Part shown: positions 1 through 18,814 of the stretch, piece by piece | Position numbering within the stretch: position 1 is the first letter of the stretch | How the letters are laid out: each line of letters opens with the position of its first letter | From: a virus | Strand: one strand, 5' to 3' | Length of the DNA stretch: 18,814 nucleotides | Virus genome (UHGV): UHGV-2198042 | Position numbers and translations under genes: made by a program | The notes under the pieces: model-generated | The model's input: only the letters and a program-made list of their open reading frames with translations | The model's database searches: none | Told to the model about the DNA's origin: nothing

Positions 1-62
1 TGGTATCACTTAAAGGTATTAAAAACAACTTTTTGTCTTTTTACCTTCCCGTTTCGCTCAAG
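1..62. other. host chromosomal flank (attB arm) outside prophage
   Basis: Sequence next to the att core (ttaccttcccgtttcgctcaag) matches, in reverse complement, the bacterial arm of E. coli lambda attB as I recall it; no phage-like ORFs. Confidence 0.6.
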
Positions 63-77
63 TTAGTATAAAAAAGC
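63..77. repeat. att core (O) copy, attR-type junction (P-O-B' read on minus strand)
   Basis: ttagtataaaaaagc is the reverse complement of the lambda core GCTTTTTTATACTAA; host-like sequence on one side, P-arm-like sequence on the other. Confidence 0.85.
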
Positions 78-222
78 TGAACGCGAAACATTAAAAAACA
101 TTAATATCAATGTGTTACAATATCTTTAGTCTAAAAAATAGACTACATGATGCTACAAAACACAACATATCCAGTCACTATGAATCAACTACTTAGATAG
201 TATTAGTGACCTGTAACAGAGC
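78..222. promoter_or_regulatory. attP P-arm homologue with Int arm-type sites
   Basis: Close (not identical) match to the lambda P arm from memory, including the arm-type motif cagtcactatg and ...tattagtgacctgtaacagagc. Confidence 0.65.
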
Positions 223-265
223 ATTAGCGCAAGGTGATTTTTTGTCTTCTTGCGCTAATTTTTTG
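223..265 (+). terminator. sib/tI-like retroregulator hairpin-terminator
   Basis: attagcgcaag...cttgcgctaat 11-bp inverted repeat followed by TTTTTT; position and sequence resemble lambda tI/sib just beyond the P arm, on the strand transcribed from int in circular phage topology. Confidence 0.55.
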
Positions 266-662
266 TCAAACACATTACGTCGTTTGCTGAATTTACAACC
301 ATGCTCAGTATCTCGATAAGCGCAGAGAAATGATGCAATGGTGGGCGGACTGGCTTGATGAAAAGGTGGAGTGATCCACCTTAACCCATATCGAATAGAA
401 CAAAGTCTTGCAATCCAGTGCAAAGCTTTGTGCGCCTAAGTTTTGTCTAAGCGTTCTACTGAAAACATAGTAAAATCGGTAACGGCTGGAAATCATTCAA
501 TACTCGCACTATCGAAAGTTCGCCAGCCAGCCGTGGCACGTTCTTGCATACGACGTGCTACGGTTTCATTTATCTCCCGAAACTCCATTTGGATTTATCC
601 GGTGCGCCGTAAAACCCCGTCCTTCAGGGCGTGGAGGATGTCAACTGGACGCACTGGAGCTG

Positions 663-725
663 GTCGATACTTCCGGTGCGCCAGATATTGAATGGCCTAC
701 GCCTCCGGCAGTTCAGGCCAGATGA
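663..725 (+). pseudogene. vestigial tail-fibre-assembly C-terminus in inverted orientation
   Basis: + strand frame reads VDTSGAPDIEWPTPPAVQAR*, matching the conserved Tfa C-terminal motif (..DTS.APDI.WP..P); upstream in frame is not Tfa-like and hits a stop at 480-482. Overlaps the 3' end of the minus-strand tfa. Confidence 0.45.
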
Positions 726-1305
726 CATCCGGCGCGGTGCTGGTATCTGTTGCCGTCACCGCGTCAATGTAATCCAGCGCAGCGTTAAGTCGGGCGGTTT
801 CTGCCTGCGTCAGATTCCGTCCGGCCCGTAATTTCAGCTGAATCAGACTAATGGAAGCCATTGCTGCATCAATCAGTGACTGGCGCTTTACTTCTGCCGC
901 GTCTAGTGCGGCACTATGCTGTGCATCGGCATCCGTCACCCATTTTTGGCCATCCCATTTGTCGTATGGCGTATCAGGTGCTTTGGTGGTGGTTCCTTCC
1001 GGGTATTCTCCCAACTGTGAAACTGCCACAGGTTCTCCAGTTTCCGTGCTGTAAACGGTTTCGCCGCGATGGTCTGCAACATATTCCCAACCGGTCAAAT
1101 CAGCCGTCCGGCAAACAGCAAAGCCGTCCTTTTTGCTGATTGGCGCATCCACGCACGAATTGCCTGGAACACCAACGCCAACGGGAAGATATTCAACAGA
1201 TAAACCGATATATTCACGCGTCACGCCATCGTAATTATAAACAGTGATAACCCCAGATTCCGTGGCGAACCCGTTTTCATCCAGGTTGATTTCTTTTGTG
1301 GTCAT
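697..1305 (-). CDS. tfa: tail fibre assembly protein (Tfa family)
   Basis: 202 aa; C-terminus ...DTSTAPDVIWPELPEA typical of lambda Tfa / Mu gpU-type chaperones; immediately downstream of the tail fibre gene. Confidence 0.8.
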   Translation of the reverse strand: MTTKEINLDENGFATESGVITVYNYDGVTREYIGLSVEYLPVGVGVPGNSCVDAPISKKDGFAVCRTADLTGWEYVADHRGETVYSTETGEPVAVSQLGEYPEGTTTKAPDTPYDKWDGQKWVTDADAQHSAALDAAEVKRQSLIDAAMASISLIQLKLRAGRNLTQAETARLNAALDYIDAVTATDTSTAPDVIWPELPEA

Positions 1306-2189
1306 TATACCGCCCTTACAATGTAGTTGAATGCAATGTTGCGCGGACGGGTTTCTGAGCCGCCCACTTCGACGGTTGGTCGAGTATCGAAATTTACTAC
1401 TTTCCCGCTTGCATCTGCTGAAACAAGGTCATAGCCCCCAGTAGGATCAAAGGCGCTTAACCCCCATGTGCGATCAAAGTTATGGCTGTGGGATTTAAAC
1501 TCATCGTTCTGAGTAGACAGTAAACCGCGGCCATTATCCACACCGCGCCCGTCATCCCAGCCACGAATAAACTCACCACGTAAATCAGGCAATTTATTTG
1601 TCGGATAAGCCTTTGCTAGTTCCGGATATTCTTCAGCAGAAAAAGCCGCACCATTGCATTTCAACCAGCCTGTTGGCGGAGTGGCTGAAGGCCACGGAAC
1701 AGGCACCCCAACAGGTAATGCTGAGCCTTCTCCCAAACCAAGGTATGTGAGAATATCAGCAATAGTATTTTTCCCAATAATGTCACGGCCAACAGAAGTT
1801 AAATCAGTCTGCGCTGCTGTATCATTTCCAGTGAAATATGGGAGTTTATTTGCACCTGTTGCGAGCCCAGCTAATGCCGACAGCGTGGCATCAAGCGCCT
1901 GGAAATCTTTCCCGAAAGCGGTCCCCATTTTGGATATAAACCCGTTCAGGTCTCCATCATCAAGCACATCCAGCCCGCTTTTGTTGGCGGTGTACTGCGC
2001 CAACGCTGCCGCGATAAAGCTGGCTTGCCGAATAGCTTTGTTGACCTGTGCGCTGGATGCTTTACCTGCCGTAAACCCTGAAAGCAGAGCCGGAAGTGCT
2101 TCCCAGTCAGCTTGTGAGGTGACGTTAGCGTTCGGATCAAGCGCGAAAGGTTTAAAGTTGTTTATTGCCATTAGAGTATTGTCCCCCAT
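1305..2189 (-). CDS. tail fibre protein (P2 gpH-like N-region, tail-collar type C-terminus)
   Basis: 294 aa; segment DATLSALAGLATGANKLPYFTGND...VGRDIIGK resembles the P2 gpH conserved region; C-terminal GWLKCNGAAFS...PDLRGEFIRGW resembles the phage tail collar motif. Confidence 0.75.
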   Translation of the reverse strand: MGDNTLMAINNFKPFALDPNANVTSQADWEALPALLSGFTAGKASSAQVNKAIRQASFIAAALAQYTANKSGLDVLDDGDLNGFISKMGTAFGKDFQALDATLSALAGLATGANKLPYFTGNDTAAQTDLTSVGRDIIGKNTIADILTYLGLGEGSALPVGVPVPWPSATPPTGWLKCNGAAFSAEEYPELAKAYPTNKLPDLRGEFIRGWDDGRGVDNGRGLLSTQNDEFKSHSHNFDRTWGLSAFDPTGGYDLVSADASGKVVNFDTRPTVEVGGSETRPRNIAFNYIVRAV

Positions 2190-2851
2190 GCTCCAACATC
2201 GAACCCGCCGATGTATTCGTTATCCATATCAAACCCAAAGAATTTAGAGCCTTCTGACGGTGTTTCTACCGAAGGCGTTTCAACATCACCGGCCCATACG
2301 CCAGCTGATTTAACGGTGAGATAGCCCTGTTTGATAGCGGCGATCAGTTCGAGAGACACATCAGAAATATCAGTTTCAGGGAAAACCCAGACCGAAATCG
2401 TCATGTCCTGGTTGTCGACGATCTGCATCCTCAGGCCTGAGCCTGCGGTAGCAGCGTCAAGGATGGGAGGCAGAGAGTCGTTCCGACCGTCCCAGTTGTT
2501 GATAGCGATTTTCGCTTTCAGAATGATGCGGTACGTCTCATCGCTTAGCGTCGTATAGCCAGAATCAGGATCATATGGCCCTTGCCAGATGCCCTGGTCA
2601 TACCCAAGCCCGTCAGTGTCCAAGCTGAAATAAACTCCGCTAATTGGCTGGCTGACTATGCGACTGCGTCCGATCCACAGACCGAGGATGTCGAGCTGTA
2701 CACCGACAGCAGTATCGATATCGAAGGCTGTTATAAGCCCTGACATAGTGCTGGACACATCAATCAGCGGGCAGGTGCTCAGATCTATATGGTCAAAAAA
2801 GAGTGGCTTGGTAGCGTGGTAGTTAGTGATCAGTTCGGTGTATTTGCTCAT
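2171..2851 (-). CDS. baseplate protein (P2 gpI / Mu gp48-like)
   Basis: 226 aa ORF between the baseplate J-like gene and the tail fibre gene, with overlapping stop/start; assignment by synteny and size. Confidence 0.6.
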   Translation of the reverse strand: MSKYTELITNYHATKPLFFDHIDLSTCPLIDVSSTMSGLITAFDIDTAVGVQLDILGLWIGRSRIVSQPISGVYFSLDTDGLGYDQGIWQGPYDPDSGYTTLSDETYRIILKAKIAINNWDGRNDSLPPILDAATAGSGLRMQIVDNQDMTISVWVFPETDISDVSLELIAAIKQGYLTVKSAGVWAGDVETPSVETPSEGSKFFGFDMDNEYIGGFDVGAWGTIL

Positions 2852-4047
2852 GAGGTCACCGTGATACTGATATTCGCGGTGCTACAGGACGCTGAAGCAT
2901 CATAGGCAATATCAATGTTTGATGCCGATACGCTGCCAGACGACTTACCGATCAGCAGGTCGGTAATATCGTAATAGCGGGCATTCCCGCCGCTCACAAC
3001 GCCGAGGTTTGCCGGGGAATAAATACGGCTCAGCAGAACGTCGTCGCCAATTGTTAGGCCATTTATATAATCGGCAACAGCCTGTTTAATCTGCTCGCCG
3101 ATTTGAGAGGTATAGCCGGTAAAAACTTTCAGGGTAATGGCTACGAAAATTGGCACATCGGTAGAGCGCGAAAAACTGATGACGTGAGGATTACCATAAG
3201 TATCCGGCACTGTGACAGAAGTTTTACCGTAAGTTGCGGTTCCCTGCCCTTTATTCCCCCTGATGGTCTGGGCTATCTCGGTAACATCCCCTCCATCGAC
3301 GATGGCGGAAATAGAGTGTGGCGGCAGCCCGTTGCTGTCGGTTGCCCCAGTATCGTTCTTATATAGTTTGTGACGTGTCACGCCAGCAACATTAGCGATA
3401 GCACCGTCGACACCTTCAAACGGTGTGATCGATGGTAGCGCGACGCTTTGCCCCTGCCGAATGCGCAGCTCTGCGTCGGTTTCGGCTGGTGAACCGACAG
3501 TAGCCGCAACTGGATTGGTTACCGACACCCAACCTCGGGTCGGGGTGTTGATAGTGGTAATAGTCCCGGCCAGCGCCGCAACCGAACCGCTATTCGCACA
3601 TGTGGCCGTCACCAGCACAGTACCATCAACGCCGATCGCTACACTTGCGGGAAAATTCCAGATAATGCCGTTTTTATCCCGTGCGGAGCCATTCGTGATA
3701 GTCGTGCCTGCCGTACCGGTTAACAGAAGGTCAGCAGTAGAGTTTGTCGCTACTTTTCGCGTGATCCCGTTAATTTTCACATTGCTGCTAAGCGCTGCGG
3801 CCTGCGCTGTCGTCGGTGAAAAAGAGTTGTAGATCCCGATAGCGGTGTTGTTAGCGTCATGCACGGCAAGAGCCACCAGCGCGACCATCTGCCCGTCTTT
3901 GCTGTCTGGTTCGAGGTAGGCATCACTACCGTAAATCTGCCTGAAATAGCTGGTCAGTGTATCTAGGATTGTCTGGTAATCAGGCGCACTAATCCCCTGG
4001 GCGGTTACCGTTGCCGATAGCCCCAGCGTGTCGAGGTTCAAAGCCAT
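2848..4047 (-). CDS. baseplate J-like protein (P2 gpJ / Mu gp47-like)
   Basis: 399 aa; size, composition and synteny (after the gp25/W-like gene, before the gpI-like gene) fit baseplate J-family wedge proteins. Confidence 0.7.
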   Translation of the reverse strand: MALNLDTLGLSATVTAQGISAPDYQTILDTLTSYFRQIYGSDAYLEPDSKDGQMVALVALAVHDANNTAIGIYNSFSPTTAQAAALSSNVKINGITRKVATNSTADLLLTGTAGTTITNGSARDKNGIIWNFPASVAIGVDGTVLVTATCANSGSVAALAGTITTINTPTRGWVSVTNPVAATVGSPAETDAELRIRQGQSVALPSITPFEGVDGAIANVAGVTRHKLYKNDTGATDSNGLPPHSISAIVDGGDVTEIAQTIRGNKGQGTATYGKTSVTVPDTYGNPHVISFSRSTDVPIFVAITLKVFTGYTSQIGEQIKQAVADYINGLTIGDDVLLSRIYSPANLGVVSGGNARYYDITDLLIGKSSGSVSASNIDIAYDASASCSTANISITVTS

Positions 4048-4401
4048 TTATGCCTCGCTTGTTACAGTCGTCTGGCCGTAGATTGTGTCAATGGAGGAAG
4101 TGAAGGTGACGCGACGGCTGGTGCCGTCATAATTGGTATCGAAGGAAAGAATCGACAGAACGCCCGGTGTATCCTGTATGCGTTCGCGTATAGCCAGGAT
4201 GTAGACATCTGATCGCTGCTTCCCAAGCACTGACTGAACATACGGCGTGCCTTCCGTCAGATCGAGAAACCACTGACCGCGCCACAGCTCGAAACGGGTT
4301 TTTACGGCCTGGGCGACACATTCCGGACTGTCGATAAGGAAAGTATCGTCACCCTGGCCGAAAGTGTAATCGCCTTCAGTATCTTCGCGACGGTATCGCA
4401 T
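4048..4401 (-). CDS. small baseplate protein (gpW/gp25 or Mu gp46-like)
   Basis: 117 aa ORF tightly coupled between the spike and J-like genes. Confidence 0.5.
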   Translation of the reverse strand: MRYRREDTEGDYTFGQGDDTFLIDSPECVAQAVKTRFELWRGQWFLDLTEGTPYVQSVLGKQRSDVYILAIRERIQDTPGVLSILSFDTNYDGTSRRVTFTSSIDTIYGQTTVTSEA

Positions 4402-5141
4402 TATTGCGGCCCTCCGGTAGTTCCCCCGCCAGTCTGTACTCCGCCATGTTTATGCGTGGCGACACTGATACCAGAAGCTGTTACGTCATTCGTTACCGTC
4501 ACCGGCCCAAGCATCGTCGCAGTACCGCCGCTTTCGCCCATTCCCTGAGACAAGTTGCCATTAATCGTTACGTTGCCGTTCAGCGTGATAGTCGGGGATG
4601 TGATTGTCGTTCCACCTTCAGCCGTAGCTGTAAGCTGGCCCGGTGTTTTAATGGTGATGTTATGTCCTGCGGCGACTTCTACAAACGCCGCACCATCATC
4701 GGTTCGCAGCTGCGCGGCGCTGGTACTGATACCGCTGATTTTCCGTGCTTGCGACTGTGGGCCAACGATGGCGAACGCATCAGATAAGTCATGCTGGCGC
4801 GGGTCGACGGTCTCCTGCACGCCGCCGCTCTGCCACCAGAAATCGATGCAACGGTCGGCAAAGAGCAGCAGGCACTCGTCGCCTTCTTTAACCGGAAAAG
4901 TCAGCGTACAACCGCCGCCACGCGGGAAGATAACCGGCACATCCACCAGCGGTTTTAATTCGGTGGAGCCATCGCCAACGATACCGCGAAGCGCTACCTC
5001 TACCGTGCAGGTAACAGTGTCAGGATCGAACGACTGAATGATGCCGGGCATCGCTACGCGCATCTGGGTAGACACCGAATCGGCAATGGCCTGCGCGGTC
5101 TGCTGCTCACCGCCGATCTGTGATTGAGTTGGAATTGGCAT
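4401..5141 (-). CDS. baseplate spike/hub protein (P2 gpV / Mu gp45-like)
   Basis: 246 aa; N-terminal region ...PLVDVPVIFPRGGGCTLTFPVKEGDECLLLF resembles the gpV OB-fold; Gly/Thr-rich C-terminus; G-rich RBS before the ATG. Confidence 0.7.
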   Translation of the reverse strand: MPIPTQSQIGGEQQTAQAIADSVSTQMRVAMPGIIQSFDPDTVTCTVEVALRGIVGDGSTELKPLVDVPVIFPRGGGCTLTFPVKEGDECLLLFADRCIDFWWQSGGVQETVDPRQHDLSDAFAIVGPQSQARKISGISTSAAQLRTDDGAAFVEVAAGHNITIKTPGQLTATAEGGTTITSPTITLNGNVTINGNLSQGMGESGGTATMLGPVTVTNDVTASGISVATHKHGGVQTGGGTTGGPQ

Positions 5142-5152
5142 AAAACCCCCAT

Positions 5153-5180
5153 AAAAAAACCAGCCGAAGCTGGTTTGGTA
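5153..5180 (-). terminator. intrinsic terminator-like hairpin (minus strand) upstream of spike gene
   Basis: Minus strand reads aaaccagc-TTCG-gctggttt followed by ttttat; 8-bp perfect stem with a UUCG tetraloop and a U-run. Confidence 0.45.
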
Positions 5181-5242
5181 TCAATTATCTCTTAGTAACT
5201 AAGCTACATCAGTGTGAAGTAAGGCTTTTCCGCTGCAATGGC

Positions 5243-5259
5243 ACACATTCACAATGTGT
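5243..5259. promoter_or_regulatory. 7-bp inverted repeat (acacatt-cac-aatgtgt), operator-like
   Basis: Perfect palindrome in the intergenic region about 105 bp upstream of the + strand small ORF; -35-like hexamers (ttgcaa, ttgaaa) nearby. Confidence 0.25.
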
Positions 5260-5363
5260 ATTAGGATATGTTTGCAACAAGTAAGCATTGAAAATCAATT
5301 TCAGCCATGAAGCCGCCATAGAGTGGACCTGCACCATCGCATTATTGACTACAGGAGTAACAA

Positions 5364-5654
5364 ATGGGATTTAGATTTCGTAAAAGAATCCGGATTGCGC
5401 CCGGACTCGCGATCAACATTAGTAAAAGCGGAGTAAGCACTTCAATTGGTGGTAAAGGTTCCACCATTAACATCGGGAAAAAAGGCGTAAAGATGACAAA
5501 TGGCCTTCCCGGCACGGGGCTGTCGCATACCACTAACCTTTACTCTCCCGGGAAATCGACAGAAAAAAAACAACTTACTCATAAGCAAAAAATAATTAGA
5601 AACATCCTGTTCGTAATTATTGTGTTTATTATAATTAAAGCTCAATATTTTTGA
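5364..5654 (+). CDS. DUF4236-like small protein with C-terminal transmembrane helix
   Basis: 96 aa; N-terminus MGFRFRKRIRIAPGLAINISKSGVSTSIGGKG... resembles DUF4236 proteins from memory; C-terminal ILFVIIVFIII hydrophobic stretch; RBS aggagt 6 nt before ATG; antisense to all neighbouring genes. Confidence 0.55.
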   Translation: MGFRFRKRIRIAPGLAINISKSGVSTSIGGKGSTINIGKKGVKMTNGLPGTGLSHTTNLYSPGKSTEKKQLTHKQKIIRNILFVIIVFIIIKAQYF

Positions 5655-5658
5655 CGCA

Positions 5659-5690
5659 TGCCCGCCTATCTGGCGGGCTATTTTACTTTT
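5659..5690 (+). terminator. intrinsic terminator of the small + strand ORF
   Basis: gcccgcc-tatct-ggcgggc 7-bp GC stem followed by tattttactttt, starting 5 nt after the ORF stop; overlaps the stop codon of the convergent 296-aa gene. Confidence 0.55.
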
Positions 5691-6568
5691 CGGCAGTCGT
5701 ATGTTGCATACTGGCGCGGCGCGTCTATGCTGGCCTGCAACCACTGTGCGTTGAGAATAGCTTTTCCGTTGCGCTTGATGTACTCAAGCCCAACCCAGCG
5801 GCCGGGTTGATTAGTGGCAGCCATCCACTCCATCTTGATGTTATCCGGTTCCCCTTTGGTGCTACCACCAGAGCCGATTGGGCTAATTTTTTGCGTCTCT
5901 GGTTTTGCGCCATTAATTCTGGCCCAACCATCAGCAGAAGACAGATCAATCGTATAAGGACCACAGACTGTTTTGTAATTCACGCCAAGCTTTTCGTTAC
6001 TGTGAACATTACTACTTTTCTCGTAATCAGCCTTGGCTACGTCGTTCATTTTTTGATAGATGGCAGGTTGCTTCAGCGATAACTCATTTAGCTGTTTTAC
6101 AAAATTTTCTCGTGAAACCTCTGCAAGCCCCATGGGTTTTCTATCAATGATATAATCATCATAAATCTTTAATACAACAGCCGAAGAAGAAAGTTTCTTA
6201 GCTAAATCATTTACAAAATTGAGATAATTTAGCTGAGAATTATCTCTTACATCGATAGCCCTAACTCCACCTGTGCCGTACTCATGATATGCAGCATAAA
6301 AAGCTGGTATATTCTCCGGCTTTTTATTGATTGCCTTAATCAACCCGTCAGGACCACAGATCTCGCCACTCCAGTCAATTAGTGACTTCCCTTTAGATTT
6401 CCATGTCTGACAATCATCTGTCGATAAAATTACTATCGGCTGCCATCCTGGACGTCTTTTGTACTCAGCGTTCTGCGCGGAATTAAAGCCTGCACTCGCG
6501 CCCCCGGATAAGAGCAACCCGGAAAGAAAAAGTGCGCTATATCGAATTCCGTTCTTATTTGTACCCAC
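5678..6568 (-). CDS. secreted/periplasmic protein of unknown function (signal peptide)
   Basis: 296 aa; GTG start 7 nt after an AGGAGG RBS and directly after the upstream gene stop; N-terminus MGTNKNGIRYSALFLSGLLLSGGASA/GF is signal-peptide-like; AT-rich relative to flanking tail genes; shares a 17-residue motif with the tape-measure protein. Confidence 0.65.
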   Translation of the reverse strand: MGTNKNGIRYSALFLSGLLLSGGASAGFNSAQNAEYKRRPGWQPIVILSTDDCQTWKSKGKSLIDWSGEICGPDGLIKAINKKPENIPAFYAAYHEYGTGGVRAIDVRDNSQLNYLNFVNDLAKKLSSSAVVLKIYDDYIIDRKPMGLAEVSRENFVKQLNELSLKQPAIYQKMNDVAKADYEKSSNVHSNEKLGVNYKTVCGPYTIDLSSADGWARINGAKPETQKISPIGSGGSTKGEPDNIKMEWMAATNQPGRWVGLEYIKRNGKAILNAQWLQASIDAPRQYATYDCRKVK

Positions 6569-7636
6569 TTAATTTCCTCCTGAGCGAGCTATAGTCGACT
6601 GGCTAATCAGGTCACGAGCCCCACGCGCAAAACACATCAAATCCATGTACCACGCCTGACCTCTGGTGTCACCAGTATAATCGATAGCTTTGACGATATA
6701 AACGCCATCTGTCGCAATGCTGGCAGCCTGTGACGTTGTGCCGGTCAGTACGCGGTTGCCGTTCTCTTCTGTTTCGGTGATGCGACCGGGCGACTGTGCT
6801 ATTTCGCTATTACCGAGCGCGGCGCGGTACACCGAAGCCTGATCGAGCTGGATAAGACCATTAATACGGATGTTTGGGTTTATCAGGCACCGCACGTTTA
6901 CTCCGCCGCCCATCGTTTGTTGCGGCATACCGATCAGGCCAGTATCGGCATTCAACACAATGGCTTCGTGAATATATTTATCCTCCGGCACCATCTGGAC
7001 CTGACCATCCACCAGCTGCCATGTCGCTTTGCACTGCGCAGCAATATTATCCATCACGTTACGGGTGGATGAATAAATCGCACGGCCACGAGGAAACACG
7101 GTATCAGGAAAGTCACCGGTAATGCCCTGCGTCACGCCGAACGCGTTGAAATCCTGCATAGTCGCCCGGTGCAGGTCCGCAACGGTATAACCAGCGGCAA
7201 GCGTGGTGATGGTAGTCGCGTAGAGGAACGCTTCGTGGTTACTGATGGCCTGAATCAGCACCCAGGAATCGGTGATGTTGTCCTTCCCGGTGACGGTGAA
7301 GCGAATATCACCGTCAAATATCAGGCCGTAGTTCTGACCGTTCACCTGCCCTACCTGGTCTGGTGAAATCTCCCGGGCGACACCAACCTGGCTCGCATCA
7401 ACATCCGGCGCAATACCGTCATACCCGGCAATGATGCGAATTTTTGCAAACTCCTGCCCCAGTATCTTGTTCGTGGTATCGGTCGAAAGGTTGTAAATTT
7501 TCACGTTCGCCACGCGTGGCCAGCGTGTGTCTGCCCACTCGATCTGGAACGTGACCTTAAAGTCAGACAGGGAAACGCCCTGCCCGTTCTGGTCCAACAG
7601 TTGCAGCTCAAAATGGCGCATCCAGTTAAGAGACAT
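6569..7636 (-). CDS. tail/baseplate protein (Mu gpP/gp44-like position)
   Basis: 355 aa ORF in the tail module between the tape-measure region and the spike; assignment by synteny only. Confidence 0.5.
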   Translation of the reverse strand: MSLNWMRHFELQLLDQNGQGVSLSDFKVTFQIEWADTRWPRVANVKIYNLSTDTTNKILGQEFAKIRIIAGYDGIAPDVDASQVGVAREISPDQVGQVNGQNYGLIFDGDIRFTVTGKDNITDSWVLIQAISNHEAFLYATTITTLAAGYTVADLHRATMQDFNAFGVTQGITGDFPDTVFPRGRAIYSSTRNVMDNIAAQCKATWQLVDGQVQMVPEDKYIHEAIVLNADTGLIGMPQQTMGGGVNVRCLINPNIRINGLIQLDQASVYRAALGNSEIAQSPGRITETEENGNRVLTGTTSQAASIATDGVYIVKAIDYTGDTRGQAWYMDLMCFARGARDLISQSTIARSGGN

Positions 7637-7638
7637 TT

Positions 7639-7944
7639 CTACTCCTGTACGAAAATGAGGTGGCTGTATGTGCCGAGGTTGGTTTTGGTGGGCTCGTCTG
7701 GTGCGCCCTTATCGGTCGCCACCACCAGCGCGCCATCAATGCCAAGCTGTGGATATTGTCGTAAAAGGTTTACGCCGGTCAGTAGAGGTACGCCAGAGAG
7801 AAGCGCGGCACCGCCGCTATCCATCACGTCCATAATCCAGCCAGCCGCATCACGTCAGATGATCCTGAGTGTATACGTGGTATTGCCCAGCAAAACGCGG
7901 AACTGCTGATTGTCAGGAGAAAGCGGTATTTCGTTAAACTGCAT
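7639..7944 (-). pseudogene. small tail/baseplate gene split by a frameshift
   Basis: Two contiguous reading frames, 7855-7944 (MQFNEIPLSPDNQQFRVLLGNTTYTLRII*) and 7639-7833 (64 aa), overlap at about 7834-7860; together about 100 codons filling the gap between flanking tail genes. Confidence 0.4.
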
Positions 7945-7945
7945 A

Positions 7946-8548
7946 TCATCCCCCGAATGCTGATGTAACGCTTCCGCCCAGCTGGCTCAGCAAGGATTCG
8001 TTTGGCGGTGTAGTGGATTTCATCCCGGAATTCTGCACCGCCGATGTGCTGACGCCATCCTGCATATCTGATTTATCTGCAACGCTAACGCTCTGCGTCT
8101 GCGACATGATCACTTCACGCAGGGTAAGCGTGCAGTTCAGCACGTTCTCGCTGGTTTTATCCGTTGTCACCTCGATGGCTCGCACCAGCATATTGCTGTA
8201 AACCCGCTTTCCGGTCACTACATCGAACGGCACCCGAGAGGACTGGAGATCCAGTAGTTGCTGATAGGTCTCTTTCGGGCTAAGTCCGGCGCTGAGGCCG
8301 ATTGACGATGTATCAATGAAGTCCAGCAACGAACCGCCACCTGCGAAGCCGCATTCCATCGTGACTTCGCTGGGGCGCTTATACGCATGATCGGCGATGA
8401 AACCCGACGCGCTATTCGTTGTTGGCTTCTCCACCGGGTGCTCAGTAATTTCGAGCGCATCAGAATGCTTTTCGGAAACGACCACGCTGGGGATCAGCAG
8501 GCCAATTCGCCGGGATTGCTGGCGAAAAATCGCTGATAAAATATCCAT
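7946..8548 (-). CDS. tail protein of unknown function
   Basis: 200 aa ORF immediately downstream of the tape-measure gene; family not recognised. Confidence 0.45.
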   Translation of the reverse strand: MDILSAIFRQQSRRIGLLIPSVVVSEKHSDALEITEHPVEKPTTNSASGFIADHAYKRPSEVTMECGFAGGGSLLDFIDTSSIGLSAGLSPKETYQQLLDLQSSRVPFDVVTGKRVYSNMLVRAIEVTTDKTSENVLNCTLTLREVIMSQTQSVSVADKSDMQDGVSTSAVQNSGMKSTTPPNESLLSQLGGSVTSAFGG

Positions 8549-10185
8549 TATCTCGGTCCTGCGGGGAGTTGCTGGGTTAACTGTGAATTCACGCCCTTTT
8601 GACGGTCAACAGTCAAACGGGCAGCCTCGCGCGGATCGGAAACGCCGTGGATGTTAATGTTCGTTTCCTGCTGAATCACCGGGGCGCTGGTGGGCATATT
8701 GCTCATCACTTTCGGAATGTAGTTGCGCGTTTCCTGCGGCATTAGCCCCATTCCATAACGCTTAACATTCCCGATCCCCCAGTTATATGATGCCAGTGCT
8801 TTGCTAAGGTCTCCGCCGTTCTGCCGCAACAGCTGGCTGAGGTACTTAGCGGCTGCCTGAGCTGACTTTTCCGGGTCGAATACATCATTCCCACGCAGGC
8901 CCATGTCGCGCGCCGTGCCATCCATAAACTGAAACAGTCCTTTCGCGCCTGCGCCGGATATGGCGAACTGGTTACCACCCGACTCGGTGATCGCCACGCT
9001 TTTCAACAGGCCAGCTGGCAGCTGATAAAGCGACTCCAGTTTATTGAACATTGGCCCCATCCAGTCGAGCAATACCTTGCCCTGGGCCGTCGCCTGAGGT
9101 CGCTTAACCGACTGCGCTCGCTGCTCCGGCTCCAGTCCCATCTCCTGAATTTTTCGCTGGATTTGCTCATCAGTGAAAAAGTCTTTGCCGGGATTTTCCT
9201 TTCTCAGCGCCTCATATGCCTGCTGCCTTTCAGGTACGATATTGCTGCCTATACCGCCAATCGACGCCATTTCTTCACTGGTGGTCGGCGTATTGTTGGC
9301 AGGAATGAACATAAGCAACCATGGATTCTTGATTGCCAGCTGTGCGATCCCCTGCGCCAGCTTACCCAGCCCACCAATAGAGCCGCCAATTGCCTTACCA
9401 AGCCCCATAAATCCGGCGACAAGTCGCCCGATGCCAGTGAGCATGGAGACCAGCTTCGCACCAGCCAGAAAGCCAAACAGGATGGTGAGCGTATTTTTCC
9501 AGCCGCCGAGGTTGTCCTTGAGCTCCAGAAACTTATCGCGCAGCCACTTGAACACCTTCTTTGCCTGCTCAATTTCTGGCTGCCATTTGGACCAGTCAAT
9601 CAGGCTTTTACCGCCCTCTTTCCACGTCTGGTAATCGTCGTACAGCAATCCGATCGCCAGAATCAGTGTGGTGATAATTCCAATCGGGGATTTCAGGAAC
9701 GCAGAATTAAGCAGACGCCATGCGACCAGTAGAGCACCGAATATTTTCAGCAGATTTTTACTGCCATCGTCAAGACGCTTCCACCAGTCGATGACAGAGC
9801 CAGCGCCCTGTATCAGCCGCCACGCCATTCTCGTGAATGCGTTCGCAAGCCAGATCACGCCTTTAATAACTCTGGTCAGCGTCTCTTCAATCTTCGGGAA
9901 ATTGTCGAGGATGCGCCGCCGCAGGCTGTCCAGCGAACCAGCCAGGCCACCAGCGAGGTTTGAGCCGATCTTGTCCCGCATGATGCCGAACAGCGACGTA
10001 AGCCCGCGCATGGACGTCATGAATTTGTTGGACTGAACAGCCGCTTTATCAGCGTTGAACCCTGTCTTTTGCAGCATCGACTGGTAATCGGCGGTAAAGC
10101 CATTCATGCCGCGCCGCATCGCCATCAGCGTGTTTTCATCGATGCCAAGCATCTGCGCGTATTGTTTCGCGCGGTAATACGGCAT
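8548..10185 (-). CDS. tail tape-measure-like protein with C-terminal lytic transglycosylase (SLT) domain
   Basis: 545 aa; several Gly/Ala-rich hydrophobic segments; C-terminal ESGGNQFAISGAGAKGLFQFMDGTA...ASYNWG resembles SLT-family transglycosylase motifs; position before the baseplate genes. Confidence 0.65.
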   Translation of the reverse strand: MPYYRAKQYAQMLGIDENTLMAMRRGMNGFTADYQSMLQKTGFNADKAAVQSNKFMTSMRGLTSLFGIMRDKIGSNLAGGLAGSLDSLRRRILDNFPKIEETLTRVIKGVIWLANAFTRMAWRLIQGAGSVIDWWKRLDDGSKNLLKIFGALLVAWRLLNSAFLKSPIGIITTLILAIGLLYDDYQTWKEGGKSLIDWSKWQPEIEQAKKVFKWLRDKFLELKDNLGGWKNTLTILFGFLAGAKLVSMLTGIGRLVAGFMGLGKAIGGSIGGLGKLAQGIAQLAIKNPWLLMFIPANNTPTTSEEMASIGGIGSNIVPERQQAYEALRKENPGKDFFTDEQIQRKIQEMGLEPEQRAQSVKRPQATAQGKVLLDWMGPMFNKLESLYQLPAGLLKSVAITESGGNQFAISGAGAKGLFQFMDGTARDMGLRGNDVFDPEKSAQAAAKYLSQLLRQNGGDLSKALASYNWGIGNVKRYGMGLMPQETRNYIPKVMSNMPTSAPVIQQETNINIHGVSDPREAARLTVDRQKGVNSQLTQQLPAGPR

Positions 10186-10291
10186 GTTGTTGAGCTTTTG
10201 CCCAACCCGCCCTGATAGCTGCCTGTGTGGCGTTTAAATCTTTCAGGTACTCACGGGCAAACAGCTCTTGTTTGTCGGTGAGCTTTGCCAT
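10136..10291 (-). pseudogene. terminase small subunit N-terminal stub
   Basis: 51-codon frame MAKLTDKQELFAREYLKDLNATQAAIRAGW... matches the conserved terS N-terminal HTH motif, then loses similarity and stops; overlaps the tape-measure start in another frame; GGAG RBS upstream. Confidence 0.5.
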
Positions 10292-10531
10292 TGTTGGCTC
10301 CGTTTATCCGTTAAAAGGGATATCAGTTAAGTTATCCCGTGCAGGGTATAAGCCATTGTCGAGACCACTCATTGAATGGCCTCTGCAATAACCGATGTCT
10401 TTCCATCAGCCCGCCACCACAAAGAATCTTTTTTGCCATAAGGCTGGAGGTTCATCTTTCAGTGGCTGCCAGTGTTATTTCCCCACTTACTGGCTTGGGT
10501 TGCTTCGTGGTACTGCCGTAACTGGTGGTGC

Positions 10532-10551
10532 ACAGATTTAGTTAAATCTGT
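10532..10551. promoter_or_regulatory. perfect 9-bp-arm palindrome acagattta-gt-taaatctgt
   Basis: Seen directly in the roughly 350-bp noncoding region between the 85-aa ORF and the terS stub. Confidence 0.25.
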
Positions 10552-10643
10552 TCTCGCCTGAACTATCTTTTACATACCCGGATTGTGGGGATGTAAATCA
10601 CGGTTTCATTATCAAGCCCACCCGTAGATGGGCTTTGTAATGG

Positions 10644-10901
10644 CTACTTCGCTTTTGCTTCCGCTCGCTTACGCCGGCGCTCTTCTTTCCTCTCGGCTTT
10701 TGCCATGTCCATGAATGCCTGCATGATCGAGTTCCGCATCATGTAGCTAACAAAGTGATGATTGACACAGCCGTTGAGGCGCAGCTGCTCGCCAAACTCA
10801 TCCACCGAGGCCAATGCTTCCCTCATGCCCTTCTCGCCTTTCATGAACTCTGAGAAGTCGCGCCCCGCTCTGGAGGCGCATTCAATGACACGATCACTCA
10901 T
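10644..10901 (-). CDS. hypothetical protein with basic C-terminal tail
   Basis: 85 aa ORF whose start overlaps the KilA-N gene stop (ATGA); C-terminus AKAERKEERRRKRAEAKAK; hairpin after the stop. Confidence 0.45.
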   Translation of the reverse strand: MSDRVIECASRAGRDFSEFMKGEKGMREALASVDEFGEQLRLNGCVNHHFVSYMMRNSIMQAFMDMAKAERKEERRRKRAEAKAK

Positions 10902-11395
10902 CCCGGAAGCCCGGGGATCGTAATCTGCAGCTGGTTAGCCAGGGAGTTAATCTCAGCGACCAACACTGGCTTCGTATAGCGCCATGCTGCCAGCCCTTGT
11001 CCGCAGAAGCTCGCCATGTCTTTCTTCTGGTCAAACTCATGACATTTCATGTTGAGCTGCGCACTTAAGCTGTTGCGATGCTGAAGTTCTCCGGTGAAGT
11101 AGTCATCGAGGACTTTATAGGCCGCGTACTTGAACCCGGGGTTTAACCAAGCCGCATAATCGTAAGCAACAAACTTCCCGCCATATGTTCCACCGTGTAC
11201 ACCGCGCTCAGTAAAAACCACAGATTCGTGGTTTTTCTCCAGCTCGGCTAAGAACTCTTTGGTCTGCTTGTTTCGCAGGTAGTGGTAAGGCGATTCAGAT
11301 TCACTTTTACCACTAGCTTTCCACATATCAGTGAGGCAGATCATGCCATCTTCACCGATACGAATTGGTTGATTGAAGAGGGTTAATGATTTCAT
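10898..11395 (-). CDS. KilA-N domain protein
   Basis: 165 aa; N-terminal LTLFNQPIRIGEDGMICLTDMWKASGK...YHYLRNKQTKEFLAELE fits the KilA-N DNA-binding fold pattern from memory. Confidence 0.55.
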   Translation of the reverse strand: MKSLTLFNQPIRIGEDGMICLTDMWKASGKSESESPYHYLRNKQTKEFLAELEKNHESVVFTERGVHGGTYGGKFVAYDYAAWLNPGFKYAAYKVLDDYFTGELQHRNSLSAQLNMKCHEFDQKKDMASFCGQGLAAWRYTKPVLVAEINSLANQLQITIPGLPG

Positions 11396-11509
11396 AGCGT
11401 GTACCTACTCTTTGAAATGAACCTTTGCCGCACAGGAAACCAGCCCACCGAGGCTCGCCAGCACTAACTGGTATCCTCAAAGGCCCATTCCAAAGGGGCA
11501 GGTTCGGTG

Positions 11510-11566
11510 TAAAAAACATGCGTTGCGGTACGCATTTATTGCAAAAAGCCCCGCATCGCGAGGCTC
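11510..11566 (-). terminator. tandem intrinsic terminators downstream of Rz
   Basis: Minus strand: agcctcgc-gat-gcggggct + ttttt, then atgcgt-accgca-acgcat + gtttttt. Confidence 0.5.
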
Positions 11567-11596
11567 ATTAAATGGACTTTGTGATTTGCAAAAAAA

Positions 11597-12064
11597 TTAT
11601 TTCAGGCATTGCGTCCTGATGTATTCCTGCAGGTAGTTAACCTGCGCGGTTATCTTGTCGATTCCACTTCGTAGACGGTAATAATTGAGTTCAGCATCTG
11701 CTGTAAGTCTTGGGCTTTCTCCATCGCCCATGCTGCTGGCTCCGGTCGTTGACTTTGCACAGGTGGCGGCGACTTGCAGGCGCTTACGGCCAGCAATGAC
11801 ATCGCTATGCAGACGCTCAATGGTTTCTTTCGCATCAGCCAGTTCTCCGGTGTATTTGGCATCCAGTGCAGCGACATCACGCTGGCGGGTCTGCATGTCT
11901 TTAATGGTGGCGGTCGCCAGGAGGAGTTTCTCAGTGGCCTTATCGCGCTGGTCTCTGTAAGTGATGGCGTTGTCGCGGTAGTGGTTCACGAAGAAAGCCA
12001 GTGCGCCGATTAACGCCAGCACCAGCAACTGCAGCCAGTAACGCTTAACCAGTGCGCTAATCAT
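11597..12064 (-). CDS. Rz: i-spanin Rz
   Basis: 155 aa; N-terminal TM helix then ...[18 protein letters not shown]...[20 protein letters not shown] closely resembles lambda Rz; start overlaps R stop. Confidence 0.85.
11650..11835 (-). CDS. Rz1: o-spanin Rz1 (embedded in Rz, +1 frame)
   Basis: Internal start [20 protein letters not shown] with a lipobox (LAVSAC) and Pro-rich mature region, fully nested in Rz as in lambda. Confidence 0.7.
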
Positions 12065-12510
12065 GACAGGAACAGAGCTCGCTCTGCCTTGCGGCGATTC
12101 GTGAGCCCCGGCATCACCTTTCCGCCTGATTTATTCCAGCGCAGAAATTCATCTGCCGCGCCTTTTATATCGCCAGCATTCAGCTTTTTCAGCAGTGTAG
12201 ATGTGGAAAGAGCACGCGACCCAACGTTGTAAGCGAACGACACCAGTGCGTCGAACTGGCCTTGTGTCAGCTTCACCCTGACAACTTTCAGCACGTCATT
12301 CTCATAACCAACAAGCCCTGTTTTCAGAAGCCTGTCAGCGGTTTGCTGGTCGATAGTCATACCGCGCTTTACTGGCTTTCCGTCAACCGGATGGGTCCAG
12401 CCATAGCCGATGGTCCACGGCGCATCTCCCGTTCCGGGGTCGGGGTAAGCAGTCAGCCGACAACCTTCAAATTTTTTTATCAGAGCAATTCCGTCAGGAC
12501 TGGTTTGCAT
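12061..12510 (-). CDS. R: endolysin, T4/P22-type lysozyme (GH24)
   Basis: From internal Met [16 protein letters not shown]... about 149 aa; ...[14 protein letters not shown]...[11 protein letters not shown] matches the P22 gp19-type lysozyme from memory; the ORF-track N-terminal extension overlaps the holin gene. Confidence 0.85.
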
Positions 12511-12817
12511 CGTCAACTCCCGCCTTTTTTGCTGCAAGTTTTTTAATAAGATTGCCGATCGAATCGGTGCCGATGTATCCAATAAAGACGCTGGCTATGT
12601 AGGCGAGGTTGCTGCTCAGGCCGATAAAGTCCAGAAGGTCACGAACGAACCAGGCAATCATCGCGCACATCAGCGCATCAATTAGCGTTTTTGTTACCGC
12701 GCCGCCGTTATAGCGACCACGCAGATACGCCATGATAAAAGCCAGCATTGCACCAATACCCTGCTCCTTGGCGGCAAGTAGCGCAGCGATGAAATCTTGT
12801 TTGTATGGCATTTTCAT
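12494..12817 (-). CDS. S: class I holin, lambda S-like (dual-start MKM)
   Basis: [39 protein letters not shown]... is near-identical in pattern to lambda S; GGAGG RBS; the ORF-track upstream start (12826) is probably not used. Confidence 0.85.
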
Positions 12818-13025
12818 AGGCCTCACCTCCGATTTTCCGGATGGTGCTGTGTGTGTGTTTGAAAAGGGTCAGGCTTCACGGGCTGGATTTATCAACAAAG
12901 CACGTAGCGGATGATTCCCGTGAGCCTGAAATTGATGAATATGTCTGAAATAACTAGACCATTAGTAAAACAACTCGATAAATGTGGTTAAATGAGACTA
13001 CGTTCTCACAACTTAATTAGTACCA

Positions 13026-13196
13026 ATGATTATCAAGCCCTGCCCCTACTGCGGAAAGTTAATTAACCCAGAATCACTTGTGTGTAGCCACTGCCGGATA
13101 GTGAATCCTTTTGTGAAGGCCAGCAGAAGAGAAAAAGCGAAGAATGTATTAGTAATCGCTCTCGTTGCTGCTTTTTTAATTTGGATGATTCTCTGA
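13026..13196 (+). CDS. small zinc-ribbon protein with C-terminal TM helix
   Basis: 56 aa below the ORF-track cutoff: MIIKPCPYCGKLINPESLVCSHCRIVNPFVKASRREKAKNVLVIALVAAFLIWMIL; CxxC...CxxC plus hydrophobic tail; no strong SD. Confidence 0.4.
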   Translation: MIIKPCPYCGKLINPESLVCSHCRIVNPFVKASRREKAKNVLVIALVAAFLIWMIL

Positions 13197-13633
13197 GTTG
13201 CCAGTTTTCAATGAAGATAATGCGGGCAAAAAAAGCCTGCTCGGACGAACAGGCATGAAAAATAACAATACCGTCAAGGAGGTGGCGCCGGGTGCCTCCC
13301 GGTGGAACAGCCCCAGCCGACTAGTTCCGCGCAAACAAACCTGGACAAAAAAGTTTGACTGGACGCCCCGCCGCATAGGGGGATTCACCACGAACCAAAA
13401 GATAAAATCATCCGGTGACCGGGGCAATATCTAACCGGAACTTTTCAGAATCACTTATTGTTTCCTGGAGAGTACATGAGCGTTGGTGAATTCACGTGAT
13501 GCTTTTGGATGAGCGCTGAACCCAAAGGTCAGTATTTTCACACAGCAATTTTGCAAAAAGCAGCGCCCATTCAAAACCAGGTCGCTTTCCAGTCACTCCG
13601 GGGAACCCATCATCGCAGACTGGAAAGCTTTTA

Positions 13634-13662
13634 CTGGAGCGGGCAAAGGAATCGAACCTCTG
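13634..13662 (-). tRNA. tRNA-like 3' fragment (T-arm plus acceptor-3', tRNA-Gly-like)
   Basis: Minus strand reads ...agaggTTCGATTcctttgcccgctCCA, resembling the 3' end of E. coli tRNA-Gly; no complementary 5' acceptor strand found upstream, so likely a relic. Confidence 0.3.
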
Positions 13663-13671
13663 ACGCGCAGC

Positions 13672-13926
13672 TTATTTCCAGCTTTCGCCATTTAAGGCTG
13701 AAAGCACTGTTTGATGTGTTACACCAAACATTCTCCCTAGCCCTCTGGCTCCATAAACCTTATGTCGTGGAATGTAGTTTTCTCTGATGAACTGGACGCT
13801 GTCCATTGTTAGCTTGCTCATACCATTCAGCTCACCAGCTACTAAGTAGCTAAGGTCAAATTTGGTTTTCTGAATGTGGCATGCAGAACATAGTAGTTGG
13901 CACTTTTCAACCTCAGCATAAAACAC
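13672..13926 (-). pseudogene. HNH endonuclease C-terminal fragment with HTH
   Basis: 84 aa starting at GTG directly after an in-frame TAG; contains CQLLCSACH (zinc-binding half of an HNH motif) and an HTH-like segment, but lacks the N-terminal catalytic part. Confidence 0.4.
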
Positions 13927-14133
13927 CTAATCTGAGTGATAGTGCATCTCGCTTACATTTGCTGATTTGGTGGAAGGGTCTATGTGGTCAAACTGAAGCG
14001 AATATTCGGATCCGCAACTCGCGCAACGACCACCCAACTTTTCCACGGTCTTAGCAAGCCTAGCCCTTCGATTAAGATAGTAATCTTTGCTCGGCATTTA
14101 CCACCTCTACCATTGGAGCTAAACCAGCATGTT

Positions 14134-14208
14134 TGGCGGGATAGCGTGGACTCGAACCACGATAAGAAGGTTAACAGCCTTCCGTAATGACCTTTATACG
14201 ACTGACCC
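14134..14208 (-). tRNA. tRNA-like element, anticodon GUU (Asn-like), probably degenerate
   Basis: 75 nt on minus strand: acceptor gggtcag, D-arm with A14 and GG, anticodon stem gaagg/ccttc with loop cuGUUaa, T-arm cgtgg-TTCGAGT-ccacg, 3' ctatccc-g-CCA; acceptor stem has 2 central mismatches. Confidence 0.35.
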
Positions 14209-14298
14209 AAATAAAAAAGCCACCGTTGCAACTTAAGAGTCACTAACGGCAGCTTATGCGAATAGTGTTGCTCATTTGCTCAATGATGTCAACACGTT

Positions 14299-14787
14299 CT
14301 ATGCTACATGTTTAATTTTCTCTACACGTTTCCGGTTTTTAAACGCACTATCCAGAACCGGGTAAATCATAAACAACGAGGCATTGAGGATTTCGTCAAC
14401 TTCCCGACGACAGGTTGCGAGCGATGGTTTTTGAATGCGCCCTCCGCCCCGGCATAACATCTTGCGAGGTCTTGCGACGCGATGATAGTAAGATGCAATG
14501 GCGTGCTTGGAAGATCCATGGGCGTAGTAGCTGAGGAGGATGCCAAAGGCTTTCTTGTCAATGTACATGACGGAATCGACGACCTGAGAAATCAACATTC
14601 CATCATCATCATTGCACATTGGCCTTGTCATAACTCTTCCCGGCTCTACGCTCTCCATGAACTTCGCTATTACGCTGCTCATGCGCTTTTCAAGACGACC
14701 TGAATAAACCCATGCCCCCCACAGTTCAAGCCAGCCATTCAGCCACTCGTGCTGCTCTTTGGTGAGGTTTAGTTCTCTTATGCCCAT
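14299..14787 (-). CDS. Q: late-gene antiterminator Q (non-lambda Q family)
   Basis: 162 aa ORF immediately downstream of ninH and upstream of the lysis cassette; several Cys/His; no similarity to lambda Q itself but the size fits small Q proteins (phage 21 type, from memory). Confidence 0.6.
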   Translation of the reverse strand: MGIRELNLTKEQHEWLNGWLELWGAWVYSGRLEKRMSSVIAKFMESVEPGRVMTRPMCNDDDGMLISQVVDSVMYIDKKAFGILLSYYAHGSSKHAIASYYHRVARPRKMLCRGGGRIQKPSLATCRREVDEILNASLFMIYPVLDSAFKNRKRVEKIKHVA

Positions 14788-14972
14788 CGTCTTCCCCTCT
14801 TGCCCTGTTTGACCATCAGGACGCCGTTAACTATTACGTGACGCTCGCCTTTGCTGTCTCGGTTGTACTTAAGCACTGTTCCTCTTGCGCAGGAAAGCAT
14901 CCTTGCCACTTCGGTCTGATTGCCTCGTGTCTGGATAAGAAGCTCTGGTATCGTTTGAATTGTGGCGTTCAT
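14778..14972 (-). CDS. ninH: NinH
   Basis: 64 aa; ...TIPELLIQTRGNQTEVARMLSCARGTVLKYNRD...HVIVNGVLMV closely matches lambda NinH as I recall it. Confidence 0.8.
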   Translation of the reverse strand: MNATIQTIPELLIQTRGNQTEVARMLSCARGTVLKYNRDSKGERHVIVNGVLMVKQGKRGRRWA

Positions 14973-15331
14973 ACGTTCTCCAGTTCGGTGATTTTTATTC
15001 CAAGCCGTCCGCCTGGTACTTTCACGCCACGAATTACGCGAATGTCATCGAATTGCTCGTCGTCTTCCGCAAATCCGGCGTGGATAAGGGAGTCGAGTAA
15101 ACCTTTCAGGATGTTGTCGAGGTCGCGGCGGCGGGAGTCTGGAACGTCTGCGATGACTTTGATGCGGAGTCGTGATTTGGTGAAAATGTCTAACTTAAGT
15201 TGGCGGATGATTTGCTGAACGTCTTTTCGGTATTTCTGGCCTTTATCGCTGATGTAGTATTGGCTTCCCCGTCTTCGCCAGTAGGTATTCACCGACGGCG
15301 GGTATGGAAGCACAAACTGATATTCGTTCAT
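14969..15331 (-). CDS. rusA: Holliday junction resolvase RusA
   Basis: 120 aa; LPYPPSVNTYWRRRG... and catalytic-region motif RRRDLDN match the RusA family. Confidence 0.85.
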   Translation of the reverse strand: MNEYQFVLPYPPSVNTYWRRRGSQYYISDKGQKYRKDVQQIIRQLKLDIFTKSRLRIKVIADVPDSRRRDLDNILKGLLDSLIHAGFAEDDEQFDDIRVIRGVKVPGGRLGIKITELENV

Positions 15332-15618
15332 GACTTAATCTTCCCCTCCTTCAGCAGTATCGCCTGCGTCCTGATCACGCCTTCGAGGTGGTAAAGCCTG
15401 GCGTCTTTGTTGTCGAGATTATGGGTGCGTCGGTCGATTTCATCGTGACACGCGCTACAAGCCCATGCGCCGATCAGGTCGTCAGGCTTCATTCCCGTTC
15501 CGCAAATTCCAGCCATCCGGTAATGTGCCAGAACTGTAGTTTCAGGGTTGCCATTGCATACGCCGTAAATACGTACCTGGCATTCTCTGCCGCGCGCTTC
15601 TTTGCGTAGGTTAGCCAT
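15328..15618 (-). CDS. YbcO-like DUF1364 protein (nin region)
   Basis: 96 aa; RKEARGRECQVRIYGVCNGNPETTVLAHYR...ACSACHDEIDRRTH resembles E. coli DLP12 YbcO from memory; start overlaps rusA. Confidence 0.65.
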   Translation of the reverse strand: MANLRKEARGRECQVRIYGVCNGNPETTVLAHYRMAGICGTGMKPDDLIGAWACSACHDEIDRRTHNLDNKDARLYHLEGVIRTQAILLKEGKIKS

Positions 15619-16340
15619 TAAGCAGCCTCTCCTGTTACTTTCAGCATTCCGTTATCGAGCAACTTTCTGGTCAGCCACTGTTGACCGCGCCCGGTGATTT
15701 TTGTGGTGAACGATATCTGTATTCCGTGATTTGTATTGACCGCTGTTTCTTTCACTGTGAAATAGCCGCGATCCATATATTCCTGCATTGGCACATTGCG
15801 CCGGGAACCTGAAGCAATAAGGATTTTGTGATCGCGCATCCACGCAAACAGTTTGTTTGGACCAATACCGACAACCTTTGCAAAGTTTCCAATCAAAATT
15901 CCGCTGGCCTCGCCAACGCGATCGGCAAACTCAACTTTAGGTGCGGCAATTGCGAGCTGGTTTTCCAGTTGCATTTTCTGCTCAGCAAGATCAGCAGCAA
16001 GGCGCAACGCTTCTGGTAGCGTTTTGGGGATATTAACCGCAGCTTCTTCAAGCTCTCGCCAGCGGTCAACAAGGCGAGCGGTGAATTCCGGCGACAACTG
16101 GGCAACAACGACAATACTGTCTCGCTTACCTTGTTCGCCTTCGAAGACGTAATGCTCGTACTGAACATTGAACCCTAAGTTATTGATTCTTTCGGAAACC
16201 TCAATTTGAGGAAGCCGGATAACACCATTTTTAGCCAGCGTTTCGATGGTACGTTTCACATTGTCATGACGCTTACCAACCAACTCAGCGATTTCAATGC
16301 TTGTCATTTTGATGGCATTGCCATTTATTAACTCATTCAT
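15618..16340 (-). CDS. Rha-family regulatory protein / antirepressor with KilAC C-terminal domain
   Basis: 240 aa; N-terminal MTSIEIAELVGKRHDNVKRTIETL (Rha-like), C-terminal ...FAKVVGIGPNKLFAWMRDHKIL...TTKITGRGQQWL (KilAC-like). Confidence 0.7.
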   Translation of the reverse strand: MNELINGNAIKMTSIEIAELVGKRHDNVKRTIETLAKNGVIRLPQIEVSERINNLGFNVQYEHYVFEGEQGKRDSIVVVAQLSPEFTARLVDRWRELEEAAVNIPKTLPEALRLAADLAEQKMQLENQLAIAAPKVEFADRVGEASGILIGNFAKVVGIGPNKLFAWMRDHKILIASGSRRNVPMQEYMDRGYFTVKETAVNTNHGIQISFTTKITGRGQQWLTRKLLDNGMLKVTGEAA

Positions 16341-16503
16341 CGTCTTCTTCCTCGTGCATCGAGCTATTCGGATCGCTCATCAGTTCTGCGCAGCAGTGCT
16401 CACACACGTGAACTTCCAGCACATGCAGCTTCTGACCGTAGTTAGCGCACGTTAAAGCTCGCTCGACACTTCCTTGTTCGTAACTTCGATTTTGGTCAAT
16501 CAC
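16333..16503 (-). CDS. ninF: NinF-like zinc-binding small protein
   Basis: 56 codons below the ORF-track cutoff, GTG start after a GAGGA RBS: ...SVERALTCANYGQKLHVLEVHVCEHCCAELMSDPNSSMHEEEDDE, near-identical in pattern to lambda NinF from memory; stop overlaps the Rha gene start. Confidence 0.6.
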   Translation of the reverse strand: MIDQNRSYEQGSVERALTCANYGQKLHVLEVHVCEHCCAELMSDPNSSMHEEEDDE

Positions 16504-16524
16504 CTTGTTTTCCTCGCACGTTCT

Positions 16525-17559
16525 CTAATCGACCAGAATCATGCCAACACATCCTTTTTCTCGCTTGATTCGACGACTTTCGCTGACGATTTGAGCCAGA
16601 GATAATCCCGGCGTGTCGTCGATGTAAAGCAGGTCGATTTCACTCAAGCGATTGGCTGTTTCGATCGCCCTGTTGAAGTCACCATCGTAATCACCCTGAT
16701 AGCCGTCATCAGCGTCATTTGTCGCCGGAATGTAAAAAATATTCGGGTTAACACCTGACTTCTGTCCTACCAGCTTTTCCAGTATCTGGTCGCCTGGCAT
16801 TTCAAGACTGAACATCAGAGCGGGCTTTTTCTCATGCACTGCGCAGTTGATTGCCATCTGGCTGTATAGCGTCGTTTTCCCCATCTTAGGGCGAGCGCCA
16901 ATGACGAACAGAGAGCCTTTCACCAGACCTTTCGGTGACAGCATCCTGTCCAGAGATGGGATCCCTGTGCTCATTCCTCGTTGTTCGCCTGACGGGTCAA
17001 ATCGCTTCTCAAGGTCGCTAACCCAGTCTTCCATGACCTCACCAAATGAGCGAAGGCCGCGACGCGATCCGGTTTTTGCATGGTCTGTCAGTTGCGTGAA
17101 AATCGCCTGAATAGCTTCGTACTTCTGCGTTGCAGTCATTCCGTTGCGGGAATAGAGCAATTCCGTCGCTTCAGTCATGCGGTTGATGGCGTAGCGTTCC
17201 ATTGCGGTTTCACGAACCTGCATTGCATAGGCAACGATGTTTGCTGCGCTTGGCGTGTTCTTTGCGATCTCAGCGATATAAGCAAAACCGCCAACAGACG
17301 CCGTTAACGATTTACGCTCCAGTTCATCGAAAAGCGTCAGGCCATCTACTGGCTTTTGCTCCCGGTGCATTCTGGTTATTTCTTCGAAAAGGATTTTGTG
17401 TGGTCGGCTGTAAAATGAATCAGGCTTCAGCATCGCCAGAACTTTCTGGACGCGCTCACTGCTGTCATCATCCAGAAGCAATCCACCAATCACCGCCTGC
17501 TCTGCCTCGATGCTATGGGGCGGCGCATAAAAATTATCGGTCATCGTGTTCACCCTCAC
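16525..17559 (-). pseudogene. DnaB-like replicative helicase (P22 gene 12 type), 3'-truncated at Walker B
   Basis: 344 aa; Walker A GARPKMGKT present; ends ...GCVGMILVD* exactly where the DnaB Walker B motif (hhhhDYLQ) should continue; about 100 C-terminal residues missing. Confidence 0.7.
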
Positions 17560-18115
17560 GAACTTTCAGGTAGGTATTATCGTTAAGCAGGAAATCAAAT
17601 CCCTTTTTGTGCCAGACGGTTCCGCGTTGATGGTTTGGGCGCTCTTCGAACATCCATCGGCAATTTTCGCCAACGTAGCTCAAATAATTTCTCCAGTCCT
17701 GCATCGTGAACCCATGCCCGTCAAGTTGGCGTGTTATTACTCCGGCTTTGCGCCAGAACGTTCGGATCTGGTTTTTACGCTTGTCATTCAGTGCGCGGAT
17801 TCTTGGCGCTTCAGGAAGGATTTCGTGGTAAGCATCGACAACATCCTGACAGCTGACGGAAGGTTTTTTCTTGTCAGACTTTTTGTCTGCTGTGGCACTC
17901 TCTAATACGTCAGTATTAGAGATATTATTTATATTATTGTTTATGGACAACTGTTGGACAACCGTTGGACAATCTCCGCTGAGAGCCGCACCATTACTGG
18001 TGTTTGCGTTGGACAACCGTTGGACAACCGTTGGACAATTTTTTGACTGAAAATCGTCATATTTAACGATTGTAAACAGGCTAAATTTCTTCCCCATCGC
18101 GCAAATATTAAGCAT
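17534..18115 (-). CDS. replication initiator (O-like, iteron-containing); start codon uncertain
   Basis: Overlaps helicase start as in O-P / gene 18-12 arrangements; contains the iteron cluster in its 5' part (repeated CPTVVQRLS); the ORF-track N-terminal 37 codons overlap the int-homologous segment, so an internal Met (about 18115 or 18097) is more likely. Confidence 0.5.
   Translation of the reverse strand: MLNICAMGKKFSLFTIVKYDDFQSKNCPTVVQRLSNANTSNGAALSGDCPTVVQQLSINNNINNISNTDVLESATADKKSDKKKPSVSCQDVVDAYHEILPEAPRIRALNDKRKNQIRTFWRKAGVITRQLDGHGFTMQDWRNYLSYVGENCRWMFEERPNHQRGTVWHKKGFDFLLNDNTYLKVREGEHDDR
17944..18038. repeat. replication origin iterons: six copies of an 11-bp unit NNGTTGGACAA in two triplets, flanked by an AT-rich tract
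   Basis: Seen directly: atggacaa/ctgttggacaa/ccgttggacaa and gcgttggacaa/ccgttggacaa/ccgttggacaa; AT-rich tattagagatattatttatattattgtttat adjacent (about 17900-17943). Confidence 0.7.
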
Positions 18116-18217
18116 CCCTTTCGACTCAAAAGTCCGTAATAAGCTCCGAACTTTGTTGTCGGGGATGAATGTTTCTCTGACCAGCGACGGGCGTCCAGTT
18201 GTCCGATAGCTCCCTGT

Positions 18218-18664
18218 ACCGGGCAACGAGTCGGTGATTTATGCGAAATGAAGTGGTCTGATATCGTAGATGGATATCTTTATGTCGAGCAAAGCAAAAC
18301 GGGCGTAAAAATTGCCATCCCTACAACATTGCATGTTGATGCTCTCGGGATATCAATGAAGGAAACACTTGATAAATGCAAAGAGATTCTTGGCGGAGAA
18401 ACCATAATTGCATCTACTCGTCGAGAACCGCTTTCATCCGGCACAGTATCAAGGTATTTTATGCGCGCACGAAAAGCATCAGGTCTTTCCTTCGAAGGGG
18501 ATCCGCCTACCTTTCACGAGTTGCGCAGTTTGTCTGCAAGACTCTATGAGAAGCAGATAAGCGATAAGTTTGCTCAACATCTTCTCGGGCATAAGTCGGA
18601 CACCATGGCATCACAGTATCGTGATGACAGAGGCAGGGAGTGGGACAAAATTGAAATCAAATAA
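18218..18664 (+). pseudogene. int: integrase C-terminal fragment (lambda Int residues about 209-356)
   Basis: Translation ...TGQRVGDLCEMKWSDIVDGYLYVEQSKTGVKIAIPT...HELRSLSARLYEKQISDKFAQHLLGHKSDTMASQYRDDRGREWDKIEIK* is near-identical to the lambda Int C-terminus from memory; upstream of about 18218 the frame is unrelated and hits a stop at 18140-18142. Confidence 0.85.
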
Positions 18665-18737
18665 TGATTTTATTTTGACTGATAGTGACCTGTTCGTTGC
18701 AACAAATTGATAAGCAATGCTTTTTTATAATGCCAAC
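18665..18737. promoter_or_regulatory. attP P'-arm homologue with Int arm-type sites
   Basis: tgactgatagtgacctgttcgttgcaacaaattgataagcaatgcttttttataatgccaac matches the lambda P' arm from memory. Confidence 0.7.
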
Positions 18738-18752
18738 TTAGTATAAAAAAGC
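18738..18752. repeat. att core (O) copy, attL-type junction (B-O-P' read on minus strand)
   Basis: ttagtataaaaaagc followed by aggcttca..., matching the attB B arm from memory. Confidence 0.85.
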
Positions 18753-18814
18753 AGGCTTCAACGGATTCATTTTTCTATTTCATAGCCCGGAGCAACCTGT
18801 GAACACATTTTCAG
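18753..18814. other. host chromosomal flank (attB arm) outside prophage
   Basis: Sequence beyond the core has no phage features and begins with the attB B-arm motif. Confidence 0.6.

Follow-up and report, generated by a model that had tools for sequence, protein, structure and literature searches.

Gene content and attachment sites of the remnant

The analysed stretch of DNA (the window, 18,814 nt) holds an 18,690-bp remnant of a lambdoid prophage at the lambda attB site (gal-bio), in the ybhB/ybhC interval of the E. coli chromosome (Table 1). The window ends are the correct chromosomal flanks on both sides, and the flank of one carrier contig has 99.6% identity to E. coli. As in a lambda-type integrated prophage, the 15-bp core is present twice in identical form. 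The P arm is 88% identical to that of lambda and 96.6% identical to that of E. coli strain 81, and its X/F/H2 region represents an allele common to intact same-site relatives. Among the predicted Int arm sites of the P arm, P1 is identical to lambda, and P2 has one mismatch that is found in intact relatives too. An earlier, sequence-only reading of the window had described both lambda-type att cores with their P and P' arms as intact, which holds: attL and attR are both intact, with P1 and P2 conserved in the variant P arm.

Table 1 Features of the prophage remnant and its chromosomal flanks
Feature	Position (nt)	Strand	Basis
Chromosomal flank, ybhB/bio side (B' arm of attR)	1-62	.	Contiguous with ybhB in strain 81 and FJ_Ec_21
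attR core GCTTTTTTATACTAA (reverse complement)	63-77	-	
P arm of attR	78-265 (end approximate)	-	Alignment with lambda, HK629, strain 81, FJ_Ec_21
Tail fibre assembly protein, 202 aa, full length	697-1305	-	Pfam Caudo_TAP 1.2e-30; FJ_Ec_21 length equal
Tail fibre with collar domain, 288 aa	1305-2171	-	Pfam Collar, PHROG tail fibre; carrier-contig gene call
DUF2612, baseplate J, sheath-initiator/wedge (117 aa), gpV spike; full length	2171-5141	-	Lengths equal FJ_Ec_21
Low-GC insert inside baseplate operon	5142-6568	.	GC 0.43-0.46; Pfam/PHROG
DUF4236 gene within low-GC insert	5364-5654	+	
296-aa ORF within low-GC insert	5678-6568	-	
Baseplate hub, 355 aa	6569-7636	-	PHROG baseplate hub 8.8e-85
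Baseplate plug pseudogene, codon 30 TGG to TGA (W30, 7855-7857)	7639-7944	-	Translation and FJ_Ec_21 alignment
Dit-like baseplate protein, 200 aa	7946-8548	-	Pfam Dit_like 7.7e-31
Tape-measure/SLT transglycosylase without first 141 codons	8548-10206	-	Homology to FJ_Ec_21 tape measure stops at 10206
J3, terS/tape-measure junction	10204-10206	.	terS nt 85 joined to tape-measure codon 142, microhomology AAC
Small terminase gene (terS), first 85 nt	10207-10291	-	Pfam Terminase_2 positions 1-31 only; translation
85-aa protein and KilA-N/ORF11CD3 protein (165 aa), full length	10644-11395	-	HK620 lengths equal
Rz spanin, 155 aa, intact	11597-12064	-	Pfam
Endolysin, 149 aa, intact	12061-12510	-	Pfam
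Holin, 107 aa, intact	12494-12817	-	Pfam
STnc100-family sRNA match	13224-13416	-	Rfam RF02076, 71.7 bits (gathering score 47)
HNH endonuclease pseudogene, stop at codon 57 (13927-13929)	13672-14097	-	Comparison with intact 141-aa copy, E. coli KL53
Truncated tRNA-Thr, first 24 nt	14105-14128	-	ARAGORN, Rfam; phage 21 alignment
tRNA-Asn	14134-14208	-	ARAGORN, Rfam; phage 21 alignment
Phage-21-type pR', Q-binding element (QBE), pause element, terminator	14209-14293	-	99% identity to annotated phage 21 region
Antiterminator Q, phage 21 type, 162 aa, full length	14299-14787	-	Pfam Phage_antitermQ; phage 21 Q likewise 489 nt
ninH, rusA, ybcO, roi (antirepressor), ninF, all full length	14778-16503	-	Lengths equal HK620/HK629
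J2, helicase/ninE junction	16526-16528	.	Helicase nt 1019 fused to final 38 nt of ninE
DnaB-like helicase (P), truncated after codon 339	16525-17544	-	Pfam DnaB_C 1-136 of 255; translation
Replication initiator O without first ~74 codons	17534-18203	-	PHROG O-like, profile 74-292 of 297; HK629 alignment
J1, O/int junction with 13-nt filler	18204-18216	.	O ends 18203, int begins 18217
int remnant, lambda Int codons 209-356	18217-18664	+	146/148 identical to lambda Int 209-356
attL: P' arm (18665-18737) and core (18738-18752)	18665-18752	-	Identical to lambda attP P' arm and core
Chromosomal flank, ybhC side (B arm)	18753-18814	.	

Apart from the two genes with nonsense mutations and those at the three junctions, every remaining gene is full length. 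For the mutated baseplate plug, the gene call in the carrier contig yields only a 61-aa product. The sequence-only reading had counted lysis cassette, Q, nin genes, ori and baseplate/tail-fibre genes as spared, which is correct for the lysis cassette, Q, the ninF to ninH side, the ori iterons and most baseplate/tail-fibre genes, but not for the plug, for ninB, ninD and ninE, which are lost, or for O. The shortened O gene holds the ori iterons (17944-18050) and an AT-rich/palindrome segment (about 17899-17940). Intact copies of the helicase gene have 478 codons; the remnant lacks the C-terminal third, and its ATG-start product is 339 aa long. PADLOC returned no defence match for the 296-aa ORF, the DUF4236 protein, Roi or the 85-aa protein, and only a weak, domain-level match for the KilA-N protein.

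Excision would depend on functions that the element no longer encodes. Alignment confirms that int is reduced to its C-terminal ~148 codons, and because the longest int ORF starts at M219, the catalytic R212 is missing. A full-length int or xis elsewhere in the element was looked for and not found, and neither ORF analysis nor profile searches identified xis, cI, cro, N, cII or exo/bet-type genes within it, in agreement with the reported absence of xis and the immunity region. Gene content and truncations also agree with the view that the element has no route of its own to excision, immunity or packaging; a route to replication is missing as well. With int, O, helicase, terS and tape measure truncated and repressor, terL, portal, capsid, sheath and tube absent, the element has the make-up of a cryptic (defective) prophage. 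A contractile, R-pyocin-like tailocin was rejected, as J3 removed sheath, tube and chaperone, the tape measure is shortened and the plug carries a nonsense codon. A phage satellite (PICI/P4-like) was rejected because integrase and initiator are truncated, capsid-redirection and intact small-terminase genes are lacking, and the content is collinear with a full-size phage.

Deletion junctions and their recurrence

E. coli FJ_Ec_21 carries an intact prophage of ~41.7 kb at the same attB (NZ_CP143627, about 3,083,800-3,125,500). Save for three deletions and some allelic module swaps, the remnant is collinear with it, as expected of a derivative of a complete phage. Alignment with lambda and related prophages located all three deletion endpoints exactly and, by mapping them to the nucleotide against FJ_Ec_21, substantiated the proposal that internal deletions had shrunk the phage to ~18.7 kb. 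The predicted int/initiator deletion is J1, where O homology stops and int resumes after the filler; in none of 1,990 matching E. coli genomes does the O allele continue beyond 18203. This deletion took int codons 1-208, xis, the pL operon, the immunity region with pL and pR, and the O N-terminus. J2 removed 1.26 kb (helicase nt 1020-1437, ninA, ninB and most of ninE), with an exact TAA microhomology (+ strand) within an imperfect 9-of-12 match, and itself creates the stop codon that ends the helicase. It had been read as a helicase/ninF junction; the deletion is real and mapped to the nucleotide, but its partner is ninE, which adjoins ninF. J3 removed 11.6 kb relative to FJ_Ec_21, from terS nt 86 through tape-measure codon 141, and with it terminase, portal, capsid/head, neck, sheath, tube and assembly chaperone genes. 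Its tape-measure endpoint, 10206, equals position 29616 of the FJ_Ec_21 locus, where the gene spans 27958-30039. Both the terS/tape-measure deletion and the loss of head/terminase and sheath/tube genes had been recognized correctly from the sequence. Transposase genes or IS ends are absent at all three junctions, and IS-mediated deletion was rejected on these grounds.

The window is 100% identical to ENA ERZ28810828 NODE_832, and its match to a metagenome contig, together with the repetition of lambdoid modules within E. coli genomes, raises the question of an assembly chimera, in which the junctions would be artefacts from joining reads of several prophages. However, the junctions are identical, base for base, in ERZ773108 and SRR30861120. 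In SRR31716339, the contig with the terS/tape-measure junction is identical to the window, and a helicase contig with 2 mismatches in 1,367 nt abuts the helicase breakpoint. As the junctions are thus known from at least four independent samples and both ends enter the correct flanks, a chimera, an objection that the sequence-only reading had itself raised, is barely conceivable. Known copies of the remnant differ by 0-2 nt, and in two carriers it is 100% identical although the flanks differ by 0.45%. The deletion junctions are absent from all 5,426 complete E. coli genomes, among which intermediates with only one or two of the three deletions were not found either.

In the DnaB-like P gene, the helicase breakpoint separates A1019 from C1020 (...GGTCGATTA/CCTGAC), directly behind the Walker B aspartate. 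Helicase homology also ends at nt 1019 in four further, unrelated contexts, where the sequence joined to it differs from case to case: a remnant adjoining sbcB, two IMG/VR prophage fragments fused to P22-like virion genes, and E. coli N1083, in which the other half of the gene is kept. The joints show 2-6 nt of microhomology ending in TA. It is conceivable, though doubtful, that nt 1019 is a hotspot of site-specific DNA breakage or recombination, at which lambdoid prophages are inactivated again and again; the recurrence would be accounted for by a nuclease that cuts there, whether it comes from the phage itself, from a competitor phage or from the host. When equally designed control patterns were placed at four other positions of the helicase gene, each returned 0-1 junction-like matches, versus 2 at nt 1019, which is weak support for a hotspot. 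The reciprocal-side pattern had no matches in IMG/VR, and a JGI metagenome scan for the breakpoint returned chance 19-mers and one SNP allele only. A hairpin at the breakpoint was rejected, since shuffled sequences fold just as well as the local inverted repeat (z = -0.36). An intein or homing endonuclease was likewise rejected: the 343-aa LAGLIDADG intein of many helicase alleles sits after K223 (nt 669). If confirmed, a helicase hotspot would be a specific, repeatable route of lambdoid prophage inactivation and would matter more than the remnant itself.

Neutral decay, host function or mobility

We conclude that the element is very probably a cryptic ('grounded') lambdoid prophage in neutral decay. 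It derives from a temperate phage with a lambda-type Int and a contractile tail that integrated at lambda attB between ybhB and ybhC. The Q of this ancestor was of phage-21 type, its O, P and nin region was of HK620/HK629 type, and its tail module comprised DUF3383 sheath, DUF3277 tube and SLT tape measure; FJ_Ec_21 shows how the genes were originally arranged. Three illegitimate deletions, formed at a 3-nt microhomology, at 3 nt within an imperfect 12-nt match and with a 13-nt filler, then grounded it. Losing the repressor together with both early promoters would have been survivable, since O, P, the nin genes and Q would be left undriven. With Q unexpressed, transcripts from pR' would end at the terminator, so that holin, endolysin and spanin would be neither expressed nor harmful and would have lasted by default. 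As short sites in a young element, the att sites may have escaped damage, and the element encodes no recombinase in cis that could use them. Decay is ongoing: point mutations have already created a nonsense codon in each of the plug and HNH genes. What was retained is simply the DNA between the three deletions; the full-length state of the remaining genes fits a recent origin and is also compatible with selection on some of them.

A different proposal, made in the sequence-only reading, is that the retained set reflects selection. In such a domesticated remnant, Q, the late promoter and the lysis cassette would be kept because they serve the host, for instance in controlled lysis, in the release of vesicles or in excluding related phages, perhaps together with tRNA-Asn, STnc100, Roi or KilA-N. 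Q, pR'/QBE, holin, endolysin and Rz are indeed full length, with 99-99.6% identity to their counterparts in viable phages; the lysis cassette (11597-12817) has 99.6% identity to the isolated viable phage Louie, with equal gene lengths. There is also a proposed precedent in DLP12 (PMC7918800, PMC3105296), whose lysis operon was reported to influence vesicle production (PMC7918800), and the remnant is identical in two carriers despite their diverged flanks. Yet the nonsense mutations in two other retained genes (7855-7857 and 13927-13929) speak against selection on the set. So does strain 81, whose remnant belongs to the same phage family and occupies the same attB but has kept different genes, with none of the Q, late-promoter and lysis genes. 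The element is missing from the 5,426 complete genomes, and the known copies are too alike to gauge purifying selection. The tail module is non-functional without sheath, tube and full tape measure. The deletion of pR leaves Q with no known promoter, and a sequence scan detected no excess of promoter-like sites upstream of it. Although intact, Q, the late promoter and the lysis cassette are probably silent, pR being gone, and silence would explain their state equally well; a weak internal promoter or read-through transcript may still express them. On balance, domestication is unlikely.

Identity of the remnant across two flank backgrounds could also point to helper-dependent mobility, whereby the 18.7-kb element would be excised and replicated in trans by another phage, either resident in the same cell or superinfecting, that has lambda-specificity Int/Xis and matching O/P. 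The att arms match functional ones exactly or nearly so, and iterons and AT-rich region are kept. However, neither a circular form nor an insertion at another site is in evidence, only 85 nt of terS are left, capsid-size or packaging-redirection genes are lacking, and recombination of the flanks is a simpler account of the shared identity. We consider such mobility highly improbable.

As a grounded prophage, the remnant is one more example of lysogen lock-in, in which one deletion takes repressor, both early promoters and recombinase and leaves dangerous late genes intact but probably silent. Intact att sites and lysis genes in a remnant are not by themselves evidence for selection. The intact same-site relative, which lets each breakpoint be read to the nucleotide, makes this a clean case for teaching and benchmarking.

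Relation to other lambdoid prophages

Inspection of the same locus in related strains, as had been suggested, showed the intact prophage in FJ_Ec_21 and a different remnant in strain 81. FJ_Ec_21 shares site and module order with the window, and its tail-fibre/baseplate/tape-measure, terS, KilA-N, helicase and int sequences are 87-99% identical. Unlike the window, it has int, xis, repressor, cro, cII, full O and P, ninB-E, terS, terL, portal, capsid, neck, sheath and tube, and it carries other alleles of the lysis genes, roi and the Q-S spacer. The remnant in strain 81 (NZ_CP088131) shares phage family, attB, attL and attR, with 91-96% identity in the tail-fibre-to-tape-measure block. It arose by an independent deletion that fused a head-tail adaptor to cIII, and it keeps sheath, tube, full tape measure, kil, cIII, xis and full int, whereas it lacks the replication, nin, Q and lysis genes, all present at least partly in the window.

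Lambda and HK629 have in common with the window the integration site, the 15-bp core, an identical P' arm, an Int C-terminus with 99% identity, and the gene order attL-int, O-P-nin-Q-lysis, structural genes, attR. In contrast to lambda, the window has lost int codons 1-208, xis and the immunity and early regions, and has a phage-21-type Q, a variant P arm (88%) and a contractile-type tail module instead of the siphovirus tail.

The maps of the E. coli K-12 cryptic prophages DLP12 and Qin, with nin, Q, lysis genes, terS fragment and tail-fibre set, are similar to that of the window. Attachment sites and phage lineages of the K-12 elements differ, and the window has no IS elements. DLP12 and Rac occur in about 70% of strains (PMC6379469), unlike the remnant (0/5,426 complete E. 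coli genomes). Cryptic prophages of the window's kind are well described (PMC6379469, PMC3105296), and DLP12, Qin and Rac are ~20-kb remnants with neither excision nor particles (PMC6379469, PMC3105296, PMC7918800).

Integration site and deletion junctions

The element is bounded by the lambda attachment core at both ends (Table), and in E. coli genomes the 62 nt outside each core lead on to ybhB/bioA on one side and ybhC on the other, the longer flank of one carrier contig being 99.6% identical to E. coli. It is thus an 18,690-bp insertion in the classic E. coli attB (gal-bio), in standard prophage orientation, with the bio side at the start of the window and the gal side at its end. The P' arm, which adjoins the int remnant, and P1 of the P arm are identical to lambda, and P2 has one mismatch, so that the att junctions are as described in the sequence-only reading. 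The Xis/Fis/IHF segment of the P arm is a variant allele common to two other prophages at the same site, both of which encode full Int and Xis. In 6.1 kb of ybhC-side flank, two carrier contigs (L004 1-8866, L005 1003-11071) are separated by 29 SNPs and a 1.2-kb ybhJ indel, with zero differences in the last 520 nt of flank and 2.28 kb of remnant. This comparison suggests that the remnant locus, or its flank, has moved between lineages by homologous recombination.

Deletion junctions were mapped by local BLAST and base-by-base comparison against HK620 and HK629, whose O, P and nin regions are near-identical to those of the window, and against E. coli FJ_Ec_21 (NZ_CP143627), in which this attB is occupied by a complete prophage of the same family, ~41.7 kb long. 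Loss at J3 amounts to 11.6 kb, comprising the remaining terS, terL, portal, head, neck, sheath, tube, chaperones and 141 tape-measure codons. J2 removed 1.26 kb (helicase codons 340-478, ninA, ninB and most of ninE) at a 3-nt microhomology, TTA in the sense of the gene, within a 9/12 imperfect match, and the helicase stop codon arises from the junction. Depending on the relative taken as yardstick, 9 to 11.6 kb were lost at J1, where the O remnant stops about 74 codons short of its start (PHROG profile positions 74-292 of 297) and int retains codons 209-356 intact (146/148 identical to lambda Int). The sole ORF of the int remnant begins at M219 and would be without the arm-binding domain, the core-binding domain and the catalytic R212.

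No xis, repressor, cro, N, cII or recombination genes were found in the window, and no large terminase, portal, capsid, neck, sheath or tube genes. Most of what had been read from the sequence about the losses is therefore borne out: an int cut to its C-terminal 148 or so codons, the absence of xis and the immunity region, and the loss of the head/terminase and sheath/tube genes, which fall inside the J3 deletion. Truncated int and absent xis, repressor, large terminase and capsid genes likewise support the proposed lack of a route to excision, immunity or packaging. The three internal deletions stand at int/initiator and terS/tape-measure, but the one placed at helicase/ninF was one gene off and lies at helicase/ninE.

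ENA contig ERZ28810828 NODE_832 matches all 18,814 nt of the window at 100% identity. Contigs from ERZ773108 and SRR30861120 span J1 and J2 with zero differences; in SRR31716339 one contig spans J3 with zero differences and a second stops at the helicase breakpoint with two mismatches. Each junction-specific protein is carried by about eight contigs. Recurrence of the junctions in these three samples rules out an assembly chimera. None of J1, J2 and J3 occurs in complete E. coli genomes (0/5,426), which places the element in a rare lineage.

Coordinates and order of features (window positions unless a locus is named)
Feature	Position	Strand	Details
Lambda attachment core	63-77 and 18738-18752		GCTTTTTTATACTAA (reverse complement); both ends of element
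Two relics	270-375 and 645-725	+	Between attR and tail-fibre assembly gene
Tail block			In order: tail fibre assembly protein, collar-domain tail fibre, DUF2612 wedge, baseplate J, 117-aa wedge/sheath-initiator, gpV spike
Low-GC insert (43-46%)	5142-6568		Inside baseplate operon; DUF4236 gene on plus strand, 296-aa ORF
Baseplate hub, plug, Dit-like protein			After the insert
Plug nonsense codon	7855-7857		Codon 30 (W30), TGG to TGA
SLT-domain tape-measure gene			Then 85 nt of small terminase gene
J3	10204-10206		terS nt 85 joined to tape-measure codon 142; 3-nt microhomology AAC
85-aa gene			Then KilA-N gene
Lysis genes			Rz, endolysin, lambda-S-type holin
1.3-kb spacer			Between lysis genes and Q: STnc100-family sRNA match, HNH endonuclease gene, tRNA-Asn
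STnc100 sRNA family match	13224-13416	-	Rfam, 71.7 bits vs gathering score 47; between Q and holin gene
HNH endonuclease stop	13927-13929		Codon 57
tRNA-Thr fragment	14105-14128		Cut after 24 nt
Late regulator and nin genes			Q, ninH, rusA, ybcO, roi, ninF
J2	16526-16528		Helicase nt 1019 joined to final 38 nt of ninE
Replication genes			DnaB-like helicase, O-like initiator with five 11-nt-phased iterons, then int remnant
J1	18203/18217		O homology up to 18203, thirteen nt of unknown origin, lambda int from 18217
Shared helicase breakpoint	window 16526; L016 4590; L019 6789; L021 10739; L023 about 4001		...GGTCGATTA/CCTGAC (/ = break)
Remnant L016 (contig CAJSEE010000009.1)			Integrase, O fragment, helicase 1-339, endolysin 3' end, Rz, terS 5' fragment, baseplate hub
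Intein-bearing helicase alleles	L022 (E. coli WCHEC115106) 2170-3198		Also proteins P0010, P0011, P0056, P0071

Recurrence of the helicase breakpoint

A single nucleotide of the helicase gene (nt 1019) is the site of five junctions with five different partners, in the window and four unrelated remnants whose helicase alleles are about 2% apart. A look-up of the O fragment turned up a remnant beside sbcB (L016 from GCA_907172835.1; L017), in which the helicase likewise ends after nt 1019 and is joined to the 3' end of an endolysin gene via the microhomology CGATTA. A pattern search of IMG/VR (19 nt before the break, then any base but the normal C) returned two more junctions and one SNP allele. 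In one prophage fragment (L019) the partner of the helicase is the 3' end of a P22-like virion gene; in the other (L021) it is sequence lying upstream of a P22-like gene for head completion (DNA stabilization). The parental sequences have TA and TTA microhomology. E. coli N1083 (L023) holds the opposite half of the gene, from the same point (...CGCTTA/CCTGAC). Microhomology at the shared breakpoint is 2-6 nt and ends in TA. The sbcB-side remnant, at another locus, is more reduced, with a decay pattern similar to that of the window.

Three of the five junctions were found without targeting this site. Other truncated or fused helicase copies break elsewhere (nt 340, 1099 and 1268; aa 111, 378, 418 and 427), and when equivalent patterns were set at four other positions in the helicase, each yielded 0-1 junction-like matches (a divergent allele, none, none, a SNP). 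The local inverted repeat at the breakpoint is not unusual in stability. The coincidence of junctions might reflect a site-specific break at nt 1019.

In many alleles of the prophage helicase the P-loop is interrupted after K223 (GARPKMGK/T) by a LAGLIDADG-type intein of 343 aa, and RefSeq shows the interrupted gene as two pseudogenes separated by 1,029 bp that carry no annotation. As a cause of the break the intein was rejected by its position, away from nt 1019.

Retained genes: selection or silence

The minus strand carries every gene but two, a small one and the int remnant. Within the low-GC insert, the last 100 aa of the 296-aa ORF match PHROG 3443 (unknown function), the gene being intact in the window whereas it is a pseudogene in FJ_Ec_21; a defence-system search of the insert gave no match. 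Both relics near attR are also present in the intact FJ_Ec_21 prophage. One is a candidate C-terminal end of a P4-type integrase (...AQYLDKRREMMQWWADWLDEKVE before the stop), and RefSeq annotates only a partial hypothetical protein in the equivalent stretch of FJ_Ec_21. The other is an opposite-strand fragment of a tail-fibre assembly gene, which an invertible fibre cassette may have left behind. In phage 21, Sf6 and SfI, tRNA-Thr comes after tRNA-Asn; here a 1.3-kb module of HNH endonuclease and STnc100-like sRNA, which four further E. coli genomes, KL53 among them, also carry, stands in for the rest of tRNA-Thr. The cut is a mosaic boundary, not a deletion peculiar to this remnant.

The proposal that selection shaped the retained set finds no support. 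Two genes carry nonsense mutations: the plug protein is otherwise identical, and the HNH gene has an intact 141-aa copy in strain KL53. Baseplate and fibre genes can build nothing, since sheath, tube and full tape measure are missing. An independent remnant of the same family and site in E. coli strain 81 (NZ_CP088131) keeps a different set, namely sheath, tube, kil, cIII, xis and int, without lysis, Q, nin or replication genes. Known copies of the element differ by only 0-2 nt, so that purifying selection is not measurable. Of the genes listed as spared, the lysis cassette, Q and the iterons are indeed there, but the plug gene is interrupted, and ninB and most of ninE are deleted.

Q has its full length of 162 aa, which phage 21 Q shares. 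The pR' promoter with its Q-binding element, pause element and terminator, together with tRNA-Asn, matches the annotated region of phage 21 at 99% identity. Identity to the isolated phage Louie is 99.6% for the holin, endolysin and Rz genes, which have equal lengths in both. J1 took pR and pL along with the repressor, which leaves O, P, the nin genes and Q with no known source of transcription; a consensus scan of the upstream region gave five promoter-like sites versus 5.3 in shuffled sequence, i.e., no excess. Without Q, pR' transcripts should halt at the terminator. The simplest reading of the intact Q, pR' and lysis genes is that they are silent.

Comparison with known cryptic prophages

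The defining features of a tailocin and those of a satellite are both absent from the remnant, and neither reading was retained. A similar nin-Q-lysis-terS'-tail-fibre set is retained by DLP12 and Qin of K-12. With these, the reported influence of the DLP12 lysis operon on vesicle production (PMC7918800) gives the idea of selection a precedent; this notwithstanding, as far as the window sequence goes, nothing favours selection for the retained genes. The remnant is a cryptic or "grounded" prophage, a further example of the very well known kind to which DLP12, Rac, Qin and e14 belong (PMC6379469, PMC3105296).

What the first reader, a model, noticed from the sequence alone, without database searches (positions are those of the whole stretch)
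600..725. Overlapping, oppositely oriented tfa C-termini suggest a lost invertible tail-fibre segment
The minus-strand tfa ends ...TAPDVIWPELPEA* at 697, while the + strand in the same place encodes ...VDTSGAPDIEWPTPPAVQAR* ending at 725; the two reading frames overlap tail-to-tail by about 28 bp. Tail-to-tail alternative tfa genes are the hallmark of Gin/Cin/Pin-type invertible host-range segments, but here the second tfa body and any invertase are gone. A direct repeat tccggtgcgcc (599-609, 672-682) lies in the remnant.
Basis: partly seen in the sequence, partly recalled or inferred. Interest (0 to 1): 0.5.

Follow-up and report, generated by a model that had tools for sequence, protein, structure and literature searches.

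The report
Scar of lost tail-fibre inversion switch
This is the leftover end of a second, oppositely oriented tail-fibre chaperone gene from a Pin/e14-type DNA-inversion switch that has been deleted; the same scar is present in phage HK97 and is already annotated as a pseudogene in related E. coli genomes, so it is real but ordinary.

Summary
The minus-strand tfa (697-1305) and a plus-strand tfa C-terminus (645-725) overlap tail to tail by 29 bp.

The plus-strand piece matches the last 26 residues of e14 TfaP-type chaperones at 24 of 26 positions. Intact relatives, including one prophage at the same lambda attB site, carry the full cassette with the same 29-bp overlap: pin invertase, crossover site, alternative fibre tip, tfa', tfa, and a fibre gene holding a second crossover site.

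The window keeps only one crossover site (1728-1753), the last ~6 codons of pin (567-587) and 26 codons of tfa'. About 1.3-1.4 kb is missing.

Exactly at the truncation point lies a 46-bp relic of insertion sequence IS609 (599-644). Its left and right ends are fused at their shared hairpin, and it sits next to the TTAT target that intact tfa' genes have at that position.

The same 159-bp junction occurs in phages HK97 and HK106 and in seven complete E. coli genomes. K-12 has an analogous annotated remnant, tfaS/yfdK.

Verdict: interpretation supported, already a known kind, low interest.

The parts
63..77 (-). Lambda-type att core (GCTTTTTTATACTAA on the minus strand). Bases 1-58 are chromosome just downstream of ybhB (bio side of lambda attB).
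   Evidence: Read directly from the sequence. Window 1-267 aligns at 94-98% to the ybhB-proximal prophage junction in L002-L004 and L006. HK97's annotated att core lies at the matching place.
59..267 (+). attP P-arm and sib region of an HK97/lambda-type integration module (the attR end of the prophage).
   Evidence: 96.7% identical to HK97 L022 2195-2402, which carries the annotated att core and sib site.
291..374 (+). Remnant of the 3' end of an intS-type integrase gene (27 codons plus stop). It lies inside a 202-bp insertion (268-469) that HK97 and L004 lack.
   Evidence: tblastn with IntS of strain S51 gives 96% over residues 359-385. In S51 the full intS is contiguous with this sequence. 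HK97 and L004 join window 267 directly to 470.
470..566 (.). Sequence that in intact relatives lies immediately downstream of the pin invertase gene.
   Evidence: 95% to L004 3266-3364 and L001 3145-3243, and 86% to L005. In about 1,900 E. coli genomes window 530-577 matches; in the best-scoring rows listed the match is 100% identical, most of them under an annotated pinE/recombinase gene end.
567..587 (-). Remnant of the pin invertase gene: stop codon (567-569) plus about the last 6 codons (...GDK*).
   Evidence: Alignment with the pinE 3' ends of L005 and e14: CATTTATCTCC...GAAAC shared. Homology to pinE-bearing loci stops at 577-587.
588..598 (+). About 9-11 nt probably left from tfa' upstream of the IS609 insertion point (TGGATTTAT versus TGGATTAT in intact tfa'). 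Includes the TTAT IS609 target at 595-598.
   Evidence: All longer tfaP-type genes read ...TGGCTGGATTAT|CTGGAC at this point. Every IS609 copy examined is preceded by TTAT. PMC6906374 gives TTAT as the left cleavage site.
599..644 (+). 46-bp IS609 (IS200/IS605 family) relic. The left-end 5' part and the right-end 3' part are fused at the shared hairpin CGTCCTTCAGGGCG, and it ends ...GTCAA. There is no tnpA or tnpB.
   Evidence: Bases 599-631 equal the left end of IS609 copies in L007, L015 and L016. Bases 618-644 equal their right end (100% to L015 3481-3507). PMC6906374 gives TCAA as the right cleavage site. No TnpA or TnpB is found by tblastn.
645..725 (+). Remnant of the second (TfaP-type) tail-fibre assembly gene: its last 26 codons plus stop. 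A pseudogene.
   Evidence: 24/26 identical to the L004 tfa' and e14 TfaP C-termini. 92.5% nucleotide identity to L004 from 645 onward. RefSeq annotates the homologous 81 nt as 'tail fiber assembly protein, incomplete, missing N-terminus' in L003, L006, L013 and L019-L021.
697..725 (.). 29-bp tail-to-tail overlap of the two tfa reading frames.
   Evidence: The same 29-bp overlap is seen in e14 tfaP/tfaE (L012 2518-2546), CPS-53 tfaS/yfdK (L011 5078-5106) and in L001, L004 and L005.
697..1305 (-). Intact TfaE-type tail-fibre assembly chaperone (202 aa).
   Evidence: Pfam Caudo_TAP E=1.2e-30. 73% identical to e14 TfaE over 195 aa.
1305..2189 (-). Tail-fibre gene (294 aa). Its constant N-terminal part (2189-1754) is fused in frame to one variable C-terminal part (1727-1305, Collar domain).
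   Evidence: ORF. Pfam Collar E=1.3e-15 at residues 161-208. Homology to relatives with other fibre tips breaks at 1723-1726.
1728..1753 (+). Single (orphan) Pin-type 26-bp crossover site, TTCTCCCAAACCAAGGTATGTGAGAA, at the constant/variable junction of the fibre gene.
   Evidence: Unique in the window, with 0 matches expected by chance. Its left half is identical to the e14 site TTCTCCCAAACCAACGTTTATGAAAA. Intact loci L001, L004, L005 and e14 have a second, inverted copy next to pin, whereas the window, L002, L003, L006, CPS-53 and HK97 have only this one.

Best explanation
**What it is.** Window 567-725 is the scar of a Pin/e14-type invertible tail-fibre cassette.

**Ancestral arrangement.** This is still seen in relatives. 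The order was: pin invertase, crossover site, alternative fibre tip (Sv'), tfa' (TfaP-type). Then, overlapping tfa' tail to tail by 29 bp, came tfa (TfaE-type), the current fibre tip, a second crossover site, and the constant part of the fibre gene. Pin-mediated inversion between the two sites swapped fibre tip and chaperone, and so switched host range.

**What is shown here.** One crossover site, the TfaE-type chaperone, 26 codons of tfa' and about 6 codons of pin survive. About 1.3-1.4 kb is gone: nearly all of pin, the second site, Sv' and about 111-119 codons of tfa'.

**What is inferred.**
1. An IS609 element inserted 3' of the TTAT inside tfa' (...GGATTAT|CTGGAC...).
2. A deletion removed everything from about 10 nt left of the IS to the end of pin.
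3. The IS itself collapsed to a 46-bp relic by loss of the DNA between the 14-nt repeat shared by its two terminal hairpins.
The order of steps 2 and 3 is unknown.

**Consequence.** The fibre gene is locked in one orientation and the plus-strand ORF 555-725 is not a gene. The 29 overlapping bases persist because they encode the C-terminus of the intact Tfa.

**Origin of the event.** It is old and did not happen in this prophage. The 159-bp junction is nearly identical in phages HK97 and HK106 and in seven E. coli genomes at several integration sites. It therefore travels as part of the stf-tfa module by homologous recombination.
For: - **Intact cassettes in relatives.** They have the same gene order and the same 29-bp overlap. 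One sits at the same attB site.
- **Crossover sites.** Two inverted sites are present in intact loci and only one here.
- **tfa' remnant.** 24/26 residues identical to TfaP-type C-termini.
- **pin remnant.** Window 530-577 matches about 1,900 genomes; in the best-scoring rows listed the match is 100% identical, mostly under an annotated pinE/recombinase gene end.
- **IS609 relic.** Its left-end and right-end parts match full IS609 copies. The TTAT and TCAA boundaries agree with PMC6906374.
- **Insertion point.** All longer tfaP-type genes have TTAT exactly at the truncation point.
- **Shared junction.** 97.6-100% identical in six other loci whose tfa bodies are only 76-81% identical, and 98.3% identical in HK97 and HK106.
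- **Independent analogue.** K-12 CPS-53 tfaS/yfdK is an annotated remnant of the same kind.
- **No coding partners in the window.** No invertase, Sv', tnpA or tnpB is present.
Against: - No genome among 5,426 complete E. coli genomes shows the intermediate, a full-length IS609 at this tfa' site. The IS-first order of events therefore remains an inference.
- The left flank of the relic matches tfa' only over about 9 nt, with one extra T. The deletion end lying about 10 nt from the IS has no established mechanism in this IS family.
- The pin remnant is short (about 21 nt) and contains a 3-4 nt indel relative to pinE.
- The host genome outside the window could not be examined, so a trans-acting invertase elsewhere cannot be excluded. 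With only one site it could not invert this segment anyway.
Confidence: 0.9

Rival explanations
1. The 46-bp single-hairpin IS609 derivative is itself a mobile miniature element (PATE/MITE-like) moved in trans by TnpA. On this view it inserted as such into tfa', and is not the decayed relic of a full-length IS609.
For: - The identical 46-bp unit, flanked by TTAT, occurs at 100% identity in at least 34 records in unrelated contexts. These include STEC chromosomes, 65-110 kb plasmids and the region just upstream of stxA1.
- No full-length IS609 is found at the tfa' site in 5,426 genomes.
Against: - By analogy with IS608 (recalled from memory, not tested), right-end cleavage needs a guide sequence 5' of the right-end hairpin. 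The hybrid has the left-end version there.
- Deletion between the 14-nt repeat shared by the two ends would yield exactly this product every time, so recurrence does not require mobility.
Confidence: 0.15
2. The cassette was lost by a simple illegitimate or invertase-mediated deletion, and the IS609 relic is an unrelated later insertion that happens to lie at the junction.
For: - The pin-side endpoint shows no IS609 sequence.
- Din-family invertases can act on quasi-sites (recalled from memory, not tested).
Against: - The tfa' homology begins at the very base after the IS609 right end.
- Intact tfa' genes have the TTAT target at that base.
- About 9 nt resembling the tfa' sequence upstream of TTAT remain left of the relic.
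- An insertion after the deletion would have to hit a TTAT lying within 10 nt of the junction by chance.
- No crossover-site-like sequence is present at 560-650.
Confidence: 0.08
3. The plus-strand ORF 555-725 (56 aa) is a real small gene, or the conserved 567-725 island has a function of its own such as a terminator or an sRNA.
For: - The island is 97.6-100% conserved while the neighbouring tfa bodies are 76-81% identical.
- There is a sub-threshold Rfam hit to CssrB at 532-595 on the minus strand (32 bits against a gathering score of 76).
Against: - The ORF's first 30 codons read through a pin remnant on the wrong strand and through an IS609 relic.
- RefSeq calls only the last 81 nt, and calls it a pseudogene.
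- No promoter-like site and no minus-strand terminator were found.
- The RNA fold is no better than shuffled sequence (z = -0.84), and the DNA folds have z about 0.
- The high identity is explained more simply by a recent common origin, with recombination breakpoints in the conserved tfa 3' end.
Confidence: 0.03

Closest known systems
Invertible P segment of E. coli K-12 cryptic prophage e14 (pinE, stfE, tfaE, tfaP, stfP/ycfK)
   Same: - TfaE-type chaperone (73% identity).
- The TfaP-type C-terminus overlaps it by the same 29 bp, with near-identical sequence.
- The same family of 26-bp crossover site sits at the constant/variable junction of the fibre gene.
   Different: e14 keeps pinE, both crossover sites, both fibre tips and both chaperones, and still inverts (PMC4272514). 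The window keeps one site, one tip, one chaperone and 26 codons of the other.
tfaS pseudogene / yfdK in K-12 cryptic prophage CPS-53 (KplE1)
   Same: A truncated tfa pseudogene lies tail to tail with an intact tfa, with a 29-bp overlap. There is a single orphan crossover site in the fibre remnant and no invertase.
   Different: The roles are reversed: TfaP-type yfdK is intact and TfaE-type tfaS is truncated. About 100 codons remain. It has a different breakpoint and no IS609 relic was seen.
stf-tfa-attP region of lambdoid phages HK97 and HK106
   Same: The whole module is the same sequence: pin remnant, 46-bp IS609 relic, 81-nt tfa' remnant, tfa, and stf with an orphan crossover site. It lies next to a lambda-type att core. 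Identity is 98.3% over 567-800 and 84% over 470-1359.
   Different: HK97 is a complete siphovirus with a lambda-like Stf. Here the module is attached to a contractile-tail baseplate set (DUF2612, baseplate J) in a defective prophage. A 202-bp insertion carrying an intS fragment separates it from the att arm.
Gin/G segment of Mu and Cin/C segment of P1 (Din-family fibre inversion systems)
   Same: The same logic applies: a serine invertase, 26-bp inverted sites inside the fibre gene, and two convergent sets of fibre tip plus chaperone. This comparison is recalled from memory and was not tested here.
   Different: Those systems are functional. Here only a remnant of the Pin-type version exists.
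IS609 (IS200/IS605 family; tnpA plus insQ/tnpB)
   Same: - The left-end sequence follows a TTAT target.
- The right end finishes in TCAA.
- The subterminal hairpin is the same.
   Different: It is only 46 bp long, has one hybrid hairpin and has no tnpA or tnpB. It is a relic or a miniature derivative, not an IS.

Membership tests
Din-family (Gin/Cin/Pin) invertible tail-fibre cassette | Adjacent serine invertase gene (pin/gin/cin) | tested here: not met
   No resolvase/invertase was found in the 20 largest ORFs (Pfam). tblastn with PinE and the L004 Pin gave nothing below E=0.8. Only the stop codon and about 6 codons remain, at 567-587.
Din-family (Gin/Cin/Pin) invertible tail-fibre cassette | Two 26-bp crossover sites in inverted orientation flanking the segment | tested here: not met
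   The window has one site, at 1728-1753. Intact loci L001, L004, L005 and e14 have two.
Din-family (Gin/Cin/Pin) invertible tail-fibre cassette | Two convergent sets of variable fibre C-terminus plus tfa chaperone | tested here: not met
   One complete set is present (1305-1727 plus 697-1305). Of the second set only 26 codons of tfa' remain and there is no Sv'.
Din-family (Gin/Cin/Pin) invertible tail-fibre cassette | Crossover site located at the constant/variable junction inside the fibre ORF | tested here: met
   The site lies in frame in ORF 1305..2189. Homology to relatives with other fibre tips breaks at 1723-1726.
Din-family (Gin/Cin/Pin) invertible tail-fibre cassette | Observed inversion, with both orientations present in a population | not testable with these tools
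   This needs reads or PCR from the source strain. With a single site, inversion is not expected.
Caudo_TAP tail-fibre assembly proteins (PF02413) | Match to the family profile over the whole domain (intact tfa, 697-1305) | tested here: met
   E=1.2e-30, profile positions 1-131 of 131.
Caudo_TAP tail-fibre assembly proteins (PF02413) | Complete ORF with N-terminal domain and start codon (plus-strand copy, 645-725) | tested here: not met
   Only residues equivalent to 112-137 of e14 TfaP are present. The upstream sequence is an IS609 relic.
IS609 / IS200-IS605 family insertion sequence | Encodes a TnpA (Y1 HUH) transposase, usually with TnpB | tested here: not met
   tblastn with IS609 TnpA and TnpB found no hit below E=0.18 in the window.
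IS609 / IS200-IS605 family insertion sequence | Left end abutting a TTAT target and right end finishing in TCAA, with no target duplication | tested here: met
   The window reads TTAT(595-598)|CCGG...GTCAA(644)|CTGGAC. The boundaries are the same in L007, L015 and L016 and in PMC6906374.
IS609 / IS200-IS605 family insertion sequence | Separate subterminal hairpins at the left and right ends | tested here: not met
   There is a single hybrid hairpin, CGTCCTTCAGGGCG, with left-end sequence 5' of it and right-end sequence 3' of it.

The most novel reading that the evidence does not exclude
The 46-bp, single-hairpin IS609 derivative may be an autonomous-looking miniature transposable element moved in trans by TnpA. 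It is bounded by TTAT| and TCAA|.

On this reading it knocked out the alternative tfa and so started the loss of the inversion switch. It also seeded other loci, including the 5' leader of stx1.

This would be an unusually small PATE-like element active in E. coli phages.
Probability: 0.12. Interest if true: 0.4.

Novelty: already known. Interest (0 to 1): 0.13.

Why it matters
It matters little beyond correct annotation.
- ORF 555-725 should not be called a gene.
- The 81-nt piece is a tfa pseudogene.
- The fibre gene is fixed in one host-range state.

The locus gives a clean example of how a phage host-range switch decays and then spreads as a ready-made stf-tfa module among unrelated tail types and integration sites.

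The precise anatomy (orphan crossover site, pin stop codon, IS609 relic at a TTAT inside tfa') gives a dated marker for tracing exchange of this module, including in the model phage HK97.

Tried and rejected
- **Lambda remnant.** I recalled that phage lambda has a similar opposite-strand tfa remnant. Translating and searching (tblastn) the lambda region after tfa found none, so I dropped the claim.
- **Direct repeat as a deletion or duplication signature.** Rejected. It is at chance level and the two copies have unrelated origins.
- **A second crossover site or half-site at 560-650**, which would suggest invertase-mediated deletion. None was found, even allowing 8 mismatches.
- **Terminator or structured RNA in the conserved island.** No signal. 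Rfam gave only a sub-threshold CssrB hit.
- **Finding the source genome and other species with the junction.** Two exact-pattern scans of genome contigs returned 0 hits. The host genome therefore could not be searched for an invertase.
- **A full-length IS609 at the tfa' site as an intermediate.** None in 5,426 E. coli genomes.
- **Classical papers.** Haggard-Ljungquist 1992 (PMC206541) and Mehta 2004 (PMC331406) are not held. Statements about Mu, P1 and IS608 mechanisms rest on my own knowledge.
- **Counting relics by 80% coverage** of the 46-bp query was uninformative. Gapped left-end hits also pass that threshold.

Full report
**1. Observation**

The six-frame ORF list shows a 202-aa minus-strand ORF at 697..1305 ending ...TAPDVIWPELPEA*. 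It also shows a plus-strand ORF at 555..725 ending ...LDALELVDTSGAPDIEWPTPPAVQAR*. The two overlap at 697-725, which is 29 bp.

The minus-strand protein is a full Caudo_TAP tail-fibre assembly protein (E=1.2e-30). It is 73% identical to e14 TfaE.

Of the plus-strand ORF, only the last 26 codons (645-722) resemble a Tfa. They match the C-terminus of the second tfa of relative L004 at 24/26 residues (E=1e-15) and e14 TfaP likewise.

About 35% of simulated sequences contain such a repeat.

**2. Context**

- Window 1-267 is the ybhB-proximal junction of a prophage at the lambda attB site. It has the lambda core at 63-77 and a P arm/sib region 96.7% identical to phage HK97.
- The minus strand then carries tfa, a 294-aa fibre gene with a Collar domain, DUF2612, baseplate J, the spike protein, baseplate hub proteins and an SLT-domain tape-measure-like gene.
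- At about 10206-10286 this tail module is joined directly to a lambdoid lysis, Q, nin and replication region. No head, sheath or tube genes lie between them.
- The tape-measure-like ORF is 545 aa here against 755 aa in a relative. The prophage is therefore defective.
- No invertase is present anywhere in the window.

**3. Intact relatives**

- Prophage L004 lies at the same attB site. L001 and L005 lie at other sites. All three carry, in this order: a pin-type recombinase (minus strand), a short fibre-tip ORF (plus), tfa' (plus), tfa (minus) and the fibre gene (minus). The two tfa genes overlap by exactly 29 bp.
- K-12 e14 has the same structure: tfaP at 2133..2546 (plus) and tfaE at 2518..3120 (minus), followed by pinE. 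It is known to invert (PMC4272514).
- A 26-bp site, TTCTCCCAAACCAAGGTATGTGAGAA, occurs once in the window at 1728-1753, with 0 expected by chance. It lies at the point where homology to relatives with other fibre tips breaks, 1723-1726.
- Each intact locus, including e14, has this site plus a second, inverted copy next to pin. The loci without an invertase have only the one inside the fibre gene: the window, L002, L003, L006, CPS-53 and HK97.

**4. Anatomy of the scar**

- Relative to L004, window 470-567 is the sequence just downstream of pin, and 645 onward is the last 81 nt of tfa'. About 1.41 kb of L004 is replaced by 77 bp. Relative to L005 the gap is about 1.34 kb.
- Window 530-577 matches about 1,900 E. 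coli genomes. In the best-scoring rows listed it is 100% identical, mostly under an annotated pinE/recombinase gene end. Bases 567-587 retain the pin stop codon and about 6 codons.
- Window 599-644 is built from IS609. Bases 599-631 match the left end of full IS609 copies (tnpA plus insQ/tnpB) in K-12 and other strains. Bases 618-644 match their right end. The two parts are fused within the 14-nt hairpin sequence that both ends share.
- Every IS609 copy examined is preceded by TTAT and ends ...GTCAA. This agrees with the published cleavage sites TTAT and TCAA (PMC6906374).
- All longer TfaP-type genes (e14 tfaP, CPS-53 yfdK, and those in L001, L002 and L004) read ...TGGCTGGATTAT|CTGGAC. The window's tfa' remnant starts at that CTGGAC, directly after the IS609 right end.
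- Left of the relic, TGGATTTAT resembles the expected TGGATTAT.
- From this I infer that IS609 inserted into tfa' at this TTAT. A deletion then removed the region from just left of the IS to the end of pin, and the IS collapsed to 46 bp.
- The insertion point is well supported. The order and mechanism of the deletions are inferred, and no intermediate was found in 5,426 genomes.
It is therefore coincidental.

**5. Distribution**

- The 159-bp junction (567-725) is 97.6-100% identical in six other E. coli loci. These lie at argW/intS, lambda attB (two), dusA, pphA and one further integrase site.
- It is attached there to three different tail backbones. The adjoining tfa bodies are only 76-81% identical.
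- RefSeq annotates the 81 nt in each as an incomplete tail fibre assembly protein.
- Phages HK97 and HK106 carry the same module (98.3% over 567-800), with an orphan crossover site in stf.
- The loss therefore predates this prophage, is compatible with a viable phage, and moves with the stf-tfa module.
- K-12 CPS-53 has an independent analogue, tfaS (pseudogene) and yfdK, with the roles of the two chaperone types reversed.

**6. Function**

The remnant has no function of its own.
- The 29 overlapping bases are kept because they encode the last residues of the intact Tfa.
- The remaining 52 nt and the IS relic show no promoter, no terminator and no fold better than shuffled sequence.
- With one crossover site and no invertase or enhancer, the fibre is fixed in one state.

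**7. Comparison and novelty**

- The locus works like nothing; it is a relic of a Din-family (Pin-type) switch. It fails the defining membership features: invertase, two sites and two tip-plus-chaperone sets.
- This kind of remnant is already annotated in reference genomes, and the very sequence is present in HK97. The finding is real and correctly interpreted, but already known.
- The only modestly new detail is the IS609 relic marking the truncation point.
- The same 46-bp unit recurs elsewhere. One example lies 41 nt upstream of the stxA1 start codon in an Stx1 phage.
- It cannot be excluded that this unit is a mobile miniature element. I rate that about 0.12.

Noticed in passing
L008 2506-2551 (Stx1a prophage of strain UTAK-1); many other records: The same 46-bp IS609 left/right-end hybrid, preceded by TTAT, lies 41 nt upstream of the stxA1 start codon, downstream of an AT-rich stretch that resembles a Fur box. 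It would then be part of the stx1 leader. Identical copies occur in at least 34 records, including STEC chromosomes and 65-110 kb plasmids.
   Followed up: partly
window 268-469 (intS fragment 291-374): A 202-bp insertion relative to HK97 and L004 sits between the att P arm and the pin-downstream sequence. It contains the last 27 codons plus stop of an intS-type integrase (96% to IntS of strain S51, where the full gene is contiguous with it). This is evidence that the module once sat in an argW/intS prophage.
   Followed up: partly
window 10186-10286: The tail module ends abruptly inside the SLT-domain tape-measure-like gene (545 aa here, 755 aa in strain 81). It is joined to a lambdoid KilA-N, Rz, lysozyme, holin and Q region. 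No terminase, head, sheath or tube genes are present, so the prophage is a defective chimera.
   Followed up: partly
window 17953-18029: Three copies of GTTGGACAACC lie within 80 bp, inside the replication-initiator-like ORF 17534..18226 (minus strand). They look like lambdoid origin iterons.
   Followed up: no
window 532-595 (-): Sub-threshold Rfam hit to CssrB, a Shigella chromosomal sRNA (32 bits against a gathering score of 76, E=4e-4). It falls in the sequence that normally lies downstream of pin.
   Followed up: no
window 567-725 versus 726-1305: There is an island of 97.6-100% identity across seven genomes and HK97, next to tfa bodies that are only 76-81% identical. This suggests repeated recombination with breakpoints in the conserved tfa 3' end.
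   Followed up: partly
L002/L017 (strain 81) 3474-3536 and 3826-4002; L014 (strain C 236-04A) 3085-3180: Other decay states exist at the same place in related prophages. Strain 81 keeps 177 nt of tfa' plus a 63-nt tfa fragment on the other strand. Strain C 236-04A has no annotated remnant between intS and tfa.
   Followed up: no

Follow-up and report, generated by a model that had tools for sequence, protein, structure and literature searches.

We have analysed the interval between the baseplate hub and central spike genes of a prophage tail operon, within a stretch of 18,814 nucleotides of viral DNA (UHGV virus genome UHGV-2198042), hereafter the window. The features that frame and fill this interval are the following, by position in the window:

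4401-5141, minus strand: gene for the central spike; conserved flank on the right (Pfam spike N-terminal domain, E 1.7e-41, with an Apex motif)
5147-5176, minus strand: putative intrinsic terminator, AAACCAGC-UUCG-GCUGGUUU plus a U-run, the right boundary of the slot (terminator scan and conservation)
5177-5363, plus strand: upstream non-coding region of the DUF4236 cassette, with an RBS (GGAG) ahead of the DUF4236 ATG
5364-5654, plus strand: DUF4236 gene (96 aa, Pfam PF14020), antisense to the operon
5660-5678, plus strand: putative terminator hairpin of the cassette, GCCCGCC-TATCT-GGCGGGC plus a T-rich tail, the cassette's left end (terminator scan)
5678-6568, minus strand: 296-aa ORF with a GTG start, directly after the hub stop codon and preceded by an RBS (GGAGG)
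5678-5974, minus strand: C-terminal 8-stranded beta-barrel domain of this ORF (aa 199-296 plus stop; PHROG 3443)
5984-6487, minus strand: its N-terminal all-helical domain (N-domain; aa 28-195), an AT-rich, grafted variable part (AlphaFold and composition)
6488-6568, minus strand: its GTG start and signal peptide, LLLSGGASA followed by G, with Gly replacing the lipobox Cys of the family
6569-7636, minus strand: gene for the baseplate hub; conserved flank on the left (PHROG 196, baseplate hub; E 8.8e-85)
6674-6702, minus strand: sigma-70-like promoter candidate, TTTATA-17 nt-TATACT, within the hub 3' end (consensus scan)
14299-14787, minus strand: Q-like antiterminator gene (PHROG 943, anti-termination protein Q-like, E 4.9e-90)

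The hub, the spike, the 296-aa ORF and the antisense 96-aa ORF all lie where a previous sequence-only reading had placed them. The antisense membrane-protein gene that it described, with an RBS and a terminator of its own, was likewise found, the protein ending in a C-terminal hydrophobic helix. The hub protein gave a weak Pfam match to E217_GP41, and relatives of the spike are named "phage baseplate assembly protein V" in RefSeq. The prophage carrying 5142-6702 is defective, with a truncated tape-measure gene, a nonsense codon in the plug gene and no head, sheath or tube genes; its tape-measure protein bears an SLT transglycosylase domain. An Rfam scan of 5142-6702 returned no match. The Q-like gene precedes the lysis and tail genes and is co-oriented with them; SEN34 shows this Q-lysis-structural order too. 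A tblastn search with the SEN34 Q protein gave no match in Omnitron or in the window, whose Q-like family differs (PHROG 943). Prophages of the SEN34 type are common in E. coli, Salmonella, Klebsiella, Citrobacter and Serratia.

The GC content over 5142-6568 was 0.43 versus 0.525 +/- 0.025 elsewhere in the tail operon (500-nt windows), the flanking hub and spike genes having 0.537 and 0.574, respectively. The low GC was patchy. A deviant composition, as expected of a moron in the sense of Juhala 2000 and Cumby 2012 (PMC3594210), was found for the slot (5142-5677; GC 0.412, z -4.5) and for the N-domain coding segment (GC 0.393, z -5.2, GC3 0.357), whereas the barrel segment, i.e. the final 297 nt of the 296-aa gene, was backbone-like with 0.505. 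The AT-richness described earlier was thus confirmed for the interval as a whole, and not as a uniform property.

The two domains of the 296-aa protein also differ in their distribution. AlphaFold modelled the N-domain as helices at residues 35-185 (block-mean pLDDT about 73-97). Only 15 representatives of it were found among 1.84 billion proteins, and those inspected were mostly lipoproteins carrying another C-terminal domain; a megablast of its DNA against 5,426 complete E. coli genomes returned nothing. We have compared 102 related loci holding both hub and spike, a non-independent sample of mostly closely related enterobacterial prophages, in which the N-domain was fused to the barrel in 13 loci and missing from the short forms in 84. 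Signal peptides were predicted in the inspected short forms and in the aligned long forms. In alignment A2, a lipobox ([ST]-G-C or similar) was present in 16 of the 19 long-form members, the Cys being replaced by Gly in the window and in P0001 and by Tyr in P0007. The family is lipoprotein-like, and the window allele lacks the Cys at +1 that defines a bacterial lipoprotein; its product is therefore probably periplasmic and soluble, or retained by its signal anchor. Four Cys are conserved in the long form, two per domain, those of the N-domain being C53 and C71.

The barrel was encoded directly after the hub in 97 of the 102 loci, and in five it was swapped for another lipoprotein C-terminus. 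It was also found in Salmonella phage SEN34, Klebsiella phage Mulock and Citrobacter phage Omnitron. PHROG 3443 matched residues 198-296 only of the 296-aa protein (E 3.4e-34) and the entire length of the short forms (E 1e-44 to 1e-45). Searches for other families with the 296-aa protein gave no match in Pfam or NCBIfam and nothing meaningful in PADLOC (best E 0.024, to PDC-S15). Across Pfam, PHROGs, NCBIfam and PADLOC, DUF4236 and PHROG 3443 were the sole matches for the two proteins of the interval; neither protein matched a family of known function among solved structures, and PDB sequences yielded nothing in profile searches.

The promoter candidate sits within the hub gene, about 105 nt ahead of the 296-aa ORF. 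Hub Thr321 was encoded by ACT in 95 of 96 unique hub genes, the highest conservation among 71 fourfold-degenerate codons, and Tyr313 and Tyr320 by TAT, again in 95 of 96. The TATACT box was intact in 94 of 96 genes and the spacer codons were variable; an identical site was recovered in a locus with an empty slot (L013). Such conservation at synonymous positions is suggestive of a promoter. Past codon ~340 the conservation of the hub C-terminus drops, and its final ~12 codons co-vary with the downstream gene.

The barrel gene is separated from the hub gene by a gap of 0-1 nt or overlaps it by 4 nt. This makes it a late gene too, one that could be of use to the phage instead of the lysogen. Under this alternative, which we consider unlikely, the post-hub secreted protein, short or long, would be a late-made factor of the phage life cycle, and the DUF4236 cassette alone would be true cargo; the protein could, for example, neutralise the phage's own tail transglycosylase (compare the SLT domain of the tape-measure protein), block receptors on debris or tune lysis. 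The near-universal presence of the barrel, kept down to ~57-63% hub identity (SEN34, Mulock), and its backbone-like GC are consistent with such a role. It is opposed by the five loci with another lipoprotein C-terminus and by a divergence of the barrel (56-73% identity) much faster than that of the hub (88-100%). Moreover, the barrel is bracketed by the synonymously conserved promoter-like site and a dedicated terminator, and exported proteins are barred from virion assembly, which is cytoplasmic.

The second protein matched PF14020 over residues 3-55 with 73.6 bits (gathering cutoff 27; E 1.8e-20). Its AlphaFold model (pLDDT 80; strands at 7-60, helix at 73-95) predicts an N-terminal six-strand beta-meander followed by a C-terminal transmembrane helix, i.e. 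a tail-anchored protein, and a C-terminal hydrophobic tail was present in 70 of 77 small DUF4236 homologs. An identical protein, WP_000506880.1 in RefSeq, is encoded in loci L002 and L003. The cassette was found in 24 of the 102 loci, and the hairpin at 5660-5678 falls within the conserved cassette sequence of all 24. The region 5177-5363 was similar among cassettes except for two indels, of 11 nt and ~39 nt. A 15-nt palindrome at 5243-5257 was considered as an operator and dropped because most cassettes carried it with a mismatch, a perfect copy occurring only in the window and in L003. The consensus scan found no plus-strand consensus promoter upstream of the DUF4236 gene. Of the transcription signals claimed for the cargo, the terminators thus have support in the sequence.

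Small DUF4236 homologs (44-59% identity) were found in prophage tail-tip regions. Two of them occupy the identical hub-spike slot of SEN34-type modules and three were located in siphovirus-type tail modules unrelated to these, at the TMP-gpM, gpK-gpJ and chaperone-TMP positions; the C. difficile phage phiCD38-2 carries a larger DUF4236 protein at the chaperone-TMP position. We have rejected the notion that DUF4236 is always a tail-module gene, since distant members were found on a plasmid, in transposon-rich islands and on chromosomes; the link to tails is thus a tendency and no rule. In the literature, DUF4236 was met in one paper, which gives it no function.

The slot, from the barrel gene to the terminator, measured 55-2121 bp in the 102 loci and held more than 30 cargo architectures, with a GC of 0.35-0.46 versus 0.50-0.61 in the flanks; in four loci it was empty (55-62 bp). 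The cargo included Phd/Doc, PD-Lambda-1 (E 2.8e-82) and PDC-S42 (E 1.7e-36), as well as T5orf172 and EACC1 domains, and in about two-thirds of the loci a protein predicted to be secreted or membrane-bound. Conserved flanks around diverse cargo with known defence systems are the properties of a defence hotspot, and the hub-spike slot shows both. The view that the interval holds accessory cargo inside a late operon, encoding envelope proteins and not tail parts, was upheld, relatives carrying other cargo or none.

Envelope proteins made by a prophage may also act on the environment of the host, conferring serum or stress resistance or adhesion, as lambda Bor and Lom do. For such lysogenic conversion one could cite the envelope targeting of both proteins, the lipoprotein family of the long form and the tail-region morons known to have such roles (PMC3594210). 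Nevertheless, the slot in relatives holds recognised anti-phage systems and toxin-antitoxin pairs, DUF4236 relatives cluster, in phages of several types, near the genes for the tape measure and the tail tip, and no match to Bor, Lom or another virulence family was obtained in Pfam or NCBIfam. We regard this explanation as distinctly improbable.

The sequence-only reading had proposed a single foreign two-gene moron, equipped with transcription signals of its own and set between hub and spike genes that adjoin each other in related modules. The low GC, the convergent genes and the hairpins would agree with it, as would the finding that only four of the 53 E. coli genomes matching the region covered at least 80% of it. 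However, hub and spike were directly adjacent in none of the 102 loci, and even the shortest hub-spike interval (396-417 bp) still contained a gene and the terminator. A patchy presence, as expected of a moron, was observed for the DUF4236 cassette and the N-domain fusion and not for the barrel, which is resident. The cassette pairs with short and long post-hub genes alike, and the long form co-occurs with four other cargo types; the N-domain and the cassette assort independently. Uniform presence of both genes in relatives, which the sequence-only reading had named as contrary evidence, was thus found for one third of the first gene and not for the rest.

The minus-strand UUCG hairpin ahead of the spike was indeed found, at 5176-5157 and followed by a T-run, 15 nt upstream of the spike ATG, with the terminator ending 11 nt from that ATG. 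The terminator scan returned 3 sites versus 2.2 expected by chance and is not above chance by itself; the hairpins are credible because they are conserved across relatives. A hairpin followed by T6-8 preceded the spike in all 59 unique sequences (102 loci), folding with RNAfold at -11 to -20 kcal/mol in 58 of them. At least five compensatory stem variants occurred, each cargo type having its own variant, and the hairpin was retained in the four empty-slot loci and in SEN34. As this terminator is present in every relative, empty slots included, it is not specific to the present cargo, whose own it had been taken to be. With the putative hairpins at 5660-5678 (plus strand) and 5176-5157 (minus strand), the locus would nonetheless have the terminators expected of a moron. 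Given the backbone-like barrel and the near-universal barrel and spike-proximal terminator, a single two-gene insert is highly improbable. Decay of functionless ORFs in a dead prophage, which the prophage defects and the lost lipobox Cys might suggest, is close to negligible in view of the 18 full-length homolog clusters of the 296-aa protein (43-99% identity, with Cys and core residues conserved), the cluster of 81 sequences sharing the lipobox-Gly allele, a DUF4236 protein unchanged in many genomes and belonging to a large family of conserved architecture, and the visible evidence of purifying selection.

We therefore favour, with fair confidence, the view that 5142-6702 is accessory ("moron") DNA of nested structure, lodged in the late operon of a prophage that combines lambdoid regulation with a contractile tail of the SEN34 type, and that its envelope-directed cargo probably serves exclusion. 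In this reading the locus has two layers. The first, common to the family, consists of the promoter-like site in the hub 3' end, the Sec-exported barrel gene abutting the hub and the pre-spike terminator. The second comprises parts swapped by recombination between the conserved flanks: in the window, an AT-rich helical domain of lipoprotein type fused ahead of the barrel to give the 296-aa protein, and a convergent cassette that has a terminator of its own and encodes a DUF4236 protein tail-anchored in the inner membrane.

What the sequences and models show is the anatomy, the conservation and composition, the hotspot behaviour, the topology and folds as predicted, and the gene for Q; promoter activity, read-through, lysogenic expression and exclusion are inferred. 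During lytic growth, Q-modified RNA polymerase would pass both hairpins, so that the spike and the downstream baseplate genes are made; from lambda biology, the Q-like protein is presumed to be the means by which late transcription passes terminators in mid-operon. This late transcription would cross the DUF4236 gene in antisense. In the lysogen, the local promoters alone would be active and the terminator would shield the structural genes. Both proteins would reach the cell envelope and, by analogy with other small envelope proteins of tail operons, probably guard the lysogen at the injection step (superinfection exclusion). A bolder version, which we hold to be rather unlikely, is that tail-anchored DUF4236 proteins are a widespread class of injection blockers whose genes settle time and again next to those for the tape measure and tail tip in unrelated myovirus and siphovirus prophages, that the barrel, fused or not to its lipoprotein domain, is a periplasmic counterpart directed against the incoming tail tip or its transglycosylase, and that the frame of hub promoter, barrel and terminator is a "landing pad" retained by SEN34-type phages for carrying and exchanging such envelope defences.

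If the nested-locus reading is true, the hub-spike interval of SEN34-type prophages is a compact hotspot, recognisable by its conserved flanks and ever-present terminator, that could be searched for novel anti-phage genes acting at the envelope. The orphan families DUF4236 and PHROG 3443 would thereby gain their first functional lead, and the locus would present a moron as a fixed promoter-gene-terminator frame that receives swapped cargo. Current concepts are left unchanged, morons and phage-borne defence hotspots being already well established.

Among known systems, HK97 gp15 (YebO family) is the product of an exclusion moron and is believed to prevent the tail of an incoming phage from forming a channel in the inner membrane (PMC3594210). 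It resembles the DUF4236 protein in being small and, as predicted for the latter, located in the inner membrane; both genes are accessory elements of foreign composition within lambdoid tail operons, with transcription signals of their own (putative ones in the window), and the chaperone-to-tape-measure position of gp15 (PMC3594210) is the site of DUF4236 relatives in other phages. The two are unrelated in sequence, Pfam assigning DUF4236 only and no YebO membership, and HK97 did not appear among the 49 phage records that gave tblastn matches. Furthermore, the predicted topology is reversed, with a C-terminal anchor and a cytoplasmic beta-meander, the gene is antisense, and exclusion is here a conjecture.

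The 296-aa protein invites other comparisons. The receptor-blocking outer-membrane lipoproteins T5 Llp and phi80/N15 Cor are encoded beside tail genes, as the lipoprotein family of the long form is found among tail-tip genes of a temperate phage; unlike them, the 296-aa protein has no family match in Pfam or NCBIfam and the window allele lacks the lipobox Cys. T4 Spackle, PliC/MliC and Ivy resemble the barrel as small two-cysteine periplasmic proteins (the disulfide being probable here), in a phage whose tail bears an SLT hydrolase; MliC is an 8-stranded barrel as well. Lambda lom and bor also encode envelope proteins, lie in or next to the late genes of an operon under Q antitermination, and are expressed from the prophage (PMC3594210), but their sequences are unrelated and their host-interaction roles are not indicated for the window proteins. 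The tail-assembly defence systems Tai and Tab were set aside as unrelated, their genes lying near packaging genes. The SEN34 literature offers no proteomics and no moron analysis.

As a whole, the locus is closest to the antiviral hotspots of P2-like phages, the old/tin and Z/fun loci (Rousset et al. 2022, PMC9122126), one of which adjoins baseplate and tail genes (bioRxiv 10.1101/2024.10.15.618418). The likeness lies in conserved structural flanks, variable low-GC cargo including known defence systems, and exchange by recombination. The differences are the lambdoid regulation, the SEN34-type contractile tail and the hub-spike position of the present locus, its slot bounded by the resident gene for a secreted protein and by a conserved terminator, and its cargo of mostly small envelope proteins. 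The locus is an ordinary kind of phage moron, more layered than the sequence-only reading held.

The tail and baseplate operon of the window lies on the minus strand. Its genes, together with the features nested between hub and spike, are given in the order of operon transcription.

8548-10185, minus: SLT-domain tape-measure protein, the first of the operon genes listed
7946-8548, minus: Dit-like protein
7639-7944, minus: plug gene
6569-7636, minus: baseplate hub
5678-6568, minus: 296-aa ORF, with a GTG start immediately 3' of the hub stop and the RBS GGAGG
5660-5678, plus: terminator-like hairpin
5364-5654, plus: 96-aa DUF4236 protein with a hydrophobic C-terminus (DUF4236 match, E 1.8e-20)
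5176-5157, minus: terminator-like hairpin, with a U-run after the stem, 15 nt before the spike ATG
4401-5141, minus: central spike
4048-4401, minus: sheath-initiator-like wedge protein
2848-4047, minus: baseplate J, followed by the tail fibre genes, also minus

The features described in the sequence-only reading are real. The GC content was 0.43 over 5142-6568 and 0.525 ± 0.025 in the rest of the operon. The low GC attributed to an AT-rich insert is therefore present, but the drop is uneven: two AT-rich blocks (5142-5677, 0.412; the central part of the 296-aa gene, 5984-6487, 0.393) have backbone-like sequence between them (the last 297 nt of that gene, 0.505). The foreign composition of these two variable blocks is directly supported.

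The region was compared among 102 loci encoding hub and spike, comprising 21 GTDB species representatives, 80 IMG/VR contigs, E. coli and phage records and the window itself. Hub and spike, taken in the sequence-only reading to be neighbors in related tail modules, were adjacent in 0/102. The barrel gene, which encodes a PHROG 3443 domain, was present in 97 loci, as 84 short and 13 long forms (without and with an AT-rich helical N-domain). The slot, which runs from the post-hub gene to the spike ATG, spanned 55-2121 bp, and its GC was always low (0.35-0.46 vs 0.50-0.61 in the flanks). It was empty (55-62 bp) in four loci, and across the set it showed more than 30 cargo architectures. The antisense DUF4236 cassette occurred in 24 loci and an antisense EACC1-domain protein in 9, and two small secreted proteins were present in 8 and 7 loci. 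Other cargo comprised Phd/Doc, a T5orf172 protein (PADLOC PD-Lambda-1, E 2.8e-82), PDC-S42 (E 1.7e-36), longer multi-gene cargo (1.7-2.1 kb) and two-gene cassettes of a 127-134-aa protein and a 249-273-aa partner, neither of which matched in Pfam or PADLOC searches. At least one cargo protein was predicted to be secreted or membrane-bound in about two-thirds of the loci. Slot cargo in L017, L018, L022, L060 and L073 includes several coiled-coil proteins that have a transmembrane helix at the C-terminus and add a further family of small tail-anchored proteins to this slot. The nested architecture and the hotspot behavior are directly supported, and we consider this reading of the locus highly probable.

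Other parts of the operon vary as well. In relatives, ~240 bp of extra DNA separate the spike stop from the sheath-initiator gene (8225-8465 in L030/L031; 5105-5242 in Salmonella phage SEN34, locus L007, where it contains a 45-aa ORF), none of it present at window positions 4401-4415; this junction is a second small variable slot. Compared with Citrobacter phage Omnitron, the segment of tail-fibre and fibre-assembly genes (645-1741) has the opposite orientation, with the adjoining baseplate genes colinear, and may be an invertible host-range segment. Past the tail-fibre assembly gene, positions 1-450 have a very low GC (0.32-0.40) and are possibly the prophage end or more cargo.

The 296-aa gene combines a gene resident in the module with a grafted domain. 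Its residues 198-296 matched PHROG 3443 (E 3.4e-34). Among related E. coli prophages, as in Omnitron, the post-hub gene encodes only a signal peptide and the barrel (116-123 aa in total), and a PHROG 3443-type gene also follows the hub in SEN34 (Brunovirus), Klebsiella phage Mulock and further Klebsiella prophages. The search for short forms gave 79 clusters; all come from Enterobacterales and carry hypothetical-protein annotations. The window long form has ~170 extra residues inserted between signal peptide and barrel, and long forms constitute a true protein family (18 full-length clusters, 43-99% identity) with four conserved cysteines in common. A lipobox was found in 16/19 long-form sequences; the window allele (codons 6496-6504, S-G-G) has Gly in place of the lipid-modified Cys, and because its 81-member cluster P0001 shares this change, the Gly form counts as an established allele rather than a lesion private to the window. 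The N-domain is rare, with 15 representatives in a set of 1.84 billion proteins, and the N-domain proteins inspected were mostly lipoproteins with a different C-terminal domain. In the five loci lacking the barrel (L015, L055, L065, L076 and L108), the post-hub gene likewise encodes a lipoprotein with an N-domain-like region (27% identity in L015) and another C-terminal domain, indicating that the N-domain acts as a module with exchangeable C-termini. The DUF4236 cassette accompanied post-hub genes of either form, and long forms were also seen beside other cargo. Hence, the two AT-rich blocks are independent acquisitions and not, as had been proposed, a single two-gene insert.

The hairpin preceding the spike had also been assigned to this insert. 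However, a GC-rich stem of 6-9 bp followed by T6-8 ended 11-19 nt before the spike ATG in all 59 distinct upstream sequences of the 102 loci, including empty sites, SEN34 and Mulock, and RNAfold gave -11 to -20 kcal/mol for 58/59. Stem pairs were compensatory (CCCGC/GCGGG, CCAGC/GCUGG, GCCGC/GCGGC, CUCGC/GCGAG, UCGCA/UGCGG), and each cargo type had its own variant, CCAGC accompanying the DUF4236 cassette. Recombination therefore exchanges the terminator along with the cargo, while the element as such is universal. Its conservation is directly supported, and the terminator belongs to the frame and not to this cargo. The moron interpretation (accessory genes with their own transcription signals inside a late operon) was right in kind and wrong in its anatomy.

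A consensus scan revealed a candidate promoter, TTTATA-17-TATACT, within the hub gene (6702-6674), ~105 nt upstream of the 296-aa ORF; the identical motif was found in an empty-slot Rahnella locus. Among 96 unique hub genes (52-100% amino-acid identity), TATACT was kept in 94 and the spacer codons were variable. Thr321 was ACT in 95/96, the top conservation among 71 fourfold-degenerate codons, and Tyr313 and Tyr320 were TAT in 95/96, other Tyr/Thr codons being mixed. Such synonymous-site conservation is a nucleotide-level constraint beyond coding, as expected for a promoter, and the motif is a putative one.

Late regulation is represented in the window by the following features, the presence of Q being directly supported.

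14299-14787, minus: Q-like antiterminator (PHROG 943, E 5e-90), with holin, endolysin and Rz downstream of it on this strand
14134-14208, minus: tRNA-Asn(GTT), between the Q-like gene and holin
13224-13416, minus: STnc100 sRNA, an Rfam prophage sRNA family (71.7 bits), between the Q-like gene and holin

In lambdoid prophages, the region between Q and holin is the usual late-promoter region. Here, 12826-14299 is also low in GC and contains small plus-strand ORFs, for which no family match was found. Since Q-modified polymerase ignores intrinsic terminators in lambda, the hairpins would halt only transcripts from local promoters. Terminators that stop only locally started transcripts are classic moron logic (PMC3594210). 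The frame would drive expression of the envelope proteins in the lysogen state and insulate the spike, and late transcription would pass through, antisense across the DUF4236 gene. The Q-lysis-structural gene order is common to the window and SEN34, in which lambdoid regulation is combined with a contractile tail (PMC5261728).

Export or membrane anchoring is predicted for the products, which may act at the envelope against incoming phages; superinfection exclusion is our tentative suggestion for their function. The main alternative, that the barrel protein works in the phage's own cycle, would fit a near-universal gene abutting the hub gene. Yet five loci have another domain in place of the barrel, its divergence is far quicker than that of the hub (56-73% vs 88-100% identity) and it is predicted to be exported, and we regard this alternative as unlikely.

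This is a defective prophage. Its tape-measure ORF (545 aa) is missing ~120-190 codons at the 5' end: the tape-measure profile is matched only from position 195, and homology with intact relatives breaks off at 10206. Just upstream, this truncated gene is abutted by two regulator-like genes (10644-11395) and then the lysis cassette of Rz, endolysin and holin (region 8548-12826), so that the genes for terminase, head, sheath, tube and chaperone have been lost. Compared with three close relatives, the plug gene carries a nonsense change (TGG to TGA at 7855-7857; RIIWRD to RII*RD). An integrase C-terminal fragment (18248-18664, plus; PHROG 1 profile positions 309-436 of 611) adjoins an O-like replication gene, a further sign of rearrangement or decay. 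Both cargo ORFs are intact, which is compatible with host selection but does not prove it, since the same holds for most baseplate genes.

The DUF4236 cassette was found in 19/5,426 complete E. coli genomes, always in single copy and mostly 98-100% identical (two records, 90-95%). In the model of the protein (pLDDT 80), residues 7-60 form a six-strand beta-meander, which a linker connects to a C-terminal helix (73-95), and 70/77 small homologs have a hydrophobic C-terminal tail. Structure and sequence comparison found no relative of known function, and there is essentially no literature on DUF4236. Klebsiella and Hafnia prophages have homologs in this very hub-spike slot. Elsewhere, homologs are flanked by the tape-measure gene and gpM (a Leclercia lambda-like prophage), by gpK and gpJ (Pseudomonas syringae), or by chaperone and tape-measure genes (a metagenomic siphovirus and, as a 213-aa DUF4236 protein, C. 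difficile phage phiCD38-2). More distant members occur in conjugative plasmid, transposon island and plain chromosomal contexts; hence, the association with tail genes is a tendency among mobile elements and no rule. The locus is a new, sharply bounded case of a phage-borne accessory/defence hotspot with two orphan envelope proteins. The chaperone-to-tape-measure location of some DUF4236 homologs exactly matches that of the HK97 exclusion moron gp15, which sits between the same two genes (PMC3594210).

Follow-up and report, generated by a model that had tools for sequence, protein, structure and literature searches.

The 96-residue DUF4236 protein encoded on the + strand of the window, that is, of the whole 18,814-nt stretch of viral DNA analysed here, is best explained as the product of a moron that is expressed from the prophage, resides in the inner membrane and most likely acts against other phages. 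We give this reading as a whole a probability of roughly one in three. The locus is an ordinary phage moron, its gene is already annotated, and nothing known is overturned by it. It provides a lead for the large DUF4236 family, for which a topology (tail-anchored, with a basic cytoplasmic domain) is now proposed together with a genomic habit, namely that of a dispensable hotspot cassette beside tail-tip or tape-measure genes, often antisense and with its own terminator. The 96-residue protein offers a concrete and cheap route to the function of a very large uncharacterised family.

The cassette and its host prophage

The host element, a lambdoid prophage of E. coli type, is defective in the window. 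The genes flanking the DUF4236 ORF encode a simple contractile tail of the SEN34 (Brunovirus) / E217 type, with an SLT-domain tape measure (8548-10185), a Dit-like protein (7946-8548), the baseplate hub (6569-7636, minus strand; E217 gp41-like, phrog_196), the gpV-like spike or baseplate assembly protein V (4401-5141, minus strand; PF18352 and Apex), an ORF without Pfam match assigned by synteny to the sheath-initiator position (4048-4401), and baseplate J (2848-4047, annotation taken from relatives), besides wedge, collar and tail-fibre assembly genes. All Pfam-supported genes between 697 and 17559 lie on the minus strand except the DUF4236 ORF, in agreement with the original prediction that this ORF opposes every flanking gene. 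Q, holin, lysozyme and Rz are located upstream on the same minus strand, so the late operon runs from right to left through the region. Because V and later genes lie downstream of the cassette on that strand, late transcripts must cross the cassette antisense, and the antisense passage proposed earlier is correct in its geometry. A reading of the DUF4236 protein as a holin was rejected, as a separate lysis cassette exists, with a PF05106 holin at 12494-12826, about 6 kb or more from the ORF, and the DUF4236 gene sits among baseplate genes.

A 51-aa ORF (10139-10291, minus strand) matches just the first 31 positions of the small-terminase profile and runs into the tape-measure gene, whose product here begins at residue 149 of the 755-aa protein of the relatives. 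This fusion of a terminase fragment to a shortened tape measure implies that the genes for head, sheath and tube are absent. Of the integrase ORF on the right-hand side, likewise, only a C-terminal fragment is present. In this defective prophage the DUF4236 gene is intact, and it is identical to the copy found in apparently complete prophages.

Comparison by blastn with closely related E. coli prophages that carry other cargo places the end of backbone homology at 5164-5174 and its resumption at 5680-5693. These breakpoints delimit a + strand cassette of ~505 bp (~5175-5679) that consists of leader, ORF and terminator. Its limits are also reflected in the GC profile: the GC fraction is 0.41-0.45 over 5100-5700 as compared with 0.52-0.60 in V and hub, within a wider stretch of 0.35-0.47 across 5100-6500 that is bordered by 0.52-0.60 on both sides. 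The cassette is present in 19 of 5,426 complete E. coli genomes; these 19 belong to a set of at least 53 with a match to part of the hub-to-V stretch. The E. coli strains that bear DUF4236 are of gut and environmental origin and come from many hosts.

In about 20 E. coli genomes the hub and V genes, at ~94-97% nucleotide identity, enclose a different cargo. This may be a Phd/Doc toxin-antitoxin pair (locus L023), a 53-aa ORF together with a membrane ORF of 116 aa, unannotated and on the opposite strand, which reaches the EACC1 cut-off and possesses a + strand terminator of its own (L024/L025), a 371-aa protein (L026), or a 185-aa and a 70-aa protein (L027). The slot holds an N-terminally anchored 138-aa protein in phage SEN34, a 170-aa protein in vB_EcoM-683R1, and a 61-aa opposite-strand ORF with an HExxH protein in ST340-VIM1phi10.1. 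DUF4236 genes occupy the same slot in the same opposite orientation in Klebsiella phage RCIP0034 and its relatives, in Hafnia prophages and in two metagenomic relatives, one of which has an extra + strand gene for an exported protein ahead of it. The original prediction had hinged on conservation of the ORF in related elements, and the ORF does recur in E. coli copies, in the Klebsiella phage (62% amino acid identity) and in the Hafnia prophages (58%). Judging from these comparisons of sequences, the cassette is dispensable for the phage, and it very probably belongs to a cargo hotspot between the hub/STY1065-like genes and spike gene V. Absent from close relatives at the same position, deviant in base composition and equipped with its own terminator, it is a moron in the Juhala/Hendrix sense (PMC3594210).

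Convergent to the DUF4236 gene lies a minus-strand gene for an exported protein of 296 aa (5678-6568) with a signal peptide. Its C-terminal 100 residues form a STY1065 domain that matches phrog_3443, and its N-terminal domain is novel, without any family. The C-terminus is 64% identical to a 111-aa exported protein at the same position in relatives, one of which is named 'STY1065/STY2022 family phage-derived protein' at NCBI; a search of the literature on this family yielded nothing relevant. The GTG start of the 296-aa gene abuts the TAA stop of the hub gene (TAAGTG, with zero shared bases) and is preceded by GGAGGA, which indicates that the gene belongs to the late operon. The STY1065-like gene is a fixed backbone gene of the tail module and not a part of the cassette. 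The suggestion that it forms a pair with the DUF4236 gene had to be abandoned: the STY1065-like gene is present whatever the cargo, DUF4236 genes of other phage types occur without it, and the juxtaposition is incidental.

Gene, flanking signals and predicted protein

The DUF4236 ORF proper (5364-5654, + strand) comprises 96 codons and a TGA stop; the end coordinate of 5690 given originally takes in the terminator. Its product is annotated in RefSeq as 'DUF4236 domain-containing protein' (WP_000506880.1) and is identical in several E. coli genomes. A Shine-Dalgarno sequence, AGGAG at 5353-5357, lies 6 nt 5' of the ATG and bears out the good ribosome-binding site noted before. The window and the Klebsiella phage copy have ACTACAGGAG in common at this site, which is partly kept in one E. 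coli upstream variant and in two other lineages (CTACAGGAG, AGGAG, AGGA). Diverged E. coli copies differ from the window by 18.5-22.5 synonymous and 3.5-4.5 non-synonymous substitutions (pN/pS ~0.06), and none of the replacements among the E. coli copies affects the hydrophobic anchor, while the polar linker contains three of the four. The protein is under strong purifying selection, by which a spurious ORF at 5364-5654 is ruled out. We regard it as highly likely that this is a real gene and that its product is a membrane protein.

The gene is followed by an intrinsic terminator (5660-5691, + strand) with a 7-bp all-GC stem (5660-5678) and a U-tract (5679-5691). The hairpin, GCCCGCC-TATCT-GGCGGGC, begins six bases after the stop codon and is followed by TATTTTACTTTT; it folds with -16.7 kcal/mol (z=-4.3 versus shuffles). 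The strong terminator that the original prediction saw overlapping the convergent stop codon is thus present, and the overlap between its stem and the TAG stop of the 296-aa gene (5678-5680) amounts to exactly one base, 5678. On the minus-strand side the hairpin is followed by AUGCGUCAAAAA, which has no U-tract, so the structure should stop + strand transcripts only. The U-tract itself coincides with the last four codons and the stop of the 296-aa gene (RKVK*, CGA AAA GTA AAA TAG); in relatives lacking the cassette, K V K * is encoded as AAG GTG AAA TGA or AAG GTG AAG TAG. An equivalent terminator is found in the Klebsiella and Hafnia copies. A terminator lies directly 3' of the DUF4236 gene in 11 of 30 loci, as compared with 70 of 393 other ORFs of the same loci; such an enrichment without universality marks a trait of some lineages rather than of the family.

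On the other side of the slot, a minus-strand terminator (5150-5176), formed by a hairpin from 5176 to 5157 and a T-run, is situated directly upstream of the spike start (5141). This arrangement recurs beside V in every cargo variant and lineage aligned; the stem sequences differ, and a GC-rich hairpin is kept. It has the appearance of a backbone element by which V and the genes beyond it are shielded from transcription originating in the slot; going by lambdoid biology, late transcription modified by Q should pass through it.

The non-coding region upstream of the ORF (5177-5363, + strand) presumably bears the promoter. A consensus scan of its + strand found zero sigma-70-like sites with at least 9 of 12 matches. 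The best candidate obtained with a position weight matrix, a -10 element TAGGAT at 5262-5267 with a poor -35, reaches the 99.94th percentile of all window positions, a score which is about what a region of 200 nt yields by chance; the candidate is kept in both E. coli upstream variants. Alignment of the upstream DNA across lineages revealed no conserved footprint, and only the surroundings of the ribosome-binding site and the minus-strand hairpin by V align. The 7-bp palindrome mentioned in the original prediction does exist (ACACATT-CAC-AATGTGT, 5240-5256) and is perfect in the window alone, the five E. coli copies compared reading ...CAAGGTGT; neither palindromes nor the accompanying -35-like hexamers are conserved or better than chance. 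A second palindrome, CTTAGT-A-ACTAAG (~5189-5201), is half-deleted in the inspected copy, L033, and the nine E. coli matches that include this copy align over 548 instead of 559 bases, which fits its 11-nt deletion. Both palindromes were consequently rejected as operators. An Rfam scan of 5100-5700 gave no match. Inside the ORF a minus-strand promoter-like site (5645 to 5616) matches at 9 of 12 positions, one such site being found where 2.0 are expected by chance.

At the protein level, the N-terminus originally described as DUF4236-like is a full-length match to Pfam PF14020 (residues 3-55, 5370-5528, + strand; profile positions 1-54 of 55; 73.6 bits against a cut-off of 27; E=1.8e-20). The N-terminus is further matched by nine PHROG families whose function is unknown, and a search of NCBIfam with the ORF product returned no match. 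AlphaFold2 models the domain with moderate confidence as a six-strand beta meander. The model of the ORF product has no informative structural neighbour, and when the sequences of solved structures were searched with a profile of 78 members, nothing scored below E=0.25. The first 58 residues contain 10 K/R and zero D/E.

The C-terminus is the most hydrophobic segment of the protein. Its anchor (residues 77-96, IIRNILFVIIVFIIIKAQYF; 5592-5651, + strand) is indicated by hydropathy, by AlphaFold2 and by topology counts: the mean Kyte-Doolittle value of the 15 residues 77-91 is 3.05, and AlphaFold2 places a helix at residues 73-95 with pLDDT >90, so the C-terminal transmembrane helix proposed earlier is upheld as a prediction. 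With only ~5 residues beyond the hydrophobic core, the protein would be tail-anchored. No signal peptide or lipobox was detected in it. The pattern extends to 78 homologues, in which the first 58 residues contain on average 9.8 K/R versus 0.4 D/E and the number of residues after the helix has a median of 2 and never exceeds 8. In Vibrio variants an SH3_3 domain continues past the helix, and SH3_3 domains are usually extracytoplasmic. The basic domain, the short C-terminal end and the Vibrio SH3_3 domain together argue for a tail-anchored protein with its domain in the cytoplasm. The predicted order is thus a basic cytoplasmic DUF4236 domain, a polar linker and an inner-membrane helix, with ~5 residues outside.

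The DUF4236 family

A first search recovered 192 homologues, and a profile search 12,921 clusters at 50% identity. Among the best 150 of the 12,921 representatives the domain almost always starts at residue 1. The commonest make-up, frequent across Proteobacteria, is a protein of ~90-110 aa with DUF4236, a polar linker and a C-terminal hydrophobic helix. The C-terminal parts vary and include a transmembrane helix, TM2 (Pasteurella phage), SH3_3 (Vibrio) and a helical soluble domain (C. difficile phages); what is conserved among homologues is the soluble basic domain and not the helix. In the literature we found no function for DUF4236, the sole mention being an incidental one, from a Salmonella prophage remnant of 5 kb that includes three tail proteins (PMC8049487).

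The genomic surroundings of the family are suggestive. In lambda-like prophages of Leclercia the DUF4236 gene lies between the tape measure and gpM on the opposite strand, and in Pseudomonas syringae B728a between gpK and gpI/J, co-oriented with the tail genes. It separates the tail chaperone gene from the tape-measure gene in Pantoea, where it is on the opposite strand, and, co-oriented, in C. difficile phage phiCD146 and in another siphovirus. A further copy at the end of a prophage neighbours a probable tape measure, a 1,241-aa ORF without Pfam match that follows the tail chaperone. An IMG/VR sample of 80 DUF4236 loci (23 clusters at 75% identity) includes a second hub-spike lineage, with a DUF4236 protein of 167-177 aa. 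In 12 of the 23 clusters (66 loci) a spike, hub, Baseplate_J, tape measure or tail lysozyme gene occurs within three genes; as the sample is biased to close relatives and its clusters are non-independent, the association with tail genes is suggestive and not proven.

Exceptions were also encountered. One Vibrio gene is part of an array of small, co-oriented, cassette-like genes, which we read as integron-like, and other copies lie at an IS-flanked site, next to a terminase gene or in blocks of small genes of virulent Klebsiella phages. Within these limits, the data suggest that, in phages unrelated to one another, DUF4236 genes recur beside tape-measure, hub and spike genes, often in the opposite orientation. 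This recurrence, like the discrete hotspot cassette and the defective state of the prophage, had no place in the original prediction.

Proposed function and comparison with known systems

We propose that the DUF4236 gene would be read from its own promoter, independently of late transcription and probably in the lysogen, and that its terminator would prevent the + transcript from continuing antisense into the hub genes. Once the prophage is induced, late transcription antiterminated by Q would cross the gene antisense and silence it. At the cytoplasmic membrane, the protein would shield the lysogen from incoming phages through superinfection exclusion at genome entry, and its site beside tail-tip or tape-measure genes would keep the specificity of exclusion linked to the tail module. 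These steps differ in likelihood. The opposite orientation and the gene's own terminator require a promoter of its own, separate from late transcription, and we consider independent, non-late expression of the cassette probable. An anti-phage role of the protein would come close to an even bet, a little on the low side, and exclusion specifically at DNA entry would be rather doubtful. It is also conceivable, if unlikely, that the family at large constitutes an unrecognised phage-borne class of exclusion or defence proteins that rides beside tape-measure, hub and spike genes, in siphovirus and myovirus tails and in Gram-negative and Gram-positive hosts, with a specificity that travels with the tail module.

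Against the anti-phage reading, the predicted cytoplasmic domain is not an obvious meeting place for an incoming tail. A search of PADLOC-DB v2 with E up to 1 matched no defence model to the ORF product. Some DUF4236 genes are found in virulent phages among early-looking genes and some encode no membrane anchor; such virulent, co-oriented and anchorless cases imply that the role of the family need not be lysogen-specific or membrane-bound. Several phages embed the gene co-oriented in the tail operon, the domain occurs in virulent phages, and the association with tape measure, hub and spike spans phages of Gram-negative and Gram-positive bacteria, all of which would suit a role serving the phage in its lytic cycle, as a membrane-anchored helper or guard, or as a timing factor, tied to the tail tip or tape measure, expressed early or late and not from the prophage, and no protector of the host. 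We hold this to be improbable here: the cassette is dispensable, with unrelated cargo between the same hub and V genes at ~94-97% nucleotide identity, its gene points away from the late promoter and has terminators on either side, and it is intact in a prophage no longer able to build virions. A regulatory device, in which convergent or antisense transcription throttles the late tail genes or the reverse and the peptide is secondary, is highly improbable. Late transcripts can reach V only by passing antisense through the gene, the cassette is bordered by terminators on both strands and the ORF contains the 9/12 minus-strand promoter-like site; selection acts strongly at the amino acid level on a member of a large protein family, however, relatives manage without the cassette, the upstream DNA is unconserved, and the promoter-like match is within chance (1 found, 2.0 expected). 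For similar reasons transcriptional interference, which the original prediction had placed at its centre, finds no support as the main point, given purifying selection on the protein, a family of ~12,900 clusters and co-oriented genes elsewhere.

As an abortive-infection effector, the protein would oligomerise on sensing infection and damage or depolarise the inner membrane, so that the cell dies instead of entry being blocked. Small membrane proteins are common as defence effectors, the hotspot harbours conflict-type cargo (Phd/Doc, the EACC1-like ORF, the HExxH protein), and the Vibrio version belongs to the array read as integron-like. This gene, by contrast, stands single without a partner sensor, PADLOC gives no match, the conserved part is the soluble basic domain and nothing suggests toxicity, which makes such an effector distinctly improbable. 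We judge just as low the probability of a phage-unrelated lysogenic conversion, which would alter host envelope physiology, stress tolerance or colonisation after the manner of lambda bor and lom. The moron architecture and low GC, the carriage by gut and environmental E. coli from many hosts, and the parallel with lambda bor, which is likewise opposite the late genes and prophage-expressed, are in its favour; the predicted cytoplasmic domain and external tail of ~5 residues leave no surface exposure, and the family recurs specifically by tail-tip genes, also in virulent phages. A prophage-expressed inner-membrane protein with an anti-phage role is retained as the preferred reading.

The comparison with described systems sets this reading in context. 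With its domain at the N-terminus the ORF product is a full member of PF14020. It resembles type I toxins in being small, in its hydrophobic helix and in the antisense transcription over its gene, and was rejected as one: 96 aa is larger than typical, there is a conserved soluble domain, and neither an Rfam match in 5100-5700 nor a discrete antisense sRNA unit was found. Its gene resembles lambda bor and lom in being embedded in the late region, and with bor, a gene that the prophage expresses, it also shares its place on the strand opposite the late genes. The products of both lambda genes are surface-related, Bor as a lipoprotein and Lom as a beta-barrel of the outer membrane; unlike these, the DUF4236 protein lacks a signal peptide and a lipobox, and its predicted orientation is towards the cytoplasm. 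P22 SieA and T4 Imm are phage-encoded proteins of the inner membrane that prevent entry of the genome and leave the receptor untouched (PMC3594210; PMC10883804). They differ from the DUF4236 protein in being unrelated in sequence and in that their function has been shown, whereas that of the DUF4236 protein is proposed. SieA and Imm are encoded outside tail operons.

The system most instructive for comparison is gp15 of HK97, a YebO-family protein encoded by a tail-operon moron between chaperone and tape measure with its own promoter and terminator (PMC3594210). It inserts in the inner membrane, where it prevents genome injection, an effect that depends on the tail (PMC3594210). Both are small membrane proteins encoded by a dispensable add-on cassette of a tail operon with its own terminator, and other DUF4236 genes occupy the exact gp15 slot between tail chaperone and tape measure. 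A Pfam scan of the ORF product at E up to 0.1 gave DUF4236 only and no YebO match, so the DUF4236 ORF is not a member of the gp15 family. Unlike gp15, the DUF4236 protein is tail-anchored with a large basic cytoplasmic domain, and its gene lies between hub and spike of a contractile tail, antisense to the operon. By analogy, the DUF4236 protein may work like HK97 gp15. If it is indeed an exclusion protein, the hub-to-spike slot of SEN34-like prophages would be a place for further defence cargo, and the DUF4236 family would provide a widespread second example beside HK97 gp15, the single well-studied case from a tail operon.

Cargo between the hub and spike genes

The interval between the STY1065-like exported-protein gene and spike gene V (window 5142-5680), which here holds the DUF4236 gene, is a cargo hotspot of SEN34-like prophages, the contractile-tail type. 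Its content differs between relatives, as is evident from a comparison of loci L023-L027, which are E. coli prophages with the same hub and V genes at about 94-97% identity, and L006-L008. One of these carries a Phd/Doc toxin-antitoxin pair, and the further cargo among them comprises a 371-aa protein, a 185-aa and a 70-aa protein, an N-terminally anchored 138-aa protein and an HExxH protein. At the slot position of the DUF4236 gene, L024 (1257-1607, plus strand) and L025 (same place) possess an opposite-strand ORF of 116 aa that has a central hydrophobic segment and no RefSeq annotation, and is followed 3' by its own plus-strand terminator (GCGCCGG-TCAAC-CCGGCGC-TTTTT). We refer to it as EACC1-like, with the Pfam EACC1 match of 23.6 bits lying exactly at the cut-off. 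In the metagenomic relative L119, the slot is occupied by a two-gene opposite-strand unit, in which the DUF4236 gene is preceded, likewise on the plus strand, by a 137-aa exported-protein gene (2550-2963).

The exported protein encoded directly after the hub likewise occurs in several sizes, 111-118 aa in most relatives as opposed to 296 aa in the window (5678-6568, minus strand). With 23% identity, the extra N-terminal domain of the 296-aa protein is distantly similar to a segment of the L026 protein of 371 aa (1106-2221). In the relative L002 (6330-7210) the exported-protein gene may be disrupted, because only its last 123 codons are annotated, although the sequence starts with a lipoprotein-type signal, LVTGC.

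Transcription signals in and around the slot

The U-tract of the DUF4236 terminator (window 5679-5691) is coded by the final codons of the convergent exported-protein gene. This gene ends here in the A-rich synonymous codons AAA GTA AAA TAG, while cassette-free relatives have AAG GTG AAA/AAG. On the minus strand, an intrinsic terminator (window 5150-5176) lies within the late tail operon, immediately upstream of spike gene V. A GC-rich hairpin followed by a T-run is present upstream of V in every relative aligned (L001, L002, L023-L027, L017, L118 and L119), independent of the cargo. Its stems vary between relatives (CCAGC/GCTGG, CCCGC/GCGGG, CCCACC/GGTGGG), and the Klebsiella phage version is weak, with no clear T-run. 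In lysogens, the V-upstream terminator may shield V and the genes beyond it from transcription that arises in the cargo.

The AT-rich, helix-coding end of the DUF4236 ORF also contains a minus-strand sigma-70-like site (TTGAGC-18-AATAAT, 9/12; window 5645 to 5616). This site and the minus-strand terminator at 5176-5157 could form the limits of an antisense RNA, but one such hit is no more than chance would give (2.0 expected).

Defects of the prophage

The prophage in the window is defective and has lost its genes for head, sheath, tube and chaperone. The small terminase persists as a remnant (10139-10291, minus strand) that covers the first 31 profile positions only and is fused to the tape-measure gene (8548-10185, minus strand); the junction falls near residue 149 of the tape-measure protein, which has 755 aa in relatives. 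The integrase ORF at the right end (18248-18664, plus strand) is a fragment, because the catalytic-domain profile is covered only at positions 44-168. Between Q and the lysis genes lie an Rfam STnc100 sRNA match (13224-13416, minus strand) and a tRNA gene (14137-14208, minus strand).

DUF4236 proteins in other elements

The C. difficile siphophages phiCD146, phiCD111, CDSH1 and slur17 encode a DUF4236 protein of 213 aa that lacks a membrane helix. [quoted passage not shown] Vibrio diabolicus (L031 6001-6504) possesses a 167-aa DUF4236-helix-SH3_3 variant within a run of cassette-like genes that are small and share one orientation (SnoaL, acetyltransferase, DUF4238, ankyrin and a restriction-like nuclease); the run looks like a chromosomal integron array.

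Follow-up and report, generated by a model that had tools for sequence, protein, structure and literature searches.

The gene at positions 5678 to 6568 of the window (the whole 18,814-nt stretch of viral DNA analyzed here, UHGV-2198042) encodes a 296-aa protein belonging to an unannotated family of predicted exported proteins that carry a segment resembling the phage tape-measure protein. Within the protein, helix 1, a disulfide-bracketed loop, and helix 2 together suggest a diverged copy or an imitation of a highly conserved middle part of the tape-measure protein. Its kinship to phage envelope exclusion proteins is putative and drawn by analogy. On the strength of that analogy, the export signal, the occurrence of relatives as cargo of mobile elements, and the tie of the family to one phage type, we tentatively favor the reading that the protein may be an envelope-level exclusion factor that imitates the tape-measure segment and blocks related phages. 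That the similarity is functional, that genome delivery is the target, and when the gene is expressed are points that we infer.

Genomic context of the 296-aa gene

The genes around it form the baseplate module of a temperate phage with a contractile tail; Citrobacter phage Omnitron and Salmonella phage SEN34 (genus Brunovirus) are among the related phages known in complete form. Genes run in the order tape-measure (with an SLT domain), Dit-like, Pam3-type plug, hub, 296-aa gene, and gpV-like spike (with an Apex motif), followed by gpW-like, Baseplate_J, DUF2612, and then fiber and fiber-assembly genes. The main features around the slot between hub and spike are as follows.

4401-5141, minus strand: spike gene (gpV-like), downstream border of the slot (N-terminal phage-protein domain PF18352 and GpV Apex motif)
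5364-5654, plus strand: convergent DUF4236 gene, within the same low-GC insert (Pfam PF14020, E = 1.8e-20)
5678-6568, minus strand: gene of the 296-aa exported two-domain protein (open reading frame and translation)
5839-6593, minus strand: variable cassette relative to short-form loci (blastn breakpoints)
6569-7636, minus strand: baseplate hub gene, upstream border of the slot (phrog_196, E = 9e-85)
8548-10185, minus strand: remnant of the tape-measure protein gene, 545 aa (phrog_2276 and Pfam SLT)

The hub gene additionally gave a weak match to Pfam E217_GP41, below the curated cutoff. The GTG start of the 296-aa open reading frame (ORF) directly follows the hub stop codon and is preceded, 7 nt upstream, by a GGAGG Shine-Dalgarno sequence; a GC-rich hairpin (5660 to 5678) lies between the ends of the 296-aa gene and the DUF4236 gene, and the latter is also annotated in Escherichia coli relatives. 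The exact 296-aa protein is recorded in E. coli on 43 contigs, and near-identical proteins are found in Citrobacter freundii. Ratios of nonsynonymous to synonymous change (dN/dS) against the copies in loci L001 and L010 were approximately 0.06 for the N-terminal module and 0.06 to 0.08 for the C-terminal barrel, and these low values in both parts indicate that the whole ORF is translated and selected. The ORF is a genuine gene under strong purifying selection. Automated annotation by PGAP often recovers just a 123-aa C-terminal piece of it.

Alignment to the short-form locus of E. coli 873.10 (L002) showed 98% identity up to position 5838 and 94% from position 6594, with 755 bp in the window replacing 213 bp between these breakpoints; GC content was 0.36 to 0.47 in the insert versus 0.52 to 0.57 in the flanks. 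The long form was present in 16 of the 80 viral loci retrieved. In most related prophages, as in Omnitron, the slot gene encodes a signal peptide and barrel alone (116 to 123 aa), the barrel of family phrog_3443 sharing the slot in L002, L003, and approximately 64 further loci; some loci hold several tandem copies of the slot gene, and the barrel gene of SEN34 itself is truncated. Since the barrel is the usual occupant of the slot and the cassette breakpoints agree, the barrel is the resident and the helical N-terminal module the addition, which reverses an earlier proposal, made from the sequence alone, that a tape-measure-derived domain had been fused to a new C-terminal module. Classification of the gene as a moron was supported by the low GC content and by the presence/absence variability of the slot, but a promoter of its own was not detected: promoter-like sites were no more frequent than in shuffled sequence. 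With only 25 bp of cassette-specific DNA upstream of the start, the hub gene abutting, and promoter matches at chance level, expression may be late-lytic only, which is less typical of prophage exclusion genes.

Tape-measure remnant and state of the prophage

As the sequence-only reading had proposed, the partner ORF is a tape-measure protein, identified by its match to phrog_2276 (E = 5.8e-144; profile positions 195 to 658 of 673) and by an SLT lytic transglycosylase domain at 8749 to 9051 (Pfam, E = 2e-25). It is N-terminally truncated, falling approximately 148 aa short of relatives of 693 to 699 aa, and its placement departs from that of a full-length gene: the Dit-like, plug, and hub neighbors are the right ones and the upstream side is missing. 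Homology to intact relatives stops at position 10206; at this junction (10206/10207), the tape-measure gene is joined midway to the 5′ end of terS, and all genes for the head, sheath, and tube are lost. An in-frame stop (nonsense codon) interrupts the plug gene. The prophage in the window is therefore defective; the 296-aa ORF is intact despite this decay. A lambdoid lysis and early region lies upstream. Hydrophobic runs read from the tape-measure sequence span residues 146 to 163, 166 to 182, and around 231 to 297. The motif described below comes directly after two of these hydrophobic helices, with more hydrophobic segments and the SLT domain on its C-terminal side.

A predicted exported protein of two domains

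The 296-aa protein has three parts, namely, a signal peptide, an all-alpha N-domain, and an avidin-like beta-barrel (phrog_3443), and its AlphaFold2 (AF2) model comprises two domains, with invariant Cys pairs in both across the family.

6491-6568, minus strand: signal peptide, residues 1-26, ending ...LLLSGGASA/GF (read from the sequence)
6014-6469, minus strand: all-alpha N-domain, residues 34-185 (uncharacterized family)
5681-5977, minus strand: C-terminal 8-stranded beta-barrel, residues 198-296 (homologous to the 116- to 123-aa secreted proteins of the slot)

The barrel is secure in its assignment (residues 198 to 296 versus phrog_3443: E = 3.4e-34; profile positions 21 to 114 of 115). The phrog_3443 proteins of SEN34-like phages occupy the same slot, and the C-terminal 99 residues of the 296-aa protein are a clear member of that family; however, these proteins consist of a signal peptide and barrel, whereas in the 296-aa protein the signal peptide is replaced by a signal peptide plus a 150-aa helical domain. 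Modeled alone, the N-domain gave a confident fold (pLDDT 91.5; pTM 0.84). No sequence match for it was found among Pfam, NCBIfam, PADLOC, or PDB models and entries, and a Foldseek search of the model against the PDB returned no significant structural neighbor; neither by sequence nor by fold did a relation to a known exclusion or defense protein emerge. A weak BLASTP match to the SLT region of the tape-measure protein had raised the idea of a degenerate SLT or lysozyme-like domain, which was rejected because there was neither a profile match nor a lysozyme-like structural neighbor to this well-modeled domain.

AF2 confidence was low across residues 1 to 33 (pLDDT < 50). A lipobox was present in 34 of 44 distinct N-termini of the family. 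Where the close relatives L013 and P0035 have LSGC, the window allele has LSGG, which departs from the pattern [LVI][ASTVI][GAS]C that closes a lipoprotein signal peptide; this change (Cys23 to Gly) leaves it without a lipidated cysteine. The family is accordingly classed as a lipoprotein family on its predicted lipoboxes, and the window allele, by its sequence, is not a lipoprotein. A plausible signal-peptidase I site (ASA/GF) is still present in the window allele, and a second lineage without the lipobox Cys (P0007) is nevertheless conserved. The signal peptide and the family lipoboxes thus predict export toward the periplasm. For a lipoprotein lacking Asp at position +2, the standard sorting rule predicts anchoring in the outer membrane, facing the periplasm. 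The family lipoboxes lack Asp at +2, and such outer-membrane anchoring is predicted for them.

The segment shared with the tape-measure protein

The motif DDxQTWKxxGKSLIDWS, originally reported as common to the two ORFs, was recovered with 14 of 17 identities, and both ORFs were found at 5678 to 6568 and 8548 to 10185, on the minus strand. It occupies residues 51 to 67 of the 296-aa protein (window 6368 to 6418; DDCQTWKSKGKSLIDWS) and residues 183 to 199 of the 545-aa tape-measure protein (window 9589 to 9639; DDYQTWKEGGKSLIDWS). BLASTP of this one pair gave E = 2e-6 at about 35 bits. To gauge chance, the 296-aa protein was shuffled 300 times and the best 17-mer scored with BLOSUM62: shuffles reached at most 9 identities and a score of 29.3 ± 3.7 (maximum, 48) versus 78 observed, approximately 13 standard deviations away, and a correction for the roughly 300 protein pairs that the window could offer still leaves the match beyond chance. 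A hydrophobic segment does precede the motif in both proteins, being a TM-like helix in the tape-measure protein (SPIGIITTLILAIGLLY) and the hydrophobic part of helix 1 in the 296-aa protein. The WQP tripeptide that had been noted near both copies is a coincidence and was dropped from the shared feature, since it precedes the motif in one protein but follows it in the other, the two occurrences fail to align, and neither family conserves it.

At the DNA level, the two copies of the motif in the window are identical at 32 of 51 nt, half of the identical residues (7/14) use different codons, and both motif serines come from different codon families (TCN versus AGY). Across the 17 loci that hold both genes, identity ranged from 29 to 37 of 51 nt. 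Together with the serine codons, this range excludes recent duplication or gene conversion between the two genes, and the earlier description of DNA divergent at most synonymous positions was roughly right.

The motif is conserved as protein in both families, again without recent exchange of DNA. A search of 5.8 billion proteins gave just 11 relatives of the N-terminal 200 aa (90% clustering), with lengths of 284 to 299 aa and identities down to 41%, and in their alignment DDCxTWKxxGKSLI[DN]WSGExC is among the best-kept stretches; Cys53 and Cys71, which bracket the motif loop, are invariant. In 66 distinct tape-measure proteins from related loci, [DE]DYxTWKEGG[KNQ]SLI[DN]W ranks second in conservation among 17-mers (0.91, against an average of 0.61), and it is present irrespective of whether the phage has the long slot gene, the short one, or neither. 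Its retention from enterobacterial phages such as Salmonella phage SEN34 to Acinetobacter phage Ab105-1phi points to a functionally constrained target. A lack of enrichment among homologues had been named beforehand as grounds for abandoning the idea; with conservation in both families, those grounds fall away.

Comparison of family profiles (HHalign; 27 N-domain sequences against 66 tape-measure proteins) extended the similarity to 42 columns with 95.5% probability (E = 1.4e-8), pairing the following segments.

6308-6433, minus strand: tape-measure-like segment, residues 46-87 (end of helix 1, ordered loop, helix 2; HHalign)
9529-9654, minus strand: matched tape-measure segment, residues 178-219 (core directly after the second hydrophobic helix)

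The motif itself corresponds to the end of helix 1 and the well-ordered loop leading to helix 2 (pLDDT > 90). Nothing in the two profiles aligned beyond these 42 columns of the approximately 150 N-domain residues. When 1.8e9 proteins were searched exhaustively with the N-domain profile, no tape-measure protein came up at E = 1e-3 or better, so the similarity is significant as a targeted comparison only, and a word-index search with the tape-measure mid-segment returned fragments only. The distant relative P0032, 23% identical to the window protein, aligns to the tape-measure protein of its own phage (E = 1e-4), and its match takes in an upstream "SP.G.I" stretch and positions that are unmatched in the window protein; thus, two lineages (the long form and P0032) that are 23% identical each match the tape-measure protein of their own phage. 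Scores against an HMM of the tape-measure motif were 19 to 30 bits in long forms and 3 to 15 bits in remote members of the N-domain family, which retain just DD...GGKSL of the motif. Motif variants of the exported protein did not co-vary with the cognate tape-measure motif, which is almost invariant; the exported copy acquires D-to-N changes regardless. Likewise, no association was found between the long form and any one type of tape-measure C-terminal lytic domain, and near-identical long forms accompany different tape-measure variants.

Distribution of the N-domain family

The same exhaustive N-domain search (1.8 billion representatives) yielded 22 proteins. Beyond the long form, these comprise lipoproteins of 350 to 374 aa with other C-terminal halves and the 269-aa P0032; two hits of the search (P0029 and P0031) are repeat proteins and were discarded as spurious low-complexity matches. 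Among the 50,697 deposited phage genomes, no homologue of the N-domain was found. Several members sit in the baseplate module of the same phage type as the window (SEN34-like myophages), P0028 and P0025 between hub and spike, like the long form, and P0032 between plug and hub; at least three kinds of C-terminal half are joined to the N-domain there. Others lie elsewhere: P0013 and P0014 are accessory cargo of integrase-AlpA-primase (satellite-like) islands, one copy of these adjoining a TumE-type toxin-antitoxin pair inside a SEN34-like prophage, and P0022 is at a chromosomal site without tail genes. These profile matches and predicted lipoboxes make the N-domain part of a wider lipoprotein family carried by mobile elements. 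Cargo sites of islands are usually the kind of place where exclusion and defense genes are found.

Proposed exclusion by tape-measure imitation

Under the exclusion reading that we favor, when a related tail fires, its tape-measure protein would cross the periplasm to form a channel through the inner membrane. In the periplasm, the exported protein would offer its look-alike segment: it might occupy the site of the segment's partner (on another part of the tape-measure protein or on some host factor), or it might co-assemble with the incoming tape-measure protein as a poison subunit; with either option, DNA entry would fail. A more specific and broader version, in which SEN34-like phages and satellites carry a lipoprotein family whose first helix-loop-helix mimics the conserved tape-measure segment behind the membrane helices and, during channel formation, competes with or poisons the interaction of that segment, is unlikely. 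Compared with the sequence-only reading, which saw a periplasmic decoy or a domain derived from the tape-measure protein, the export, the variable slot, the tape-measure partner, and the conservation have stood, and the direction of the fusion has not.

The nearest parallels act at the step proposed here. In T4, the TM helix of the tape-measure protein docks on an adjacent helical domain, and Imm binds the tape-measure protein there, next to the TM helix, and blocks channel formation; HK97 gp15 has been proposed to act like Imm (bioRxiv 10.64898/2026.03.06.709160). The 296-aa protein would resemble both in being a phage-encoded envelope protein proposed to block DNA entry via the tape-measure protein near its membrane helices. 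However, for Imm and gp15, both small proteins of the inner membrane, no resemblance to the tape-measure protein has been reported, whereas the 296-aa protein is predicted to be periplasmic or lipid anchored, has two domains, and carries a look-alike segment. The SNIPE nuclease also associates with tape-measure proteins (PMC13190303).

Lipoproteins offer a second set of parallels. Ltp-type lipoproteins act in superinfection exclusion, and Ltp of Streptococcus thermophilus phage TP-J34 is a prophage lipoprotein outside the cytoplasmic membrane that blocks the stage of DNA injection (PMC3952083). It differs from the 296-aa protein in its Gram-positive host, and no mimicry of its target has been described. 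In work by Bebeacua et al. in 2013, that target was reportedly the tape-measure protein. The fold of Ltp consists of helix-turn-helix repeats, different from that of the 296-aa protein. Llp of T5 and Cor are small phage lipoproteins encoded beside tail or receptor-binding genes that protect the infected or lysogenic cell from re-infection (PMC9586334); in contrast to the mode of action proposed here, they inactivate the outer-membrane receptor FhuA, and they lack both a tape-measure-like segment and any sequence match to the 296-aa protein.

How tape-measure proteins open the inner membrane is poorly understood, and few exclusion proteins are known at that step. If the imitation is real, it would mark a short, extremely conserved tape-measure segment as functionally critical, and the 296-aa family would be a natural inhibitor with which to probe it. 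The 17-residue motif would then stand out as a key site of interaction when contractile-tailed phages deliver their genomes, the case would be the first of superinfection exclusion by molecular mimicry of the tape-measure protein, and an unannotated exported family would join the exclusion and defense repertoire of prophages and satellites.

Alternative readings

The strongest alternative is that the shared segment is the relic of an old captured tape-measure fragment, kept for folding, in a protein whose function is unrelated; that function might be masking or modifying an outer-membrane receptor, as Cor and Llp do, or some other benefit to the envelope of the lysogen. A structural role would suit a motif that is integral to a compact domain (pLDDT > 90) with two invariant Cys, and an ancient capture would suit the deep divergence at synonymous sites, the partial retention of the motif in remote members, and the lack of co-variation with the cognate tape-measure protein. 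What a relic leaves unexplained is why lineages with 23% mutual identity have each remained nearest to the tape-measure sequence, and at different positions, and why the family is so tightly tied to one phage type and one slot. We regard it as possible, if on the unlikely side; even then, it would be a clear case of a structural-gene fragment recycled into an accessory protein.

Alternatively, the protein could serve the phage's own lytic cycle, being made late with the tail genes and exported, where it might stop progeny from firing into lysing or infected cells or might modulate the SLT activity released by tails. Such a role would fit a gene that is co-oriented with the hub gene and abuts it, with the ribosome-binding site alone between them and no cassette-borne promoter found, and protection against re-infection by a phage lipoprotein has a precedent in T5 Llp (PMC9586334). 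It is made improbable by the dispensability and high variability of the slot (short, long, and tandem forms, and the truncated barrel gene in SEN34), by the homologues in satellite-like islands and at one chromosomal locus that has no tail genes, and by the intactness of the gene in a decayed prophage.

Loss of the lipid-anchor Cys in a defective prophage raises the further suggestion that the window copy is a decaying, functionless remnant, and the Cys23-to-Gly change, the terS-to-tape-measure deletion, the nonsense codon in the plug gene, and the frequent PGAP call of the 123-aa piece alone can all be read this way. Such decay is, however, hard to reconcile with a full-length ORF, an exact protein on 43 contigs, low dN/dS, a retained plausible signal-peptidase I site (ASA/GF), and a second lineage (P0007) that is conserved without the Cys; functionlessness is thus quite improbable.

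That the resemblance is a chance or compositional match is scarcely credible and is refuted as far as sequence statistics can do so: the match is short, and its roughly 35 bits are not significant database-wide, but the shuffles (z of about 13), the conservation of the motif in both families, the profile-profile alignment (E = 1.4e-8), and the repetition of the match in the distant lineage P0032 all stand against it.

Short motifs common to tape-measure and other proteins have been noted before in mycobacteriophages. Tape-measure proteins are known to carry host-like or lytic motifs (SLT and Rpf-like), and the partner here likewise has a lytic transglycosylase domain. The motif shared in the window differs in being non-enzymatic: it is a segment that follows membrane helices, and its other carrier is a protein predicted to be exported by the same phage type.

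Lipobox and annotation of the 296-aa gene

The exported 296-aa protein encoded between the baseplate hub and spike genes has lost the cysteine of its lipobox in the window:

6500-6502, minus strand: codon 23 of the 296-aa gene, lipobox Cys replaced by Gly

Glycine occupies this position in the window allele and in the related locus L011, while the LSGC lipobox is retained in 97%-identical relatives (locus L013 and the Citrobacter freundii protein P0035); in a second lineage, represented by P0007, the residue is Tyr. Public annotation by PGAP often reduces the cluster of this protein to a 123-aa or 101-aa C-terminal piece initiated at an internal Met, or alternatively calls the gene a pseudogene (L001), and because of these calls the N-domain family is largely invisible in databases.

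Decay and composition of the element

Every head, sheath, tube and chaperone gene is absent from the prophage.

7639-7944, minus strand: Pam3-type baseplate plug gene with an in-frame stop
10186-10320: deletion junction, 5' end of terS against a mid-gene part of the tape-measure gene
10644-18664: lambdoid region, the remainder of the window
18248-18664, plus strand: lambda-type integrase, C-terminal fragment

The plug gene in the window is a pseudogene, with a stop at codon 30 (RII*RDAAGW, compared with RIIWRDAAGW in relatives). At 10206/10207 the first 29 codons of the small-terminase gene run directly into mid-gene tape-measure sequence in a differing reading frame, and 87 bp of the junction region are 100% identical to the terS gene of Pantoea phage PA-1. 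The lambdoid region encodes a KilA-N/ORF11CD3 protein, an Rz-like protein, lysozyme, holin, a Q-like protein, RusA and a DnaB-type helicase. The element is a chimera combining two phage types.

Further motif copies in tape-measure proteins

9040-9090, minus strand: second, degenerate motif copy (QGKVLLDWMGP), tape-measure residues 366-380

Of 66 distinct tape-measure proteins, the 16 that make up the SLT-type subset have this second copy, which lies immediately ahead of the SLT domain. There is also a third copy, a weak one, at residues 128-134 (GSVIDWW).

Surroundings of the slot

5157-5176, minus strand: terminator-like hairpin with a T-run after it, immediately before the start of the spike gene
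5364-5654, plus strand: DUF4236 gene with hydrophobic C-terminus, convergent to the 296-aa gene
5660-5678: perfect 7-bp GC hairpin between the stop codons of these two genes
L074 5287-7507: slot in which the gene for the short secreted barrel (106-124 aa) is present as four paralogues in tandem

Long-form and short-form loci share the DUF4236 gene at 98% identity. In L074, barrel-gene paralogues alternate with a duplicated fragment of the 3' end of the hub gene. The slot acts as a hot spot of recombination. The terminator-like hairpin and T-run lie within what would be expected to be an unbroken late operon.

Exported accessory genes in other phages

L099 7124-19465: island in a SEN34-like phage, flanked by the scaffold-like gene on one side and the decoration/capsid genes on the other
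L106 7179-7535, minus strand: secreted LprI lysozyme-inhibitor family protein (Pfam PF07007, E 1e-9)

On the L099 island, the gene for the N-domain lipoprotein P0014 lies together with genes for an integrase, a TumE-type toxin-antitoxin pair and a DUF927 primase, and with a second small-terminase-like (DUF2280) gene. The island looks like a satellite integrated within its likely helper. In Acinetobacter phage Ab105-1phi (L106), the LprI-family gene directly follows a tape-measure gene with a lysozyme domain, another exported accessory gene adjoining a lytic tape-measure protein.

Follow-up and report, generated by a model that had tools for sequence, protein, structure and literature searches.

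The terminase stub

The locus considered here presents a 51-codon open reading frame that begins like a terminase small-subunit (terS) gene and overlaps, in another frame, the start of a tape-measure gene. The question is how these two genes came to lie side by side, and whether the arrangement is a scar, a join between different phages, or a functional unit in its own right. Nearly all genes in the window, i.e., the whole stretch of 18,814 nucleotides that was analysed, are on the minus strand. We conclude, with a probability of roughly 0.93, that the arrangement is the scar of a deletion that brought terS codon 28/29 up against tape-measure codon 142 with loss of about 11.6 kb, as part of the decay of a defective E. 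coli prophage.

The chimeric 51-codon ORF (MAKLTDKQELFAREYLKDLNATQAAIRAGWAKAQQHAVLPRETIRADAWHR; positions 10136–10291, minus strand) was delimited from the ORF list and by alignment to intact 184-aa terS proteins. Its terS-derived segment (10207–10291, minus strand), defined by matches to Pantoea phage PA-1, E. coli FJ_Ec_21 and Pfam, consists of the start codon and the first 28 terS codons. Codon 29 lies across the junction, and codons 30–51 (22 codons) are tape-measure DNA in the wrong frame, where a chance stop closes the reading frame. Alignment to the 184-aa proteins fails after the residues AAIRAG and ends at residue 29.

Within the terS-derived part, the family assignment is clear. Residues 4–34 match positions 1–31 of the 141 positions of the Pfam profile Terminase_2 (PF03592), scoring 44.2 bits where the cutoff is 26.1 (E = 3.8e-11), and the corresponding PHROG match is PHROG 51, terminase small subunit. 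At the nucleotide level, the first 86–87 nt of the terS gene in PA-1 are 100% identical to the start of the stub (window 10206–10292; megablast against phages). The segment 10204–10528/10536, which extends from the terS part of the stub into the upstream spacer, is 97–98% identical to E. coli S51 and FJ_Ec_21 (approximately 98% for FJ_Ec_21 within the 10204–10528 alignment), and the matching stretch in these two genomes includes the start of a 555-nt terS gene.

The stub thus contains the N-terminal helix-turn-helix region at the start of the Terminase_2 profile, but the full-length domain, including the oligomerisation core and the C-terminal part, is missing; an intact relative covers profile positions 1–139. 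Adjacent to the stub there is no gene for the large terminase subunit (TerL), and TerL of FJ_Ec_21 has no tblastn match in the window. The stub is therefore a fragment of a Terminase_2 gene, and functionally no member of the family. Because it would retain only part of the DNA-binding helix-turn-helix, followed by 22 nonsense residues, the 51-aa product is most probably non-functional. The native Shine-Dalgarno motif GGAG, as read directly from the sequence, is kept 6 nt upstream of the start codon at approximately 10298–10301.

The tape-measure remnant

The stub overlaps the adjacent ORF by 50 nt, with the two frames offset by one nucleotide. This second gene is the remnant of a tape-measure/SLT gene (8548–10206, minus strand), of which codons 142–693 out of 693 are identified by protein alignment, tblastn, PHROG and Pfam. 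The tape-measure frame is open through the junction, and since it offers no ATG, GTG or TTG ahead of the ATG at 10185, the ORF finder begins a 545-codon ORF at this position (8548–10185, minus strand; ORF list). The predicted 545-aa protein corresponds to residues 149–693 of the 693-aa E. coli tape-measure/SLT protein P0003 in a gap-free alignment with 541 of 545 residues identical (99%), and the FJ_Ec_21 protein matches the window at query residues 142–693 (tblastn). The loss accordingly consists of 141 deleted codons, and 7 further codons are kept as DNA upstream of the first ATG. In the 90%-identity cluster of the 545-aa ORF (58 members), nearly all proteins listed have 693 residues, and the small number of shorter proteins represent partial or fragmentary records.

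The C-terminal SLT lytic-transglycosylase domain (PF01464) has been retained at residues 379–479 of the 545-aa ORF (E = 2.1e-25). As for PHROG 2276, "tail length tape measure protein", the 545-aa ORF covers positions 195–658 of 673, whereas the intact 693-aa protein covers 19–658. Of the 218 positions of the N-terminal PHROG 12506, only 151–217 are matched. The part that has been lost contains the region of a weak PhageMin_Tail signal (residues ~37–158) and nearly all of PHROG 12506. Judged from these alignments, the 545-aa ORF is N-terminally truncated, and represents a shortened SLT-bearing tape measure of the kind found in SEN34, phiES15 and yong1.

Directly downstream of the 545-aa ORF is a Dit-like baseplate gene, the stop and start of the two genes abutting at 8548. 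The upstream neighbours in relatives, i.e., the genes for a chaperone (Phage_TAC_15) and DUF6889, are deleted in the window. The internal ATG at 10185 sits within the stub ORF, and direct reading of the sequence reveals no Shine-Dalgarno motif before it. We expect the tape-measure remnant to be poorly expressed, if at all, and presumably without function.

The preliminary description of this DNA had recognised a terS N-terminus in the 51-codon frame overlapping the tape-measure start, and the Pfam Terminase_2 match, PHROG 51 and the identity to PA-1 confirm this. Its view of the stub as terS applies in part: the N-terminus is genuine, but only codons 1–28 derive from terS. It had also suggested that the tape-measure ORF might be N-terminally truncated, which agrees with the gap-free match to residues 149–693 of 693, and had proposed to align the stub and the tape-measure N-terminus with intact relatives. 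Such alignment places the breakpoint at 10204–10206 and shows that the 545-aa ORF is not full length. Homologues of the 545-aa protein do not share its N-terminus, and intact relatives do carry head genes at this position, opposite to what the preliminary description would have taken as evidence against a deletion.

The deletion junction

The deletion junction (10204–10206, no strand), with a microhomology of 1–3 nt, was located by three-way alignments of the window, intact tape-measure DNA and intact terS DNA, together with BLAST boundaries at 10206 and 10204. On the tape-measure side, an intact gene annotated as "SLT domain-containing protein" in E. coli 873.10 is 100% identical to window 9900–10206, and then diverges (megablast). 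The tape-measure homology stops at 10206, and the terS homology starts at 10206 when measured against PA-1, or at 10204 against S51 and FJ_Ec_21. The trinucleotide AAC is common to the terS genes of FJ_Ec_21 and S51, while only the C is shared with PA-1. Because the parent is deduced from relatives that are 89–98% identical, the values given for the microhomology (1 or 3 nt) and for the size of the deletion should be read as proxies for the exact ones.

No IS remnant or long repeat is present near the junction, and no repeat exceeds the chance level of 13–14-mers. An IS element or a long repeat as cause of the deletion was rejected on these grounds, the microhomology being only 1–3 nt. A programmed frameshift fusing the two reading frames, of which that of the tape measure is +1 to that of the stub, also appears very unlikely, as no recognised slippery motif was seen.

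The missing block in intact relatives

Three E. coli genomes show what would be expected between the two breakpoints. The distance is 11,632 bp in S51 and 11,610 bp in FJ_Ec_21, both of which have a Terminase_2-type terS, and 12,677 bp in 873.10, where terS is of the DUF2280 type. In all three, the gene order starts with terS, TerL, portal (DUF1073), head morphogenesis, DUF2213, cement protein and major capsid (DUF2184), continues with connector and neck genes, sheath (DUF3383), tube (DUF3277), tail assembly chaperone and DUF6889, and ends with the tape-measure/SLT gene and baseplate genes. None of the 14 proteins from DUF6889 to TerL of FJ_Ec_21 has a tblastn match anywhere in the window.

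The FJ_Ec_21 prophage (NZ_CP143627.1, approximately 3083.7–3125.5 kb) is full length, carries xis and int, occupies the same site as the window (ybhB/ybhC), and is collinear with the window on both sides of the junction. The order of tail-fibre assembly, baseplate, tape measure, terS, KilA-N region, lysis, Q, nin, replication and int is alike in the two elements, with 89–98% identity over the shared parts. Unlike the window, FJ_Ec_21 still has the 11.6 kb that link terS with the beginning of the tape-measure gene, a nin/DnaB segment, and an 11.8-kb immunity/recombination/xis/int segment, and its plug gene is intact. Neither intermediate forms nor a strain with exactly this prophage in undeleted form were found. 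The collinearity with FJ_Ec_21 and the 14 missing proteins bear out the earlier suggestion that the head and tail-shaft module has been deleted, and the absent functions named there are the right ones, but the size of the deletion, put at roughly 15 kb in the preliminary description, has to be revised to 11.6 kb with the best comparator (11.6 and 12.7 kb with the two others).

The same module is present in cultured myoviruses, namely Salmonella phage SEN34, Cronobacter phage phiES15, Hafnia phage yong1 and Pantoea phage PA-1. These phages are complete and particle-forming, whereas the window has only the baseplate/fibre end and the terS stub. The tape-measure/SLT proteins of SEN34 and yong1 are 67–71% identical over the aligned 79–80% of the 693-aa query. 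In PA-1, the Terminase_2-type terS that is identical to the start of the stub is followed by TerL, portal and head genes.

The different small terminase in 873.10, DUF2280, which precedes the same tail module, could be taken to mean that the junction arose by illegitimate recombination between two phage genomes, one contributing a lambdoid late region with terS and the other a separate tail cluster, in which case the head module would never have been present. Lambdoid phages are mosaics, and homology to HK620/HK97-type phages ends at the terS start codon, a typical module boundary. However, gene order and orientation on both flanks of the junction match those of single full-length prophages (S51 and FJ_Ec_21) that have the same terS and tail module, and the FJ_Ec_21 prophage is inserted in the same attB. 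The join is furthermore located inside two genes and out of frame, unlike the joins of viable mosaics. A simple deletion requires one event, but recombination between phages would require more, and the shared order and orientation would then have to recur by chance. We consider such an origin very improbable.

Surviving genes and further lesions

Upstream of the deletion, the flank is intact. A spacer of 351 bp without a long ORF (10293–10643, minus strand) precedes terS, and is common to many lambdoid and P22-like phages. It has no Rfam match to a known RNA, and a consensus scan for promoters and terminators between the lysis region and the remnant found none on the minus strand. The late-region genes that follow upstream (10644–12826, minus strand), assigned by Pfam, gene calls and tblastn against FJ_Ec_21, encode an hkbL-like 85-aa protein, KilA-N, Rz, lysozyme and holin, and are all open reading frames.

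On the other side of the scar, the surviving baseplate/fibre module (697–8548, minus strand) was mapped by Pfam, gene calls and per-gene tblastn, and is collinear with FJ_Ec_21 at 89% identity. It consists of genes for a Dit-like protein, plug (a pseudogene), hub, a 296-aa ORF, spike (gpV-like), a gpW-like protein, baseplate J, DUF2612, tail fibre and fibre assembly. The baseplate plug gene (Pam3_gp18-like; 7642–7944, minus strand) has a TGG-to-TGA nonsense codon at 7855–7857, as established by alignment to the intact 101-aa genes of 873.10 and S51. The nonsense codon is found in all contigs long enough to show it, and the gene is called as a 61-aa fragment on contigs L006, L009 and L010. Apart from the plug gene, all surviving genes are open.

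Two additional deletions were identified by comparison with FJ_Ec_21 and by tblastn. The second deletion junction (16515–16526, no strand) corresponds to a loss of approximately 1.4 kb relative to FJ_Ec_21, which removed the C-terminal part of DnaB together with ninB, ninD and ninE, and fused the 5′ three-quarters of dnaB to ninF. The third, whose position is approximate (18150–18220, no strand), amounts to about 11.8 kb relative to FJ_Ec_21; an O-like N-terminal part, cII, cro, cI, recombination genes, xis and int codons 1–179 have been lost, and a C-terminal fragment of int remains (18155–18664, plus strand). In view of these two deletions and the plug nonsense codon, the element as a whole is decaying.

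With so many genes still open, the arrangement at the junction might in principle be functional. The 51-aa product could act as a DNA-binding protein, the 545-aa SLT protein could be a domesticated murein hydrolase, or the baseplate could belong to a tailocin- or satellite-like device. In favour of this, the ribosome-binding site of the stub is still good, the 545 codons form an uninterrupted frame with 99% identity to intact alleles, the lysis cassette and the majority of the baseplate genes are likewise open, and the element recurs in several samples. Against a role for the stub, 22 of its 51 codons are out-of-frame tape-measure DNA, and only 31 of the 141 Terminase_2 profile positions are left. 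As for the 545-aa protein, the first ATG of the remnant has no Shine-Dalgarno motif and lies inside the stub ORF. That its frame is still open can be ascribed to a recent deletion, given the 99% identity to intact alleles, and the 99.4–100% identity among junction contigs likewise points to recent common descent and not to long retention. A tail-like particle could not be assembled, as the sheath, tube and chaperone are absent and the plug gene is interrupted. An R-type tailocin or contractile injection system was rejected for the same reasons, i.e., lack of sheath (DUF3383), tube (DUF3277) and chaperone, a truncated tape measure, and the nonsense codon in the plug gene. Taken together, a functional arrangement is scarcely credible.

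Host site and recurrence of the junction

The window is 100% identical to part of the ENA contig ERZ28810828 NODE_832, which comes from a metagenome assembly and continues into host DNA on either side. The gene ybhC lies beside the int fragment, and ybhB/bioA beside the end of the tail-fibre genes, and in the ybhB/bioA flank the identity to E. coli reaches approximately 99% in the best hits. The ybhB/ybhC interval is the integration site of lambda (lambda attB). With host genes at a phage attachment site on both sides (ybhC; ybhB/bioA), and with essential modules lost (three deletions of 11.6, 1.4 and 11.8 kb, int truncated, and xis, cI and cro all absent), the window is essentially a whole defective (cryptic) prophage of the classic lambdoid type at lambda attB.

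The 545-aa protein and the stub were located on metagenome and Logan contigs by exact protein look-up. The junction 28-mer GAGCTTTTGCCCAACCCGCCCTGATAGC is identical in four contigs of other samples (ERZ27262673, SRR30861120, SRR31716339 and ERZ773116; labelled L007, L009, L010 and L011), which derive from ENA and Logan samples and different assembly tools, and the junction contigs are 99.4–100% identical across the compared region. A megablast search with window 9900–10500 against 5,426 complete E. coli genomes returned no junction-spanning record, and the exact 28-mer has 0 matches in the GTDB species-representative genomes. Although the window stems from a metagenome assembly and the junction is absent from all complete E. 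coli genomes and GTDB species representatives searched, a chimera created during assembly can safely be dismissed, since the identical junction recurs in four other contigs from different ENA/Logan samples and assembly tools, and no repeat able to mislead an assembler is present at the junction. The recurrence in other samples means that the junction is real and is inherited within a circulating E. coli lineage, and is no assembly artefact.

Proposed history of the element

The ancestor would have been a temperate phage of approximately 42 kb, in which the early, nin, Q and lysis region was lambdoid and was followed by packaging, head and contractile-tail genes of the SEN34/phiES15 kind. One illegitimate recombination event inside the integrated prophage, using the 1–3 nt of microhomology, most probably then connected terS codon 28/29 with tape-measure codon 142; loss in one step within the prophage seems more plausible to us than loss in several. 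The approximately 11.6 kb removed comprise the remainder of terS, TerL, portal, head morphogenesis, scaffold, cement, major capsid, head–tail connector/neck, sheath, tube, tail assembly chaperone, DUF6889 and tape-measure codons 1–141. The two frames meet with a shift of one nucleotide, so that the start codon and ribosome-binding site kept from terS would drive a 51-codon nonsense ORF, and the tape-measure remnant would be left with an internal ATG, seven codons in and inside the stub ORF, as its first start, with no Shine-Dalgarno motif of its own. Through these losses, the prophage of about 42 kb would have shrunk to the approximately 18.8 kb that now lie between ybhB and ybhC. With TerL, portal and capsid absent, no packaging is possible, and with sheath, tube, chaperone and plug missing or broken, neither is a tail-like particle.

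Deletion-driven degeneration of "grounded" prophages is established (PMC6379469). The kind of event described here is thus already known, and the case is one of ordinary prophage decay. In public records the stub is named "Terminase small subunit" and the contig is placed under Caudoviricetes sp., which is misleading for what is a non-viable, chromosomally fixed remnant, and viral diversity is overestimated wherever virome catalogues include such contigs among the phages. The locus offers a nucleotide-resolved example of prophage decay through microhomology-mediated deletion, with a full-length comparator at the same attachment site, and might be used in teaching or for benchmarking of prophage-completeness tools. 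Beyond annotation, its importance is small.

That the remnant is kept by selection in its E. coli lineage, rather than merely awaiting loss, strikes us as improbable. If it were so, the host might benefit from the truncated SLT fragment, or from the lysis cassette, which is intact, and the morons embedded in the baseplate region, for instance through remodelling of the cell wall, release of vesicles or exclusion of related phages, and the terS/tape-measure deletion would have been a step that made the element safe to keep. The open genes and the 99% identity of the tape-measure remnant fit a recent deletion, yet are compatible with selection on some of the remaining genes. The divergence of the surviving tail genes from the available relatives is mostly older than the deletion.

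Cryptic lambdoid prophages of E. coli K-12 have often preserved Q, the lysis cassette and nin genes, along with pieces of int and tail genes. By description, the element resembles DLP12, Rac, Qin and e14 of this strain, which are likewise lambdoid prophages grounded by multiple internal deletions, but it differs from them in integration site and in morphogenesis module.

Further deletions and a nonsense mutation

Apart from the 11.6-kb deletion scar that joins the start of terS to the middle of the tape-measure gene, two further deletion junctions are present in the window. At the second junction (positions 16515–16526), dnaB is joined to ninF, such that dnaB lacks its 3′ quarter and ninE, ninD, and ninB are missing. 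At the third junction (approximately 18150–18220), the O-like gene has lost its 5′ end and runs into a lambda-type integrase gene of which the C-terminal half remains. Genes missing here are cII, cro, cI, xis, and those for recombination. Within the O-like gene remnant (approximately 17940–18040), the iteron-like motif TTGGACAA(C/T) occurs in six copies, presumably marking where replication of the ancestral phage originated. Damage is also found in the baseplate plug gene (Pam3_gp18-like; 7642–7944, minus strand), which in relatives comprises 101 codons, and where codon 30 has changed from TGG to TGA, giving a stop at 7855–7857. The plug gene is called with the same split on the other contigs that carry the terS/tape-measure scar.

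The spacer upstream of terS

The hkbL-like gene and terS are separated by a spacer of 351 bp (10293–10643), the sense strand of which holds no ORF longer than 35 codons. The sequence is retained at 90–99% identity in about 210 phage records, including HK620, HK97, Sf6, and P22-like phages, as well as in over 2,500 genomes of E. coli. Homology ends at the start codon of the packaging gene, irrespective of which packaging gene follows. The predicted RNA folding is much stronger than for shuffled sequence (z = −6.2 for the sense strand and −4.1 for the antisense strand), and a comparison of the spacer with Rfam returned no match. Because the part at approximately 10333–10519 is 92% identical to the interior of P22 ORF201/rha, the spacer may consist of gene debris and not encode a functional RNA.

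Other genes and RNAs

The interval that separates the genes for the Q antiterminator and the holin holds two RNA genes, both on the minus strand. One is an STnc100 sRNA (13224–13416), whose score of 71.7 bits exceeds the gathering score, and the other is a tRNA-Asn (GTT; 14134–14208). The baseplate module includes a 296-residue ORF (5678–6568, minus strand) with a signal-peptide-like N-terminus. Its match to PHROG 3443, of unknown function, is confined to the last 100 residues, which also match a 116-residue gene product encoded at the same position in E. coli 873.10, whereas the remainder does not. The N-terminal 200 residues are extra, and contain the motif DDCQTWKSKGKSLIDWSGE, which is similar to the motif DDYQTWKEGGKSLIDWSKW of the tape measure. 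A counterpart with 82% identity exists in the full-length prophage of E. coli FJ_Ec_21, but is annotated there as a partial pseudogene. The only plus-strand gene within the tail module encodes a DUF4236 protein (5364–5654) that is 100% identical to the FJ_Ec_21 copy, compared with 87–99% for the adjoining tail genes. This gene looks like a moron.

Public records

The truncated tape measure and the terS stub have been deposited as DAE77787.1 and DAE77790.1 under “MAG TPA: Caudoviricetes sp.”, the stub with the name “Terminase small subunit”. These records amount to a virus catalogue entry for a non-viable chromosomal remnant.

Follow-up and report, generated by a model that had tools for sequence, protein, structure and literature searches.

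The Bro/KilA-N genes were reportedly recognized as a domain-shuffling network by Iyer, Koonin and Aravind in 2002. Few genes of temperate phages are as abundant or as poorly understood as those of this network (Rha, Ant, KilA-N and relatives), some of which are antirepressors that decide the induction of resident prophages, including Stx phages. The KilA-N and ORF11CD3 domains, which are combined in one of the proteins considered here, are both listed modules of the network (domain list in PMC10111431).

The closest described relatives of the two-gene cassette in the 18,814-nt stretch analyzed here (virus genome UHGV-2198042; hereafter the window) are hkbK/hkbL of phage HK620 and the pairs of several Stx phages, namely phage 2851 ('kilA'), the Stx2-converting phage 1717 and PhiR49_1, in which the gene is named 'KilA-N-ORF11CD3'. 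These show 94-100% protein identity with the window and likewise occur after Rz, with no essential difference, the 85-aa protein of the window having one private substitution (M27R) relative to them. Genes of the hkbK/hkbL type are annotated as 'unknown' or 'hypothetical' in the records; literature searches on hkbK/hkbL retrieved nothing related and those on PhiR49 nothing, and papers on phage L, Stx-phage architecture and the 'window into lysogeny' contained nothing bearing on the cassette. A further point of reference is rha of P22, which inhibits lytic growth of this phage when misregulated in IHF-deficient hosts (PMC4936722). P22 is also the source of P22F, a small RNA of 89 nt reported in 2026 without known function, which accumulates in P22-infected cells and in vesicles, with read counts of 926 and 2054 in the table of that paper (Noncoding RNA 2026, PMC13397905).

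Organization and spread of the cassette

The two ORFs of the cassette (Table 1) overlap by 4 nt (plus strand 10898-10901 reads tcat, i.e. ATGA in the coding sense), and through this overlap the 85-aa protein is translationally coupled to the KilA-N protein. Both the coupled gene pair and its boundaries had been correctly given in a first-pass annotation of the sequence, which also rightly placed it where lambdoid phages carry accessory genes: holin, lysozyme and Rz/Rz1 genes lie upstream, with Q further upstream still, and the cassette occupies a position of variable content flanked by Rz and the terminase genes, downstream of which three unrelated packaging modules (lambda Nu1/A-type, P22-type and P27/HNH-type) are found across phages. 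Searches of Pfam, PHROGs, NCBIfam and PDB linked neither protein to terminase-accessory or structural proteins. The cassette is a common accessory, non-structural two-gene module of lambda-like prophages, present in 222 phage records and in 2,128 of 5,426 E. coli genomes, with both the ORFs and the associated hairpins retained across hundreds of phages. A scan of genome contigs with the alignment of the 85-aa protein recovered 5 loci, and a scan of viral contigs recovered 80 that are near-identical and of no use for assessing protein diversity. The prophage in the window is defective, its head genes being deleted, and both cassette ORFs are intact despite this decay; given the state of the prophage, the cassette is probably silent cargo in the window.

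Table 1. Coordinates of the cassette genes and of the RNA elements flanking and preceding them
Feature	Position in window	Strand	Remarks
85-aa partner gene	10644-10901	minus	homologue of HK620 hkbL
KilA-N + ORF11CD3 gene	10898-11395	minus	165 aa; homologue of HK620 hkbK
3' hairpin after 85-aa stop codon	10607-10642	minus	-18.8 kcal/mol, without U-tract
Conserved structured leader of KilA-N gene	11396-11535	minus	~140 nt; P2, P3, P1, P4 and Shine-Dalgarno
Long imperfect hairpin P1-P4	11404-11502	minus	~40 bp
P1 (basal helix)	11487-11502 / 11404-11418	minus	includes Shine-Dalgarno UAGG 11404-11407
P4a	11478-11486 / 11419-11427	minus	
P4b	11474-11477 / 11434-11437	minus	
P4c	11468-11471 / 11440-11443	minus	
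P3 5' strand CACCGA	11504-11509	minus	pairs with apical loop of long hairpin
P3 3' strand TCGGTG	11446-11451	minus	within P4 apical loop
P2 hairpin ATGCGT-N6-ACGCAT	11518-11535, then U6 (11510-11516)	minus	RNA fold, 6 bp
T1, intrinsic terminator after Rz	stem 11546-11566, loop GAU, U-run 11540-11545	minus	RNA fold

Domain architecture of the two proteins

Sequence profile analysis of the 165-aa protein recovered a KilA-N domain (PF04383) at residues 9-101 (E=1.3e-15, 57.6 bits against a cutoff of 23.8) and an ORF11CD3 domain (PF10549) at residues 109-161 (E=2.4e-13, 50.5 bits against a cutoff of 25); the first-pass annotation had named the former and missed the latter. The KilA-N part displays an APSES-like alpha/beta fold resembling the APSES domain of Mbp1, and ORF11CD3 is modelled as a helical hairpin. 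The protein is thus a fusion of a predicted DNA-binding domain of the KilA-N/APSES type to a helical-hairpin ORF11CD3 domain. The PHROG matches of the cassette carry the label 'transcriptional regulator / anti-repressor', which would suggest kinship with antirepressors at the level of family resemblance.

The 85-aa protein aligns along its entire length with PHROG 875 (E=7e-53). Its AlphaFold2 model (pLDDT 92.6) comprises three helices (3-20, 26-42 and 48-84), its conserved residues include C8/C45/H48/H49, and it ends in KEERRRKRAEAKAK, the strongly basic tail to which attention had already been drawn. The family is narrow: at 50% identity its members fall into 21 clusters in a set of 1.84 billion proteins. 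The fold is absent from the named modules of the Bro network and occurs both free-standing and fused N-terminally to T5orf172/MUG113. For neither protein did sequence searches of PDB return anything meaningful, Foldseek comparisons of both models with PDB gave no match at E<0.1, and an NCBIfam search gave no match to the cassette proteins. Any function proposed for them below is a prediction from domain family and gene neighbors.

Of 32 loci with window-like KilA-N genes, 29 have the gene for the 85-aa protein next in line, as against none of 40 loci with other Bro genes. Its product was considered as a partner of the ORF11CD3 domain and rejected in this role, being absent after Rha or P22_AR_N proteins that bear this domain (0/40 loci); it does follow KilA-N proteins with either ORF11CD3 or P63C. 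The partner goes with this KilA-N subfamily and not with ORF11CD3.

A conserved structured leader precedes the KilA-N gene

The 205-nt gap between Rz and the KilA-N gene folds better than its shuffled versions (z = -3.2; 2 of 200 as good), and most of it is occupied by a conserved structured leader that is recovered by our covariance model R1 at 11384-11562 with 125.9 bits (E=8e-28). In the minimum-free-energy fold of the leader (-48.7 kcal/mol) the Shine-Dalgarno is paired, and such pairing is seen in the folds of two divergent leader types. When the nascent transcript is folded without the 3' half of P4, which has yet to be made, P3 is part of the minimum-free-energy structure. The nested P3 state is 14-18 kcal/mol weaker, and instead of alternating, P3 and the full hairpin may be present together in a bent pseudoknot.

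These helices are supported by covariation. Among 64 distinct sequences all 6 pairs of P3 are changed on both sides, with 90.6% of cells paired and the variants CGAGAG/CTCTCG, CCCGAG/CTCGGG, CAAGAG/CTCTTG, CACCGA/TCGGTG, ACAGAA/TTCTGT and CCAGAG/CTCTGG. P4 shows compensatory changes in 11 of 16 pairs with 92-95% of cells paired, the alignments used for P3 and P4 having been fitted to the model structure. The segment P1+P4a, in which the P1 columns were not fitted by the model, shows such changes in 13 of 18 pairs with 89% paired. Across the covariation set (62-64 distinct sequences) slid controls were 24-70% paired; because many of the sequences are closely related, there are fewer independent events than the cell counts suggest. 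When 16 diverse copies were aligned with MAFFT and the alignment was used raw, 87.3% of cells were paired versus 77.5% in shuffled alignments (0 of 500 reach the observed value), with compensatory changes in 5 of the 6 pairs of P3. The frequent G-U pairs fix the strand as mRNA sense. The pairs that cover the Shine-Dalgarno (CCUUU/AAAGG) are nearly invariant, so that its sequestration is consistent with covariation and weakly proven by it. A short contiguous 'anti-SD' helix was rejected, being by itself not significant in many variants (shuffle p 0.1-0.65); the pairing of the Shine-Dalgarno is better seen as the base of a longer, imperfect helix.

An apparently uncatalogued RNA family upstream of Bro-network genes

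An Rfam search of 10500-11700 gave no match at E<=10, while Gifsy-1, used as a positive control, matched isrK, C4 and c4-a1b1. An assignment of the leader to IsrK/C4-type RNAs was rejected on these grounds and because R1 misses Gifsy-1; the leader family is apparently uncatalogued, and we found no description in the searchable literature of an RNA leader common to the Bro network. The output of a DNA pattern scan mixed true copies with chance matches and was filtered with the covariance model. We found 92 leader variants, preceding 65 distinct ORFs, of which the 61 with at least 60 aa form 18 clusters. All clusters with a Pfam match contain KilA-N, Rha, P22_AR_N, ANT, T5orf172 or HNH_3. The leader thus stands ahead of antirepressor-like ('Bro network') genes in numerous enterobacterial phages; it is also present in 73 records of Stx2a-converting phages.

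P22 has the same leader as the window ahead of rha (R1 129.5 bits at 39470-39655). The annotated start of P22 rha appears to be wrong by 69 nt. The small RNA P22F corresponds to the leader hairpin, with its 3' end 6 nt ahead of the rha start codon, and the minus strand of the window from 11487 down is identical to its first 79 nt, diverging near the Shine-Dalgarno. The position of its 5' end, within the hairpin, points to processing and not to initiation. The existence of a stable 89-nt hairpin species in infected cells and vesicles (PMC13397905), taken together with the analogy of Gifsy-1 IsrK, which is both a small RNA and an mRNA leader, might imply that the leader is mainly a processed small RNA acting in trans on host or phage targets and not a gate in cis. 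We regard this as unlikely, since the element comes with neither a promoter nor a terminator, always lies directly 5' of a Bro-type ORF and maintains a conserved pairing to the Shine-Dalgarno region of that ORF, and since so stable a hairpin (-41 to -49 kcal/mol) could leave the 89-nt fragment behind as an intermediate of decay. A role in trans would also be compatible with regulation in cis.

Terminators, promoters and the mode of expression

The first-pass annotation had described the cassette as set off from Rz by two tandem terminators, and followed by a hairpin of its own, and had suggested on this basis that it is independently expressed, possibly from a promoter in 11396-11510. The first terminator stands: T1 has a GC-rich stem of 9 bp followed by U5, and nearly every copy of the leader is preceded by an equivalent GC hairpin and U-run with different, covarying stems. 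The second hairpin is instead helix P2 of the leader, whose GCGC stem is kept in all variants (pair 44/53 changing from C-G to U-A in the window) and whose U-run is restricted to the window/P22-type variant. The downstream hairpin is present and conserved, the first 37 nt past the stop codon of the 85-aa gene being 89-100% conserved in nearly all cassette copies with mosaic sequence beyond, and lacks the U-tract of a terminator. A consensus scan for terminators over a 3-kb region showed no enrichment (4 found versus 3.5 expected).

Independent expression itself is not supported, because a consensus scan of the coding strand over 11396-11600, the proposed region included, detected nothing resembling a sigma-70 promoter. 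T1 is the only conserved terminator. An autonomous 'moron', expressed in the prophage to the advantage of host or prophage from a promoter located after the Rz terminators and before the ATG, and insulated by terminators on both sides, would account for the terminator-like hairpins upstream, the hairpin downstream and the survival of both ORFs in an otherwise decayed prophage, and the HK620-type spacer indeed contains a match TTCACA-16-TATTAA, read by eye and overlapping P2. This reading nevertheless seems decidedly unlikely. The stretch that separates T1 from the leader shows no conserved -35/-10 pair among leader variants, the candidate region is deleted in three homologues (L103, L166 and L138), and in the window a U-run stands at the -10 position. 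The P22 and HK620 records have no promoter annotated at this position, the position of the P22F 5' end points to processing, and rha has been described as a gene of the late operon (PMC4936722).

Intrinsic terminators are no obstacle to late transcription in lambdoid phages. Q-modified RNA polymerase passes through them, and the terminators therefore argue for late-only expression and not for autonomy. The cassette would have no promoter of its own and would be transcribed only by Q-antiterminated polymerase from pR' through T1, and its transcription would be limited to lytic growth.

A homology block at 11543-11632, comprising the 3' end of Rz and T1, recombines apart from the leader. Because mosaic breakpoints separate the two, T1 belongs to the Rz/lysis module, of which it marks the 3' end, and the leader goes with the gene. 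These breakpoints fall exactly at the edges of the conserved stretch, HK620 and the window diverging at the ATG and others between T1 and P2; one homologue (L091) carries four tandem leader modules, one inserted in a remnant of the 85-aa gene; and domain swaps are visible inside Bro-type genes. The stretch might accordingly be viewed as chiefly a DNA recombination linker ('boundary sequence') for Bro-gene swaps with no function as RNA, which we consider very unlikely, as compensatory and G-U substitutions preserve the pairing at 27 of 38 pairs, slid controls fall to 36-57% paired, and a pure recombination substrate would not show such retention through divergence.

That the pair is instead a prophage-encoded anti-phage defence or abortive-infection system kept for protection of the lysogen, as might be suggested by the KilA-N domain of BstA (PMC8585504), the intact ORFs in a defective prophage and a partial, weak match in PADLOC-DB 2.0, limited to residues 60-90, with the candidate system PDC-S22 (E=1.2e-8), is highly improbable: the match covers only ~30 residues of the shared domain with no full-length match for the KilA-N protein and none for the 85-aa protein in that database, KilA-N and ORF11CD3 fill the 165 aa and leave no space for an effector domain, and a defence gene expressed in the lysogen would require the reverse of the arrangement seen here, where the genes lie late in the operon, lack a recognizable promoter and are preceded by a terminator and a translational lock.

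A model for the function of the leader and the cassette

On balance we lean towards placing the cassette in the Bro network as an accessory module of the late operon, consisting of a putative DNA-binding protein and its partner, whose translation is gated by a distinct leader RNA. The favored long hairpin would throttle translation by pairing the Shine-Dalgarno in its basal helix. P3 could form first on the nascent RNA and delay, or compete with, closure of this hairpin, and such a delay would open a short co-transcriptional window for the loading of ribosomes; alternatively, they might load only after a trans-acting factor has opened the hairpin. The result would be a tightly limited synthesis of a potentially harmful regulator. 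At its most speculative, the model would have the protein pair bind DNA or a repressor late in infection, with an antirepressor-like or growth-modulating role, proposed by analogy with Rha of P22 and phi80, which shares the leader and the C-terminal domain.

More tentatively, the leader could be the founding example of an uncatalogued family of cis-regulatory RNAs that gates translation of the Bro network as a whole. Members of this family might, with the same reserve, be kinetic or factor-dependent switches built from a hairpin occluding the Shine-Dalgarno and a competing or pseudoknotted P3. The genes under such control, in a proposal that we hold no more firmly, would encode KilA-N, Rha, P22_AR_N, ANT, T5orf172 and HNH proteins in the late regions of enterobacterial temperate phages. 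The result is modest at the protein level, concerning a very common pair found here in a defective prophage. A shared covarying leader that buries the ribosome-binding site would represent a common post-transcriptional lock on Bro-network genes, would explain P22F and might explain the harm done by rha in IHF-deficient hosts. The leader also provides a sequence-and-structure signature for finding Bro-type genes and correcting their starts.

Comparison with known systems

BstA of the BTP1 prophage, which acts in abortive infection, resembles the 165-aa protein in being prophage-encoded with an N-terminal KilA-N domain and differs from the cassette in size, genomic position and expression logic; BstA is about twice as long and its gene adjoins the repressor gene. 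The rha gene (ORF201) of P22 and phi80 shares with the cassette the C-terminal ORF11CD3 domain and the slot after Rz. It has an N-terminal Phage_pRha domain in place of KilA-N, is not followed by a gene for the 85-aa partner, and has a phenotype, growth inhibition in IHF-deficient hosts (PMC4936722), where none is reported for the KilA-N pair. The phi80 leader is of the HK620 type (100% identity over 128 nt), and the leader of HK620 belongs to another sequence type than that of the window.

With respect to regulatory logic, the nearest parallels are the isrK-orf45-anrP locus of Gifsy-1 and the c4-type loci of P1 and N15. The Gifsy-1 RNA belongs to a different family (Rfam isrK, C4 and c4-a1b1, none of which the window matches), and the window has no upstream small ORF and no dedicated promoter or trans-acting small RNA that we could identify. 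Nevertheless, in these systems as in the window a gene of the antirepressor family lies behind a terminator and a leader, and the leader likewise has, by prediction in the window, alternative pairings and a translationally inactive fold that occludes the ribosome-binding site.

Genomic context of the KilA-N cassette

The KilA-N gene and the 85-aa gene, which the first-pass annotation had described as translationally coupled, are both found on the minus strand, with the stop codon of the 165-aa ORF and the start of the 85-aa ORF overlapping in an ATGA. The 165-aa protein matches the Pfam families KilA-N (E=1.3e-15) and ORF11CD3 (E=2.4e-13), each exceeding the curated cut-off. That annotation also placed two tandem terminators before the cassette and a hairpin of its own after it; the hairpins are indeed present, but the second is helix P2 of a conserved leader RNA lying between the first (T1) and the KilA-N start, and the 3' hairpin is devoid of a U-tract. 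The proposed independent expression finds no support: a consensus scan of 11396-11600 found no promoter for the cassette, and the presence upstream of Q, a tRNA gene, an STnc100 match, holin, lysozyme and Rz/Rz1 places it in the late transcription unit. The 3' hairpin recurs about 250 nt downstream as a diverged direct repeat (10353-10389 against 10607-10643) and, because in many relatives the post-repeat sequence directly abuts the hairpin, the intervening stretch looks like an insertion between the two. The zinc-ribbon ORF between the STnc100 region and holin has a hydrophobic C-terminus and is a possible moron.

Coordinates of the cassette, its leader and neighboring features in the window
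Feature	Coordinates	Strand	Remarks
SLT/tape-measure-like gene and junction region	8548-10291	minus	truncated
Terminase_2 small subunit remnant	10207-10291		
3' hairpin after 85-aa gene	10607-10642	minus	fold
85-aa gene	10644-10901	minus	ORF
KilA-N gene, 165 aa	10898-11395	minus	ORF
Leader RNA	11396-11535		helices P1-P4
T1	11540-11566		hairpin and U-run
Rz / Rz1	11597-12064 / 11650-11880		upstream of cassette
Lysozyme	12061-12582		upstream of cassette
Holin, lambda-type	12494-12826		upstream of cassette
56-aa zinc-ribbon ORF	13026-13196	plus	DUF2116/Zn_ribbon_3
STnc100 small-RNA match	13224-13416	minus	Rfam, 71.7 bits; between Q and holin, expected pR' leader position
tRNA gene	14137-14208	minus	just downstream of Q
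Q antiterminator	14299-14787		farther upstream of cassette
Second Bro-network gene, 240 aa	15618-16340	minus	Phage_pRha + ANT/KilAC
DnaB-like helicase, decay region	16525-17559		truncated
Phage_integrase, decay region	18248-18664		opposite strand

The window prophage is defective. About 28 codons of the Terminase_2 small subunit are left (10207-10291), in a 51-aa ORF that retains its first ~31 residues, and near 10206 this remnant is joined to an SLT/tape-measure-like gene lacking its N-terminal part (545 aa versus 755 aa in E. coli 873.10). The head genes have been lost: terminase large subunit, portal, capsid and proximal tail genes are all missing. Decay continues at the right end, with a truncated DnaB-like helicase that aligns to no more than positions 1-136 of 255 in the DnaB_C profile and an integrase reduced to a Phage_integrase fragment of 138 aa.

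A conserved structured leader RNA

What stands out here is the conserved leader RNA, rather than the gene pair. Rz and KilA-N are separated by 201 nt, whose predicted fold (-73.8 kcal/mol; z = -3.2 versus shuffles) comprises a 9-bp GC hairpin with a U-run, a 6-bp hairpin with U6 and a hairpin of about 100 nt. Comparison of 52 distinct upstream sequences revealed a mosaic, in which a block formed by the Rz 3' end and T1 recombines apart from a block comprising the second and the long hairpin. The copies of the HK620 type show no apparent kinship by BLAST; compared side by side, all variants, including those of Erwinia phage phiEt88 and of a Salmonella contig with four tandem copies, share one architecture, namely T1, the small GCGC hairpin P2 and a structured segment of about 110 nt ending at the Shine-Dalgarno. 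The leader has no match in Rfam 15 at E<=10.

When 16 diverse copies are simply aligned with MAFFT, a hand-drawn structure has 87.3% of its cells paired, as against 77.5% in column shuffles (none of 500 reaching the observed value) and 25-57% with slid partners; because the sequences are related, the shuffle statistics are not to be read as probabilities. Two main scans of the analysed loci with covariance models built from the leader (R1 and R2) gave 153 significant matches, and a separate nhmmer scan recovered 165 with 92 distinct core sequences. The covariation alignments contain 62-64 distinct sequences, two of these alignments being fitted to the model. In P4, which takes up the top two thirds of the long hairpin, 11 of 16 pairs have changed on both sides, with 92-95% of cells paired; in P1 and P4a (part of P4) 13 of 18 are compensatory, with 89% of cells paired, P1 being a basal extension outside the fitted model. 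P3, a 6-bp helix between the segment immediately 5' of the hairpin and its apical loop, has compensatory changes in all six pairs and occurs as at least seven helix sequences. As G-U pairs are abundant, the structure is on the mRNA sense strand.

The minimum-energy fold of both divergent types is a long hairpin (-48.7 kcal/mol in the window, -40.7 in the HK620 type) enclosing the Shine-Dalgarno within its basal helix by CCUG/UAGG and CCUUU/AAAGG pairing respectively, and the pairs covering it barely vary. A nested fold with P3 enforced is 14-18 kcal/mol weaker. Yet when the nascent RNA is folded only as far as the loop, P3 belongs to its minimum-energy structure and should therefore form first during transcription. 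Since the 5' strand of P3 lies directly against the foot of the ~40-bp long hairpin, with the 3' strand in the hairpin loop, the geometry suggests that P3 and the hairpin could coexist only with a sharp bend and would otherwise be alternatives.

Genes downstream of the leader

The 92 leader variants precede 65 distinct ORFs, 61 of which reach 60 aa or more and form 18 clusters. Their Pfam families are Phage_pRha (with or without ORF11CD3), KilA-N (with or without ORF11CD3 or P63C), P22_AR_N+ORF11CD3, ANT/KilAC, T5orf172/MUG113 and HNH_3 (with or without AP2); three cluster representatives match no Pfam family. Every assignable family belongs either to the Bro network of shuffling phage DNA-binding and antirepressor-like domains or to the HNH type. 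The homing-endonuclease-like HNH_3 genes (L087, 1514-1689; L046, ~92-230; L183, ~11135-11249) imply that the cargo is not strictly antirepressor-like. The HK620-type leader alone occurs in 152 phage records, its carriers including phi80 (upstream of rha), HK639, 73 Stx2a-converting phages and phages of Klebsiella, Enterobacter, Pantoea and Hafnia. On the Salmonella Kottbus contig AAHRTZ010000048 (L091, 396-3763) four leader and Bro-gene modules stand in tandem, one before holin and three after lysozyme, and one has inserted into what is left of an 85-aa gene (VSNRVIECASRAGR...). The array looks like cassette-style accretion at the leader. The second Bro-network gene of the window, in the nin region upstream of Q, has no leader copy, R1 matching the window only once.

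In P22 (NC_002371) the model scores 129.5 bits at 39470-39655, immediately 5' of rha, whose start it aligns to 39644; the annotated 39575 falls within the leader. From 39644 Rha is a 178-aa Phage_pRha+ORF11CD3 protein. A 2026 study of P22 small RNAs reported P22F, an 89-nt RNA with read counts of 926 and 2054 and 'no known function' (PMC13397905). Its sequence is the leader hairpin, with 79 nt identical to the window, and its 3' end lies 6 nt before the rha start, indicating that the leader RNA is made and stable during infection. PMC4936722, citing Henthorn and Friedman 1995, assigns rha to the late operon and describes its product as harmful to lytic growth when the host is IHF-deficient.

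The gene pair as an exchangeable module

Homologues of the KilA-N protein display domain shuffling, with ORF11CD3 kept behind a different KilA-N or Rha N-terminus, or KilA-N kept with a changed C-terminus. The 85-aa protein has no Pfam family and aligns with PHROG 875 along its entire length (E=7e-53). Its predicted model (pLDDT 92.6) has three helices, the third long and basic, with no structural relatives in the PDB at E<1. The family, with an invariant core ECASRAGRDFSEF...GCVN, is very narrow, forming 133 clusters when grouped at 90% identity and numbering 21 representatives in a set of 1.84 billion proteins, and the named matches of the 133-cluster search are from Enterobacterales (Escherichia, Enterobacter, Klebsiella, Citrobacter, Salmonella, Rouxiella) or their phages (HK97 p61). 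In the distant relatives P0230, P0233 and an L162 ORF the same fold is an N-terminal domain fused to T5orf172/MUG113, and hence behaves as a further module of the shuffling network. The window protein carries a private M27R relative to all 80 nearest relatives; the basic tail (10644-10665; loci L004-L088) differs in length by 6-nt steps of alternating alanine-lysine codons among near-identical copies.

The 85-aa gene follows a window-like KilA-N gene at 29 of 32 loci with distinct leaders, most of these loci having been retrieved with the 85-aa protein as query. It also follows KilA-N+P63C genes in Scandinavium and Raoultella, and Rha, P22_AR_N or other genes, ORF11CD3 carriers included, in none of 40 cases. 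Matches to the 1.2-kb cassette region occur in 222 phage records and in 2,128 of the 5,426 complete E. coli genomes searched, named carriers being HK620 (hkbK/hkbL), phage 2851 ('kilA') and PhiR49_1 ('KilA-N-ORF11CD3'). Since the downstream packaging genes vary between lambda Nu1/A-type, P22-type and P27/HNH-type, the cassette is an exchangeable accessory module and not a packaging factor. A PADLOC search for known defence systems yielded solely a candidate system, matched in part over 30 residues. The pair is a known, common, uncharacterised module.

Potential mechanism and comparison with known RNA control

Beyond the observed anatomy, conservation, covariation and Bro-network association of the leader, we infer the following mechanism. 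The cassette would have no promoter of its own; T1 would halt ordinary polymerase, and only Q-modified polymerase from pR' would get to the cassette. The leader would curb translation by closing over the Shine-Dalgarno. P3 might provide a transient open state on the nascent RNA, or serve a factor as its docking or pseudoknot element. Coupling would keep synthesis of the KilA-N protein, probably a dimer via the helical hairpin, at a constant ratio to that of its 85-aa partner. The weakest step is that the pair might act late in infection on DNA or a repressor. Kinetic control of a similar sort operates in the MS2 maturation gene and hok mRNAs, which the P3-based gating proposed here resembles.

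RNA control of antirepressor genes is established in P22 sar-ant, P1 c4-icd-ant and Gifsy-1 IsrK-orf45-anrP, in the last of which the inactive fold of the leader hides the ribosome-binding site (PMC4825925). Rfam isrK, C4 and c4-a1b1 all match the Gifsy-1 region but not the window, and the leader covariance model does not match Gifsy-1, ruling out an RNA of the IsrK/C4 type. Within Gifsy-1 (34131-34329, isrK-orf45) the a1b1 target match overlaps isrK, which suggests that the IsrK system is a relative of P1 c4-type antisense control. Leader sequences were found in full text solely in the P22F paper, and no description of a shared leader was found in the ORF11CD3 and KilA-N literature, older subscription literature being outside the scope of both searches. 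The leader seems to be a regulatory element of Bro-network genes that is absent from the catalogues and, as neither direction of the model test matched, one that would work like the sar-ant, c4 and IsrK systems yet belongs to a different RNA family.

Follow-up and report, generated by a model that had tools for sequence, protein, structure and literature searches.

A small antisense gene between Q and the holin of a lambdoid prophage, predicted to encode a tail-anchored zinc-ribbon protein

The short open reading frame (ORF) at positions 13026..13196 of the virus genome UHGV-2198042, analyzed here over a single stretch of 18,814 nucleotides (the window), is almost certainly a real protein-coding gene, as judged from its conservation and substitution pattern across prophages of three bacterial genera. 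The explanation that we favor, with somewhat better than even confidence and on the strength of sequence analysis, is that of an accessory gene with a promoter of its own, coding for a tail-anchored zinc-ribbon membrane protein that would be expressed in the lysogen. An ORF of fewer than 60 codons, skipped by standard annotation in every complete E. coli genome that carries it, can in this way be recognized as a protein-coding gene under selection. It is an ordinary moron, a phage cargo gene with a distant likeness to DUF2116, and not a new type of system; the value of the finding lies in a corrected annotation and in a pointer to an uncharacterized family of small proteins, and no new mechanism is claimed.

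Coding evidence for the antisense reading frame

The elements of the locus to which we refer throughout are the following.

11597..12064, - strand: Rz
12061..12582, - strand: lysozyme
12494..12817, - strand: lambda-family holin, divergent from the ORF (PF05106, 103.5 bits)
12968..14002, no strand assigned: 1035-bp segment without a counterpart in a close relative (E. coli C 236-04A, locus L051), comprising the candidate promoter, the ORF, the STnc100 element and most of the probable HNH-like pseudogene
12985..12993, + strand: extended -10-like motif TGGTTAAAT (TGgTTAAAT), 32 nt upstream of the ATG
13026..13196, + strand: mini-protein gene for a zinc ribbon plus predicted tail anchor, ATG to TGA (stop included), 56 codons
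13224..13416, - strand: sRNA element of the STnc100 family, in convergent orientation to the ORF (Rfam RF02076; 71.7 bits, with a gathering threshold of 47; E=7e-14)
13235..13254, - strand: intrinsic terminator hairpin, GCCTGTTCGTCCGAGCAGGC followed by TTTTTTT, which ends the STnc100 element and lies 38 nt past the ORF stop
13672..14097, - strand: HNH-endonuclease-like frame (DHIDP ... CSACH), situated just past tRNA-Asn and broken by one in-frame TAG (13927-13929)
14134..14208, - strand: tRNA-Asn
14299..14787, - strand: late antiterminator Q (PF06530 Phage_antitermQ, 87.4 bits)

The original prediction described a 56-codon ORF with two CxxC pairs followed by a hydrophobic helix, lying antisense between Q and the holin. 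Both parts of this description are confirmed: the ORF is found on the + strand at the position given above, and Q, the holin and the late genes all lie on the - strand. Its length carries little weight, because 85 ORFs in the window start with ATG and reach 40 aa or more, and a frame of 56 codons is therefore not above chance by itself. Its composition is rarer. It is the sole member of those 85 with a C..C-x(6-20)-C..C pattern, ORFs with this pattern arose at a rate of 0.045 per window in 200 base-shuffled windows, and none of the 200 contained the pattern together with a hydrophobic segment.

Thirty copies of the ORF in fetched loci, representing 10 nucleotide variants, were compared together with the copy of E. 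coli NCTC9040, giving 31 copies from complete E. coli genomes, IMG/VR prophage contigs, Citrobacter freundii, C. meridianamericanus and Salmonella Veneziana. The frame is intact in all 31, spanning E. coli, Citrobacter and Salmonella prophages, and the NCTC9040 copy carries one change, which is synonymous. None of the other five frames is open across all variants, and most variants have stops in them. Variable alignment columns are distributed 19/19/43 over codon positions 1/2/3, and dN/dS within the E. coli/Salmonella clade is 0.15-0.26 (Nei-Gojobori). The window differs from the Salmonella copy by 14 synonymous and 11 non-synonymous changes over 36.8 and 131.2 sites, respectively (binomial p = 2e-4). 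Between the E. coli/Salmonella clade and the Citrobacter clade dS is saturated, with a dN of 0.32 and a protein identity of 54-57%, and what has been kept between both clades is the cysteines, the VNPFVKA motif, the basic stretch and the hydrophobic tail.

The possibility that the ORF is simply spurious had been raised from the outset, beside those of a regulator or a toxin, with conservation and dN/dS in related prophages proposed as the way to check it, and the intact frame in every copy found together with purifying selection refutes it. A spurious frame would mean that the DNA is conserved merely as part of a late leader or sRNA region that lies between Q and the holin and codes for no protein, and the short frame, the lack of a Shine-Dalgarno sequence, the absence of a PGAP annotation in 10 of 10 complete E. 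coli genomes carrying the ORF and its location in a conserved mosaic module, which it shares with an sRNA element and a structured holin leader, could all be read that way. We consider this extremely improbable, as the excess of third-position variation and the low dN/dS are those of a coding sequence, the protein is kept between clades at saturated dS, and this frame is open in every copy while the other five are stopped in most variants. In addition, the Salmonella locus conserves the ORF alone, homologs of ~60 aa occur outside prophages, and the RNA has no special structure. An explanation of the conservation by a structured RNA was dropped for this last reason, since folding of the + strand across the ORF is not unusual (z = -0.28).

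Accessory distribution, neighbors and expression signals

The ORF is rare, being carried by 10 of 5426 complete E. coli genomes and by none of the isolated, sequenced phages in a collection of 50,697 records. In most loci homology to the window starts exactly at 12814, the ribosome-binding site of the holin, and ends at variable positions on the right; the module that begins there is combined with differing Q genes and with holins that belong to at least three Pfam families. In two Salmonella loci (L005/L030) the homology is limited to window positions 13017-13216, which is the ORF with 9-20 nt on each side, and the ORF adjoins Q while STnc100 lies elsewhere. The closest comparison is with E. 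coli C 236-04A, which matches the window at 11543-12967 with 99.7% and at 14003-15619 with 97.7% identity, the two blocks abutting. Of the HNH-like frame, that strain retains only the initial ~95 nt, which run straight into the holin leader, and this arrangement suggests that the 1035-bp difference is a deletion there rather than an insertion in the window. As this close relative does without the segment that bears the ORF, the gene is accessory and behaves like a moron, and the earlier view that it is not part of the canonical late region was right. The GC content is 42.1% for the ORF and 39.5% for candidate promoter plus ORF, compared with 49.9% for the window. Judged by its sequence distribution, then, the ORF is an accessory moron gene that some lambdoid prophages of E. 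coli, Citrobacter and Salmonella carry between Q and the holin.

Free reshuffling in this interval is illustrated by E. coli MS 115-1 (L001), where an identical ORF module occurs with another Q gene, tRNA genes for Gly, Thr and Ile, and a + strand hypothetical gene of 316 aa, the features lying at 3806-4114 and 4240-5190 of that locus. The ORF is likewise identical in E. coli KL53 and FAM21845.

Downstream of the ORF, the STnc100 element is also adjacent in three other loci (L002, L004, L028). In Salmonella locus L005 it is on the side of the ORF toward the holin, which reverses the order along the late operon, and it is absent from the Citrobacter clade. STnc100 was considered as the pR' late-leader RNA and the idea was dropped, given its variable order relative to the ORF and its position in Stx2 phages, where it is found downstream of stxB (PMC12370729). 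The HNH-like frame beyond it is probably a pseudogene and has no Pfam match at E <= 0.001. In the Citrobacter-type prophages the surroundings differ: in locus L031 the ORF homolog (3543-3713, +) is followed by a ynfU homolog on the same strand, a cspA-like cold-shock gene with a thermoregulator leader is close by (4120-4499, -), and an isrI sRNA match is located near the holin (2497-2593, -).

On the other side of the ORF, the holin start at 12817 is also the one that PGAP chose in the identical copy of MS 115-1, although the ORF list gives an upstream GTG at 12826. The holin begins with Met-Lys-Met (12809-12817, -), as in the dual-start (holin/antiholin) motif of lambda S. Its leader of ~100 nt (12830-12940, -) is conserved in phages HK225, mEp237, Louie and Chris1, is found also in prophages with different holin families, and folds as a long stem-loop (CAGGCUCACGGG...CCCGUGAAGCCUG, z = -2.47). 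Between the stem-loop and the holin ribosome-binding site is a (GT)5 run (12849-12858, +). Such runs are expected 0.03 times per window and the relatives carry shorter ones; the tract could be prone to slippage.

A candidate expression signal of the ORF itself is the extended -10-like motif, which is found exactly 32 nt before the ATG in eight of the eight contexts compared. Its consensus is TGg + T[T/A][A/T]AAT, with TGgTAAAAT in two Citrobacter loci and TGgTAAAGT in a third (L032). The Salmonella motif, TGgTTTAAT, keeps the same spacing though the upstream DNA is otherwise unrelated. A simple consensus scan called no sigma-70 promoter upstream of the ORF, and no variant has a Shine-Dalgarno sequence before the ATG. 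Translation from a leaderless mRNA was rejected, as the hexamer immediately before the ATG differs between variants. At the 3' end, the hairpin at 13235..13254 can serve as a terminator for the - strand only, there being no T-run after it on the + strand; in the Salmonella locus the 3' end of the ORF also faces a - strand hairpin with a T-run, just downstream of Q. The candidate promoter at 12985-12993 probably drives the ORF, and we regard it as fairly likely that the gene is a self-transcribed moron.

Protein architecture and wider family

The encoded protein, MIIKPCPYCGKLINPESLVCSHCRIVNPFVKASRREKAKNVLVIALVAAFLIWMIL, contains two cysteine pairs, C6-x2-C9 and C20-x2-C23, in an overall CxxC-x10-CxxC arrangement, followed by a basic stretch (K31-K39) and a hydrophobic C-terminus of 16 residues. 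Residues 28-41 have a net charge of +4, and hydrophobicity peaks over residues 41-55 of 56 (Kyte-Doolittle 15-residue mean of 3.11). Three parts can be distinguished.

13041..13094, + strand: C4 zinc ribbon (CPYC ... CSHC), codons 6-23, predicted from Pfam, invariant cysteines and AlphaFold2
13104..13142, + strand: N-P-F motif plus basic juxtamembrane helix (VKASRREKAK), codons 27-39, predicted from conserved P28/F29, charge and AlphaFold2
13146..13193, + strand: hydrophobic C-terminal segment, a predicted membrane tail anchor, codons 41-56, from Kyte-Doolittle values and AlphaFold2

The best profile match is to Pfam DUF2116 (PF09889), with residues 6-56 aligned to positions 6-56 of 59 at E=2.5e-5 and 24.6 bits, short of the gathering threshold of 26.8. 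Nine of 13 family members match this profile at E <= 0.01, the best E-value being 1.6e-5. The protein is therefore not a certified member of DUF2116 and is probably a distant relative. Two generic zinc-ribbon profiles also match below their cut-offs, Zn_ribbon_3 (PF13248; E=3.7e-5, 23.5 bits, cut-off 27) and Zn_Ribbon_1 (PF13240; E=0.002, 18.3 bits, cut-off 25), and the relatives P0003, P0005 and P0007 have precomputed PF13248 matches. AlphaFold2, run on an alignment of eight sequences, gave a model with short strands in residues 4-26 and a single helix over residues 28-55 (pLDDT 79.7). The Pfam zinc-ribbon matches and this model together support a zinc ribbon joined to a hydrophobic helix.

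A profile search of 1.84 billion representative proteins returned a thin family of ~60-aa relatives with the same layout (P0010, P0012, P0013, P0015, P0033 and others), along with many unrelated multi-ribbon proteins that match in the ribbon only. C6, C9, C20, C23, P28 and F29 are invariant in the 13 family members, and all members have a hydrophobic segment equivalent to residues 41-55. In the clade of the window this tail measures 16 residues, which is short for a membrane span. The features expected of a tail anchor are present at the sequence level: a C-terminal hydrophobic helix, positive charges on its N-terminal side and no signal peptide. Taken together, a zinc-ribbon and tail-anchor architecture is highly likely.

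The distant relatives live in unrelated accessory contexts, next to transposases, next to SocA_Panacea or BrnT/BrnA toxin-antitoxin genes, or in a conjugative T4SS region, and share no neighbor gene across these contexts. Other searches offered little guidance to function. Foldseek against PDB and BFVD gave generic zinc ribbons (RanBP2/NZF type) and uncharacterized phage mini-proteins, all at E > 0.04, and a sequence-profile search of PDB returned nothing meaningful. Among the PADLOC-DB v2 defense models there was nothing significant, the best being a homing-endonuclease zinc finger over 22 residues (E=9e-4). PHROG matches are all of unknown function and NCBIfam matches are insignificant. A scan of genome contigs found just unrelated zinc-ribbon segments in distant phyla, and nothing relevant was found in the literature on similar small zinc-ribbon membrane proteins of prophages. 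Klebsiella phage proteins labeled "zinc ribbon" or "membrane protein", returned by tblastn, were set aside; they are ~145 aa long, adjoin tape-measure genes and share the ribbon alone. The ~60-residue family has no studied member, so that a phenotype for one of them would annotate the whole group.

Candidate roles and comparison with known systems

In the mechanism that we propose, transcription of the ORF would begin at an extended -10 promoter of its own and run opposite to that of the late operon. In lysogens, the terminator at 13235-13254 would halt - strand transcripts from upstream ahead of the ORF, and during late lytic growth Q-modified polymerase would read antisense across it. The product would begin with a cytoplasmic four-cysteine zinc ribbon, continue with the conserved Asn/Asp-Pro-Phe motif and a basic helix, and end in a hydrophobic helix. 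This last helix would hold it in the inner membrane, its N-terminus facing the cytoplasm. We infer that the promoter is active, that the lysogen expresses the gene, and that the protein binds zinc and inserts into the membrane in this topology. The product most likely acts alone, because no partner gene is conserved next to it, and it may bind a cytoplasmic protein or a nucleic acid at the membrane face; such binding would make it a factor of the lysogenic-conversion or superinfection-exclusion type, not part of the lysis machinery. A role in exclusion or host modulation is a guess on our part. The functional part of the proposal draws only on architecture and position, since the defense, PDB and viral fold searches were uninformative, and we put forward just tentatively that this is a lysogen-expressed membrane factor acting on incoming phages or on the host envelope or a cytoplasmic partner. 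A bolder version seems to us doubtful: a lysogeny-specific switch in which the protein would be made while the - strand terminator shields the ORF, would be turned off by antisense late transcription as soon as Q acts, and would from the membrane block the entry of superinfecting DNA or restrain the holin and lysis. If it were true, exclusion or anti-lysis factors that depend on zinc and sit in the membrane by a tail anchor would form a new class, common to the ~60-aa relatives on other mobile elements.

Several features of the ORF recall type I toxins such as Hok, TisB and Ldr, which are membrane-active peptides of less than 60 aa whose genes lie on accessory DNA, have weak signals for translation and are overlapped by antisense transcripts. 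The ORF product could likewise be a small membrane toxin or an abortive-infection effector, held down by poor translation signals and late antisense transcription: it is small and hydrophobic, its gene has no Shine-Dalgarno sequence, the geometry of the locus makes the late transcript fully complementary to the ORF mRNA, and two distant homologs sit beside toxin-antitoxin genes (SocA_Panacea and BrnT/BrnA). These neighboring genes, however, already form complete pairs, and the ORF protein has a predicted zinc-binding domain, whereas type I toxins are not known to have a folded one. The invariant four cysteines and Pro-Phe argue for a binding module rather than a bare pore-forming helix. Type I toxins have dedicated antisense sRNAs, yet none is conserved with the ORF and the position of STnc100 differs between loci; PADLOC gave no significant match either. 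On balance, a toxin is an unlikely reading.

Comparably unlikely is a membrane-tethered antagonist that would sequester a cytoplasmic transcription factor, in the manner of zinc-binding anti-sigma factors or the small membrane inhibitors of LytTR regulators. Sequestering proteins of this kind connect a zinc ribbon in the cytoplasm directly to a membrane anchor, and the layout of the ORF protein resembles them, although this is a resemblance only. A further pointer is the database label. NCBI names two homologs of the ORF "DUF2116 family Zn-ribbon domain-containing protein", and DanI of uropathogenic E. coli UTI89, a protein of 69 aa annotated as DUF2116, inhibits the LytTR regulator DanR (bioRxiv 10.1101/2025.06.10.658900). 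DanI is the only studied E. coli protein with this label, and is similarly a small four-cysteine protein encoded on a mobile island with a promoter of its own. It differs, however, in being soluble and TraR/DksA-like, in lacking a hydrophobic tail and in being paired with a regulator gene, whereas no regulator gene is conserved beside the ORF in any context. No homology was detected between the two (BLASTP E=0.43; hhalign probability 4.7%).

A third alternative places the function in transcription or RNA, with convergent transcription insulating the lysis genes from leaky read-through or modulating STnc100, and the peptide being secondary. The promoter-like motif does oppose the late operon, from a position close upstream of the leader of the holin, and read-through from the ORF would be antisense to STnc100, as no + strand terminator precedes that element. 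We think this distinctly improbable given the purifying selection on the protein sequence, the reversed order of ORF and STnc100 in Salmonella, the absence of STnc100 from the Citrobacter clade, and the occurrence of distant homologs outside phage late regions.

Returning to the preferred reading of an accessory gene for a tail-anchored zinc-ribbon protein, the protein family most similar in layout is DUF2116, which has the same size and the same succession of zinc ribbon, basic region and hydrophobic end. Its members are archaeal Zn-ribbon proteins of ~60 aa ("probable treble clef"), whereas the ORF is found in bacterial prophages; DUF2116 has no known function, and membership would therefore explain nothing.

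As a gene, the ORF compares best with the morons of lambdoid phages, extra and independently transcribed genes such as bor, lom and stxAB. It is present or absent among close relatives, its GC content is below that of its surroundings, it is flanked by a promoter-like element upstream and a terminator hairpin downstream, and it occupies the Q-to-S interval, where cargo genes recur. Unlike stxAB, it is oriented against the late operon.

A counterpart by position is YnfU of the E. coli Qin prophage, a protein of 56 aa with two CPxC zinc knuckles whose expression was shown by tagging and for which no transmembrane helix was reported (Weaver et al., bioRxiv 10.1101/511675). The two proteins have the same length and two CxxC pairs each, and ynfU occupies the same antisense slot in the same orientation, with Q (ydfT) on one side and, ~200 nt away, the start of the holin on the other. 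They are nevertheless distinct. BLASTP aligned only 8-9 residues around the CxxC motifs (E=0.012-0.034 in a single comparison), and the identification of the ORF as YnfU was rejected; YnfU has no hydrophobic segment (Kyte-Doolittle maximum of 0.61), and ynfU, unlike the ORF, has a good Shine-Dalgarno sequence. The Citrobacter clade carries a ynfU homolog directly downstream of the ORF homolog on the same strand. Phage HK225 has yet another gene in this antisense slot, HK225_067 (L050 1740-2150, +), which encodes a hypothetical protein of 136 aa and lies between the annotated late terminator and the holin. The slot is thus less unusual than the original prediction implied. The shared location of ynfU and HK225_067 makes it a recurrent cargo site and suggests that it is a recurrent home of small-protein cargo expressed in the lysogen, for which the ORF described here would supply, after YnfU, a second and unrelated small zinc-binding protein.

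Follow-up and report, generated by a model that had tools for sequence, protein, structure and literature searches.

A candidate homing endonuclease gene, now degenerating, within tRNA-Thr(UGU) of a phage-21-type tRNA cluster

MobE, in nrdA of phage Aeh1, is a homing endonuclease gene that splits its host gene without an intron, and the split nrdA gives a working enzyme from two polypeptides. Group I introns, some with endonuclease ORFs, occur in the anticodon-arm region of bacterial tRNA genes. In phage T4, the free-standing GIY-YIG homing endonuclease SegB is encoded in the tRNA gene cluster, has a recognition site that includes a conserved tRNA gene motif and is preferentially inherited in crosses; its expression is thought to be limited by tRNA processing, because the segB stop codon abuts a tRNA gene (PMC2330249). 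HNH-type endonucleases likewise reside in tRNA clusters, namely F-TflI/II/IV of phage T5 and the array enzymes of mycobacteriophages and other phages, which sit between intact tRNA genes and sometimes overlap the next one by 10-32 nt (PMC2330249; PMC5966550; PMC6409571). Among lambdoid phages, a tRNA-Asn/tRNA-Thr pair lies downstream of the antiterminator gene Q in phage 21, SfI, Sf6, ST64T and PS3 (PMC3636060; OL657228 annotation).

The locus described here lies in a window of 18,814 nt, the whole stretch of DNA that was analysed. Like segB, its endonuclease gene is embedded in a phage tRNA cluster. In contrast to the GIY-YIG enzyme SegB, encoded between tRNA genes, it is an HNH cassette placed inside one, with deletion of the anticodon; SegB activity has been demonstrated, whereas we infer that of the window element. 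HNH type and tRNA-cluster residence are shared with the T5 and mycobacteriophage enzymes, but the cassette splits a tRNA gene instead of sitting between intact ones. As with MobE in nrdA, an intron-less ORF lies within a gene and its insertion disrupts the presumed target; unlike nrdA, the split tRNA-Thr cannot work, having lost 12 nt that include anticodon bases. The insertion in the anticodon arm and the presence of an endonuclease ORF recall group I introns, but the insert lacks a ribozyme, the exons are incomplete, and no Rfam intron family is matched.

The setting is a lambdoid prophage of E. coli type, and the interval is that from Q to the lysis genes. All features of the island are on the minus strand, and coordinates refer to the whole window (Table 1). 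The Q protein is 97.9% identical to that of phage 21 (OL657228), with which it aligns at the annotated antiterminator. The parts of the late promoter, transferred by alignment, are a -35 element at 14287-14292, the Q-binding element at 14269-14284, a -10 element at 14264-14269 and the start at 14257; in a simple promoter scan, the stretch from pR' to the HNH ORF showed no sigma-70-like site. By homology, the end of tR' directly adjoins the first base of tRNA-Asn: the phage 21 annotation places the terminator at 39543-39590 and tRNA-Asn at 39591, followed at the homologous place by an intact tRNA-Thr. The ancestral order was Q, pR'/tR', tRNA-Asn(GUU), tRNA-Thr(UGU), sometimes more tRNAs, and then the lysis genes. 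The window resembles the phage 21 group in the position of the cluster directly after pR'/tR' and in the first 23 nt of tRNA-Thr, which are identical. It differs in that tRNA-Thr is split by the HNH gene, that tRNA-Asn has a private G68A change, and that the 3' half of tRNA-Thr derives from a different Thr allele, one that carries a Gly-type tail. The inverted-repeat flank of the island is also found after tRNA-Gly in two endonuclease-free relatives, L007 and L008.

Table 1. Features of the Q-to-lysis interval, in window coordinates
Feature	Position	Strand	Basis
Q antiterminator gene, phage-21 type, 162 aa (context)	14299..14787	-	ORF
pR' late promoter with Q-binding element	14257..14292	-	Placed by homology to phage 21
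tR' terminator of the late leader	14209..14255	-	By homology: phage 21 annotation and alignment
tRNA-Asn(GUU), complete gene with encoded CCA	14134..14208	-	ARAGORN; Rfam RF00005, 51.0 bits
Private G68-to-A in tRNA-Asn, giving C5.A68 beside the conserved U4.U69	14142	-	Alignment
5' fragment of tRNA-Thr(UGU), phage-21 allele, gctggtttagctccaatggtaga	14106..14128	-	Same sequence as the first 23 nt of tRNA-Thr annotated in phage 21
Inserted cassette, 431 nt: 8-nt leader ggtggtaa and 141 sense codons	13675..14105	-	Empty-site comparison
HNH endonuclease ORF, 141 codons and TAA; apparent pseudogene here	13672..14097	-	Translation; intact orthologue
TAG in frame at codon 57, with base 13928 changed (all relatives have TCG, Ser)	13927..13929	-	
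3' relic of tRNA-Thr(UGU), 40 nt, with Gly-type tail	13635..13674	-	Alignment to L009 and L008
10-bp inverted repeat ctttccagtc...gactggaaag	13585..13627	-	Sequence; just downstream of the 3' relic

The first-pass annotation, made from the letters alone, had started from two minus-strand T-loops, and both were recovered (GGTTCGAGTCC at 14148-14158 and GGTTCGATTCC at 13648-13658), with two occurrences of GGTTCRANTCC found against 0.07 expected by chance. It had described the first element as a nearly complete tRNA with anticodon GUU and two acceptor mismatches; the anticodon, the mismatches and the CCA were borne out, but the gene is complete and one of the mismatches, U4.U69, is a family trait. 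The predictor and covariance-model check that it had proposed also came out in favour of a tRNA. ARAGORN called tRNA-Asn(gtt) in standard and relaxed modes, the sole tRNA called by this program in the 18.8-kb window, and the Rfam RF00005 score of 51.0 bits lies above the 29-bit gathering threshold, with the GUU anticodon in a 7-nt loop. The tRNA gene is genuine and complete; it is likewise annotated in phage 21, SfI and Sf6 and is also present in 369 complete E. coli genomes, the best copies of which match the window at 84 of the 85 nt compared.

The acceptor stem of tRNA-Asn has the mismatches U4.U69 and C5.A68, and the discriminator base is G. U4.U69 was kept in 17/17 phage tRNA-Asn alleles compared. 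By eye, these 17 alleles display compensatory changes in the T stem, in acceptor pairs 6-67 and 7-66 and in the anticodon stem, the last with the variants GAAGG/CCUUC, UUCGG/CCGAA and GCAGG/CCUGC. The A68 allele of the window was found at none of 393 places in the 369 complete E. coli genomes. Relative to the phage 21 allele, G68A costs 4.3 bits in the Rfam score and 3.8 kcal/mol in folding energy (MFE of -17.8 versus -21.6 kcal/mol). The change probably weakens tRNA-Asn, not necessarily abolishing function, and the tRNA may still be functional. Its transcription would take place only under Q antitermination.

The second element had been taken for a Gly-like 3' end and nothing else. The Gly tail, GCCCGCUCCA, was confirmed and matches the 3' end of phage tRNA-Gly(UCC), but positions 13640-13674 belong to tRNA-Thr(UGU), being 100% identical to the part of the intact gene of E. 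coli MLI104K1 (L009) that runs from the anticodon loop to the T arm. In order, the relic consists of U36-A37-A38, the anticodon-stem 3' strand, the variable loop, the T arm, a Gly-type acceptor 3' end and CCA. From 13658 downstream it can be aligned to the tRNA-Gly(UCC) gene of L008 and the sequence that follows it, and the Gly-type part is confined to the final ~11 nt and the flank downstream of them. The Gly-like end stems from an older Thr/Gly fusion, and the same tail is found on an endonuclease-free tRNA-Thr in E. coli OW1E2 (L007). Furthermore, the island holds not two tRNA elements, as had been proposed, but three pieces: the intact tRNA-Asn and two halves of tRNA-Thr(UGU), the 5' one of which had been missed. 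This 5' fragment covers the acceptor 5' strand, the D stem-loop and the first bases of the D-stem 3' strand.

Intact tRNA-Thr genes in MLI104K1 and OW1E2 are collinear with both fragments. Comparison with them and with 64 IMG/VR contigs that carry the empty site showed that 12 nt of the gene were replaced, from the last part of the D stem through nucleotide 26 and the anticodon-stem 5' strand to C32-U33-U34-G35. With U34-G35 among the lost 12 nt, the window contains no contiguous tRNA-Thr cloverleaf with an anticodon; the 5' and 3' acceptor strands, moreover, come from different alleles and pair poorly. The tRNA-Thr gene is destroyed and its two pieces are relics of one gene, which exist because insertion of the cassette replaced the 12 nt. 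The description of the interval as a decayed tRNA/endonuclease island holds as far as the island and its partial decay go; the HNH gene does not merely lie between relics, since its insertion made them.

The cassette is compact: 423 of its 431 nt are coding, and tRNA-Thr contributes part of the ribosome-binding site and the stop codon of the ORF. The leader ggtggtaa joins tRNA bases to form the Shine-Dalgarno sequence AGAGGTGG ahead of the ATG at 14095-14097, and the TAA at 13672-13674 is U36-A37-A38 of tRNA-Thr. An intact 141-aa orthologue, WP_001568783.1, is present in KL53 and L6-21; it scores 23.4 bits with Pfam HNH (PF01844), against a cut-off of 21.4 bits. The protein also matches PHROG 4234 at 1.5e-21, and C24, C27, D36, H37, C65, C69 and H73 are invariant among homologues (CxxC...DH...CxxxC..H). 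AlphaFold modelled the N-terminal domain at a pLDDT of about 90; the C-terminal domain, predicted to bind DNA, was modelled with low confidence (pLDDT 58-70). A Foldseek search of the PDB with this model gave HNH and helix-turn-helix matches, none of them significant (best E 0.4), and a PDB sequence search with the HNH protein returned nothing. Over 11 HNH alleles, pooled pN/pS was 0.23 and 32 of the 57 variable sites were third codon positions, a pattern that indicates purifying selection on the ORF in the relatives.

The HNH gene had been described as headless. This did not hold: the full 141 codons, with ATG and Shine-Dalgarno sequence, are present and interrupted by one TAG only, and the earlier reading probably took in just the 84-codon ORF downstream of it. 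The TAG arose by a single C-to-A change, is the sole break in the 141-codon frame and falls after the catalytic residues D36-H37 but ahead of C65..C69..H73, so that the protein is cut short before the HNH metal finger reaches its second half. Among the 11 HNH alleles it is found in the window allele only, which has two other private changes in the ORF, both non-synonymous. The window copy is apparently a pseudogene; the alternatives would be suppression of the TAG or a sequencing error confined to this record. A suppressor tRNA reading TAG was considered and rejected, tRNA-Asn being the only tRNA within the 18.8-kb window. In the sister lineage ECONIH5, a 1,035-bp deletion has removed most of the HNH gene. 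The element is evidently in a degeneration phase in this window.

Two further candidates at this locus were rejected. One was that the 3' end of the ORF is a decayed duplicate of the tRNA-Thr 5' half, on the model of relatives whose ORFs overlap the next tRNA; local alignment was no better than with shuffles (p about 0.055; an unrelated 7-mer). An alternative anticodon stem before the relic, AGCU...AGCU, needs a window-private base according to the alignment and is without U33.

Lambdoid phages are highly mosaic, and HNH-bearing loci displayed 16 distinct flank combinations. The cassette junction, by comparison, was identical in all HNH-bearing loci examined: it does not change with the Thr 5' allele, of which there are two diverged types, or with the genes that precede it (Asn, Asn-Gly or Phe), and it occurs with at least three Q types. 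Among the 80 IMG/VR matches listed for the 3' half of tRNA-Thr, 64 were intact and 15 carried the HNH gene. At a single fixed position, the cassette is thus present in some loci and absent from others, in which the allele is empty and intact. The phage-21-type allele retains its own sequence to within 4 nt of the cassette, and such retention next to the junction would be the outcome expected if a break there had been repaired; the case for a crossover at the very junction comes from one comparison only, that of the phage-21-type with the common Thr 5' allele. A search for loci that share both flanks and differ only by the cassette found none; sharing was limited to a single flank.

We infer that the element is probably a free-standing homing endonuclease gene that targets tRNA-Thr, now degenerating in a phage-21-type tRNA cluster. 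During lytic growth, the HNH enzyme would be made from the late pR' transcript and would cleave, close to the D/anticodon-arm region, the intact tRNA-Thr gene of a related phage resident in the same cell. The cassette would then be copied into the cut gene as the break is repaired with the HNH-bearing genome as template. The insertion removes the presumed target site, and the carrier would therefore be protected. For the window itself this is of little import, as it is an ordinary prophage region in which a selfish gene and a split tRNA are decaying. Its annotation is corrected to one apparently live tRNA-Asn, one dead two-piece tRNA-Thr and one HNH gene that appears inactivated by a nonsense change. 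The intact relatives form a compact and tractable test case: the enzyme has 141 aa, the mobile unit is 431 nt long, and E. coli prophages provide natural empty sites. From it one could learn how tRNA-cluster endonucleases recognise tRNA genes and whether they drive phage tRNA turnover.

The fixed junction might also have arisen without recurrent homing, if one ancient HNH insertion in tRNA-Thr had spread only by ordinary modular recombination, with an enzyme that has lost the ability to home, or never had it, and whose role may be another, for example the reshuffling of tRNA arrays. The extreme mosaicism of the flanks fits such a passive history, as does the lack of a pair that shares both flanks and differs in the cassette; HNH enzymes in tRNA arrays have indeed been proposed to diversify tRNA repertoires, not simply to home (PMC5966550). 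However, a pN/pS of 0.23 points to purifying selection on the ORF across many backgrounds, the cassette occurs at an intermediate frequency (15/80 among the matches listed), the relics are identical to the corresponding parts of intact alleles, and the distant relatives likewise reside in tRNA arrays. Random crossovers in 75%-identical 23-nt segments, moreover, would rarely leave the 5' fragment preserved to 4 nt of the cassette. We consider passive spread unlikely.

Two independent relics, one Asn-like and one from a tRNA-Gly 3' end, around a 5'-truncated HNH fragment would account for the Gly-type character of the last ~11 nt of the 3' element with its flank, and for the 84-codon ORF without an upstream ATG after the TAG. 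This is very improbable given the full 141-codon frame with its ATG and Shine-Dalgarno sequence, the 100% match of 13640-13674 to tRNA-Thr, the Thr 5' fragment on the other side and the empty-site alleles that unite both fragments as one gene. A self-splicing intron with the HNH ORF inside it, or a split tRNA, from either of which a functional tRNA-Thr is still made, would suit the position of the ORF in the anticodon-arm region and the retention of both tRNA ends. It is hardly credible here: the insert does not make good the 12 missing tRNA nucleotides, among them the anticodon-stem 5' strand and two anticodon bases, and the two acceptor strands, drawn from different alleles, pair poorly. There is also no room for a ribozyme, because 98% of the insert is ORF; no Rfam intron family was matched even at E up to 10, and ARAGORN with introns allowed gave no tRNA-Thr, only spurious low-threshold calls. 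Finally, tRNA 3' ends are frequent targets of integrases, whose action leaves partial copies behind, and the fragments could be an att-site duplication after site-specific integration. Yet neither an integrase nor a direct repeat was found at the junctions, the two fragments do not overlap and make up the 5' and 3' parts of a single gene short of 12 nt, and the insert is a single 431-nt ORF cassette, which leaves this origin with next to no probability.

Beyond the homing of this element, the distant homologues point, more tentatively, to a possible cross-phylum HNH clade specialised on tRNA-gene DNA. Its enterobacterial member would home, without an intron, into the D/anticodon-arm region of phage tRNA-Thr(UGU), deleting the anticodon and borrowing tRNA bases for its ribosome-binding site and stop codon. 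If so, the element persists by wrecking a dispensable cargo gene, and the clade would be a general driver of tRNA gain and loss in phage repertoires. Phage tRNAs are known to counter tRNA-cleaving host defences, which has raised interest in whether such endonucleases drive the turnover of phage tRNA sets. An annotated phage reference for the element is absent, because no close homologue of the HNH protein was found in 50,697 isolated phage records; a one-genome-per-species scan gave no confirmed relative. The distant homologues are 37-52% identical, in most cases over the HNH domain, and most of those aligned are without the C-terminal domain of this protein. The phages that carry them infect Mycobacterium, Streptomyces, Microbacterium, Curtobacterium, Bacillus, Acinetobacter and Escherichia. 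In location, the window element agrees with a clade of HNH genes resident in tRNA arrays. The distant homologues number 409 in all. All eight sampled distant homologues of the N-terminal domain from isolated phages, with hosts in the Actinobacteria, Firmicutes and Proteobacteria, lie inside tRNA arrays. MLP3, which matches the C-terminal domain only, lies outside a tRNA array, and a metagenomic homologue (P0004) lies between two tRNA-Lys genes.

The window is a lambdoid prophage of the E. coli type, 97.9% identical to phage 21 in alignment over 14105-14802, and all relevant features of its tRNA island lie on the minus strand. Phage 21 annotation places the Q antiterminator gene first, followed by the late promoter pR' and its Q-binding element, then the terminator tR', tRNA-Asn and tRNA-Thr(UGU); the first base of tRNA-Asn is the base right after the terminator, and tRNA-Thr(UGU) lies five bases beyond tRNA-Asn. 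Coordinates of Q, pR' and tR' in the window were transferred from this annotation. The Asn-Thr pair 3' of Q was already known in SfI, Sf6, ST64T, PS3 and phage 21 (PMC3636060).

Features of the tRNA island and its surroundings in the window
Feature	Coordinates	Strand	Basis or remark
Q antiterminator gene	14299-14787	minus	phage 21 homology
pR' and Q-binding element	about 14257-14292	minus	by homology, phage 21
tR' terminator	14209-14255	minus	by homology, phage 21
tRNA-Asn(GUU)	14134-14208	minus	ARAGORN
T-loop motif GGTTCGAGTCC	14148-14158	minus	
tRNA-Thr 5' piece, gctggtttagctccaatggtaga	14106-14128	minus	identical to phage 21 tRNA-Thr start
Cassette, 431 nt	14105-13675	minus	intact versus occupied alleles
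HNH ORF, 141 codons	14097-13672	minus	translation, ATG to TAA
In-frame TAG	13927-13929	minus	
tRNA-Thr 3' piece	13640-13674	minus	100% identity to 3' part of intact tRNA-Thr(UGU), E. coli MLI104K1
T-loop motif GGTTCGATTCC	13648-13658	minus	
Inverted repeat, 10 bp, 23-nt loop	13585-13627	minus	directly 3' of tRNA relic
Rfam STnc100, full-length match	13224-13416	minus	71.7 bits, threshold 47
Terminator-like hairpin	13235-13254	minus	3' end of STnc100 match

The first-pass annotation, which read the region as a decayed tRNA/endonuclease island, was partly confirmed in its observations and partly supported in its interpretation. The two T-loop motifs that it reported are real: GGTTCRANTCC matches the window twice, against 0.07 matches expected from shuffles. 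The element with anticodon GUU was likewise recovered as the only tRNA called by ARAGORN in the whole window, scoring 51.0 bits with the Rfam tRNA model (threshold 29) and ending in discriminator G followed by CCA. Both acceptor-stem mismatches described for it are present, U4.U69 and C5.A68. U4.U69 recurs in 17/17 phage tRNA-Asn alleles from the window and the loci compared with it, whose divergence elsewhere reaches about 30% and in which the pairs beside it vary with compensation; it is a family trait and not decay. G68A (window 14142) is private to the window: this tRNA-Asn occurs 393 times across 369 complete E. coli genomes, never with the change. The Rfam score is 51.0 bits with it and 55.3 bits without, and the fold energies are -17.8 and -21.6 kcal/mol, respectively. 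E. coli KL53 has its own private, possibly damaging U-to-C change in the T loop, equivalent to window 14150.

The earlier count of two tRNA elements missed a third, the tRNA-Thr 5' piece, which a five-base spacer separates from the Asn gene. This piece and the 3' piece are the halves of a single gene. Insertion boundaries were defined by side-by-side comparison of intact alleles, which read gccggtctagttcagtggcaga, ACGGCAGCCTTG, taagctgcgcgtcagaggttcgattcc..., and occupied alleles, which read gccggtctagttcagtggcaga, ggtggtaaATG...tggaaa, taagctgcgcgtcagaggttcgattcc...; the cassette therefore stands in place of 12 nt of the tRNA-Thr gene. The replaced stretch runs from the last bases of the D stem through nucleotide 26 and the 5' side of the anticodon stem to C32-U33-U34-G35. 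U36-A37-A38 form the TAA stop of the HNH ORF, whose ATG follows AGAGGTGG and whose Shine-Dalgarno sequence is partly D-stem sequence.

The second element had been described as a tRNA-Gly-like 3' end. This holds for its last ~11 nt (tgcccgctcca) and downstream flank, which correspond to the 3' end of a phage tRNA-Gly(UCC) and its flank (97.8% against E. coli MS 115-1), and fails for 13640-13674, which is tRNA-Thr. The apparent crossover lies in a shared hexamer, tgcccg (13640-13645). The same Thr/Gly-tailed gene occurs in E. coli OW1E2 without the endonuclease, so that the fusion predates, or is independent of, the insertion. The inverted repeat is kept 3' of tRNA-Gly in relatives without the endonuclease.

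We rejected an intron or a working split tRNA, because the insert does not provide the 12 missing nucleotides and ARAGORN with introns allowed returned no tRNA-Thr; moreover, the insert is nearly all ORF, and no intron family was hit in Rfam, even with E allowed up to 10. An att-site relic was also rejected, as neither a recombinase gene nor direct repeats are present.

The HNH ORF, previously called a headless fragment, is complete from ATG to TAA, and the in-frame TAG is its sole break. Codon 57 is TCG in the intact copies of E. coli KL53, L6-21 and PEC422, annotated as a 141-aa HNH endonuclease. The intact protein matches Pfam HNH (23.4 bits, cut-off 21.4) and PHROG 4234 (HNH endonuclease; 1.5e-21). 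C24, C27, D36, H37, C65, C69 and H73 are invariant in an alignment including distant relatives, and the stop therefore separates the two halves of the metal finger. AlphaFold modelled residues 1-80 confidently (pLDDT about 90) and a three-helix C-terminal domain weakly (pLDDT 58-70). Foldseek against the PDB gave HNH and helix-turn-helix matches, none significant, and a PDB sequence search gave no match. Among 11 distinct alleles, pooled pN/pS was 0.23 and only the window has a premature stop. One IMG/VR allele carries a private, possibly damaging change of catalytic His37 to Arg.

At 90% identity the protein falls into a single cluster of 59 sequences, drawn from E. coli, Salmonella Tennessee and several Enterobacter species; no close homologue was found in isolated phages (50,697 records). 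The full element is present in 4 of 5,426 complete E. coli genomes, with a remnant in two more, and in 18 IMG/VR contigs. Among 80 listed IMG/VR contigs with this tRNA-Thr 3' half, 64 are intact, 15 carry the cassette and 1 is a variant. The junction is the same in every occupied locus, in backgrounds comprising two diverged Thr 5' alleles, upstream Asn, Asn-Gly or Phe genes, Arg or nothing downstream, at least three Q types and 16 distinct flank combinations. In no occupied locus is there another intact tRNA-Thr close to the cassette.

Against its two closest relatives the window shows seven private differences in 1.4 kb: three in the HNH ORF, none synonymous (A17T, S57stop, T139S), G68A in tRNA-Asn, and three further downstream (12845, 12837, 12819). 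In a sister lineage, E. coli ECONIH5 and one IMG/VR locus, a 1,035-bp deletion (window 12968-14002) has taken the STnc100-like element, the tRNA-Thr 3' relic and the greater part of the HNH gene; only the Thr 5' fragment and 32 ORF codons are left of the interrupted gene and its insert. The ECONIH5 prophage is almost the same as the window, with 99.6% identity across the lysis genes. Taken together, these features match the course typical of a homing endonuclease gene, from invasion through decay to loss.

These comparisons establish an insertion, a fixed junction and selection on the HNH ORF; homing by the enzyme is what we infer. The Q-dependent late transcript would supply the enzyme, as a promoter scan found no separate promoter-like site for the ORF. 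Its cleavage targets would be intact tRNA-Thr genes in co-resident relatives, the cassette would be copied into the cut gene during repair, and the insertion would remove the target site. The main rival is one old insertion spread passively by ordinary lambdoid mosaicism, and in its favor no locus pair was found with both flanks identical and the cassette as sole difference. The best single hint of homing comes from the phage-21-type allele, whose own diverged sequence is retained as close as 4 nt from the cassette (ggTAGAG vs ggCAGAG). Such retention is expected from break repair at the site, whereas a random crossover in a ~75%-identical 23-nt stretch is an unlikely account of it.

Distant homologues (37-52% identity, mostly over the N-terminal HNH domain) were found in 409 phage records. 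All eight N-domain homologues inspected lie inside tRNA arrays: Streptomyces phage Mildred21, Escherichia phage JohannJBalmer, Mycobacterium phages Crossroads and BackyardAgain (in the latter, the gene is flanked by tRNA-Thr(UGU) and tRNA-Thr(GGU)), Microbacterium phage Magritte, Bacillus phage Vinny, Acinetobacter phage Aci05 and Curtobacterium phage Yappy. In three of the eight, the last 10-32 nt of the annotated ORF overlap the next tRNA gene (L149, 1858-1878; L150, 1829-1860; L152, 1258-1267), resembling the T4 segB/tRNA-Arg overlap, which is thought to limit endonuclease expression via tRNA processing. A metagenomic homologue is flanked by two tRNA-Lys genes, and MLP3, the sole hit matching the C-terminal domain alone, is not in a tRNA array. 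That tRNA arrays contain HNH genes more often than any other coding sequence has been recorded before (PMC5966550), and T4 SegB, a proven homing endonuclease of a tRNA cluster, recognises a tRNA gene motif (PMC2330249). The window element is a new but unremarkable example of an endonuclease gene resident in a phage tRNA cluster, unusual only in lying inside a tRNA gene and not beside one.

E. coli UTME-3 carries a different endonuclease gene (2153-2842; 170 aa, Pfam HNH_3 plus AP2) as a 690-bp insert that separates the pR' start from tR' in a late leader of the phage-21 type (window ~14249-14256), upstream of intact Asn-Thr-Gly tRNAs and with eight window bases matched on both sides. Endonuclease genes thus seem to have landed repeatedly in the leader/tRNA region. 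The STnc100 element, between the holin gene and the tRNA island, is also present in E. coli L6-21 and OW1E2. In L6-21, an Rfam isrJ match (2818-2891; 68.7 bits) occupies the short stretch from a 229-aa Q gene to tRNA-Asn, and this 'sRNA' family seems to represent the leader that follows the late promoter of that Q type. In the endonuclease-free prophage tRNA cluster of E. coli MS 115-1, an odd tRNA-like element (2296-2369), with an anticodon undefined by ARAGORN and no gene in the RefSeq annotation, is flanked by a CAU-anticodon tRNA and tRNA-Thr.
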